Shown here: positions 1 through 28,416 of the stretch, in pieces
Numbering within the stretch: the stretch's first letter is position 1
Layout: each line of letters starts with the position of its first letter
Source of the DNA: a virus
Lineage: Duplodnaviria; Heunggongvirae; Uroviricota; Caudoviricetes
DNA: 28,416 nucleotides
Virus record (IMG/VR): IMGVR_UViG_3300045988_053559
Location: 1 to 28,416 of that record
Reading direction: 5' to 3' (one strand)
The notes under the pieces: model-generated
Told to the model about the DNA's origin: nothing
Seen by the model: only the letters and a program-made list of their open reading frames with translations
Database searches by the model: none
Made by a program: the position numbers and the translations under genes

Positions 1-48
1 CGAGATGCTCAGGAGTCTCGTGGGCTCGGAGATGTGTATAAGAGACAG
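1..48. other. Illumina Nextera library adapter (P7 tail CGAGAT, 8-nt index-like GCTCAGGA, GTCTCGTGGGCTCGG, Tn5 mosaic end AGATGTGTATAAGAGACAG); technical artefact
   Basis: Exact adapter and mosaic-end string read at positions 15-48, preceded by an index-like octamer; the reverse complement sits at the other contig end. Confidence 0.9.
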
Positions 49-1744
49 TCGTTGCCCAGGCCAGATCGGCGTGGCTGGCTTCTTCGCTGCGGCTGGCTTC
101 ATAGGTCGGGCGGTTGCCGCTGGCGGTGGTGGCGCGACGGATTGCCATGAATGACTGCGCAATGTCGATGTGCCCGGCGTCAAACTCCAGACGGCGGTGG
201 CTGATAATGTCGTAGGCCTTGAGTACCAGGGCGTTTTTAACATTGGGGTTGTAGACAAACTCCCGGACGGCAGGAAAGAATGCTTTCACGTTCTCATAAA
301 CCCCGTGACCAACGCCGGTTGAGTCGATACCGATATAGGTCACGTTGTACTGTTCGGTGAGTTTTTTGATGGCGTCAGCCTGGGCGCGGAAGTCCATCCC
401 GCGCCACTGGTGACGCTCAAGAATGCGGAACTTACCACCCGGCACGGCTGGCGGAGCCACCACCACGCATCCGGCACTGTCGCCGTTCTGCGTACCTTTT
501 GCCGGGTCATAACCGATCCACACTTCGCGCCAGCCAAACGGGCGCAGGGCCAGTGCATGAAAGTCGGTCCAGACTTCCCAGCTGTCCACCATGCACGCCT
601 GCAGTTCGCTGAGCGGGAACACGGACGCGAGATCGTCCACGAACTCGCACATCAGCAGGTTCTGGTATTCGTCCGGGCTGTACTCCATGCGTAGCTGGTC
701 GAGGTCGAACAGGTTACAGCCGCCGCGCACCGCATCTTCCACGGTGACTATCTGGCGGTATTGCCCGTCTGCGCACAGCAGGCCGGGGGCCAGATTGCTG
801 TGGGACAGGTCGATGTCCACCTTGTCAGCTTTGTTGCGTCCACGGTTGAACAGCGCACCGGACCAGAACGGATAAGCACTGTGGGTCAGGCTGGATGGCG
901 TGGAAAAATAGGTTTGTCGCCATTTTTTGTGAATAGCCATCCCGGAAGCCACTTTGCGCAGCTCCTGGAATTTCGGTATCCAGAAATATTCATCCAGATA
1001 CAGGTTGCCGTGATAACTCTGGGCCGTGCGGGCATTGGTGCCGAGGAAGTAAAGCGTGGCTCCGTTAGGAAGCACCATCGGATCGCCTTTTAGCTCCACC
1101 TCGACTTCTTTGGCGAAGTCGATGATGTATTGTTTAAAGACGTGGGCCTGAGCCTTACTGGCAGAAAGGAAAATCTGGTTACGTCCGGTAAGCAGGGCGT
1201 CAATCAGGGCTTCACGGGCAAAATAGAAGGTCGCGCCGATCTGGCGTGACTTCAGCAGGTTGCGGATGCGGTTGGTTTTTCCGGCTTCCCACCAGTGGCG
1301 CTGGTAGTTGAACATGGAGGAATGGAAGATTTCTTCCAGCTTCTCAATCTGTTCATCAGTGAAAACGTTCTTTTCCGGCTGACGACGCGGGCCTTTGTTG
1401 CGGTTGGCGACGTTAGGGTTTAAGTCGGCTTCGTTGCCGCCATTGTTAAACTTGCCGATCCGCGCGTGGCGCTCAGACTGGCGCGCCAGCAGGTCAATCT
1501 CTTTGAAATCTTTCCCTTCTTTGTGCTCCTTCATGATGAGCTGGCAGTAGCGTGCGGCGGTGGTGAGCTGCATCTGATCCAGCGGCCCATAGTCACCCCA
1601 CTTGTCGCGTTTTTTCCAGCTGTGAACGGTTGCAACTTTCTCGCCCAGCATTTCAGCAATGCGGGCTACGCGGTATCCCTGAAAGTACAGCAGCATGGCC
1701 TGCCGACGGGGATCGAGATCTGCGGGTGTCAGTGTGGTGTTCAT
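49..1744 (-). CDS. P: Terminase large (ATPase) subunit, P2 gpP-like; 3' end truncated by the contig/adapter boundary
   Basis: Minus-strand ATG at 1744..1742, open frame to the adapter with no stop (hence absent from the ORF track). Translation MNTTLTPADLDPRRQAMLLYFQGYRVARIAEMLG... Divergent from O as in P2. Confidence 0.8.
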
Positions 1745-1790
1745 GGCACAAACCTACAGCCTTGAATGAAGGCTTTCCCCGCCTGCGGTT

Positions 1791-1808
1791 TGTGTGGTTG
1801 TCGGTACA
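1791..1808. promoter_or_regulatory. TGT-N12-ACA dyad in the P/O divergent intergenic region; candidate Ogr-type late-activator site for the P2-like late promoters
   Basis: tgtgtggttgtcggtaca fits the P2 late-promoter dyad; centre lies 87 bp before the O ATG and 55 bp before the P ATG. Confidence 0.4.
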
Positions 1809-1886
1809 AATACCGCGCATTGTTTCACTGCCCCCATCACCGCAACCATAAGGCTCCAGTAAGTTTTTTCTAACGGAGCACGGCTC

Positions 1887-2720
1887 ATGACAGTGAAAGC
1901 AAAGCGTTTTCGCATCGGGGTGGAAGGTGCCACTACCGACGGACGTGAAATCCAGCGTGAATGGCTGGAACAGATGGCAGCCAGCTACAACCCGGCGGTG
2001 TATACCGCGCTGATTAACCTTGAGCACATTAAGTCTTATCTGCCGGACAGCACCTTTAACCGCTACGGCAAGGTGACGGCGCTGTTTGCTGAAGAAATCA
2101 CGGAAGGTCCGCTGGCGGGCAAGATGGCGCTGTATGCCGACGTTGAGCCAACGGAGTCCCTGGTGGAGCTGGTGAAAAAAGGCCAGAAATTATTCACATC
2201 TATGGAAGTCAGCCCGAAGTTTGCTGATACGGGCAAAGCCTACCTGGTCGGCCTGGCGGCCACTGATGACCCTGCCAGTCTGGGCACTGAAATGCTGACA
2301 TTCAGCGCCAGTGCAGCCCATAACCCGCTGGCAAACCGCAAGCAGAATCCCGCCAATCTTTTTACCGCTGCAGAGGAAACGGTGATCGAACTGGAAGAAA
2401 TCCAGGAGGACAAGCCGTCCCTGTTTGCCCGTGTCACGGCGCTGTTTACCAAAAAAGAGCAGTCCGATGACGCCCGGTTCTCTGATGTGCATAAGGCCGT
2501 GGAGCTGGTCGCCACTGAGCAGCAGAACCTGAGCGCACGCACCGAAAAATCCCTGTCTGAGCAGGAAGAACGCCTGTCTGAGCTGGAGACTGCTCTGCAG
2601 GAGCAGCAAACCGCCTTTAACGAACTGGTGAATAAGCTGAGTCATGAAGACAGCCGCCAGGACTACCGCCAGCGTGCAACAGGCGGTAACGCCCCCGCTG
2701 ACACTCTGACCAATTGCTGA
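1887..2720 (+). CDS. O: Capsid scaffolding protein, P2 gpO-like
   Basis: ORF of 277 aa starting MTVKAKRFRIGVEGATTDGREIQREWLEQMAASYNP; GGAG ribosome-binding site 9 nt upstream; position between P and N. Confidence 0.9.
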   Translation: MTVKAKRFRIGVEGATTDGREIQREWLEQMAASYNPAVYTALINLEHIKSYLPDSTFNRYGKVTALFAEEITEGPLAGKMALYADVEPTESLVELVKKGQKLFTSMEVSPKFADTGKAYLVGLAATDDPASLGTEMLTFSASAAHNPLANRKQNPANLFTAAEETVIELEEIQEDKPSLFARVTALFTKKEQSDDARFSDVHKAVELVATEQQNLSARTEKSLSEQEERLSELETALQEQQTAFNELVNKLSHEDSRQDYRQRATGGNAPADTLTNC

Positions 2721-2736
2721 TGGAGCACAAAACCTG

Positions 2737-3795
2737 ATGAAGAAGAATACCCGCTTTGCTTTTAACGCTTACCTGCAGCAACTGGCACGTCTGAACGGTG
2801 TGGCAGTTGAAGAACTGTCCAGCAAGTTCACTGTAGAGCCGTCTGTGCAGCAGACGCTGGAAGACCAGATCCAGCAGTCCGCCGCTTTCCTGACGCTGAT
2901 TAACGTCACGCCAGTGACTGAGCAGTCCGGTCAGCTGCTGGGGCTGGGTGTTGGCAGCACCATTGCCGGAACCACTGACACCACCGCGAAAGAGCGTGAA
3001 CCTGTCGATCCGACGCTGATGGTCGATGTGGAATACAAATGCGAGCAGACCAACTTTGACACGGTGCTGACCTACGCGAAGCTGGACCTGTGGGCGAAGT
3101 TTCAGGATTTCCAGGTGCGTATCCGTGACGCCATCGTGAAACGTCAGGCACTGGACCGCATCATGATCGGCTTTAACGGCGTGAAGCGTGCGAAAACCTC
3201 CAACCGTAGTGAAAACCCGCTGCTGCAGGATGTGAACAAAGGCTGGCTGCAGAAAATCCGTGAGGATGCACCGGATCACGTCATGGGCAGCACCACCACG
3301 GGCGGCGAAACCACACCGGGTGCGGTGAAAGTCGGGAAAGGTGGCGAATATGCCAACCTGGACGCTGTGGTGATGGATGCGGTCAATGAGCTTATCGACG
3401 TGGTCTACCAGGACGATGACGATCTGGTGGTGATTTGCGGTCGTGAACTGCTGTCTGACAAGTATTTCCCGCTGGTCAACAAAGAGCAGGAAAACAGTGA
3501 AAAACTGGCAGCCGATATGATCATCAGTCAGAAACGCATGGGTGGCCTGCAGGCCGTGCGTGCGCCGTTCTTCCCGCCGAATGCGCTGCTGATCACCCGT
3601 CTGGATAACCTGTCCATCTACTGGCAGGAAGATACCCGCCGCCGTTCAGTTATCGACAACCCGAAACGTGACCGGATTGAAAATTTTGAATCCGTTAACG
3701 AAGCCTATGTGGTTGAGGACTACCGCTGCGCCGCACTGGTGGAAAACATCCAGATTGGTGACTTCAGCGCCGCCGCAGCAGAAACCGGAGTGTAA
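2737..3795 (+). CDS. N: Major capsid protein, P2 gpN-like
   Basis: ORF of 352 aa, MKKNTRFAFNAYLQQLARLNGV...; follows O in P2 order. Confidence 0.9.
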   Translation: MKKNTRFAFNAYLQQLARLNGVAVEELSSKFTVEPSVQQTLEDQIQQSAAFLTLINVTPVTEQSGQLLGLGVGSTIAGTTDTTAKEREPVDPTLMVDVEYKCEQTNFDTVLTYAKLDLWAKFQDFQVRIRDAIVKRQALDRIMIGFNGVKRAKTSNRSENPLLQDVNKGWLQKIREDAPDHVMGSTTTGGETTPGAVKVGKGGEYANLDAVVMDAVNELIDVVYQDDDDLVVICGRELLSDKYFPLVNKEQENSEKLAADMIISQKRMGGLQAVRAPFFPPNALLITRLDNLSIYWQEDTRRRSVIDNPKRDRIENFESVNEAYVVEDYRCAALVENIQIGDFSAAAAETGV

Positions 3796-3798
3796 TTC

Positions 3799-4449
3799 AT
3801 GAGCCTGAGTCCCGCACGGCAGCATCGCCTGCGCGTTCAGGCTGAACAGGCCGCTCGCGAGGGTGGCAGTGTTCGCCACGCGTCGGGCTATGACCTGATG
3901 CTGCTGCAACTGGCGGAAGACCGCCGCCGTCTCAAGGGCGTTCAGTCCACGGTCAAAAAAGCGGAAATCAAGGTGGAACTGCTGCCGAAATACGCCGCCT
4001 GGGCAGAGGGTGTCCTGGCTGGCGGAGGCGCGCAACAGGATGACGTGCTGATGTACGTGATGCTGTGGCGCATTGATGCCGGAGATTATGCCGGGGCGCT
4101 GGAGATCGGGCGTCACGCCCTGCGTCATGGCTGGGTGATGCCGTTGGGTAACCGCAACGTGCAGACCGTGCTGGCAGAGGAAATGGCAGACGCAGCGCAG
4201 AGCGCAATGCTTGCCGCCACCGGCTTTGATGCTGATCTGTTGCTGCAGACGCTGGAGCTGACAGACGGTCTGGATATGCCGGACCAGTCACGGGCACGTC
4301 TGCATAAAGCGATTGGCGCTGTCCTGAGTGAAAGCAATCCGGCTTCCGCCCTTAATCATCTCAACCATGCGTTACAGCTCGATCCCCGCTGTGGCGTGAA
4401 AAAAGACAAACAGCAGCTGGAGCGCAGACTGCGCAATGACAGCCGCTGA
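3799..4449 (+). CDS. M: Terminase small/endonuclease subunit, P2 gpM-like
   Basis: ORF of 216 aa; GGAG ribosome-binding site; P2 gene order O-N-M-L. Confidence 0.8.
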   Translation: MSLSPARQHRLRVQAEQAAREGGSVRHASGYDLMLLQLAEDRRRLKGVQSTVKKAEIKVELLPKYAAWAEGVLAGGGAQQDDVLMYVMLWRIDAGDYAGALEIGRHALRHGWVMPLGNRNVQTVLAEEMADAAQSAMLAATGFDADLLLQTLELTDGLDMPDQSRARLHKAIGAVLSESNPASALNHLNHALQLDPRCGVKKDKQQLERRLRNDSR

Positions 4450-4544
4450 CAGAACGTGCCCCCGCGCACGGGCGGCACGGGGTGGCGAAAGGCACTGCCA
4501 CATCAAAATCCCGTCCACCGCCCTTTATTTCAGGAGAAAGCAGC

Positions 4545-5009
4545 ATGAAGTTTGTTGCGCCAGAACAGGCACCGGAACAGGCGGAAATCATCAGAAATAC
4601 GCCGTTCTGGCCTGATGTGGACCTGTCGGAGTTTCGCTGTGTCATGCGCACTGACGGCACGGTGACGCAGCCGCGTTTAAAGCAGGTTGCGCTGTCGGCA
4701 ATTTCGGAGGTCAACGCAGAGCTGTATGAGTTTCGCAGACGTCAGCAGATGCTGGGATATGCCTCGCTGGCAGAGGTTCCGGCGGAACAGCTGGACGGCA
4801 AAAGTGAGCGCATTCATCACTATTTCAACGCGGTTTACTGCTGGGCACGCGCCATGCTCAACGAGCGTTATCAGGACTATGACGCCACGGCATCCGGTGT
4901 GAAGCGGGGCGAGGAACTGGCGGAAGCAAGCGGTGATTTGTGGCGTGACGCCCGCTGGGCCATCAGCCGGGTGCAGGATGCGCCGCACTGCACAGTGGAG
5001 CTTATCTGA
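4545..5009 (+). CDS. L: Head completion/stabilisation protein, P2 gpL-like
   Basis: Track ORF 4482..5009; start placed at ATG 4545 (MKFVAPEQ...) because it is preceded by AGGAGA. Confidence 0.75.
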   Translation: MKFVAPEQAPEQAEIIRNTPFWPDVDLSEFRCVMRTDGTVTQPRLKQVALSAISEVNAELYEFRRRQQMLGYASLAEVPAEQLDGKSERIHHYFNAVYCWARAMLNERYQDYDATASGVKRGEELAEASGDLWRDARWAISRVQDAPHCTVELI

Positions 5010-5212
5010 TGAAAGTGCGTGCGCATCAGTATGACACGGTGGACGCGCTTTGCTGGCGTCATTACGGGCGCACGCAGGGTGTCACGGAGCAGGTACTGAA
5101 GGCAAATCCGGGGCTTGCCGAATACGGCCCCTTTTTACCTCACGGGCTGCAGGTGGAGCTGCCGGACATTCCGACCACCACCACCGTGCAGACCGTCCAG
5201 CTATGGGACTGA
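5009..5212 (+). CDS. X: Tail protein X, P2 gpX-like
   Basis: 67 aa, the same length as P2 gpX; start overlaps the L stop (TGATG). Confidence 0.8.
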   Translation: MKVRAHQYDTVDALCWRHYGRTQGVTEQVLKANPGLAEYGPFLPHGLQVELPDIPTTTTVQTVQLWD

Positions 5213-5215
5213 ATT

Positions 5216-5431
5216 ATGACGCTTGAGCGAATCAGCGCCTTTATCACGTACTGCATCGCCGTTGTGCTGGCCTGGCTGGGCGATTTGTCCATCAAGGATG
5301 CCTCAACGCTGGGCGGCCTGATGATTGGTGTACTGATGCTGGCTATCAACTGGTACTACAAACACAAAGCCTACCAGCTTCTGCGCGACGGGCAGATCTC
5401 GCGGGAGGATTATGAATCCATCAATCGTTAA
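5216..5431 (+). CDS. Class II holin, probable pinholin
   Basis: 71 aa with two hydrophobic helices (ISAFITYCIAVVLAWLG and LGGLMIGVLMLAINWYY) and a charged C-terminus; immediately upstream of and overlapping a SAR endolysin. Confidence 0.65.
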   Translation: MTLERISAFITYCIAVVLAWLGDLSIKDASTLGGLMIGVLMLAINWYYKHKAYQLLRDGQISREDYESINR

Positions 5432-5927
5432 ACGCTGCCTTGTCGGGGCCGTGCTGGCTATTGCTGCCACGCTGCCGGGTTTTCAGCAGCTTCACACCTC
5501 CGTGGAGGGACTGAAACTGATTGCCGATTACGAAGGCTGTCGTCTGCAGCCGTATCAGTGCAGCGCGGGTGTCTGGACTGACGGCATTGGTAATACGTCG
5601 GGCGTCATTCCCGGCAAAACCATTACGGAACGACAGGCAGCAGAAGGGCTTATCTCCAACGTGCTGCGTGTGGAGCGGTCACTGGAAAGGTGTGTGAAGC
5701 AACAGCCACCGCAGAAAGTGTATGACGCGGTGGTGTCATTTGCCTTCAACGTGGGGACAGGCAATGCCTGCAGCTCCACGCTGGTGAAATTGCTCAATCA
5801 GCGGCGCTGGGCGGATGCGTGCCGACAGTTGCCGCGCTGGGTGTATGTAAAAGGTGTGTTTAATCAGGGGCTGGATAACCGCCGAGCGCGGGAGATGGCC
5901 TGGTGCCTTAAAGGAGCTGGACTATGA
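5412..5927 (+). CDS. SAR endolysin, phage 21 R-like lysozyme (GH24)
   Basis: 171 aa; N-terminal signal-anchor-release helix CLVGAVLAIAATLPGF; EG...GVWT..G.G.T and SFAFNVGTGN motifs as in R21; GGGAGGA ribosome-binding site. Confidence 0.85.
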   Translation: MNPSIVKRCLVGAVLAIAATLPGFQQLHTSVEGLKLIADYEGCRLQPYQCSAGVWTDGIGNTSGVIPGKTITERQAAEGLISNVLRVERSLERCVKQQPPQKVYDAVVSFAFNVGTGNACSSTLVKLLNQRRWADACRQLPRWVYVKGVFNQGLDNRRAREMAWCLKGAGL

Positions 5928-6352
5928 CACGTGCGCTGGCGGTAGTGGCGGCGCTGGCACTCGTTGCGCTGGGCTGGCAGTCGTGGCGGCTTAACAGCGC
6001 CAGCCATACCATCGAAACGCAGCGCGCGGCGCTGAAAAGTAAAGCGCAGGAACTGACGAAGAAAAACAGCCAGCTGATCAGTCTGTCCATTCTGGCTGAA
6101 ACCAACAACCGGGAGCAGGCGCGGCTCTACGCCGAAGCAGAACAGACCAGTGCACTGCTGAGACAACGACAACATCGGATTGAGGAACTGAAACGTGAGA
6201 ACGAGGATTTACGCCGCTGGGCTGATACTCCTTTGCCTGCTGACATTATCCGGCTGCGGGAACGTCCGGCACTCACCGGAGGTGCAGCTTACCGTCAGTG
6301 GGTGTCCGCGAGTGACGCCGTGTCGGCTGGATCAGGCAGCGCCGCGCACTAA
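5924..6352 (+). CDS. lysB: i-spanin, LysB/Rz-like
   Basis: 142 aa; N-terminal transmembrane helix (ALAVVAALALVALGW) then a charged coiled-coil-like region; ATGA overlap with the endolysin stop. Confidence 0.7.
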   Translation: MTRALAVVAALALVALGWQSWRLNSASHTIETQRAALKSKAQELTKKNSQLISLSILAETNNREQARLYAEAEQTSALLRQRQHRIEELKRENEDLRRWADTPLPADIIRLRERPALTGGAAYRQWVSASDAVSAGSGSAAH

Positions 6353-6485
6353 CGGTGATCTGAACGCATTGCTGGATGAAACGGAGGTCGCCTGGGCGGT
6401 CTGTGCAGACAAAGTGGACATGATTATTGCGTGTCAGGAGCGAAACAGTGAACAAACCACAATCCCTGCGCCACGCCCTCAATAA
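6195..6485 (+). CDS. lysC: o-spanin lipoprotein, LysC/Rz1-like, starting inside lysB in another frame
   Basis: GTG start; signal peptide with lipobox LTLSGC; overlaps the 3' part of lysB and extends past it. Confidence 0.65.
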   Translation: MRTRIYAAGLILLCLLTLSGCGNVRHSPEVQLTVSGCPRVTPCRLDQAAPRTNGDLNALLDETEVAWAVCADKVDMIIACQERNSEQTTIPAPRPQ

Positions 6486-6879
6486 AGCAGTGCCTTATGT
6501 CCGCAATAACCCGGACAAACTGCATCTGTTTGTGGATAACGGTTCGCTGGTTGCCACGGGGGCCAGCTCCATGTCATGGGAGTACCGCTATACCCTGAAC
6601 GTGGTGATTGAGGATTTCAGCGGCGACCAGAATCTGCTGATGGCCCCGGTTTTGCTGTGGCTGCGGGATAATCAGCCTGATGCCATCAATAACCCGGCGT
6701 TACGGGAAAAGTTATTCACCTTTGAGCTGGATATTCTGCGCAATGATGTCTGTGATATCAGCCTTAACCTGCAACTGACGGAGCGTGTGCTGGTCAGCAC
6801 TGATGGCAGTGTGTCGAGTGTTGAAACTGTAGCGGAACCCGATGAACCTGAAGAAATGTGGACGGTGAAACGTGGCTGA
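6448..6879 (+). CDS. R: Tail completion protein, P2 gpR-like
   Basis: Track ORF 6427..6879 begins at a TTG; GTG at 6448 has an AGGAG ribosome-binding site; sequence PQSLRHALNKAVPYVRNNPDKLHLFVDNGS... Confidence 0.8.
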   Translation: MNKPQSLRHALNKAVPYVRNNPDKLHLFVDNGSLVATGASSMSWEYRYTLNVVIEDFSGDQNLLMAPVLLWLRDNQPDAINNPALREKLFTFELDILRNDVCDISLNLQLTERVLVSTDGSVSSVETVAEPDEPEEMWTVKRG

Positions 6880-7318
6880 ATTGCAGAAGGTGGACGACTG
6901 GTTGAGTGCCTTGCTGGCGAATCTGGAGCCAGCCGCAAGAAGCCGTATGATGCGCCAGTTGGCGCAGGAACTGCGCCGGACACAGCAGCAGAACATCAGG
7001 ATGCAGCGCAATCCAGATGGCAGCAGTTATGAGCCGCGCAGAGTAACAGCACGCAGCAAAAAGGGGCGCATCAAACGTCAGATGTTTACAAAGCTGCGCA
7101 CCACAAAATACCTGAAAACTGCCGCCAGCGCCGACTCTGCCAGCGTGCAGTTTGAAGGTAAGGTGCAGCGCATTGCCCGTGTTCACCATTACGGCTTGCG
7201 CGATCGCGTCAGTCGCAAAGGACCTGAGGTCCGTTACGCAGAGCGTCGCCTTCTGGGTGTAAATGATGATGTTGAGGCAATGACCCGCGACATGATTCTG
7301 CAATGGCTGGCGGGGTGA
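6872..7318 (+). CDS. S: Tail completion protein, P2 gpS-like
   Basis: 148 aa; GTG start overlapping the R stop; P2 order R-S. Confidence 0.8.
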   Translation: MAELQKVDDWLSALLANLEPAARSRMMRQLAQELRRTQQQNIRMQRNPDGSSYEPRRVTARSKKGRIKRQMFTKLRTTKYLKTAASADSASVQFEGKVQRIARVHHYGLRDRVSRKGPEVRYAERRLLGVNDDVEAMTRDMILQWLAG

Positions 7319-7322
7319 TCTT

Positions 7323-7340
7323 TGTATCAGCACTGATACA
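7323..7340. promoter_or_regulatory. TGT-N12-ACA dyad between S and V; candidate late-activator site of a P2 P_V-type promoter
   Basis: tgtatcagcactgataca, with extended 9-bp arms ttgtatcag / ctgatacaa; sits in the 68-bp S-V gap where P2 has its V promoter. Confidence 0.45.
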
Positions 7341-7386
7341 AGTTGCAGCACTGCCGCCTTTCTTCCCCTGATGGCAACCTTTCCCT

Positions 7387-7965
7387 ATGAACGCACAATT
7401 AACCGAAATCATGCGCCTTATCACCAACCTGATCCGCACAGGTGTAGTCACCGAAGTGGACAGGGCAAACTGGCTGTGTCGGGTGAAAACTGGCGACCTC
7501 GAAACCAACTGGATTAACTGGCTGACACTGCGCGCGGGCAAATCGCGCACCTGGTGGAAACCGTCTGTGGGTGAGCAGGTTGTGCTGTTCAGCCTTGGCG
7601 GCAATCTGGAAACCGCGTTTGCCCTGCCTGCGGTCTACTCAAACCAGTTTCCGCCACCTTCAGGCTCTGAGGACGGCAACGTGACGGAATACCCGGACGG
7701 CGGCTGGTTTGAATACGAACCCGCCACCGGGCGCTGGTATGTTAGGGGCATCAAATCAATGGTCATTGAGGCCGCTGACAATATCACCCTGAAAACCAGT
7801 GAGTTTGTGCTGGAGGCTGACCGCACGCGTATTAACAGCGAAGTGGTGATCAATGGTGGCGTTACCCAGGGCGGCGGAGCGATGAGCTCTAACGGGATTG
7901 TGGTTGATGCGCATCAGCATACTGGCGTCCTGAAAGGCGGCGATACAACCGGAGGCCCGGTATGA
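7387..7965 (+). CDS. V: Baseplate assembly/spike protein, P2 gpV-like
   Basis: 192 aa, MNAQLTEIMRLITNLIRTGVVTEVD... Confidence 0.85.
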   Translation: MNAQLTEIMRLITNLIRTGVVTEVDRANWLCRVKTGDLETNWINWLTLRAGKSRTWWKPSVGEQVVLFSLGGNLETAFALPAVYSNQFPPPSGSEDGNVTEYPDGGWFEYEPATGRWYVRGIKSMVIEAADNITLKTSEFVLEADRTRINSEVVINGGVTQGGGAMSSNGIVVDAHQHTGVLKGGDTTGGPV

Positions 7966-8321
7966 CGCTTTATAGCGGGATGAACAATACCAGCGGCAAA
8001 GTCATTACTGATATTGATCATCTGCGCCAGTCGGTGCGGGACATTCTGCTGACACCGCAGGGTAGCCGCATTGCCCGCCGGGAATATGGATCCCTCCTGT
8101 CGGTTTTAATAGATCAGCCACAAAATCCGGCATTACGCCTGCAGGTCATGTCGGCAGTGTATGTGGCGCTGAGTCGCTGGGAGCCACGGCTGACGCTGGA
8201 TTCCATTACCATCAACAGCAACTTTGACGGTTCTATGGTGGTGGAGCTGACCGGGCGGCGGAATAACGGTGTGCCTGTGTCCCTTTCCGTATCAACAGGA
8301 GCAGAGAATGGCAGTGATTGA
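7962..8321 (+). CDS. W: Baseplate protein, P2 gpW-like (gp25/GPW family)
   Basis: 119 aa; start overlaps the V stop. Confidence 0.85.
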   Translation: MTLYSGMNNTSGKVITDIDHLRQSVRDILLTPQGSRIARREYGSLLSVLIDQPQNPALRLQVMSAVYVALSRWEPRLTLDSITINSNFDGSMVVELTGRRNNGVPVSLSVSTGAENGSD

Positions 8322-9216
8322 CCTTTCGCAGTTGCCTGCACCGCAGATTGTGGATGTGCCGGACTTTGAGACGCTGCTTGCCGAACGCAAGGCAGAATTT
8401 GTGGCGCTTCATCCGAAAGATGAGCAGGAAGTCGTGATCCGCACGCTGGAACTGGAATCTGAACCCGTCACTAAATTGTTGCAGGAGAACGCTTACCGTG
8501 AGTTGCTTCTGCGCCAGCGCATTAACGAAGCCGCGCAGGCGGTGATGGTGGCTTACGCGATGGGCGGCGATCTTGACCAGCTCGCTGCCAACTACAACGT
8601 GACACGCCTGACGGTGACGCCTGCTGATAATGATGCTGTGCCGCCCGTTGCAGCTGTGATGGAAAGCGATGAAGCGTTACGCCTGCGTGTGCCTGCAGCC
8701 TTTGAAGGGCTTTCTGTTGCGGGGCCAACTGCAGCTTATGAATTTCATGCCCGAAGCGCCGACGGTCGGGTGGCGGATGCCAGTGCAACCAGCCCGGCAC
8801 CTGCAGAGGTGGTGCTGACTGTCCTTAGCCGCGAAGGCGATGGAACTGCAGAAAAAGACCTGCTGGACGTGGTGGAAAAAGCTCTGAACAGTGAGAACGT
8901 CCGCCCGGTGGCTGACCGTCTTACGGTTCGCAGCGCAGAAATCATCCCGTATCGCGTGGAAGCCACCATTTTTCTCTATCCGGGACCGGAAGCAGAGCCG
9001 GTAATGGCAGCGGCAAAAGCCAGTCTGCAGAAGTACATTGCCAGCCAGACGAGGCTTGGTCGGGATATTCGCCGTAGCGCCATCTTTGCTGCTCTGCATG
9101 TTGAGGGTGTTCAACGTGTGGAACTGGCTTCTCCGCTGGCGGATGTGGTCCTGAACAAAACACAGGCGGCATCATGTACGCAGTGGAGCGTAACCAACGG
9201 AGGAACGGATGAATAG
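8308..9216 (+). CDS. J: Baseplate protein, P2 gpJ-like
   Basis: Track ORF 8269..9216; start placed at ATG 8308 (MAVIDLSQLPAPQIV) after AGGAG. Confidence 0.85.
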   Translation: MAVIDLSQLPAPQIVDVPDFETLLAERKAEFVALHPKDEQEVVIRTLELESEPVTKLLQENAYRELLLRQRINEAAQAVMVAYAMGGDLDQLAANYNVTRLTVTPADNDAVPPVAAVMESDEALRLRVPAAFEGLSVAGPTAAYEFHARSADGRVADASATSPAPAEVVLTVLSREGDGTAEKDLLDVVEKALNSENVRPVADRLTVRSAEIIPYRVEATIFLYPGPEAEPVMAAAKASLQKYIASQTRLGRDIRRSAIFAALHVEGVQRVELASPLADVVLNKTQAASCTQWSVTNGGTDE

Positions 9217-9814
9217 TCTGCTGCCACCGGGTTCAACTTCACTGGAGCGCCGACTGGCGCAAACCTGTAGCGGGATTTCTGATCTGCAGGTGCCGCTGCG
9301 TGACTTGTGGAATCCGGCTACCTGTCCGGTCAGCTTCCTGCCTTATCTCGCCTGGGCGTTCTCTGTGGATCGCTGGGACGAGGGCTGGACAGAAAGCGTC
9401 AAACGCCAGGTAGTGAAGGATGCTTTTTATATTCATCAGCATAAAGGAACTACCAGTGCCGTGCGGCGGGTGGTGGAACCGTTCGGATTCCTGATCCGCA
9501 TTATTGAGTGGTGGCAGACCGGAGAAACACCGGGCACGTTTCGCCTGGATATCGGCGTGCAGGACCAGGGCATCACTGAAGATACCTATCTGGAACTTGA
9601 GCGGCTGATAAGCGATGCCAAACCATGTAGCCGTCACATGATCGGCATGTCCATCAATCTGCAGACCAGCGGTCCGCATTGGGTGGGGGCCGCCAGCTAT
9701 CTTGGCGAAGAAATCACGATCTATCCGTATATCAACGAAACAATTATTTCTGGCGGCACCGCGCATGAAGGCGGGGCGGTCCATGTTATTGACACAATGA
9801 GAGTGAATCCATGA
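9209..9814 (+). CDS. I: Baseplate protein, P2 gpI-like
   Basis: 201 aa; overlaps the J stop and the H start. Confidence 0.85.
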   Translation: MNSLLPPGSTSLERRLAQTCSGISDLQVPLRDLWNPATCPVSFLPYLAWAFSVDRWDEGWTESVKRQVVKDAFYIHQHKGTTSAVRRVVEPFGFLIRIIEWWQTGETPGTFRLDIGVQDQGITEDTYLELERLISDAKPCSRHMIGMSINLQTSGPHWVGAASYLGEEITIYPYINETIISGGTAHEGGAVHVIDTMRVNP

Positions 9815-11217
9815 GCACAAAATTTTATACCCTGCTGACGGATATTGGCGCGGCGAAACTTGCCAGCGCCGCCGCGCTCGGTGTGCCGCTAAAAATTACC
9901 CATATGGCGGTCGGCGATGGCGGCGGAGTATTGCCAACGCCAGACTCAAAGCAGACTGCACTGGTAAATGAGAAACGCCGGGCTGCGCTGAATATGCTCT
10001 ATATCGACCCGCAGAACAGCAGTCAGATTATTGCCGAACAGGTGATCCCTGAAAACGAGGGCGGTTGGTGGATACGTGAAGTGGGCTTGTTTGATGAGTC
10101 CGGGGCATTGATTGCCGTGGGCAACTGCCCGGAAAGCTATAAGCCGCAACTGGCTGAAGGTAGCGGGCGCACTCAGACCGTGCGCATGGTGCTGATTACC
10201 AGCAGCACGGACAATATCACCCTGAAAATCGACCCTGCTGTAGTGCTGGCAACCCGCAAGTATGTGGATGACAAGGCACTGGAGCTGAAGGTGTACGCGG
10301 ATGATCAGATGGCAAAACATCTTGCCGCACCGGACCCGCATTCACAGTATGCACCCAAAGAAAGTCCGACGTTTACCGGGACACCCAAAGCGCCAACGCC
10401 AGCAGCAGGGAATAACACCACGCAGATTGCGACCACCGAGTTTGTTCAGGCGGCTCTGACGGCTCTTATTAATGGTGCGCCAGCCACGCTGGACACGCTG
10501 AAAGAAATAGCCGCAGCCATTAACAATGATCCGAAATTCAGTACCACCATTAACAATGCGCTGGCACTAAAAGCGCCGTTGTCGAGTCCGGCACTCACCG
10601 GAACGCCAACCGCACCTACTGCGGCACAGTCGGTCAACAATACACAAATTGCCACCACGGCATTTGTGAAATCGGCGATTGCGGCAATGGTGGGTTCTGC
10701 ACCTGCGGCACTGGATACACTGAACGAACTGGCGGCGGCGCTGGGGAATGACCCGAACTTTGCCACGACAATGCTTAATGCACTGGCAGGTAAACAACCG
10801 CTGGACAATACGCTGACTAATTTGAGTGGAAAGGATGTAACTGGTCTTCTCACATACCTTGGTTTGGGAGAAGCGGCAAAGAGGAATGTGGGGACAGGAG
10901 AAAATCAGGTACCGGATATGAACAGCTTTGGTAACTCATTGACCGCCAATGGATACCAGAAATTACCTGGGGGGATGATTATTCAATGGGGGAGTTTTTC
11001 TGTCTCACCAACCGGAGGAAGTGTTGGAACAGTTGATATAACATTACCTGTAGCTTTCCCTGCTGCTTGTCGTTCGGTAAACGCTCTTATTTCAACTAAT
11101 GATCCTTCTGCCCGTTCTGTGGGCTTTGATATTGGAAGTACCAACAGAACTAAAATCAGATTTACTTACACTTCTGCTACAACAAATTCAATTTACTGGA
11201 TGGCTGTGGGGTATTAA
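9811..11217 (+). CDS. H: Tail fibre protein: P2 gpH-like constant N-terminal part (to about 10855) fused in frame to a variable receptor-binding C-terminal domain
   Basis: 468 aa; P2 H-like motifs MAVGDGGG, ESYKPQLAEGSGRTQ, NNTQIATT(E/A)FV, LNELAAALGNDPNFATTMLNALAGKQP. After LGLGE the sequence turns AT-rich and unrelated (..QKLPGGMIIQWG..). Confidence 0.85.
   Translation: MSTKFYTLLTDIGAAKLASAAALGVPLKITHMAVGDGGGVLPTPDSKQTALVNEKRRAALNMLYIDPQNSSQIIAEQVIPENEGGWWIREVGLFDESGALIAVGNCPESYKPQLAEGSGRTQTVRMVLITSSTDNITLKIDPAVVLATRKYVDDKALELKVYADDQMAKHLAAPDPHSQYAPKESPTFTGTPKAPTPAAGNNTTQIATTEFVQAALTALINGAPATLDTLKEIAAAINNDPKFSTTINNALALKAPLSSPALTGTPTAPTAAQSVNNTQIATTAFVKSAIAAMVGSAPAALDTLNELAAALGNDPNFATTMLNALAGKQPLDNTLTNLSGKDVTGLLTYLGLGEAAKRNVGTGENQVPDMNSFGNSLTANGYQKLPGGMIIQWGSFSVSPTGGSVGTVDITLPVAFPAACRSVNALISTNDPSARSVGFDIGSTNRTKIRFTYTSATTNSIYWMAVGY
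10847..10872. repeat. Left crossover-like site TTCTCACATACC-TT-GGTTTGGGAGAA (hix/gix-like imperfect palindrome); contains the 18-bp perfect repeat 10856..10873
   Basis: Reverse complement of 10856..10873 recurs exactly at 12704..12721; core resembles the AAACC-NN-GGTTT of Hin/Gin/Cin sites; lies at the constant/variable junction of H. Confidence 0.55.
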
Positions 11218-11219
11218 CT

Positions 11220-11651
11220 ATGGAAAAGACATATTATTTTAATCCCTCTGATTCGGGATTTTATATTTCACCAGATAGCCAAACCATTCCTGAGAACGCT
11301 ACGAAAATAAACTTTACTATTTATTCTGAGTTCGCAGGAGTTGCATGGCCTGATGGTAAAATACTTGGTTCAGATAAAAATGGTTTTCCAGCATGGCAGG
11401 ATGCGCCACCACTTACCAGCGAAGAATTAATCTCAATCGCTGAATCAAATAAACAGCGATTAGTTAATCAGGCCAACGAATACATGAACAGCAAACAATG
11501 GCCTGGTAAAGCGGCGATTGGTCGTCTGAAAGGTGAGGAACTGGCGCAATATAATTTGTGGCTGGATTACCTGGACGCACTGGAAATGGTCGATACTTCC
11601 AGTGCGCCAGATATTGAATGGCCTACGCCTCCGGCAGTACAGGCCAGATGA
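11220..11651 (+). CDS. G: Tail fibre assembly chaperone, P2 gpG/Tfa-like
   Basis: 143 aa; AT-rich N-terminal part; conserved Tfa C-terminus ...SSAPDIEWPTPPAVQAR. Confidence 0.8.
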   Translation: MEKTYYFNPSDSGFYISPDSQTIPENATKINFTIYSEFAGVAWPDGKILGSDKNGFPAWQDAPPLTSEELISIAESNKQRLVNQANEYMNSKQWPGKAAIGRLKGEELAQYNLWLDYLDALEMVDTSSAPDIEWPTPPAVQAR

Positions 11652-12225
11652 CATCCGGCGCGGTGCTGATATCTGTTGCCGTCACCGCGTCAATGTAATC
11701 CAGCACCGTGTTAAGTCGGCTGGTTTCTGCCTGCGTCAGATTCCGTCCGGCCTGTAATTTTAGTTGAATCAGATTGATGGAAGCCATTGCAGTATCAATC
11801 AGCGACTGGCGTTGTGCTTCTGCTGCATCGACTGCGGCGCTATGTTGTGCCTCGGTATCCGTCACCCATTTCTCACCATCCCATTTATCGTATGGTGTTA
11901 ACGGGACGATAGTGGTTGTATTATCAGGGTAATCACCCGGAGCTGTGATTTCTTTTGATTCTCCTGTTTCGGTGCTAAAGACGATTTCACCGCGATGGTC
12001 TGGCACATATTCCCATGAGTTAAAATCTGCAGAACGGCAGATTGCATAACCAGCTTTGTATGCGCCTGGAGCATCTAAACAGGAATATGCCGGAATGCCG
12101 ACACCAACAGCAAGATATTCAGTTGAAGCTGAAATATACTCCCGACTCACGACATCAAAGTTATAAACAGTAATTTCTCCTGCCATAGTGGCAATTAATT
12201 CACTGTTTAATTCTGCGTTATTCAT
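11623..12225 (-). CDS. Tail fibre assembly chaperone (Mu U-like), convergent with the + strand chaperone
   Basis: 200 aa; C-terminus ...STAPDVIWPVLPEA; start overlaps the upstream fibre stop (TAATG). Confidence 0.8.
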   Translation of the reverse strand: MNNAELNSELIATMAGEITVYNFDVVSREYISASTEYLAVGVGIPAYSCLDAPGAYKAGYAICRSADFNSWEYVPDHRGEIVFSTETGESKEITAPGDYPDNTTTIVPLTPYDKWDGEKWVTDTEAQHSAAVDAAEAQRQSLIDTAMASINLIQLKLQAGRNLTQAETSRLNTVLDYIDAVTATDISTAPDVIWPVLPEA

Positions 12226-13007
12226 TATGCAGCCCTCACAATATAGTTAAAAGCGACATTTCGTGGGCGTGTTTCATTCGCACCTGCAGGTTTAGTCGTT
12301 GCCGCAACAACACCACCCTCTGTAATAGCCGGGTTGGGAATTGGGTAATTATCGAAGTCAATGGCTGGAGACAGGGGCGTGATTTGTTTTAAAATCGTGG
12401 TGCCTGTAAAACTTCCCAGAGTCTGGTCGTTAGTTCGTGAAGTCCAGATTCCCCAATAGTGGTTATGACTGACAATCGCACCGTCCTGAAGCGTTAATAA
12501 TCCCCTTCCGTTATCCACTCCACGTCCGTCATCCCAGCCACGAATAAACTCACCGCGTAAATCAGGTAATTTATTTGTCGGATAAGCCTTTGCCAGTTCC
12601 GGGTATTCTTCAGCAGAAAAAGCTGCTCCGTTGCATTTCAGCCAGCCTGTTGGCGGAGTGGCTGAAGGCCACGGAACAGGCACACCAACAGGTAATGCTG
12701 AGCCTTCTCCCAAACCAAGGTTTTCGAGAGCTGTTTTCACCGTGCCATCCGATTTGATATCGCCAAACGGATTCTTGCGGCTTAACAGCAGCGCACGAAG
12801 CGCGGTAAGCAGCTGGTCATGCCGCCCCTTCTCCAGGCTGGCACCGGATGCCTCCACAACGCTGCAAAGCTCCTCCTGCAACATGTCAAAGTAGTCATCA
12901 TCCAGATCGGTGGCAGGCGTGCCGGTCTGGGGGTTACCACGGGTAAAACCGTTCTTACCCGCGCCGAACTTATCCTTCTGCGCGGTTTTCGTGTCTATAC
13001 GATGCAT
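12225..13007 (-). CDS. Tail fibre protein (Mu S-like) with tail-collar-type C-terminal domain
   Basis: 260 aa; N-terminus [21 protein letters not shown]...; LGLGE junction motif; ..[20 protein letters not shown].. collar-like motif. Confidence 0.8.
12705..12730. repeat. Right crossover-like site TTCTCCCAAACC-AA-GGTTTTCGAGAG, inverted partner of the left site; contains the 18-bp perfect repeat 12704..12721
   Basis: Reverse complement of 10856..10873; lies at the constant/variable junction of the minus-strand fibre gene. Confidence 0.55.
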
Positions 13008-13010
13008 GGA

Positions 13011-13595
13011 TTACTCCGGATATTTAAAAATCACATAGGTATGCGACGGGCAGAGTTTGTTAAGAACACACTCGACAACGGTGTCCCCCCAGAAGCGCAG
13101 CGCGGAATCACAGGGATCGCCACATGTCATCCAGGTGGTGTTGGTGGCGGCTGGCATGTTGACCTGCCAGTAATACCGCCATTCCGGCGCATTCACCGCG
13201 TCAGTACAGGCAGATGAGCAGGTGAACGTGCTTTTGTCGTATCGCGTGATGGTGGCGTCTGGTCTGCCCAGGGCAGCAAGCTGTGCAAGGTAAAAATCCT
13301 CATTGATGCCGCCCGCCAGGTTAACCTTCGCATCCAGCCGTTGCTGACGCTGGCGAAGGGTCTGCGTCCCTGCCGGAATACATTCATCCGGCAGGCCGCA
13401 CAGACGCTCCCAGCGGTTTATCAGTTCGGTGGTGGTGCGCGGATCCAGCTCCTGCATCAGGGCATCCGCACGCTGATGAACACGGGTTAATGACGGTGCT
13501 GCACCGGCAATCGCCGGATCGCTGGCTGACCACGCCGGACCGGGCGGCAACAGTGCTGACAACAGACGGATGTAATCATCGTTTGTCACGTCCAT
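13011..13595 (-). CDS. Tail/baseplate protein, Mu gp48 (R)-like, YmfQ family
   Basis: 194 aa; sits between the baseplate J-like gene and the tail fibre, as in Mu and e14. Confidence 0.65.
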
Positions 13596-14644
13596 GAAAT
13601 CGCCCCCAGAACCGCCAGTTCATTTTTCGCAATGGTGATATTGTCCGCCGGTGCAAGCAACTGATGGCTGTATTCCCCGTTCGCACCGGAAATCGCTTCA
13701 CTGATACGTGACACCTTCAGTTCTCCCTGCGGATAACCATCACGCAGCAGGAACGAACGCAACTCCGCGGTGATGGCAGCCCGTATTTCCGGTGTGTCCG
13801 GCGTCACACGGATATGAAAATCCACCGTATGTGCCACCGGCCTGAACACATACAAATCAGAGCCTGCCACCGGGGCCAGTGGCCCGATATGTTGTCTTGC
13901 CGCCGTTTCCGTTGATTCTTCCGGAATGGGATTAATCAGGTCACTGCTGGCAATCATCACACCGACAGTCCCCGTTCCCATCCAGTGTCGGTATGTCCAT
14001 GCGCGGGTAATGCCAGGCACTTCTTTAGCCCAGACGACATAGTCCCCGTCAGCCCCGCCCTGCGGCGTCCAGTAATACCGCTCAATGACGCGGGCGCGCC
14101 ACGTTTCCAGCTCTTCAGTATCAAATCCGCCTGTCAGGGTGTCAGCCACACCGGAAGACGGCAGACCATTCACCGGCGTGACCAGGATTAATGCCGTACC
14201 GTCGTCAGCGTTACCGACCGCACCTGCACTTGAGCAGGCGATCGGCACGCGCAGGACACCACCGGAGCTGATTGCATCGTCAGTTGTCGTGTACTGCACC
14301 AGGTCATCGCGCTGAATAACACTCCCGGCAGTCACCTTCAGGCCATCGCTGACACCTTCCCAGCGCATATACCCGCTGGCAACCGTGGCCCCCTTGCGCG
14401 GACACCGTTTCATCGCAGCATGTCGCGCCAGCCAGGACTCATCGCACAGGTCAGGCAGCATATTCATTGCCAGATAATCGATGTAACCGTAGACCATATG
14501 CAGCGCCGCCGCATACACCTTTGCCCGCACGTCTTCATCCATGCGCCGGAGCGTGTCGCTGACGTCCAGCCTGGCGAATAAATCGTTACGGAGCATACTG
14601 ATATTTTCTGCCAGCGTCGGGCGCTGAAATTCACTGTCCGCCAT
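13586..14644 (-). CDS. Baseplate J-like protein, Mu gp47 (W)-like
   Basis: 352 aa; position and size. Confidence 0.75.
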
Positions 14645-15059
14645 GCGTTATCGCACTCCACAGATCATCAAAAGAAATCATTACTGGTCCATCACGACGC
14701 CAGAGGGTGATACTGTTACCCAGCTCATTAATCCCGGTGCGGCGGATATCCAGATCAATACGGGACACCACGCCGTCATCAGTCATCCATTGCAGGCATT
14801 CGCGGATATATCCCCTTACCGTCTGCACCAGCTGATTGGTCAGTTTGCTGCGCTGAAGCAACCACAGTCGGGAGCCGTAACGGTCATTCTGTACCGCAGG
14901 CCAGGTATCCCCCCACCATCCCATCGGGACGTCGGCATTGTCATCAGGCTCCGCCCGCCGCCAGGTGAACAGGGAAATCACCACGGCGCGGGTCAGCGGA
15001 TCCAGCGGTGCGCTGGCGCAGGTGCGTTTACCGTTCACCGTCAGCCACAGTTCCATCAT
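14631..15059 (-). CDS. Baseplate protein, Mu gp46 (V)-like (gp25/GPW-like)
   Basis: 142 aa; overlapping neighbours in the baseplate operon. Confidence 0.7.
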   Translation of the reverse strand: MMELWLTVNGKRTCASAPLDPLTRAVVISLFTWRRAEPDDNADVPMGWWGDTWPAVQNDRYGSRLWLLQRSKLTNQLVQTVRGYIRECLQWMTDDGVVSRIDLDIRRTGINELGNSITLWRRDGPVMISFDDLWSAITHGGQ

Positions 15060-15604
15060 GCCTCCATCGCTTTATCAGGTTTGTCGGTGTTACTGCCCTG
15101 ACCGTTCTCTCTGTGACGATGCCCGTTATAGGCAAGCCGCATCGCTGACATGGTGGTGCCGCCGGAGTCGCACAGGTCTTTCACCTGTCCTGTCACTTCC
15201 AGGTCCATTTCAAAACGTGCCTTAGGCGCATTGCGAAACGTGATCGTTTTACCTGCACCGTCCACCACGATCCCCTCCCGGGTCAGCGTCACGGACTGCC
15301 CCTGATCGTCATAGACAGCCACCTCCCCAGTCTGCAGCCCTTTCAGGCGGTAGCGACGGTCCGACACCGTAACAACCACCGCATGAGAACGGTCGCCATC
15401 CGGAAACAACACCACCGCTTCCGCACCGCTGTTTGCCCTTGCGGTAAAACCGTAGGGTTCAAGATGTTCAACCCCGGCTTTGGGTTCACCGGCAATCAGG
15501 GACACATCCACGGTCTGACATTTCGTGGCGGCACTGATGCTTTTCACCACGGCCCGCCCAATCAGGCCGAGGAGTTGTCGCTGCATGGCTTCAATCGTCC
15601 TCAT
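15056..15604 (-). CDS. Baseplate assembly/spike protein, Mu gp45 (Q)-like
   Basis: 182 aa; ATGA overlap with the upstream gene. Confidence 0.7.
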   Translation of the reverse strand: MRTIEAMQRQLLGLIGRAVVKSISAATKCQTVDVSLIAGEPKAGVEHLEPYGFTARANSGAEAVVLFPDGDRSHAVVVTVSDRRYRLKGLQTGEVAVYDDQGQSVTLTREGIVVDGAGKTITFRNAPKARFEMDLEVTGQVKDLCDSGGTTMSAMRLAYNGHRHRENGQGSNTDKPDKAMEA

Positions 15605-16683
15605 CAGAACGGGTCCTCCTGTACTCTGGCTTTTTTCTTTTTCCGCGCGCCGGGGGCTTCGGGTTCAGGCAGATAAGCATCAGGCGGGCCGACACGGATT
15701 TCCGTCAGGGTGCCGTTCTGGTCCTGAGTAAACGTGACTTCCGAAACAAGCAGTTCGGTATTGTCGAAACCACAGACCGGATCAAAGACAATCACCCGTT
15801 GGTTGGGCTGCCACAGCGTACCGTTACCCTGTCGCCAGCCCTGCACCACATAGGTGGTTTCATCCGTCCGCGCCGCCCGTTGTCGGGCTTCAAAGTCCGC
15901 ACGGGCAATACAGCCTGCCCCCGTAGCCTGCCCTGTCTGCCTGATATACATCGGACGGTAACGGGCAATAAATGCGTCCTCTGTGCGGGCCCGCAGCGCG
16001 GTGGTGGTGGCCTCACCGAAATCATCGTCGTTTCCGGCACGCTGCCCCGCCACCTGGTAAACTGAAAACCGCTCCCGGATACTCTTCTCCGTATCACAGG
16101 AAAGGATGTTTTCCCCAAGTACCAGCGCGGTATGTGCCCGCGTTGAGCCAATACCACCAATCACCAGCCTGCCGTGCGGGTCGTCATAAGCCAGCGCCTG
16201 CTGCTGACCGAGTATTTTGTTGATCACCTCGATCACCGTTTCACCGTGATCAGGCTGGACATCCGGAATAACACCCGACGGCGCATCGCTGTTCACCACC
16301 TCAATGCCGAAAGGCGCAGCAAGCGCCTGCGCAATCTGTACCAGCGATCGTCCGTTAAACTGTGTCGGTTCGGCTGCACAGTCAATCAGGTCAGCAGTCA
16401 GACTACGTCCGGCAATACCGGTGATGACCGAACGGGCATCGTAACGAACGGGGGTCGCCTCCACCCAGCCGGTGATCACCAGCTCATCACCAATCAGCAC
16501 TTCCACTTTTGAACCGTTTTTAATGCGCGGCTGAAGCGTGGTGATACCCTCATCTCCCGGCCATTGGCGAGTGATCTCCACACTGAAATCCCGCGCCAGC
16601 CGTTCAATACCGGCACCGATGCGCACCGATGTCCAGCCATTCCACTCCCGGCCATTTACCCGTAGCGTGACATTGTCGTTCAT
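15604..16683 (-). CDS. Baseplate hub / late control D-like tail protein, Mu gp44 (P)-like
   Basis: 359 aa; lysine-rich C-terminus (RKKKKARVQEDPF). Confidence 0.7.
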   Translation of the reverse strand: MNDNVTLRVNGREWNGWTSVRIGAGIERLARDFSVEITRQWPGDEGITTLQPRIKNGSKVEVLIGDELVITGWVEATPVRYDARSVITGIAGRSLTADLIDCAAEPTQFNGRSLVQIAQALAAPFGIEVVNSDAPSGVIPDVQPDHGETVIEVINKILGQQQALAYDDPHGRLVIGGIGSTRAHTALVLGENILSCDTEKSIRERFSVYQVAGQRAGNDDDFGEATTTALRARTEDAFIARYRPMYIRQTGQATGAGCIARADFEARQRAARTDETTYVVQGWRQGNGTLWQPNQRVIVFDPVCGFDNTELLVSEVTFTQDQNGTLTEIRVGPPDAYLPEPEAPGARKKKKARVQEDPF

Positions 16684-18008
16684 TGCACTGGCACCTTCAG
16701 AGGGATCACCGGCACAAAGCCGGGATGCGTAATGGCATTACGCCGGATAATGTCCGCGTCACGCGCCGCGTTATCAAACCAGGTCGCCGCCAGCACCAGC
16801 GCGGGTAAAACCTCATCCGGCGTGCGCTGAATGATCCGTGCAGACTGTTCAAGGCGCGTGTTGATATCCGCATTCAGATCTGCTTTCACCCGGCGCAGCG
16901 CCAGAAACAGCGCATCACTGGTTGTACGGGACAACTCCTTATCAATTGCCGTATTCAGTGTGTCGCGAATGTCGGTCAGTTCTTCCCACGTTGGCAGGTC
17001 AACCGTGTTTTTCACCGCCGGTGCATTGTTCAGTGCCGGATGCGTGACAGAAGGCCAGCCGGTGCTCTGCGCGGGTGTTGTTGACTGCCCTACTGTGGCA
17101 TTCTGCATCACCGCGGAAGTTGTGGACGCAGGCAATCGTGTGACGGCATACGCCGCTTCGCTGATTGCGGTCGTACGAAGGGTGCTGGCAACCACGTTAC
17201 GCTGCTGCGTCGCCGTGGCGGTAGTTTTACTGTCCGTTTTCCAGACGCCGCGCGGTTGCAGATCGCTGCCGAGGCTGACACCGGAAAGCGTTTTGATCAT
17301 GGTGACCAGGTCGCTGGCGTTACCATAAAGGCGTTTCCCGGTACGCCACATTTTCTGCACCTGCTCAACGAAATTTTTGCCTGACGATGGTGGCGGCAGA
17401 AGTACCGAGATATCCCCCTGCAACAGCCTGGCGGCATCCGATACGGCAGAATCCACCACTTTCATCGCATCAGAAACATACCCAAGCATTGTGCTGGCAT
17501 TACCGACGACGTCGTTCTGCACAAAATCTGCCACGCCATCGATACTGAAACCACTGAAGCTGTCACTGATGCAGTCATCCAGTGCAGAACAGGATGACAT
17601 CAGCGTCTGCGCCGTCGCCGCACCTGAAGTGGGGTAAGAGAGTTCTCCCGCTTCGACAAACTTCAGGTCAAAGCGGACAATACGCCCTTCACTCTTCGAT
17701 GTGCTGACCCGAACTTCCCCGTCAACACAAACTTTCAGCTCACCGTAAGTCGGATGGACAAGCGTGCCGGGACCGGGTTTATTCAGCGCGTCAATCAGGC
17801 GATCGCGCTGGTCAAAGCAGTCATCTCCCACCACATAAGCTGTGATGGACGGGCGGAAAGTGATTTTCCCCAGGTCTTCGGTATAGGGTTTGTCGCGGTT
17901 CGGGTATTCGTGCGTTTCCACACGACGACCGGTTCCCGCACTTTCTTCTTCAACCTTAAACGGCACACCGCGAAATGACGCGTCCTGAAGTCTGTCTTTC
18001 CACGTCAT
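16680..18008 (-). CDS. DNA circulation protein, Mu gp43 (N)-like
   Basis: Track ORF 16680..18050; ATG 18008 (MTWKDRLQD) has a GGAG ribosome-binding site; 18050 and 18023 are alternative starts. Confidence 0.7.
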   Translation of the reverse strand: MTWKDRLQDASFRGVPFKVEEESAGTGRRVETHEYPNRDKPYTEDLGKITFRPSITAYVVGDDCFDQRDRLIDALNKPGPGTLVHPTYGELKVCVDGEVRVSTSKSEGRIVRFDLKFVEAGELSYPTSGAATAQTLMSSCSALDDCISDSFSGFSIDGVADFVQNDVVGNASTMLGYVSDAMKVVDSAVSDAARLLQGDISVLLPPPSSGKNFVEQVQKMWRTGKRLYGNASDLVTMIKTLSGVSLGSDLQPRGVWKTDSKTTATATQQRNVVASTLRTTAISEAAYAVTRLPASTTSAVMQNATVGQSTTPAQSTGWPSVTHPALNNAPAVKNTVDLPTWEELTDIRDTLNTAIDKELSRTTSDALFLALRRVKADLNADINTRLEQSARIIQRTPDEVLPALVLAATWFDNAARDADIIRRNAITHPGFVPVIPLKVPVQ

Positions 18009-18022
18009 ATAAACTCCGTACA

Positions 18023-18047
18023 TAAAAAATCCCACCGGAGTGGGACT
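18023..18047 (-). terminator. Terminator-like hairpin plus U-tract between tape measure and DNA circulation genes (possible attenuator)
   Basis: Minus-strand RNA AGUCCCAC-UCCG-GUGGGAUU followed by UUUUAU. Would lie inside the coding region if translation began at 18050. Confidence 0.3.
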
Positions 18048-18068
18048 CATTAACAGATTAATTTTTCA

Positions 18069-19904
18069 TTACCTGCCAAAGCGCGTATAGCCAACATCAT
18101 GGCTGACATCAAAACCGCTGGATCGCGTTTCCATAACCCGCATACCCGGAGGCGAATTCACAAAAGAGACCTTGATCTCACCATCAACTTTTGGCGCAGA
18201 AGCTTTGTTAATCATGAAGGGATTCGGGCCTGTGGCACCGGAGGCGTTGTTTGACTGAGCCGGATCTACCGCCTGATAAGGTGTGTATCCCCGTGCCGGT
18301 ATTCCCGTCCCATAAGCATCATAAGCACCCGCGCCCCACTGCGCAGAGTTAATGGCATCAACCGTGTCACCGGAACTGTCGGTAAACCACTCAATAATTG
18401 GCTTCAGTTTGTCCCACATATCCTGAAACCACTTAACAACCGGTCCCCAGTTATTGATTACTATCCCCAGCGGCGACCAGGCAAAAACCTTCTTCAGAAG
18501 TTCCCAGCCAGCCTCAAAATAAGGACCAATGGTTTCCCAGAGCTTCTTGAAATAAGGTCCGACAACATCCCAGTTAGTGATAATTAATCCCGCAGCCAGG
18601 GCTATCGCCGTCGCAATCATTCCAATCGGCGTCATCGACATGATCCTGCTGACAATACTGATGGCACCGCCAACGCCCATCAATCCCAGTTTCAGAATCG
18701 CAAGACCGGCAGCAAGCCCGACGACGCCGCGAATAACCCGGGGATTTTCATCCGCAAACTTCGTGAATTTTTCCCCTAACTCCCCCAGCCATTGCGTGAT
18801 ATTTTTGGCGTCACCAGAAAATGCGCCGCCAATAGCCGCAAGGCCGTTAGTTGCGGTCCCCGTCATTGCCTCCCACAGGTTGGACAGCGTACCAAGCTGG
18901 GCCTGAACACGTTTATTCAGGCTGGCCTGTTTATTCATCTTCTGCTGGATCTGATCGTAGCCATCCTTTCCTTTATCAATTAGTGCATTGACCACCTGAA
19001 GGGTTTCGGCATCATCACCAAATATTGCCTTAAGTACACCTGTTCGCTTAACGTCGGTCAGTTTTCGCAGCTTTGCCAGTTGCCTGAACATGTTATCAAG
19101 ACCGCCAAAACTTCCTTTGCCGTCAGTAAAATCGAGCTGTACCCCGAGTTTCTGGCGGGCCATGATTTTATTGACGTCCCTGATTTTCTTAACGCTTAAT
19201 CCGGACTGGATAACTTTTCGCAGGGCGTTACCTGCCGACTCCCCGTTCATCCCCATCTGATCCATCATGACGCTGATGGGGGCAAGGCTCTGTGCAGCCT
19301 GAAGACCGTCCTTGTTCACCATCTTCAGAACAGAGCTGGTTTTAGTGAAGAAGGACAACATGTTGGTATCGTCAACACCCAGATAAAACGCCTTCTGGAT
19401 AGTGTCGAACAGCCCCATCATGTCTTCTGACGCCGTTCCGGTAGCATCCTGCATCTTTGCAGCAAACTCAGCAGCCGCTTCCGGTGTTTTTTTCAGTTGT
19501 ACCGCAAGATAAGCTGTCGCTTTACCCACACCGCCAAGAATGTTTTCTGCCGGGATCCCCTGACGCACCAGCATCTGCATCATGTTCTGGAAATCAGCCG
19601 TTGTACCGGGTAGCTGGTTACCCAGGCCAATAGCCAGTTTATTGATGTCCTGAAAGCTCTTTCCGACCTCGCCGTTCGCATCCATCATGGCGACTTTCAG
19701 CCCGGTGGCGGCGTTTTCCTGATCGGCATAAGATTTCAGGGAAAGCGTCAGACCCGCTGCCAGTCCGCCACCAAGCGCCAGCCCACCCTGTGACGCTTCT
19801 TCCGCCTGGCGTTTAAATCCCCGGATTTTCTTTTGCATTTTCGACAGCGCGGGAGAAAGCCTGTCGACACCGGTGATCAACGCCTTAAGCTCAAATTCCG
19901 CCAT
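18069..19904 (-). CDS. Tail tape measure protein
   Basis: 611 aa; glycine/alanine-rich hydrophobic central segment; follows the frameshifted chaperone pair. Confidence 0.85.
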   Translation of the reverse strand: MAEFELKALITGVDRLSPALSKMQKKIRGFKRQAEEASQGGLALGGGLAAGLTLSLKSYADQENAATGLKVAMMDANGEVGKSFQDINKLAIGLGNQLPGTTADFQNMMQMLVRQGIPAENILGGVGKATAYLAVQLKKTPEAAAEFAAKMQDATGTASEDMMGLFDTIQKAFYLGVDDTNMLSFFTKTSSVLKMVNKDGLQAAQSLAPISVMMDQMGMNGESAGNALRKVIQSGLSVKKIRDVNKIMARQKLGVQLDFTDGKGSFGGLDNMFRQLAKLRKLTDVKRTGVLKAIFGDDAETLQVVNALIDKGKDGYDQIQQKMNKQASLNKRVQAQLGTLSNLWEAMTGTATNGLAAIGGAFSGDAKNITQWLGELGEKFTKFADENPRVIRGVVGLAAGLAILKLGLMGVGGAISIVSRIMSMTPIGMIATAIALAAGLIITNWDVVGPYFKKLWETIGPYFEAGWELLKKVFAWSPLGIVINNWGPVVKWFQDMWDKLKPIIEWFTDSSGDTVDAINSAQWGAGAYDAYGTGIPARGYTPYQAVDPAQSNNASGATGPNPFMINKASAPKVDGEIKVSFVNSPPGMRVMETRSSGFDVSHDVGYTRFGR

Positions 19905-20315
19905 GTGTGCGTTTCTCCTGCTCTATCCTGTTTGCCTGACTGACCAGCAAGGGAATTTCACTGATCGGCATATTCAGCAATTCGAAAGGATTAATGCGCC
20001 AGTAGCTGGCGCAGTCAAAGAAGCGATCAGTGAGGTATTCAGCCGTCAGGCCTGGAGGAAAAAACCAGCCACAAGCCACGCCGCTGCATTCAGGTCTGCC
20101 GGAGACATCTGGTCGACAGAGCTTTGCGGCACTTTCGCCAGCCGCACAATGTATTTCGACACCACATGCGCCAGAAGTCTGACTGACTCATCCTGATTCA
20201 TCTGGTAGGGATACCCCAGCTCGCGGACATCCTTCCCGGTGGGTTCATCAAACTCCAGTACGGAGAGTGTCTCGCCATGAGCAGTAATCGGTTTCTTTAA
20301 CTCAAGCTCTTTCAT
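19891..20315 (-). CDS. Predicted -1 frameshift fusion product of the tail assembly chaperone (lambda G-T analogue)
   Basis: Slippery heptamer T TTT TTC on the minus strand at 20058..20064; the -1 frame stays open for 55 more codons to 19891, overlapping the tape measure start. Confidence 0.55.
20046..20315 (-). CDS. Tail assembly chaperone (lambda G analogue, Mu gp41-like)
   Basis: 89 aa between tube and tape measure; ends ..WLVAGFFLQA. Confidence 0.75.
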   Translation of the reverse strand: MKELELKKPITAHGETLSVLEFDEPTGKDVRELGYPYQMNQDESVRLLAHVVSKYIVRLAKVPQSSVDQMSPADLNAAAWLVAGFFLQA

Positions 20316-20671
20316 TACTGGTAATCCCCTTCTTCACCGTGGAACTCAAGATCAACCGTGCCTTCTTCGGCATTATGGTTCGCTTCGCCGTGCAGCCAGG
20401 CAGACGACAGTACATAGACCTGACCGTTCGCCAGCTCGGCAGTGATGGTCATCTCATCAGACGAGGTGATTTTGCTTACCGGAAAATTCTTCGGCACCTT
20501 GAAGGTCCCTTTGACATAAGGCGCACGGTGAGTTTCCTTGCGGTCCACTGAACCGTCCAGGCCGATGATGTCATCGTTAACCGTTTTGTTCATGGGCACC
20601 TCAATGCCGCCGGTCAGCGATAGCTGCTGACCGTCAATTTTGAAATAACAGGTTCCCCCGATACGGGCCAT
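20315..20671 (-). CDS. Tail tube protein (Mu M-like)
   Basis: 118 aa, immediately downstream of the sheath gene. Confidence 0.8.
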   Translation of the reverse strand: MARIGGTCYFKIDGQQLSLTGGIEVPMNKTVNDDIIGLDGSVDRKETHRAPYVKGTFKVPKNFPVSKITSSDEMTITAELANGQVYVLSSAWLHGEANHNAEEGTVDLEFHGEEGDYQ

Positions 20672-22167
20672 TATGCAGACTCCTCTGAATACTGAAGACG
20701 GAACTGATTAACCACGGCAAAGACACGCAGCTGGTTAACATAGTCAGGCGGGAACAGCGTGTTCAGGCGGTTCGGATCGCTGGCATCACGCTCCACAACC
20801 AGGTACTGCTTAAACAGTTCGTAGTTTTCCACGATCCCCGCACGCTCAAGCTGACGGTAGGTTGCCAGCAGTTCCCCTTTGATCACCGCCGGGGTGACAA
20901 TCGCCTGACCGGGACCAAAGCGGGTACCGTCACTGGCAAGCTTGTGACGCCCGTACTTACTGGTAATGACGGATTTCAGTTTGCGCAGTACATACGCGCT
21001 GGTATGCAGCGTCTCACTGTCGAGGTAACTGTTATCCGCAACCCCGTAAGCGTTTTTCCTGTACGTGGTGACATCACGCTGAATGCGTAGTACCCCGCTT
21101 TCGACATACGCCGTTGCCACGCCATGAGACAGCAGGGTCTGTTGTTCGGTCATCGTGAACCGTTTCCCCTTCGGCGCAGGCAGCATACCCACCAGCTCAC
21201 CGGTCTGCGTGGGACGTGCCGGATCGTTGCGGATAAACACCGCTGCGCGGGCGGTACGGCTTGCCGCCAGCTCGTCGGCAGGCGTCTGGGTCTCTTTTTC
21301 GTACCCCGCCAGGGTAATGTGCTGCTGGTTAAACTGGTCACCTGCGGTCACCAGTTCTGACAGCGTGCCGATCTTTGCCGTATACACATGACCATACAGC
21401 TGACGCGCATAGCTCCAGCGACCGCTGGTATCGTTCATCTCGGTCACCAGCGTGTTAACGGAGGCCGTGTCGTTGAACGGCAGGCCGATATAATCAAACG
21501 GCTCATCCGCCATTGCAGCCACCGCGCCGGTGAGAACCGGAGCACCCGTTCCGGCGGTACCCGTCGCCACGGCAATCTGTACGCCCGCTGGCAGCACTTC
21601 GCCCCCACCAAAGCCGTAGTAATTGAGGCTGACAGGAATTTCATTCCCACAAAGCCCCTTATGACGCGCGGTCAGTGTGACCACGCCTGCCGAAGATGAA
21701 GCCATAAACGGCAGGGTCGGAACGGCATTGATGGCATCCTGGATACTGCTGGCAATCATCGTGACGTTATCGCCGTTAGTCACCGGTGCCTGCACGCGGG
21801 TACGTCCTACATACACATTCACCGTGCCGGTTTCGGTTGCCGCCCCGGTCACCGTCAGCGTAACTGTTGCCGCCGCACCTGTGGATTCAGGAACGGCAAT
21901 CACATACAGCTCGCCAAACGGGTCAGTCTGGCGATAAGCCTCGACCATACGCGCCAGCTGACTTCCCGCACCACAAATCTGGCGTGCATAGTCTGCCGAC
22001 GACATCAGTACCAGACTGTTGGCAACAATCTCTGCACCGTTATTGGCATGACCAATCAGCAGCGATGCTCCGCTGTCCTGTGCAGTATTCGCCGCCTGGT
22101 TATCCATTTCCGCATAAAACAACGGAACCAGCGTATTCGACGGAATGGTGTTAAAGCTTATCGTCAT
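20671..22167 (-). CDS. Tail sheath protein (Mu L-like)
   Basis: 498 aa; MTISFNTIPSNTLVPLFYAEMDN... Confidence 0.9.
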   Translation of the reverse strand: MTISFNTIPSNTLVPLFYAEMDNQAANTAQDSGASLLIGHANNGAEIVANSLVLMSSADYARQICGAGSQLARMVEAYRQTDPFGELYVIAVPESTGAAATVTLTVTGAATETGTVNVYVGRTRVQAPVTNGDNVTMIASSIQDAINAVPTLPFMASSSAGVVTLTARHKGLCGNEIPVSLNYYGFGGGEVLPAGVQIAVATGTAGTGAPVLTGAVAAMADEPFDYIGLPFNDTASVNTLVTEMNDTSGRWSYARQLYGHVYTAKIGTLSELVTAGDQFNQQHITLAGYEKETQTPADELAASRTARAAVFIRNDPARPTQTGELVGMLPAPKGKRFTMTEQQTLLSHGVATAYVESGVLRIQRDVTTYRKNAYGVADNSYLDSETLHTSAYVLRKLKSVITSKYGRHKLASDGTRFGPGQAIVTPAVIKGELLATYRQLERAGIVENYELFKQYLVVERDASDPNRLNTLFPPDYVNQLRVFAVVNQFRLQYSEESA

Positions 22168-22321
22168 CGGTGTTCACCTTTTTATTCACGCGCCGGATAT
22201 CACCCGCTGCTTCACGGCGCAGCCAGTAGTTGTTCTCGTCAACATTTCGCCCTTCGGCGGGCAAAAGGTCGCCGAGGGCAGGGTCAGGCACTGACCGCCC
22301 TTTAACAGGTTTGACAAACAT
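22151..22321 (-). CDS. Small hypothetical protein (56 aa) overlapping the sheath start
   Basis: Hand-translated MFVKPVKGRSVPDPALGDLLPAEGRNVDENNYWLRREAAGDIRRVNKKVNTDDDKL; GAGGA ribosome-binding site; below the 60-aa ORF-track cutoff. Confidence 0.4.
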   Translation of the reverse strand: MFVKPVKGRSVPDPALGDLLPAEGRNVDENNYWLRREAAGDIRRVNKKVNTDDDKL

Positions 22322-22329
22322 GAGGATCC

Positions 22330-22899
22330 TCAGGAAGGAAGGGTTATTTCGGTGTGATGTTCGATATCGCCGTCAGGCCCGTTACCGGGCTCGAGATAAT
22401 CAACATCAATCGCCAGCGTTTGCAGTTCATCCAGACTGTTCAGATCATCCTGCTGGCGGGTATCGTCTTCAGTCAGCTCGCTGATGACCGAAAAATCGAA
22501 CTGATAAATCAGCTCATGACGATTCAGATCCAGCAGCGTGCCGCCGTCATAGGTAATCGGGTTACCGCACGCCTCCGGGTTCCAGCCCAGCAGAGCCTTA
22601 AAGAGCATCTGCCGGACATCGTCCACCACATCATACGAGGCAAACTGACCGCGCTCATCACGCCCGTTACTCAGTATGACAACCACGGAGAAACCCTCTT
22701 TCAGCTCCTGCCAGTAGTCGGTCTGGCTTTTGTTTTCTCCCGGAGAATCATCACCCGGTACAACATATGCCGCCGGGAGTTTCAGCTTTCCGACCTCCGG
22801 CAGATTTTTGAACTGGGCCGCGCCTGCAACCCGGTTTTCAAAATACGGACAACGGGCACGCAGTGCAGCAATAACAGGAGTCAGTTTCATCTGTGTCAT
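22330..22899 (-). CDS. Mu gp37-like neck/tail protein
   Basis: 189 aa; position upstream of the sheath. Confidence 0.55.
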   Translation of the reverse strand: MTQMKLTPVIAALRARCPYFENRVAGAAQFKNLPEVGKLKLPAAYVVPGDDSPGENKSQTDYWQELKEGFSVVVILSNGRDERGQFASYDVVDDVRQMLFKALLGWNPEACGNPITYDGGTLLDLNRHELIYQFDFSVISELTEDDTRQQDDLNSLDELQTLAIDVDYLEPGNGPDGDIEHHTEITLPS

Positions 22900-23393
22900 C
22901 GCTCCGGCTTCAGTGATTTACGCAATTCCCGCGCCAGAAAATAGCGTGTCCAGCTGCGGTTCTTTTCAAGCGTTTCCACCATGAAGTTATTACGTGGAGC
23001 CAGTCGCCAGCCGCTGCCACCGGATGCACCACGATGATGACTGCGACGACGCTTTGCCCCTCGCCTCACGCCATAGAACAAAAAAGCCGGATAAAAATCA
23101 CCGGTGATACGGCGGTTTCCCTCTCCATTACGCTGGTTAGGGGCTATACGTGCCATAAAACCAGGGCGATGTTTACTGGCTCTGGGTACCATGTAACCAA
23201 TCGAACGAGCCAGGCGTCCGGTCTGATAACCGGGGTTTTCACCCGGTGCCGACCGCGCACGGCGCATCACCAGCCGACGGGCATCACGCATATGACGCTG
23301 ACCAATCGTGACAAACGCCCGCCGGACACGGGCGCGGTTAAAGCGCATCTCCGCGGGCTGCTGAAAATCAACGTGCAAAAAGGAAGTCGTCAT
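22896..23393 (-). CDS. Virion morphogenesis / tail completion-type protein
   Basis: 165 aa, basic; position between head-closure and tail genes. Confidence 0.5.
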   Translation of the reverse strand: MTTSFLHVDFQQPAEMRFNRARVRRAFVTIGQRHMRDARRLVMRRARSAPGENPGYQTGRLARSIGYMVPRASKHRPGFMARIAPNQRNGEGNRRITGDFYPAFLFYGVRRGAKRRRSHHRGASGGSGWRLAPRNNFMVETLEKNRSWTRYFLARELRKSLKPER

Positions 23394-23778
23394 TGTTGCC
23401 TCCGTGACTCTGCCTACATTCGCCCAGCTCCGTACACTCCAGCAGCAGAAAGCGCCGCGCCCCGTTCAGATCGCGCTGACGTTTCACCCGGTACACACTG
23501 TCACCGCAGACCACCTCATAATCAGCGGTGATCCCCCGGCGGTAACGAATAGTGATGTAATGGGTGATGGCGTCCCCGGTCTGCGCGGTTTCCTGCCAGG
23601 TGGTGGCACTGGTCTGGATAACCTTCGCCCATGTCCGGAACGTAACCGGGTATTGAGGCTCCACGCCAAAGTTATCCGCGGGCATATCCACCCGCAGGCG
23701 GATCAGGACGCGTTTATTCAGTTCACCGGGGTCCGGCAGAATGTAGGTTGCGCTGGTCTGCGCCTGACGAATTTTCAT
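23368..23778 (-). CDS. Head closure / head-tail adaptor protein
   Basis: 136 aa; position downstream of the head-tail connector. Confidence 0.55.
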   Translation of the reverse strand: MKIRQAQTSATYILPDPGELNKRVLIRLRVDMPADNFGVEPQYPVTFRTWAKVIQTSATTWQETAQTGDAITHYITIRYRRGITADYEVVCGDSVYRVKRQRDLNGARRFLLLECTELGECRQSHGGNNDDFLFAR

Positions 23779-24098
23779 TGCGGAAAGTACCTGTACGGGC
23801 CGACAAGCCAGCCAAAACTCTGCGGCATGTCGAGTTTCTCCACTTCCGTAACCGACGAGCGGTTTTCGTAAAAATGGCTGATAAGCATCAGCATCCCCAG
23901 ACGAATATCATCCGGCAGGTGCAGCCCGTCCGGATCGCTGTCCGGAATGGTTTCATCCGGTGCATAGAGCTTCCGGTTCAGATACGTTTCCGTCCGCTTT
24001 TGTGCCGCACATGCCAGCAGTTGCAGATGGCGGTCATCAGTATCGAAATCCTCATCCAGCCGGAGTTGGGCTTTAATCTCTTCCATTGTCAGAAGCAT
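23775..24098 (-). CDS. Head-tail connector protein (gp6-like)
   Basis: 107 aa; position after the capsid gene. Confidence 0.6.
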   Translation of the reverse strand: MLLTMEEIKAQLRLDEDFDTDDRHLQLLACAAQKRTETYLNRKLYAPDETIPDSDPDGLHLPDDIRLGMLMLISHFYENRSSVTEVEKLDMPQSFGWLVGPYRYFPQ

Positions 24099-24100
24099 AC

Positions 24101-24301
24101 TCAGCCCTCTTTACTGGTCGTGGCTTTTTTCTCTTTTGCCGCTTTACTGCTTTTTGCACTGATTCCGCGCTCTGCTAACCCGGCCTGAAGTGCAATCTCC
24201 TGCACCCGGGCAGGAAGCGCCCCGTCGTCATACTCACCGGCCCGAATGACCTCAACACGCATACCGTCCGGTGACCATTTCAGATCTTGTTTCAGGATCA
24301 T
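24101..24301 (-). CDS. Small lysine-rich hypothetical protein
   Basis: 66 aa ORF between capsid and connector genes; function unknown. Confidence 0.35.
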   Translation of the reverse strand: MILKQDLKWSPDGMRVEVIRAGEYDDGALPARVQEIALQAGLAERGISAKSSKAAKEKKATTSKEG

Positions 24302-24322
24302 GATTCTTCACCCGTCAGAACA

Positions 24323-24344
24323 GGGGGCGCGGTTCCGCGCCCCT
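24323..24344 (-). promoter_or_regulatory. GC-rich stem-loop just downstream of the major capsid gene (mRNA stabiliser or partial terminator)
   Basis: GGGGCGCG(G)/(C)CGCGCCCC perfect inverted repeat 7 nt after the capsid stop; no strong U-tract. Confidence 0.35.
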
Positions 24345-24350
24345 GAGTGA

Positions 24351-25556
24351 TTACGCCGCTGCAATCTTCAGCAGTTTGATGGCCTGCGAATCGACCAGCA
24401 TCCCGCCGGTGCGCTTGGTGGTATAAAAACCGACAAACGGTTTATTGGTGTACGGATCACGCAGAATGCGGGTGCCGATACGGTCAACGATGGTGTAACC
24501 CCGTTTGAAGTTACCAAATGCAATGGCTTTCGCATCAGCGGCGATATCCGGCATCTGTTCGTTTTCAGCGATACCGTAACCCGCCAGAGAGGACGGCTGC
24601 CCCAGTTCCAGCCCCGGACGCCACAGATAGTTACCCTCGGTGTCTTTCAGCAGACGGATGGCAAACAGGCTGTTGTTGTTCATCATGAACTTCGCGCCAG
24701 TGCGGTGTGCCTTACGCAGCGTGTAAATCAGTTTGATAATGGCGTCTGCGGTCACCGCGGTCGCTTCGCCGGATACAATATGCTGAAGTTTGCCGAACGC
24801 CCGGACCTTGTCGGTTTCATCGGTGGATTCATACGCCAGGAACCCTTTCGGCTTCTTGGTGCCATCGCCTGAGGTAAAGGCAATTTCTTCCTGTTCGGCA
24901 AATTCGGTTGCCAGCTCGCTGTTGATCCAGGCCTCCACGTTGAAGAAGGCATCGTCCAGCATTTTCTGGGTAGCCTGCGGGTTGCCGTAGATTTCCCCCA
25001 TGAGAGGTTCAATCAGCTCCAGTCTGGAGGTGGCAGTCTGGGATCGCGTATCCGTTTCCCCCACCCATCCGGAAGCCGTACCGCCCAGATTCACCAGTTT
25101 TTTGTAGTCGGAACCGCCAACGGTGATCACCGTGGCTTCCTGACGCATCACAACTTCATCTTTCAGCAGGTTAAGAATGTTGCGATCCAGTTCTTCCGGC
25201 ACGGCGTAGCCACCGTCTTCATCGGTACCCACCTGCAATGCCTTACGCTCCAGATCGCGCAGACCGTCTTCACGGCCTTTACGCAGGAAGCCCACAAACG
25301 CCTCTTTATGCTCGGTGGCCAGTTTATTTTGCGCTCCACCTGCCGGACGTTTCAGCTCAAGCAGCTCTTTTTCAAGGTCGCTTTTGAGATTTTCCAGCTC
25401 GCTGAGTTTCCCGTTCAGGGTTTCCACCTGCCCGGCAAGCTTGCCTTTTTCCTGCTCAATCGCATCCACGCGCTTGTCGTTCTTTGCTTTGAAGTCGTCA
25501 AACTTCTGCTGCAGCTCCTGCGCGACCTGTTCGACATCTTTAATATCAACCGCCAT
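24351..25556 (-). CDS. Major capsid protein, HK97 family, with N-terminal delta (scaffold) domain
   Basis: 401 aa; coiled-coil N-terminus; directly downstream of a prohead protease. Confidence 0.85.
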   Translation of the reverse strand: MAVDIKDVEQVAQELQQKFDDFKAKNDKRVDAIEQEKGKLAGQVETLNGKLSELENLKSDLEKELLELKRPAGGAQNKLATEHKEAFVGFLRKGREDGLRDLERKALQVGTDEDGGYAVPEELDRNILNLLKDEVVMRQEATVITVGGSDYKKLVNLGGTASGWVGETDTRSQTATSRLELIEPLMGEIYGNPQATQKMLDDAFFNVEAWINSELATEFAEQEEIAFTSGDGTKKPKGFLAYESTDETDKVRAFGKLQHIVSGEATAVTADAIIKLIYTLRKAHRTGAKFMMNNNSLFAIRLLKDTEGNYLWRPGLELGQPSSLAGYGIAENEQMPDIAADAKAIAFGNFKRGYTIVDRIGTRILRDPYTNKPFVGFYTTKRTGGMLVDSQAIKLLKIAAA

Positions 25557-25570
25557 CGTATTTCTCCTGA

Positions 25571-26257
25571 TTAGAAGTTCAGATTTTTCAGTGCATTCAG
25601 TGCAGAGCCCACATCCTCAGCGTCGCGCAGGGACAGTGCGCCATAGCCCCCGGCCATGAATGCTTTGGCCTGGGTACGGGAGAGTCCGACATCACGCAGG
25701 ACTCTTTCGATTTTTTTCTGTTCGGGGATTTCCCCGCGGGCCAGTGCGTTCTTGACGTCGCTGATCCGCGCCTCGTCGTTAGACGGGAACGTCACCAGGC
25801 TGACTTCCCAGAGGTCGATTTCTTTCAGCAGAAAGGCTTCTTTGCTCCGGTCGTATTCCCAGTCTTTCAGGACGTACCCAATAGAAAGGCCGGTTAACGA
25901 ACCGGCCTTCATGTGTGCATGTGCGCGTTTTGCGAGGGGATCATCATCAATCAGCAACCGTCCCCTGACGTAAAGCCCGACATCGTCTTCCTTCATTTCG
26001 GTGTAAACACCGATGGGTTCATCCATGCGGTGCTGCCAGAGCAGCGCAGGTAACGCTTTTCTGTCACTCCACGCCCGCAGGGAAGCAGCAAATGCCCCGG
26101 ACATCACCACATCATCGTGGCTGTCCTTTACACCAAAGACGGAGCCATACCCTTCAAACTCACCGGAGTCACTGACAGATTTCAGACTCAGCGGTACATC
26201 AAGACGTTGTTTCGTCTGCATTGGCGTTATCCTTCTGCTTACCGGCCTTACTGCCAT
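25571..26257 (-). CDS. Prohead protease, HK97 family
   Basis: ..DSGEFEGYGSVFGVKDSHDDVVMSGAFAASL..; true start may be ATG 26221. Confidence 0.8.
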   Translation of the reverse strand: MAVRPVSRRITPMQTKQRLDVPLSLKSVSDSGEFEGYGSVFGVKDSHDDVVMSGAFAASLRAWSDRKALPALLWQHRMDEPIGVYTEMKEDDVGLYVRGRLLIDDDPLAKRAHAHMKAGSLTGLSIGYVLKDWEYDRSKEAFLLKEIDLWEVSLVTFPSNDEARISDVKNALARGEIPEQKKIERVLRDVGLSRTQAKAFMAGGYGALSLRDAEDVGSALNALKNLNF

Positions 26258-27440
26258 CGGAGGGTTTCGTGGTCATGTTCATCGGTGTGAGATAGACATC
26301 ACCACCGGGACGCGGATTCATATCTTCCAGGTCGCGGCAGTCATTGGGAGAGTAAATTCCCCAGTTGATCCCGGTGGCGTAGGCTTCAAAACGGGACTTC
26401 ATATCCCCGCGCAGTAACGCCCCGGCGTTAAATTTGGCGTAATAAACGCCCTGCTTACTTTTTCGTACCAGTCCGGTGTTGATCCGCTGTTCGATGCGGG
26501 TCAGATACGGCACCAGTGAATAGTTGATAAATCCCAGCCCCAGCTCTTCGATATTGTTGAAGGTGGCGCGATCGGTGTTCTGCACCATGTGCAACGGCAC
26601 CCGGAACAGACGACAGATTTCTTCAAGCTGAAACTTGCGGGTTTCCAGGAACTGGCTGTCCTCGGCGTTCAGCGCCATCGACTTCCAGTCCAGCCCCATC
26701 TCAAGGATCATCGGGCGGTGAGCATTGCCAAGCCCGGTGTGACGCTCCTCAAAATCTTTCTTCAGGCGCTCATAAGCCTGATCTGACAGCGTCTGCTCTG
26801 TACGCAACACACCCGACGTCACCGCGCCATTGCTGAACAGTCTGGCCCCGTGCTCTTCGGTCGCAGCTGCCAGCGATATTGCCTCGCGGGCATAGGCGAT
26901 GGGATTCAGCCCCACCAGTCCGTCCAGCGTCAGCGTGCGCACATGCCAGATATCCTCCTGGCTCAGTACATCCGTGGAGCCATCCGGGAATGTGACCTGA
27001 TAGATCGGCTCCCAGCTACTGTTAAGCTTCGGTACCACACAGCCGGGATCGACGGGCAGCAGTTCAGCCACTTCGCCAAATGCTTTCACTTTGTAGGCGT
27101 AAAAGTTTCCCCGCAGGCACAGACAGGTGACCACCAGCTCCCAGAACTCCTGCGGCGTCATATAGCCATTGGGATGCGTGGAGATCAGCTTATGCAGACG
27201 TTCGCCAGTGGCTCTCTGCTTCAGGCTGCCGTTCAGGTGATACAGGTTGCAGGGCAACATCCCGACCGACTCCGCCAGCACCCTGACACAGGAAAAAACC
27301 GCCGTCAGTCGCATGGCCCGCTGGCTGCTGATCTGCTTTCCGGTATAGGTGTCGTAGGACAACCCGATAGCATCCGCCAGCTCTGCTGGCGTGGTCACCG
27401 GTGCGTCACTTTTTCGTTGAAATAATCCCGAAAAGAACAC
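26199..27440 (-). CDS. Portal protein, HK97 family
   Basis: 413 aa; position between terminase and protease. Confidence 0.85.
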   Translation of the reverse strand: MFFSGLFQRKSDAPVTTPAELADAIGLSYDTYTGKQISSQRAMRLTAVFSCVRVLAESVGMLPCNLYHLNGSLKQRATGERLHKLISTHPNGYMTPQEFWELVVTCLCLRGNFYAYKVKAFGEVAELLPVDPGCVVPKLNSSWEPIYQVTFPDGSTDVLSQEDIWHVRTLTLDGLVGLNPIAYAREAISLAAATEEHGARLFSNGAVTSGVLRTEQTLSDQAYERLKKDFEERHTGLGNAHRPMILEMGLDWKSMALNAEDSQFLETRKFQLEEICRLFRVPLHMVQNTDRATFNNIEELGLGFINYSLVPYLTRIEQRINTGLVRKSKQGVYYAKFNAGALLRGDMKSRFEAYATGINWGIYSPNDCRDLEDMNPRPGGDVYLTPMNMTTKPSDGSKAGKQKDNANADETTS

Positions 27441-27622
27441 TATTTACCTCCGCCGACAGACGACTGTGTACGGTCAAGATATCGCGCCACCAGCCACGAC
27501 CAGAACAGGCACAACGCCCCGGCAACAACAAACCCCGCCGGGGGATAAATCAGCCAGGCACCATACGCCAGCAAAAGCGCCCCCAGCACGCCCACCAGAG
27601 GCGCGAGAATCAGCATGATCAT
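27440..27622 (-). CDS. Small two-helix membrane protein of unknown function
   Basis: 60 aa, [49 protein letters not shown]..; translationally coupled to the portal (ATGA). Confidence 0.45.
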
Positions 27623-27633
27623 AATTACCTCAG

Positions 27634-28382
27634 TTAAAGCGAGCGGATCCCATAGGACTCAATGTGGTCAGACAGCGTGTCTTCTTTCTCGTACAGCATG
27701 GCTCTGCCAACCGCCATAATCAGCGCAACTGCACCATCGATTTTGTTTTCCGCCTGCTCTTTGACGGGCTTCACCACATCATCGTTACCCGGAATGGTTT
27801 TGCCGACCACGTTGCCGATACACCAGGTCATGATGGGATTGCCGTCATGATGAAAGCGCCCCGATTCAATTGCCGCTTCCAGCTCTTTCATCGGGTCGGA
27901 CATGTTGGTGTAGTTCTGAATGATAGTGATGGGGTTCAGGTCTTCATCAGCAAGGTCATGTGACAACCCGGTCGCCCCGAAGGGGTCGATGGGTGACTCA
28001 CTGACCGGGCTGATTTTGTTCGCCGCTTTGGCCTCCTCGAGGATGTAGCGATAATCCACCTCCGCACCATTGGTAACGGTCAGAACGCCCATTTCCACCC
28101 ATTTCTGAAAGCGTTCGGCTGTCCGTCGATCTTCATTTTTCTCGACGCTGTACACCGTGTCATACGGTACCCAGAAACGCGGGGCCACACTGTAGTAATG
28201 CGTTTTACCGTCAATCTCGCGGGTATAAAGTCGCGCCATGCTGTTCATATCCAGCTTACGCGCCAGGTCAAAGGCCAGAATGCACGGCTGCCCCTCGAAC
28301 TGCTCAAGGGTCAGTGATTTATCCTCGCAGCTCTGCCAGCTCACCAGGTTGAAATACGCCGAACGCGCCGACACCCAGATAT
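27634..28382 (-). CDS. Terminase large subunit, C-terminal nuclease part; 5' end lies beyond the contig end
   Basis: Frame open from stop 27634 up to the adapter junction; the track's start is an internal GTG; ..[27 protein letters not shown].. C-terminal motifs. Confidence 0.8.
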
Positions 28383-28416
28383 CTGTCTCTTATACACATC
28401 TCCGAGCCCACGAGAC
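28383..28416. other. Illumina Nextera adapter, reverse complement (CTGTCTCTTATACACATCT + CCGAGCCCACGAGAC); technical artefact
   Basis: Exact reverse complement of the adapter at 15-48. Confidence 0.9.

Follow-up and report, generated by a model that had tools for sequence, protein, structure and literature searches.

The 19-nt mosaic end of the hyperactive Tn5 system is part of commercial systems for Tn5 mutagenesis in vitro and in vivo; the outside end of IS50 departs from it at 3 positions. It was derived from the outside and inside ends of wild-type Tn5/IS50 and serves as the hyperactive replacement of the wild-type IS50 ends (PMC4248319). The oligonucleotide Tn5ME-B, GTCTCGTGGGCTCGGAGATGTGTATAAGAGACAG, corresponds to Illumina FC-121-1031 and was printed in Picelli et al. 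2014 (PMC4248319). In the Nextera XT v2 index table, the entry N704 consists of CGAGAT followed by GCTCAGGA, which is read as TCCTGAGC (PMC7589761). Adapter contamination of this kind is known from the contig ends of public assemblies, including IMG/VR, GTDB and GenBank/RefSeq (for example NC_049392.1).

The window analysed here, a stretch of 28,416 nucleotides, was identified by exact protein match, its proteins occurring on one contig alone, as the entire contig ERZ652841 NODE_68_length_28416_cov_4.423257, whose SPAdes-style name records a k-mer coverage of about 4.4. Compared with the Nextera i7 N704 adapter and Tn5ME-B, the window is identical over 48 nt at its 5' end and over 34 nt at its 3' end, with the same order of P7 tail, index, arm and mosaic end and the same direction towards the insert. 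In contrast to the full N704 oligonucleotide, the 5' end holds just the last 6 of the 24 P7 nucleotides, and the 3' copy ends before the index. Since the window is the whole contig, both adapter copies lie at true contig ends. It is practically certain that both ends of this metagenome contig of low coverage are Nextera adapter from Tn5 tagmentation that was not trimmed off, and not biology; no observation in our analysis contradicts this explanation.

Adapter sequence at the two contig ends

The terminal elements and the genes that they interrupt are as follows, each with the evidence for its assignment.

1-6, plus strand: last 6 nt (CGAGAT) of the P7 flow-cell primer tail, the full P7 being CAAGCAGAAGACGGCATACGAGAT (published oligonucleotides; NC_049392.1, which carries the full P7)
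7-14, plus strand: i7 index N704, GCTCAGGA in primer orientation, read as TCCTGAGC (published index table and primer)
15-29, plus strand: Nextera Read-2 or i7-side arm, 15 nt, GTCTCGTGGGCTCGG (published oligonucleotide)
30-48, plus strand: hyperactive Tn5 mosaic end, 19 nt, AGATGTGTATAAGAGACAG, facing the insert (published oligonucleotide)
49-1744, minus strand: P2 gpP-type large terminase gene, 3'-truncated, codons 1-565 of 588 retained (domains and protein alignment)
27634-28382, minus strand: HK97/SfV-type large terminase gene, 5'-truncated, residues 330-577 of 577 retained (domain and alignment)
28383-28401, minus strand: second copy of the Tn5 mosaic end, CTGTCTCTTATACACATCT on the plus strand, facing the insert (reverse complement match)
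28402-28416, minus strand: second copy of the i7-side arm, CCGAGCCCACGAGAC on the plus strand, after which the contig stops before the index (reverse complement match)

Bases 1-48 of the window read CGAGAT, GCTCAGGA, GTCTCGTGGGCTCGG and AGATGTGTATAAGAGACAG, in that order. An earlier note made from the letters of the window had described this stretch as an i7-side Nextera adapter layout enclosing an index-like octamer, and the layout now stands as exact identity to published oligonucleotides, base for base. Specifically, bases 15-48 match Tn5ME-B exactly (PMC4248319), and bases 1-35 are exactly the 3' 35 nt of the primer Ad2.4_TCCTGAGC, CAAGCAGAAGACGGCATACGAGATGCTCAGGAGTCTCGTGGGCTCGGAGATGT (PMC10440357), a string that turns up in 37 papers. 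The octamer proved to be more than index-like, as GCTCAGGA is the real catalogue index N704, listed in PMC7589761 and present in the primer of PMC10440357. When up to three mismatches were allowed, 0.01 copies of the 19-mer mosaic end were expected in shuffles against two observed, both exact; the corresponding values for the 15-mer arm, again with mismatches allowed, were 0.06 expected and two observed, both exact. Such expectations, set against two exact copies of each element, exclude chance. By simple arithmetic, the per-position probability of an exact 48-nt match is about 1e-29.

The second copy, which was absent from the list of the earlier note, occupies 28383-28416 and is the perfect reverse complement of bases 15-48 (34 nt). 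The i7-side adapter is therefore the same at both contig ends, its mosaic end points inward and it is of the Read-1 read-through type; no copy of the i5-side arm occurs anywhere in the window. The adapter lengths are unequal, with 48 nt at the 5' end against 34 nt at the 3' end; the k-mer sizes of SPAdes were weighed as a cause of this difference and gave no consistent explanation. In a separate line of analysis, adapter-mediated chimerism within the contig was considered and rejected, because no internal copy of the mosaic end, the B-arm or the A-arm was found in the contig even with 2-3 mismatches tolerated.

A natural Tn5 or IS50 element inserted in the terminase gene would offer a biological origin for these sequences, and there is partial resemblance only, owing to the descent of the mosaic end from IS50 ends. 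However, the 19-mer is the exact synthetic hyperactive mosaic end, a hybrid that is neither natural end, and the window contains no IS50 body or any other IS50 sequence, no transposase and no paired junctions, each supposed insertion having a single junction in the contig where a 9-bp target-site duplication would flank both sides; outside the mosaic end lies Illumina primer. Beyond the adapter, the contig follows phage structural genes colinearly throughout, which leaves no room for a transposase. We therefore regard a natural element as virtually impossible, and the statement of the earlier note that this is not a real Tn5 insertion agrees with the synthetic mosaic end, the Illumina primer outside it and the missing transposase.

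Homology breakpoints and the two interrupted terminase genes

The boundaries between adapter and phage DNA were located by comparison with E. coli. When bases 1-3000 were searched by megablast in a set of 28 Gb comprising 5,426 complete E. coli genomes, 1,241 records matched, and the alignments listed all begin at base 49, none of them extending into bases 1-48. In the pairwise alignment of the left end, identity is 100% from base 49 on, and the bases before 49 are unrelated. At the right end, 1,627 complete E. coli records match, and the alignments listed all end at 28382. The 48-mer itself has zero matches in the same 28-Gb set of 5,426 genomes, and the adapter/genome junction of the contig has none in IMG/VR, JGI metagenomes or GTDB genomes.

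Both breakpoints fall within large terminase genes. The left one starts with an ATG at 1744, contains the domains Terminase_5, Terminase_6N and Terminase_6C, and matches the P2-type terminase ATPase subunit WP_001098431.1 (588 residues) over its residues 1-565, with 564 of 565 positions identical; with this, the truncation of a P2-like terminase gene at base 49, proposed beforehand, is placed to the base. Its frame runs open through the adapter, adding 16 spurious codons with no stop. As the contig ends there, the adapter takes the place of the last 71 nt of the gene (23 codons and the stop). The exact sequence of the resulting 581-residue protein with its adapter-coded tail was not found in the protein collection. 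The right terminase, which carries a TerL_nuclease domain, is cut by the 3' adapter at residue 330 of 577. Here the stop of the frame is supplied by the adapter, and a GTG at 28374 is called mechanically as the start; the 246-residue product is the version held in the source database.

The contig has a perfect inverted repeat of 34 nt at or close to its two ends, which could also be taken for biological inverted terminal repeats where a linear phage genome physically ends, and completeness tools of the CheckV type indeed accept contig-end repeats of at least 20 bp as such repeats (PMC8116208). Against this, the repeat is a synthetic oligonucleotide, its 5' copy is offset by 14 nt, and the terminase genes are interrupted at both ends. 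The contig consists of structural modules of two phages and contains no replication or lysogeny genes, and related phages and prophages run on past the breakpoints without the repeat. True terminal repeats are accordingly as good as impossible. Given the 14-nt offset at the 5' end, a test for inverted terminal repeats that works on flush ends would probably not fire for this window.

The same adapter in other public sequences

The identical 48-mer, index included, was found on at least 120 contigs of GTDB genomes. Among the matches listed, its hosts comprise Thermococci, Thermotogaceae, Collinsella, Flavobacteriales, Streptomyces, Marinobacterium, Candidatus Taylorbacteria and others. None of the 125 copies among these listed matches is more than 172 nt away from a contig end; in every one the mosaic end points inward, and no two share an adjoining 9-mer (125 different 9-mers). 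Many of the adapter-bearing contigs among them are low-coverage SPAdes NODE contigs with a coverage of 4-7. Moreover, 38 of the 125 listed copies are flush with the contig end and exactly 48 nt long, stopping after CGAGAT as in the window. The recurrence of exact 48-nt ends suggests a systematic cut-off in an assembler or trimming step.

A similar picture was obtained in IMG/VR, where the 34-mer occurs on at least 120 contigs. Among the matches listed, the distance to a contig end is at most 42 nt for 123 of 124 copies, and the mosaic end of these points inward; different Nextera indexes occupy the octamer between constant flanks, and CGAGAT stands before it in 64 of 67 cases. Adapter at both ends of one contig, as in the window, was seen in 4 of 120 IMG/VR loci and 5 of 120 GTDB genome loci among the matches listed. 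The sole internal copy among the 124 listed belongs to IMGVR_UViG_3300010234_000504 (190,684 nt), where it lies at 3701-3734 of the locus, at a distance of over 8 kb from the end of the locus; this copy may be the trace of a chimeric join that the adapter mediated.

Besides hundreds of contigs in public databases, the adapter is found in at least 45 phage records of GenBank, among which is a RefSeq reference. The RefSeq record is that of Escherichia phage ESSI2_ev239 (NC_049392.1 / LR597637.1), which at 29127-29203, at the record end, has the complete P7, GCTCAGGA, the arm and the mosaic end, then an 11-nt homopolymer run. Its full primer shows what lies past the CGAGAT of the window in the complete oligonucleotide. 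In the same record, the annotated hypothetical protein HYP19_gp37 (28959-29141) extends into the adapter.

The same sequence at contig ends of Archaea, Actinomycetota and coliphages, with a different neighbour each time, is a reagent and not biology. The earlier view that the 48 bases are not biological is upheld by the exact oligonucleotide match, the break of homology at base 49 and the presence of the same 48-mer on unrelated organisms. In sequence, terminal position and inward direction, the window shows no substantive difference from the contamination in the other public assemblies. It is one more instance of known contig-end adapter contamination and has no biological novelty.

The distribution of the 48-mer also bears on the suggestion that the ends are real DNA of a mutagenised E. 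coli prophage carrying an engineered mini-Tn5 or EZ-Tn5 insertion. Transposons of this type also use mosaic ends (for the mosaic end itself, see PMC4248319). Nevertheless, no marker cassette lies outside the mosaic end; the sequence there consists of the B-arm of Illumina, an index from the catalogue and P7. The identical 48-mer also occurs at the ends of contigs from Archaea and from many bacterial phyla, and it is absent from every one of the complete E. coli genomes searched. In addition, an inward mosaic end on either side of the contig would make the phage DNA itself the cargo of the transposon. Taken together, an engineered insertion is extremely improbable.

For the adapter explanation, the steps can be outlined as follows. 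Tn5 loaded with the ME-A and ME-B oligonucleotides cut the DNA at the present bases 49 and 28382, where it attached the mosaic end of 19 nt and the arm to the fragment, and index PCR then supplied the i7 index N704 and P7, N704 presumably being the index of this very library. Where the insert was shorter than the read length, Read 1 would have continued into the mosaic end, the B-arm, the index and P7, and the reads were left untrimmed or incompletely trimmed of adapter. A SPAdes-type assembly at a k-mer coverage of 4.4 would then have retained the read-through reads at its outer edges, wherever no further genomic coverage was available. Read-through combined with a coverage gap is the mechanism that we infer; the terminal position of the copies, their inward direction and the low coverage given in the contig name are observed.

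The value of the finding is purely practical, as the feature is a laboratory and assembly artefact of no biological interest. Bases 1-48 and 28383-28416 (48 and 34 nt) need to be removed before annotation or comparison. If they are left in place, one terminase gains 16 false C-terminal residues and the other a false GTG start, both genes having been cut at arbitrary Tn5 sites; the perfect 34-nt near-terminal inverted repeat could pass for a genome terminus; and the untrimmed adapter can seed spurious matches between unrelated contigs.

The prophage-prophage join within the contig

ERZ652841 was assembled at about 4x from adapter-bearing reads, which calls for caution with its other contigs and with a join between two prophage types inside the present one. 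The contig interior consists of a P2-like (Peduoviridae) structural module from 49 to about 10847 and an SfI/SfII/SfV-like module at 12730-28382. The two modules are arranged head-to-head (region 9811-13007) across one 1.9-kb invertible tail-fibre cassette. This cassette (10848-12729) has a 26-nt inverted site at either border (10848-10873 and 12704-12729) and contains a gp53-like tip, two tail-fibre assembly genes and a collar-type tip. The constant parts of the P2-like and the SfV-like fibre genes both read into the cassette. No invertase gene is present in the contig; in intact prophages of the P2-like or the SfV-like type, a serine invertase gene follows the cassette.

Among the 5,426 complete genomes, the same join was found in one, that of E. 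coli FDAARGOS_1287 (NZ_CP070071.1, 81202-87052), which is colinear with the whole window and has the cassette flipped. The left cassette junction has no match in IMG/VR. Cassette copies of the P2 type and the SfV type are 99.25% identical to each other, with exact runs of up to 655 nt, and the mismatches of the window cassette to the two types fall in the same central bins, a pattern that speaks neither for nor against a mis-assembly. A real product of recombination between prophages is a possible origin of the join, to which we give a little less than an even chance. Such identity and such long exact runs, together with 4x coverage, make a short-read mis-join through a 99%-identical 1.9-kb repeat equally plausible. 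If the join is real, a single cassette that lacks a neighbouring invertase gene would give C-terminal tips and assembly chaperones to the tail fibres of two different phages, and its inversion would exchange both at the same time.

Follow-up and report, generated by a model that had tools for sequence, protein, structure and literature searches.

In O157:H7 and other E. coli, homologous recombination between prophages leads to chromosomal inversions, in which co-resident prophages recombine via shared late-gene DNA and leave hybrid prophages. Invertible segments of the Din family, such as Mu G (Gin), P1 C (Cin), e14 P (PinE) and the cassettes of P2-like phages, are delimited by two inverted 26-bp sites inside the fibre genes; they carry alternative tips, each with its own chaperone, on opposite strands, and have an adjacent invertase. 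These segments flip constantly (PMC4272514), and Pin-family invertases act in trans on other prophages (PMC12529663).

The window (the whole 28,416-nucleotide contig of IMG/VR record IMGVR_UViG_3300045988_053559) carries a cassette with the same two inverted 26-bp sites inside fibre genes and the same opposed tips and chaperones. Unlike the Din-family segments, it has no adjacent invertase, and each of its ends adjoins a fibre constant part, one per phage; thus, both tips would be expressed at once. As in the O157:H7-type inversions, we propose recombination of co-resident prophages through shared late-gene DNA. In contrast to them, the partners are of unrelated phage types, the only common DNA is the fibre-tip/chaperone cassette, and the inverted piece in the one precedent genome is small and local (~45 kb).

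Two partial modules and the cassette between them

The features of the window are as follows (coordinates, strand, identity and basis):

1-48, unstranded: Illumina Nextera adapter, non-biological (...CGAGAT + index GCTCAGGA + GTCTCGTGGGCTCGGAGATGTGTATAAGAGACAG; sequence inspection, matched pair at the ends)
49-1744, minus: P2 gpP-type large terminase (ATPase), C-terminal end cut by the contig end (Pfam Terminase_5/6N/6C; homologue in L001)
1887-2720, plus: gpO scaffold (Pfam)
2737-3795, plus: gpN P2-type capsid (Pfam)
3799-4449, plus: gpM small terminase (Pfam)
4482-7318, plus: L, X, holin, lysozyme, LysB/LysC, R, S (ORFs; 96-99% identical prophages; Pfam of locus L008)
7387-9814, plus: baseplate V, W, J, I (Pfam Baseplate_J; ORFs; annotated prophages)
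9811-11217, plus: H tail fibre, 468 aa (Pfam Phage_tail_fib N-terminus and Gp53-like_C)
10847-10872, plus: left crossover site TTCTCACATACC-TT-GGTTTGGGAGAA, P2 H-side type (identical in native P2-like loci L008 and L024 and in L001)
11220-11651, plus: tail-fibre chaperone, 143 aa, in the P2 G position (Pfam Caudo_TAP)
11623-12225, minus: tail-fibre chaperone, 200 aa, hybrid allele (Pfam, allele comparison)
11670-11706, unstranded: apparent exchange interval, a 37-bp identity shared by the two presumed parental alleles (flanked by informative sites 11669 and 11707)
12225-13007, minus: SfV/e14-type tail fibre, 260 aa, Collar domain (Pfam)
12705-12730, minus: right crossover site, minus-strand reading CTCTCGAAAACC-TT-GGTTTGGGAGAA, SfV fibre-side type (identical in L003, L007, L106)
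13011-18050, minus: Mu-like baseplate gp48/YmfQ, gp47 (J), gp46, gp45, gp44 and DNA-circularisation protein (Pfam, native loci)
18069-22899, minus: tape measure, tail assembly chaperone, tube, sheath, DUF2635, tail terminator (Pfam, annotated prophages)
22896-27622, minus: head-tail joining genes, S78 prohead protease, portal, YmfR (Pfam, annotated prophages)
24351-25556, minus: HK97-type major capsid, PF05065 (Pfam)
27634-28382, minus: large terminase (TerL) of the SfV-like module, C-terminal nuclease part only, cut by the contig end (Pfam TerL_nuclease)
28383-28416, unstranded: Illumina Nextera adapter CTGTCTCTTATACACATCTCCGAGCCCACGAGAC, non-biological (sequence inspection)

Based on Pfam analysis of the window ORFs and synteny, the left half (49-11651) contains the P2-type late genes P to H and G, with P on the minus strand and the others on the plus strand. 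Pfam assigned gpP, gpO, gpN, gpM, baseplate J, H and the G-type chaperone on the window's own ORFs, while L, X, holin, lysozyme, LysB, R, S, V, W and I were assigned from annotated prophages 96-99% identical to it. The initial annotation had described a P2-like module without its FI/FII/E/T/U/D tail operon, and both parts of this description were correct: the genes follow the order P(-), O, N, M, L, X, lysis, R, S, V, W, J, I, H, G, and neither the ORF list nor Pfam revealed a sheath, tube, tape measure, U, D or ogr gene after G in the window. In native relatives, the FI, FII, E/E', T, U, D operon comes after the invertase. In the H protein, the left crossover site is the point where the constant P2 N-terminal part passes into a Gp53-like C-terminal tip; native P2-like prophage L008 has the same 468-aa architecture. 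The exact 143-aa chaperone was found in 1,502 blocks of the collection, in P2-like as well as SfV-like prophages. P2-like phages, Cartapus among them, share 96% identity with the left half, and the 1.5 kb left of the cassette are 99.9% identical to the 1002W03 P2-like prophage.

The right half (11623-28382, minus strand) is an SfV/e14-type module with a Mu-like baseplate and tail and an HK97-type head, as identified by Pfam. It had been called a complete second myovirus module with its own HK97-type head; tail and head types are as described, but the module falls slightly short of complete, with TerL truncated and TerS missing from the contig. This half is 98-99% identical to SfV-like prophages, and the 1.5 kb right of the cassette are 100% identical to the JCKP02 SfV-like prophage. 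Phages SfI, SfII and SfV are 97-98% identical to it, matching only from position 12704 onward. The exact 260-aa fibre occurred in 1,290 blocks, always in an SfV-like context among the matches listed. None of the phage records searched contained both halves.

Positions 1-48 and 28383-28416 are Illumina Nextera adapter; the i7 index GCTCAGGA is presumably N704 of the kit. Adapter at both ends marks the contig as an untrimmed, uncurated short-read product. As originally noted, the two ends fall within large-terminase genes (gpP-type on the left, TerL on the right), which is probably a coincidence of an adapter-terminated contig.

The halves join within an invertible tail-fibre cassette of 1.88 kb (10847-12730), with one of the two inverted 26-bp crossover sites at each end. 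Sites of this kind had been proposed from the letters alone, and they are real: the 18-mer ACCTTGGTTTGGGAGAAG is present in exactly two copies, inverted (10856-10873 and 12704-12721), with 0 expected in shuffles. Between the sites, the Gp53-like tip and the 143-aa chaperone are encoded on the plus strand, and the Collar tip and the 200-aa chaperone on the minus strand. None of these four fibre and chaperone ORFs is interrupted. A serine invertase gene (Resolvase + HTH_7) was not found in the window, while native loci have one directly beside the cassette.

The 200-aa chaperone gene is a hybrid. Its 3' end (to 11706) corresponds to the common cassette allele, and 11707-12154 to the allele of cassette-less SfV-like prophages, so that the switch from the cassette to the JCKP02-type allele is confined to 37 bp of identity, ~1 kb from either crossover site. 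Compared with JCKP02, the region reads cassette, JCKP02-type, cassette (12270-12343) and SfV. A 63-mer across the interval had 0 matches in three collections, against 7 for the parental version; likewise, the exact hybrid protein is not on record in the collections searched, where both parental alleles are present. Based on this allele comparison, the exchange point appears to lie inside the chaperone gene (11670-11706) and not at the crossover sites. For the inversion through these sites that was first suggested as an example, the sites and the placement of the join in the cassette are confirmed, but the apparent point of exchange lies elsewhere.

Native loci and a finished genome with the same fusion

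Native P2-like and SfV-like prophages each carry a 1.9-kb cassette beside a serine invertase gene, in the order fibre constant part, crossover site, tip A and chaperone A, then on the other strand chaperone B and tip B, second site, invertase. Some SfV-like prophages have only the homologous tip and chaperone, without the cassette. Across genomes, the same cassette is found in either orientation relative to its flanks (L005 vs L007, L006 vs L008, and also L024). It can be base-for-base identical in P2-like and SfV-like loci, e.g., L008 vs L007, which makes it a true repeat for short reads; the shared repeat invoked in the initial annotation thus exists, native to both prophage types. About one quarter of the IMG/VR P2-like contigs terminate at or shortly past the left site, and one 'complete' RefSeq genome has the cassette as a separate 1,830-bp record (H156), indicating that it is troublesome to assemble.

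Both parents are common. Among 5,426 complete E. coli genomes, 941 carried a P2-like module that matched 80% or more of the left half, and 826 an SfV-like module that matched the right half. If the two were distributed independently, ~140 genomes would have both; strains such as LD22-1 carry the two natively. The closest P2-like relative is integrated at ssrA, as are SfV-like prophages (e.g., L022), and with this common locus the two could plausibly reside in tandem and undergo a short inversion or deletion without harm.

The same fusion was identified in one of the 5,426 genomes, FDAARGOS_1287 (NZ_CP070071.1), at ssrA, and in 0 of 80 IMG/VR P2-like loci. In FDAARGOS_1287, P2 int...H-chaperone is followed on the other strand by chaperone-fibre-SfV late genes; the architecture is that of the window, with P2 P...H-chaperone facing chaperone-fibre-Mu-like tail-HK97-like head, and identity is 96-98% in both halves. 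The reciprocal junction that the initial annotation had proposed to look for, with P2 FI-D next to an invertase, lies ~45 kb away in this finished genome (ogr-D-U-T-E-FII-FI-invertase(-), cassette, pinE(+), ssrA), while in the window it is not visible. This layout is precisely what an inversion between prophages in tandem would leave as its reciprocal junction. The two cassettes of FDAARGOS_1287 are only 88-96% alike, so that assembly is unambiguous and such inter-prophage inversions do occur. Its cassette is of another subtype, in the opposite orientation and ~90% identical to that of the window; at ~97% overall identity, the two cases belong to different lineages and are probably independent events.

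Origin of the join

The window is made of parts of two prophages, neither complete on the contig; it is not the genome of one virion. Both origins first proposed, fusion of two prophages at the tail-fibre cassette and misassembly through the shared repeat, survive our tests, and nothing else does. We see roughly even chances that two ordinary E. coli prophages, one P2-like and one SfV/e14-like, recombined within their shared tail-fibre tip/chaperone DNA. The silent half of the P2 cassette would have exchanged with the SfV-like fibre/chaperone genes, joining P2 P...H-G in opposite orientation to the SfV-like fibre-baseplate-tail-head block; P2 FI-D, ogr and the invertase would lie elsewhere after an inversion, or be lost after a deletion. 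At the 3' end of the gene for the 200-aa chaperone (11670-11706), the exchange resembles homologous recombination of the RecA type; it does not resemble cutting of the 26-bp sites by an invertase. The sharp allele switch, the flanks closest to 1002W03 on the left and JCKP02 on the right, and the tendency of assemblies to break at the cassette favour this recombination. The 34 and 48 retained adapter bases argue for an overlap assembler or for a final k-mer well above 37 (by our estimate, at least ~55); neither could create a switch at 37 bp of identity, so the hybrid junction was probably in the reads. The absence of the hybrid 63-mer and protein beside the known parental alleles fits a recent, private event. 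Against recombination stand its low base rate (1/5,426 complete genomes; 0/80 IMG/VR P2-like loci), the position of the join in the sole DNA common to both prophages, where a mis-join is expected, and the expectation that a crossover would fall oftener in the 375-bp identical block than in the 37-bp one.

An assembly chimera has a substantial chance, somewhat short of even. The source genome would then hold an unbroken P2-like prophage (H-cassette-invertase-FI...) and, apart from it, an equally intact SfV-like one; the assembler would have collapsed their 1.1-1.9 kb of homologous fibre-tip/chaperone DNA, going in from the P2-like prophage and coming out into the SfV-like one. By far most loci have the native arrangement, the join lies in a repeat common to both parent loci (the cassette being identical in L008 and L007), the exact 143-aa chaperone occurs in both contexts, and the untrimmed adapters indicate an uncurated short-read assembly. 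Mosaic alleles inside the repeat are what a collapsed two-copy repeat would give, a hybrid sequence and protein found nowhere else are expected of an in silico product, and even the 'complete' RefSeq genome left the cassette as a separate record. However, graph assemblers normally break at repeats of this kind and do not take a wrong path through them, as the many contigs ending at the site illustrate; the first switch lies in 37 bp of identity, which a k-mer above 37, as the adapter bases suggest, could not yield; and FDAARGOS_1287 proves the same fusion natural. A real inversion by a Din-family serine invertase (P2-type, PinE or another Pin in trans) cutting sites in both prophages, e.g., P2 invertase-side and SfV fibre-side, is quite unlikely. 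The inner half-site GGTTTGGGAGAA and the central TT are common to all four native site types, the window cassette is flanked by one fibre-side site of each phage, in FDAARGOS_1287 the junctions fall on sites of this type, with both invertase genes at the reciprocal one, and the match of SfI, SfII and SfV beginning at 12704 makes the site a boundary of mosaic segments between phages. The trans action of Pin recombinases is also documented (PMC12529663). The informative switch is nonetheless ~1 kb from either site, and between near-identical cassettes an exchange at the site would be traceless, making this route indistinguishable from homologous recombination. Din-family invertases also need a cis enhancer and supercoiling and are inefficient over long distances, which counts against them here. 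That the window is one functional hybrid phage with two morphogenesis modules is scarcely credible. Its ORFs are all intact, but it has a pair of mutually unrelated capsid/terminase sets and a baseplate from each phage; sheath, tube, tape measure, U and D are missing from the P2 set; ordinary stand-alone prophages match either half at 98-99% identity; and no phage record holds both halves.

Consequences for prophages and their annotation

The contig is not a new kind of phage; its parts are ordinary either way. If the join is an artefact, it is a warning that invertible fibre cassettes common to several prophage types can lead short-read assembly and virus prediction astray, with 'phages' of two head modules reported as a result.

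A doubtful extension is that the fusion is real and that a Pin-type invertase acting in trans still flips the cassette, swapping receptor-binding tips between P2-like and SfV-like fibres at once; the larger inter-prophage inversion would misorient the attachment sites of each prophage relative to one another and so reversibly lock the two in the chromosome. Flipping of this sort would agree with the opposite orientation of the cassette in FDAARGOS_1287.

If real, the fusion would be a second, independent case of unrelated prophages recombining via a horizontally exchanged tail-fibre cassette. It would add no new principle, but would be useful for prophage annotation and for polylysogeny at ssrA. 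The cassette would then be a hot spot for host-range module swaps that can also scramble co-resident prophages, stranding the P2 tail genes elsewhere.

Two phage modules within the window

ORF listing, Pfam searches on the window's own proteins and megablast against annotated genomes agreed on the presence of two modules, with the following composition:

Modules and genes of the window
49-11651: P2-type module
minus strand: gpP terminase, its end truncated at the contig end
plus strand: O, N, M, L, X, holin, lysozyme, LysB/C, R, S, V, W, J and I
9811-11217, plus strand: H
11220-11651, plus strand: G-type chaperone
11623-28382, all minus strand: SfV/e14-type module
minus strand: 200-aa chaperone and 260-aa Collar-domain fibre of the SfV/e14-type module
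minus strand: Mu gp48/47/46/45/44-like baseplate genes and DNA-circularisation protein
minus strand: tape measure, tube, sheath and tail terminator
minus strand: head-tail connectors, HK97-type capsid, S78 protease and portal
minus strand: TerL, C-terminal half only

The same three analyses detected no FI, FII, E, T, U, D or ogr gene in the window, bearing out the initial annotation, which had described two modules in one window with a P2 part devoid of FI, FII, E, T, U and D. The reading of the window as one phage with two sets of morphogenesis genes is essentially ruled out. Close annotated relatives exist for every gene in the window, and the GC content is 45-49% over 10.5-12.5 kb and 55-59% in the flanks.

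Several local variations were observed among relatives. In P2-like relatives, the S/V junction and the place next to the portal gene are occupied by varying cargo (loci L002, 450-1961; L006, 14682-16025; L024, 4267-4869), including a Sll1717-family P-loop ATPase and DUF4062, TIR-domain and DUF262 proteins; the S-V gap of the window (7318-7387) is a 69-bp spacer only. The window's lysis region (5905-5966) lacks a gene of ~380 bp of the 'DNZ54_00345 family', which E. coli FDAARGOS_1287 carries between lysozyme and LysB (L001, 17856-18293). The tape-measure/chaperone segment 17996-20287 is unaligned to FDAARGOS_1287 by blastn, its flanks aligning at 97-98%, and is alignable to JCKP02, the closest SfV-like relative of the right flank, and to Sx181; the SfV-like tail module is thus locally mosaic.

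The tail-fibre cassette and its crossover sites

The tail-fibre cassette (10847-12730) is bounded by two inverted 26-bp crossover sites. Their 18-mer ACCTTGGTTTGGGAGAAG occurs exactly twice in the window, in inverted orientation (10856-10873 and 12704-12721), with a chance expectation of 0. The 26-bp site is TTCTCACATACC-TT-GGTTTGGGAGAA within H and CTCTCGAAAACC-TT-GGTTTGGGAGAA within the SfV-type fibre, while the invertase-side sites are TTTTAATAAACG-TT-GGTTTGGGAGAA for P2 and TTTTCATAAACG-TT-GGTTTGGGAGAA for pinE. Between the window's two sites lie two fibre tips on opposite strands, each with its own chaperone. The native P2-like order (ATCC 8739, CP134905 and 1002W03) is I-H-chaperone, chaperone-tip on the other strand, serine invertase, FI sheath and the remaining tail genes, and the native SfV/e14-like order is pinE, tip-chaperone / chaperone-fibre-ymfQ-baseplate.

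Across genomes, the same cassette was found in either orientation relative to its flanks (prophage loci L005 vs L007, L006 vs L008, L024); thus, the cassette is invertible. For e14 and P2-like prophages, inversion of such a segment is on record in the literature (PMC4272514). The cassettes of the P2-like locus L008 and the SfV-like locus L007 are base-for-base identical, and the 143-aa chaperone has exact copies in 1,502 blocks of the protein-position index, from P2-like as well as SfV-like contexts. The window corresponds to a P2 side and an SfV side, each with the cassette, overlapped in that cassette, and contains neither the P2 invertase gene nor pinE.

The fibre-side crossover site (window 12704-12730) is intact in SfV-like prophages without cassette or invertase (L105 and L106), and phages SfI, SfII and SfV match the window from 12704 onward only, so mosaic exchange has a boundary at this site even without inversion. 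Among SfV-like prophages, L011 (8855-12120) has, after a full 260-aa fibre, an extra tip/chaperone set at the cassette, a layout that suggests a multi-site shufflon-like arrangement, and L010 (7555-9573) and L019 (12216-14234) have two pin genes ~0.9 kb apart, with an IS21 in the tail region. Additionally, one search match, NZ_CP148396.1, is a 1,830-bp 'replicon' in the RefSeq complete E. coli genome of strain Z1323HEC0010; it consists of the cassette only and looks like an unresolved assembly leftover.

Joined flanks in other genomes

In a set of 5,426 complete E. coli genomes, the P2 half was present to 80% or more in 941 and the SfV half, at the same cut-off, in 826, and some strains, e.g., LD22-1, carry both halves at separate loci. 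When the two flanks were used as the query with the cassette left out, joined flanks were found in one of the 5,426, FDAARGOS_1287 (NZ_CP070071.1), with the following order:

Order of the FDAARGOS_1287 prophage region
1: P2 part, from int to H and chaperone
2: on the opposite strand, chaperone-fibre-SfV late genes, early genes and SfV integrase
3: a few genes and IS5
4: ogr-D-U-T-E-FII-FI-invertase, all inverted
5: second cassette, pinE and ssrA

Re-inverting ~45 kb, from the fibre-side site at ~85.0 kb to the invertase-side site at ~130.3 kb, brings back both prophages, intact and in tandem at ssrA; the fusion in this genome is a true inversion. The reciprocal junction that the initial annotation had proposed to look for is thus present, as P2 tail genes-invertase-cassette-pinE, in a genome other than the window's source. 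Since the two FDAARGOS_1287 cassettes are just 88-96% alike, the assembly there is unambiguous. This genome differs from the window in lineage, with ~97% overall identity, and in its cassette, which has the opposite orientation and ~90% identity. On translation, its SfV-type fibre (L001, 24704-25303; NZ_CP070071.1, 84731-85330) is read in a single uninterrupted frame through the crossover site; the annotation splits it into a pseudogene fragment (stfP) and a separate gp53-like ORF.

None of 80 IMG/VR P2-like loci has SfV-type genes downstream. About one quarter of these contigs end at or just past the H-side site, where assemblies usually break.

The join and its origin

Positions 15-48 and 28383-28416 carry the Illumina Nextera read-2 transposase adapter, as perfect copies in inverted orientation. 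Window positions 1-14 comprise the last 6 bases of P7 followed by the i7 index GCTCAGGA, presumably N704. Both adapter ends are of the read-1 read-through type, and no internal adapter remnant was found within the contig. Since adapter lies at both termini, the window is a complete contig built from untrimmed Illumina reads, and its termini are not those of a phage genome. For the position of both ends in terminase genes, a biological cause (cos/pac ends or shared repeats) was rejected because the ends are adapter read-through; they lie at no cos or pac position and have no sequence in common beyond the adapter. Coincidence, or breaks at conserved genes, may account for their location.

The window is 99.9% identical to 1002W03, the closest P2-like relative of the left flank, over 1.5 kb left of the H site, and 100% identical to JCKP02 over 1.5 kb right of the fibre site. 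Positions 10847-11706 are identical to the common cassette allele, while 11707-12154 differ from it at 36 sites and are identical to the chaperone of SfV-like prophages lacking cassette and pinE (JCKP02 and D217-5), in which an acyltransferase gene follows the chaperone, near pao genes. Similarity to these prophages begins at 11640, and JCKP02 is 99.4% identical over 11640-20000. Because the sole informative position in the overlap, 11669, carries the cassette allele, the apparent exchange is placed within 11670-11706, a stretch of 37 identical bp in the 3' end of the gene for the 200-aa chaperone. At 12270-12343, the cassette allele is seen again at four sites, in place of that of JCKP02; these four differences are also missing from the cassette-less relatives L110 and L112, and natural chaperone alleles are highly mosaic. 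A private substitution at 12690, 14 bp from the right crossover site, is unlike every cassette and SfV-like reference examined.

A search for exact copies of the hybrid 63-mer across the exchange interval found none in JGI metagenomes, IMG/VR or species-representative genomes, while the parental 63-mer occurs seven times in IMG/VR. No exact match to the hybrid sequence was found in complete E. coli genomes (best, 99.8%), and exact-protein look-ups returned no record of the hybrid 200-aa chaperone or of H.

We consider the chances about even that the join arose by real homologous recombination, as an inversion or deletion. The same fusion occurs in a finished genome, and ssrA is an integration site of both phage families, so tandem residence and a local, harmless rearrangement would be easy. 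An assembly chimera of two separate prophages is somewhat less probable, yet a serious contender: fusions are very rare, the join lies exactly in a shared repeat of an uncurated short-read contig, and the mosaic allele pattern is unique to the window. Against a chimera, besides the FDAARGOS_1287 precedent, assemblers usually break at the cassette repeat instead of crossing it wrongly, and the first allele switch lies in just 37 bp of identity. The 34-48 bases of adapter kept at the ends suggest that the final k-mer was far longer than 37 or that the assembler worked by overlap; neither kind of assembler could make such a switch, so the hybrid junction was probably present in the reads. An origin as a k=31 (Logan-type) unitig, which would leave a chimera almost impossible, was dropped, as this much pure adapter would misfit such unitigs. 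Site-specific exchange at the 26-bp sites, our first expectation, was demoted because mismatch maps place the informative switch inside the chaperone gene, and an invertase-mediated route to a real fusion is now very improbable. Rough estimates of the likelihood of a real event move from ~15% to ~90% with the assumed assembler error rate, and our gradings are given for that reason.

P2-like and SfV-like prophages, Din-family invertible fibre segments, trans-acting invertases and prophage-prophage recombination are textbook knowledge. Invertases act in trans on other prophages (PMC12529663), related published work describes PinQ acting on e14, and an ST131 preprint reports inversions and a translocation altering homologous fibre proteins in three prophages (10.1101/2022.05.07.487787). 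A full-text literature search found no paper on a P2-like/SfV-like fusion or on invertase-site inversion between P2-like and SfV-like prophages. If not real, the fusion is an assembly artefact; if real, it would be a further case of known prophage-prophage recombination, and one cassette common to two prophages could possibly swap tips between them and lock both in place.

Follow-up and report, generated by a model that had tools for sequence, protein, structure and literature searches.

The window, by which we mean the whole stretch of DNA analysed here (28.4 kb), consists of a P2-like late region and, facing it in convergent orientation, an SfII/SfV/e14-like region of tail and head genes. 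The P2-like (Peduoviridae) region (49–9814, + strand; Pfam Tail_P2_I and Baseplate_J) includes, at the edge of the window, the 5′ part of the − strand terminase gene P and, on the + strand, O, N, M, L, X, holin, lysozyme, LysB/C, R, S, V, W, J and I. Positions 49–10873 align without gaps, at 99.3% identity, with an intact P2-like prophage, L009 (E. coli 1002W03, beside ssrA), and the annotation of L009 could therefore be transferred. The convergent region (13011–28374, − strand) was identified by matches to SfII and SfI and by Pfam (Phage_Mu_Gp48 and Baseplate_J). It encodes YmfQ/Mu gp48-like, gp47/J, gp46, V, baseplate P-like, DNA circulation and tape measure proteins, and then tube, sheath, head genes, portal and part of the terminase. 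This module is colinear from terminase to fibre, with an HK97-type head and a Mu-type baseplate. Positions 12733–28382 are 98.0% identical to Shigella phage SfII over 100% of the interval, and 97.9% identical to SfI; an SfII-like prophage in E. coli JCKP02 matches 11640–19170 at 99.4% identity, and 10847–18700 is 98.8% identical to the pinE-linked e14-like prophage L001.

Neither prophage is complete here. Homology to P2-like prophages stops inside a fibre cassette, after the chaperone, and beyond it come SfII-like genes, encoded on the opposite strand. A complete P2-like prophage carries FI, FII, E, T, U, D and ogr beyond H and its chaperone; this run is missing, and the P2-like part has no invertase, sheath, tube, tape measure, D or ogr within the window. 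The SfII/e14-like part lacks its distal end (invertase or acyltransferase, and attachment site) in the window. The H constant part is 99.6% identical in Klebsiella prophage records, where the rest of the P2 region is only ~96–97% identical.

Two fibre genes flank a single cassette

The potentially invertible cassette measures 1.86 kb from core to core (10859–12718). Fibre gene H (9811–11217, + strand, 468 aa) combines a P2-type constant part, which runs to 10858, with a gp53-like tip, V3; Pfam places a Phage_tail_fib N-terminal domain at residues 1–150 and Gp53-like_C at residues 384–468. Fibre gene S (12225–13007, − strand, 260 aa) is StfE/SfII_23-like, with a 96-residue constant part and a Collar tip, V4 (Pfam Collar at residues 108–155), and has the same length and context as the fibres of L001, L013 and L014. 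The initial annotation had typed the two constant regions as P2 H and Mu S; the first assignment holds, while the right fibre is of the SfII/SfV/e14 (StfE-like) type on a Mu-like baseplate. Chaperone T3 (11220–11651, + strand, 143 aa; Pfam Caudo_TAP, E = 4.7e-30) accompanies the gp53-like tip, and the tfaE-like T4′ (11623–12225, − strand, 200 aa; Caudo_TAP, E = 2.6e-31) accompanies the Collar tip. The chaperones lie tail-to-tail, the 3′ end of T4′ overlapping T3 by 29 nt.

With constant parts outside, in-frame alternative tips inside and a chaperone after each tip, this is a cassette of the standard host-range type, with the Mu G, P1 C and e14 P layout originally proposed for it. The LGLGE codons fall at both sites (residue 350 of H and residue 97 of S) in a shared phase (CTT GGT TTG GGA GAA). 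A simulated flip of 10859–12718 left both reading frames open, at 513 and 215 aa, in line with the prediction that inversion would keep both fibres in frame. The arrangement of a single expressed constant region, with a promoter-less tip at the invertase side, was not found; each flank is a complete constant region, and each comes from a different prophage operon.

Neither the exact hybrid H protein nor the exact T4′ protein had a record in 153 billion gene positions. The H constant part was contiguous with this gp53-like tip in none of 5426 complete E. coli genomes, and a 69-mer across the left joint had no exact match in GTDB species genomes or IMG/VR. The absence of H and T4′ records fits a recent event and, equally well, an assembly chimera.

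The inverted repeat and its half-sites

The 18-mer ACCTTGGTTTGGGAGAAG is present once on each strand, at 10856–10873 (+) and 12704–12721 (−). No further copies were found when the window was scanned with up to two mismatches allowed, and 100 dinucleotide shuffles gave no matches (chance expectation 0). A repeat search extended the pair to 26 nt with 88% complementarity (10848–10873 and 12704–12729). The left 26-bp site, TTCTCACATACC-TT-GGTTTGGGAGAA, spans 10847–10872 with its TT core at 10859–10860, and comprises an outer half of the P2 H type, TTCTCACATACC, and the inner half GGTTTGGGAGAA. The right site, TTCTCCCAAACC-AA-GGTTTTCGAGAG, spans 12705–12730 with its AA core at 12717–12718, and comprises the inner half TTCTCCCAAACC and an outer half of the SfII/e14 fibre type, GGTTTTCGAGAG. 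The half-sites (TTCTCCCAAACC, TTCTCACATACC and CTCTCGAAAACC) are thus imperfectly symmetric 12-bp halves around a 2-bp core, and the cores match, both being AA when written from inner to outer half (TT and AA on the + strand).

A 26-bp length also defines hix sites (PMC3798978), and the core shared by the window sites is the sequence of the e14 P-segment repeats, which PinE, PinQ and PinR, including invertases from other prophages, invert experimentally (PMC12529663). Judged by sequence, the repeat is a genuine pair of hix/gix/pix-like 26-bp crossover sites of the Pin/Gin/Cin/Hin family in inverted orientation, and the initial annotation was right to read it as a perfect 18-mer repeat within two sites resembling hix, gix and cix. 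The exact 18-mer is also found at the constant/variable junction of the single fibre gene of SfII, which has neither cassette nor invertase. Recurrence of the 18-mer in fibre genes that do not invert had been named at the outset as a sign of a mere coding motif, and this is partly borne out: because the 18-mer occurs in SfII, it reads as a conserved coding motif as well as a crossover site.

The outer half of the left site is that of the H-side site in the intact P2-like prophages L003, L004 and L009, and the right site is the fibre-side site of L001 and the single site of SfII. Across the compared sites the inner halves are all TTCTCCCAAACC with core AA, and the outer halves are context-specific. 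The window retains two fibre-side outer halves, and both invertase-side halves (CGTTTA[TA]GAAAA) are absent, a pattern that fits a joint between two prophages.

An invertase in intact relatives but not in the window

Intact relatives of both lineages have their own cassette and their own adjacent invertase. The order is I-H-tfa-tfa-tip-serine recombinase-sheath in intact P2-like prophages and pinE-tip-tfa-tfa-fibre-ymfQ in e14-like prophages, and the recombinases have Resolvase and HTH_7 domains. No gene with these domains lies beside the segment in the window, and tblastn with PinE and the P2-like invertase, together with blastn with their genes, found no serine invertase in the 28.4 kb, as the open reading frames had already suggested. 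The Fis-bound enhancer normally lies inside the 5′ part of the serine invertase gene (PMC3798978 and references therein); the gene that usually carries it is absent from the window, and with it the usual enhancer in cis, though a cryptic one may lie elsewhere. Most likely, the invertase is absent because a rearrangement separated it from the cassette. Such a separation is directly visible in one comparable finished genome, FDAARGOS_1287.

The cassette modules are 96–100% identical between P2-like and SfII/e14-like prophages. L009 contains the same four modules as the window cassette in the flipped state, opposite in orientation relative to the H constant part (97.96% identity), and the e14-like L001 holds the same cassette in the orientation seen in the window; in FDAARGOS_1287 it is the P2 side that has the Collar module. 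A local flip of 10859–12718 would need an invertase supplied in trans, acting without a nearby enhancer, and for this reason local flipping is probably slow or frozen.

A mosaic inside the cassette

Markers within the cassette form a patchwork, in which 10859–11669 resembles L009, 11707–12154 resembles L014 and 12270–12343 resembles L009 and L001. The middle patch, inside T4′, has 36–37 differences from L009 and from L001, at the same positions for both, and none from L014. The T4′ allele (11690–12170) is 100% identical only to two SfII-like prophages without a cassette. On these markers the P2-like and SfII-like lineages join somewhere within the cassette, at a place not assignable to a crossover site, and because the markers are patchy, invertase action and homologous recombination leave indistinguishable traces here. 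As the T4′ allele is otherwise found only in SfII-like prophages without cassette or invertase, the SfII-like parent may have carried a single site only.

We had bracketed the switch of lineage within 22 nt at the left core (10859–10880), and hence as invertase-mediated, but withdrew this placement. It relied on the P2-like L003 and L004 and on a genome test of contiguity only, and was undone by the near-isogenic L009, which carries the gp53-like module in its own cassette, flipped. A clean single crossover at 11670–11706 in T4′ was ruled out by four markers at 12270–12343 that follow L009/L001, not L014. A palindromic megablast query for a convergent joint between two P2-like prophages returned no match that reached 80% coverage; strain bR_120_Kylling has a second P2-like prophage that has probably diverged too far for megablast, so such a joint may have been missed.

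A comparable joint and its reciprocal in FDAARGOS_1287

The same convergent P2-like/e14-like joint was found in one of the 5426 complete E. coli genomes, FDAARGOS_1287 (NZ_CP070071.1), an unpublished RefSeq example. As in the window, the joint runs through a single cassette. It differs in that the P2 side bears the Collar tip; the second tip is of another kind, its inner half-site (TGCTCTTAAACC) being degenerate, and stfP is interrupted (a pseudogene), so that one fibre is broken. Its flanks are only ~97% identical to those of the window, and the event in FDAARGOS_1287 was therefore probably independent of that in the window.

The reciprocal joint was predicted, and when a synthetic sequence representing it (pinE + P2 invertase-sheath-tube) was used as query, FDAARGOS_1287 ranked first, with 98% coverage. 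The reciprocal joint lies 45–49 kb from the convergent joint, which is the size of the inverted interval. The locus reads ssrA-...-pinE-tip-tfa-tfa-tip-recombinase-sheath...D-ogr and includes two invertases; between the joints is the remainder of the e14-like prophage, including its integrase. Reverting the inversion restores two tandem prophages beside ssrA. The near-isogenic L009 also adjoins ssrA, which makes tandem lysogeny at one att site plausible.

Discussion

The system described above is of a known type; what is rare is its rearranged context. One close counterpart in layout is the e14 P segment with PinE (E. coli K-12 stfP-tfaP-tfaE-stfE-pinE), whose repeats contain TTGGTTTGGGAGAAG (PMC12529663); e14/SfV-like prophages share both the layout and the ~1.8-kb size of the window cassette. 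The window differs in that pinE and the half-site CGTTTATGAAAA are replaced by a P2-type H constant part and GGTATGTGAGAA, with no adjoining invertase or enhancer. P2-like prophages (ATCC 8739, 1002W03) have an H constant part 99.3–99.9% identical and a left site identical to those of the window, but there a serine recombinase comes after the cassette, and then FI, FII, E, T, U, D and ogr, whereas the window cassette leads into an SfII-like fibre gene and baseplate in inverted orientation. Phase variation has been reported in a P2-like prophage of EPEC (PMC4272514). SfII, SfI and SfV have tail and head genes 97–98% identical to window 12733–28382, and the same fibre N-terminus and 26-bp site; SfII differs in having one fibre tip with its chaperone, no second site and no invertase.

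The 26-bp sites with a 2-bp core are shared with Mu G/Gin, P1 C/Cin, p15B Min and Salmonella Hin (PMC3798978), among which a fibre tip is exchanged together with its chaperone, as the window layout would allow. All four have a serine invertase with the Fis enhancer inside its own gene. In each of them the segment lies between one constant region and one invertase, with p15B Min having several sites within one element. The window, by contrast, has two constant regions from two elements, and no invertase.

We consider that the window is probably one end of an inversion between two prophages, the invertase and enhancer having been left at the other end. Each prophage would normally carry such a cassette or a homologous fibre-tip/chaperone module. 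If the two shared a chromosome and an orientation, exchange from one cassette to the other would invert all the DNA between, whether an invertase catalysed it at non-partner sites or RecA-type recombination took place in the 1.86-kb cassettes, which are ~98% identical. One end of the inversion, the window, would read from the P2 H constant part through the cassette to the constant part of the SfII-like fibre. The other end, we infer, would carry in the source genome the P2 genes from sheath to ogr, the invertase gene(s) with internal Fis enhancers, and a cassette or tip module left as an orphan. Both fibre genes would be in frame with their cognate chaperone, and both prophages would be split and unable to excise as units. 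Two unrelated fibre genes would then face one cassette with no invertase near because the cassette sits at the joint of two prophages. The initial annotation correctly described a cassette between two constant regions; its suggestion of a system evolved to serve two fibres does not hold if this is a recombinant prophage joint. The only literature we found on invertase-mediated inter-prophage inversion is a brief observation in a preprint, which reports ST131 isolates whose prophages have undergone exchange with each other at a 70-bp repeat within homologous fibre genes (GpH/Mup49-S).

Could the joint have been made by the assembler? Near-identical flipping cassettes of two normal prophages could have been collapsed or mis-threaded, joining the P2 H flank to the SfII-like flank. 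At 96–100% identity they form a repeat that exceeds the insert length of short reads and could have any of four flanks, and the unrecorded hybrid proteins and unmatched 69-mer would be expected of a chimera. We nevertheless think this unlikely, as the window is unbroken for 28 kb across the repeat, both fibre reading frames are clean and in frame, and a finished genome, FDAARGOS_1287, has the same type of joint plus its exact reciprocal. Slightly less likely still is a deletion, in which direct-repeat cassette modules of convergent prophages recombined, with loss of the P2 invertase, sheath-to-ogr, the intervening DNA and the SfII-like distal end, to leave a permanent relic without an invertase. 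Locally the product would be identical in sequence to that of an inversion, and the T4′ allele comes from SfII-like prophages without a cassette, so that pinE was perhaps never present. Inversion is nevertheless favoured by the relatives of both phage types, which lie at ssrA in the same orientation, and by the sole comparable genome; a deletion would also remove essential genes if the att sites were distant.

We regard as improbable an evolved switch, in which one cassette purposely serves two unrelated fibres and a remote invertase changes both host ranges jointly. Both orientations keep both fibres in frame with their cognate chaperone, Pin-family invertases act in trans on e14 sites (PMC12529663), and over-expressed Hin can invert without an enhancer (PMC2427008). 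The arrangement, however, recurs in a single complete E. coli genome, with different modules and the stfP pseudogene on one side; both prophages are truncated at the joint, the usual enhancer in cis is missing, and every intact relative has its own adjacent invertase.

An inversion between prophages, our preferred explanation, accounts for a two-owner, invertase-less cassette without invoking a new system. It means that fibre cassettes 96–100% identical across unrelated prophage families are portable recombination hot spots, which can invert tens of kilobases or more and split two prophages at once. For annotation this is a warning: joints of this kind will be mis-called by tools that predict prophages or find inversions, and can also be produced artificially during assembly. 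A more tentative and rather doubtful extension is a reversible inter-prophage shufflon, in which unrelated prophages resident together would exchange DNA by invertase action and the joint would be an intermediate trapped along the way. A first inversion at non-partner sites would split both prophages and block excision, and a second, at the other two sites, would restore them with whole host-range cassettes swapped. If so, receptor-binding modules would move between P2-like and SfII/e14-like phages, and the competence of prophages to excise would be switched off and on. With or without this extension, new combinations of fibre and tip can arise, such as the fusion of the H constant part to the gp53-like tip seen here, and inversion between prophages offers a testable route for the long-noted exchange of fibre modules among P2-like, Mu-like and lambdoid phages.

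Crossover sites and fibre genes

The inverted 18-mer reported in the initial annotation is present as described. ACCTTGGTTTGGGAGAAG lies at 10856-10873 on the + strand and at 12704-12721 on the − strand, no third copy occurs in the window at ≤2 mismatches, and matches were found in 0/100 dinucleotide-preserving shuffles of the window. An inverted-repeat search lengthened the pair to 26 nt (88% complementarity), and the paired 26-bp sites with a 2-bp core are both there, at 10847-10872 (left) and 12705-12730 (right). Read from inside to outside, the right site is TTCTCCCAAACC AA GGTTTTCGAGAG and the left site, on the lower strand, is TTCTCCCAAACC AA GGTATGTGAGAA. The core sequence common to the two is that given for the repeats of the e14 P segment, which have been inverted experimentally by PinE, PinQ and PinR (PMC12529663).

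As had also been proposed, the LGLGE codons underlie both sites and their phase is identical in the two fibre genes. The + strand fibre gene, H (9811-11217, 468 aa, site at aa 350), has a Pfam Phage_tail_fib N-terminus of the P2 H type and a Gp53-like_C tip; the − strand fibre gene (12225-13007, 260 aa, site at aa 97) has a Pfam Collar domain. Between the two fibre genes lie two Pfam Caudo_TAP chaperone genes, at 11220-11651 (+) and 11623-12225 (−), which overlap by 29 nt. A simulated flip of the cassette (10859-12718, core to core) interrupted neither reading frame (513 and 215 aa), in line with the claim that inversion preserves frame. Both fibres appear to be intact in the window, each followed by a probable cognate chaperone.

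The structure of its sites, its sequence and its gene layout place the cassette in the family of the e14 P, Mu G, P1 C and P2-like prophage host-range switches. Phase variation of the P2-like and e14 cassettes is documented in E. coli (PMC4272514). The recombinases of the relatives have Resolvase and HTH_7 domains, the P2-like and e14-like proteins being 85% identical. The window encodes no invertase, as first noted: PinE and the P2-like invertase, as protein and gene queries, gave no matches in 28.4 kb, and neither the invertase gene nor the enhancer of Hin/Gin-type systems was found at this locus. An enhancer inside the invertase gene is normally required in this family (references in PMC3798978), enhancer-free inversion is possible with over-expressed Hin (PMC2427008), and a trans-acting invertase is established for e14 sites (PMC12529663). 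For 10859-12718 to flip, an invertase would have to be supplied in trans and to act with no enhancer nearby; slow switching, or none, is expected.

Two prophages meet in the cassette

Judged from its similarities, the window reads as two prophages running into each other. Positions 49-10873 are 99.3% identical, without gaps, to an intact P2-like prophage of E. coli 1002W03 (L009), which lies beside ssrA. Positions 12733-28382 match Shigella phage SfII over their full length at 98% identity (SfI and SfV, 97-98%), and an SfII-like prophage of E. coli JCKP02 (L014) shares 99.4% identity with 11640-19170. Intact P2-like relatives have the order I, H, chaperone, chaperone(−), tip(−), serine recombinase, sheath, tube and onwards to D and ogr, and intact e14-like relatives the order pinE(−), tip, chaperone, chaperone(−), fibre(−), ymfQ, gp47 and onwards. 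Given these gene orders, each phage family normally has its own cassette and an adjoining invertase. The P2-like element of the window ends within the cassette, without an invertase and without the sheath-to-ogr genes, and the SfII-like element likewise ends within it.

The constant part of H (9811-10873) is 99.6% identical to Klebsiella pneumoniae prophage records (Kp4845-2 and others). This identity stops exactly at the end of the crossover site; elsewhere those phages show only ~96-97%. The H constant region is found across genera, with the crossover site as its boundary.

The half-sites agree with the flanks. Across the examined loci the core is always AA and the inner half is TTCTCCCAAACC, except at one site of E. 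coli FDAARGOS_1287 (TGCTCTTAAACC) and for one-base variants in L004, another intact P2-like prophage, and in E. coli bR_120_Kylling. The outer half varies with the flanking context: it is GGTATGTGAGAA beside the P2 H constant part, GGTTTTCGAGAG beside the SfII/e14 fibre constant part, and CGTTTA[TA]GAAAA beside the invertase in both phage families, with a single variant, CGTTTATTAAAA, in L009. The window sites have both fibre-side outer halves and 0/2 invertase-side halves.

The initial annotation had raised the possibility that the repeat is only a conserved coding motif, and this holds in part: an identical 26-bp site lies at the same codons in the fibre gene of SfII, a phage with neither an invertase nor a second site. 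The junction motif is thus a conserved coding element and a crossover site alike. In SfII (NC_021857.1) the exact 18-mer lies at the fibre constant/variable junction (locus 1764-1781, about 17263 in the record). With a single fibre gene and chaperone and no invertase, this phage still has a full 26-bp site, at whose outer edge its similarity to the window stops exactly.

A mosaic inside the cassette

A lineage switch within 22 nt around the left core was considered and dropped; the references used lacked the gp53-like module, which L009 was later found to have. L009, a near-isogenic P2-like prophage, has the same four modules, flipped, at 97.96% identity. Markers at 10859-11669 are L009-like (one mismatch), whereas 11707-12154 has 36-37 differences, at the same positions, from both L009 and the e14-like prophage with pinE (L001), and 0 mismatches to L014. 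Markers at 12270-12343 are L009/L001-like and unlike L014, that at 12690 is found in the window alone, and from 12719 onwards the backbone is SfII-like. As a query, 11690-12170 had 100% identity to just two prophages, both SfII-like (D217-5 and JCKP02), each with a single fibre and chaperone, no cassette and no invertase. The 450-nt patch at 11707-12154, in the tfaE-like chaperone gene, looks like a gene-conversion tract. Because the cassette markers form a patchwork, the joint between the two prophages can be placed only to somewhere in 10859-12718.

The 3′ ends of the convergent chaperone genes make an 18-nt inverted repeat (89%; 11561-11578 and 11687-11704), whose right arm falls within the 37-nt interval (11670-11706) of the switch from L009-like to L014-like sequence. 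This repeat might act as a hot spot for recombination or form the stem of a bidirectional terminator. Another mosaic patch lies at 15191-16453 (1.3 kb), where 35 of the 47 mismatches to the near-isogenic JCKP02 prophage cluster in baseplate genes (V-like, 15056-15604; P-like, 15604-16683).

A reciprocal joint in FDAARGOS_1287

Among 5426 complete E. coli genomes, only FDAARGOS_1287 covered at least 80% of a 14-kb query over the joint; it is an unpublished example, in RefSeq, of a P2-like/e14-like cassette joint. The H constant part was directly joined to the gp53-like tip in none of the genomes in the complete E. coli search. An inversion between tandem prophages with the joint at one end would require the order pinE(−), cassette, P2 invertase(+), sheath at the other. 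An artificial query of this order, assembled from L001 and L004, ranked FDAARGOS_1287 first (98% coverage). The gene order there is ssrA, then three small genes, pinE, tip, chaperone, chaperone, tip, recombinase, sheath, tube and onwards to D and ogr. Between its two joints lie the whole rest of the e14-like prophage (tail sheath to integrase) and a 3-kb spacer, and the sites are at 83201/85028 and 130308/132233 of the record. Reversing an inversion of this interval (45-49 kb) gives two complete tandem prophages by ssrA. With the prophages so placed, a pair of near-identical cassettes would share one orientation at a distance of 45-49 kb.

Relatives of both prophage families adjoin ssrA in the loci examined from FDAARGOS_1287 and 1002W03 (L005, L007 and L010); in FDAARGOS_1287 they lie there in tandem. 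The degenerate inner half of FDAARGOS_1287 belongs to the fibre-side site of its hybrid joint (L002, 9675-9700); the annotation gives the neighbouring stfP as a truncated pseudogene, and the SfII-like fibre there is therefore not intact. At locus 5776-8903 of bR_120_Kylling (NZ_CP182374.1), one cassette has a serine recombinase gene on either side, and from it two P2-like tail modules, different from each other, face outward. This is the type of reciprocal joint that an inversion between two P2-like prophages would be expected to leave; its convergent H-H counterpart was not found.

Origin of the joint

How might the joint have formed? An invertase could have exchanged the P2 H-side site with the pinE-side site of the other prophage, or the P2 invertase-side site with the SfII-like fibre-side site; alternatively, homologous recombination or gene conversion could have acted between cassettes in inverted orientation. 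All three would give the same product, and the sequence does not tell them apart. If the SfII-like parent was cassette-less, only the last two routes are possible, and the right-hand repeat would be the fibre gene's own junction motif. In ST131 isolates, exchange at a 70-bp repeat has been reported between homologous fibre genes of different prophages (bioRxiv 10.1101/2022.05.07.487787). Our literature search found no paper on an inversion joining P2-like and SfII/e14-like prophages through their cassettes.

A deletion between convergent prophages would give an identical local sequence. The joint may also be an assembly mis-join through a collapsed, population-heterogeneous 1.86-kb repeat, a reading that fits the lack of any other occurrence of the hybrid H protein and the tfaE-like chaperone in protein look-ups, and of the junction 69-mer in GTDB genomes and IMG/VR. 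An evolved switch shared by two fibre genes is disfavoured, as the arrangement is rare, both prophages are truncated, and every intact relative has its own invertase.

The feature is real and, in a rare setting, adds one more example to two known kinds: invertible fibre cassettes and recombination between prophages. Both prophages appear to be interrupted and, if by inversion, their attachment sites would lack the orientation needed to excise. Were two inversions to follow one another at different pairs of sites, the prophages would trade complete cassettes and both would be restored.
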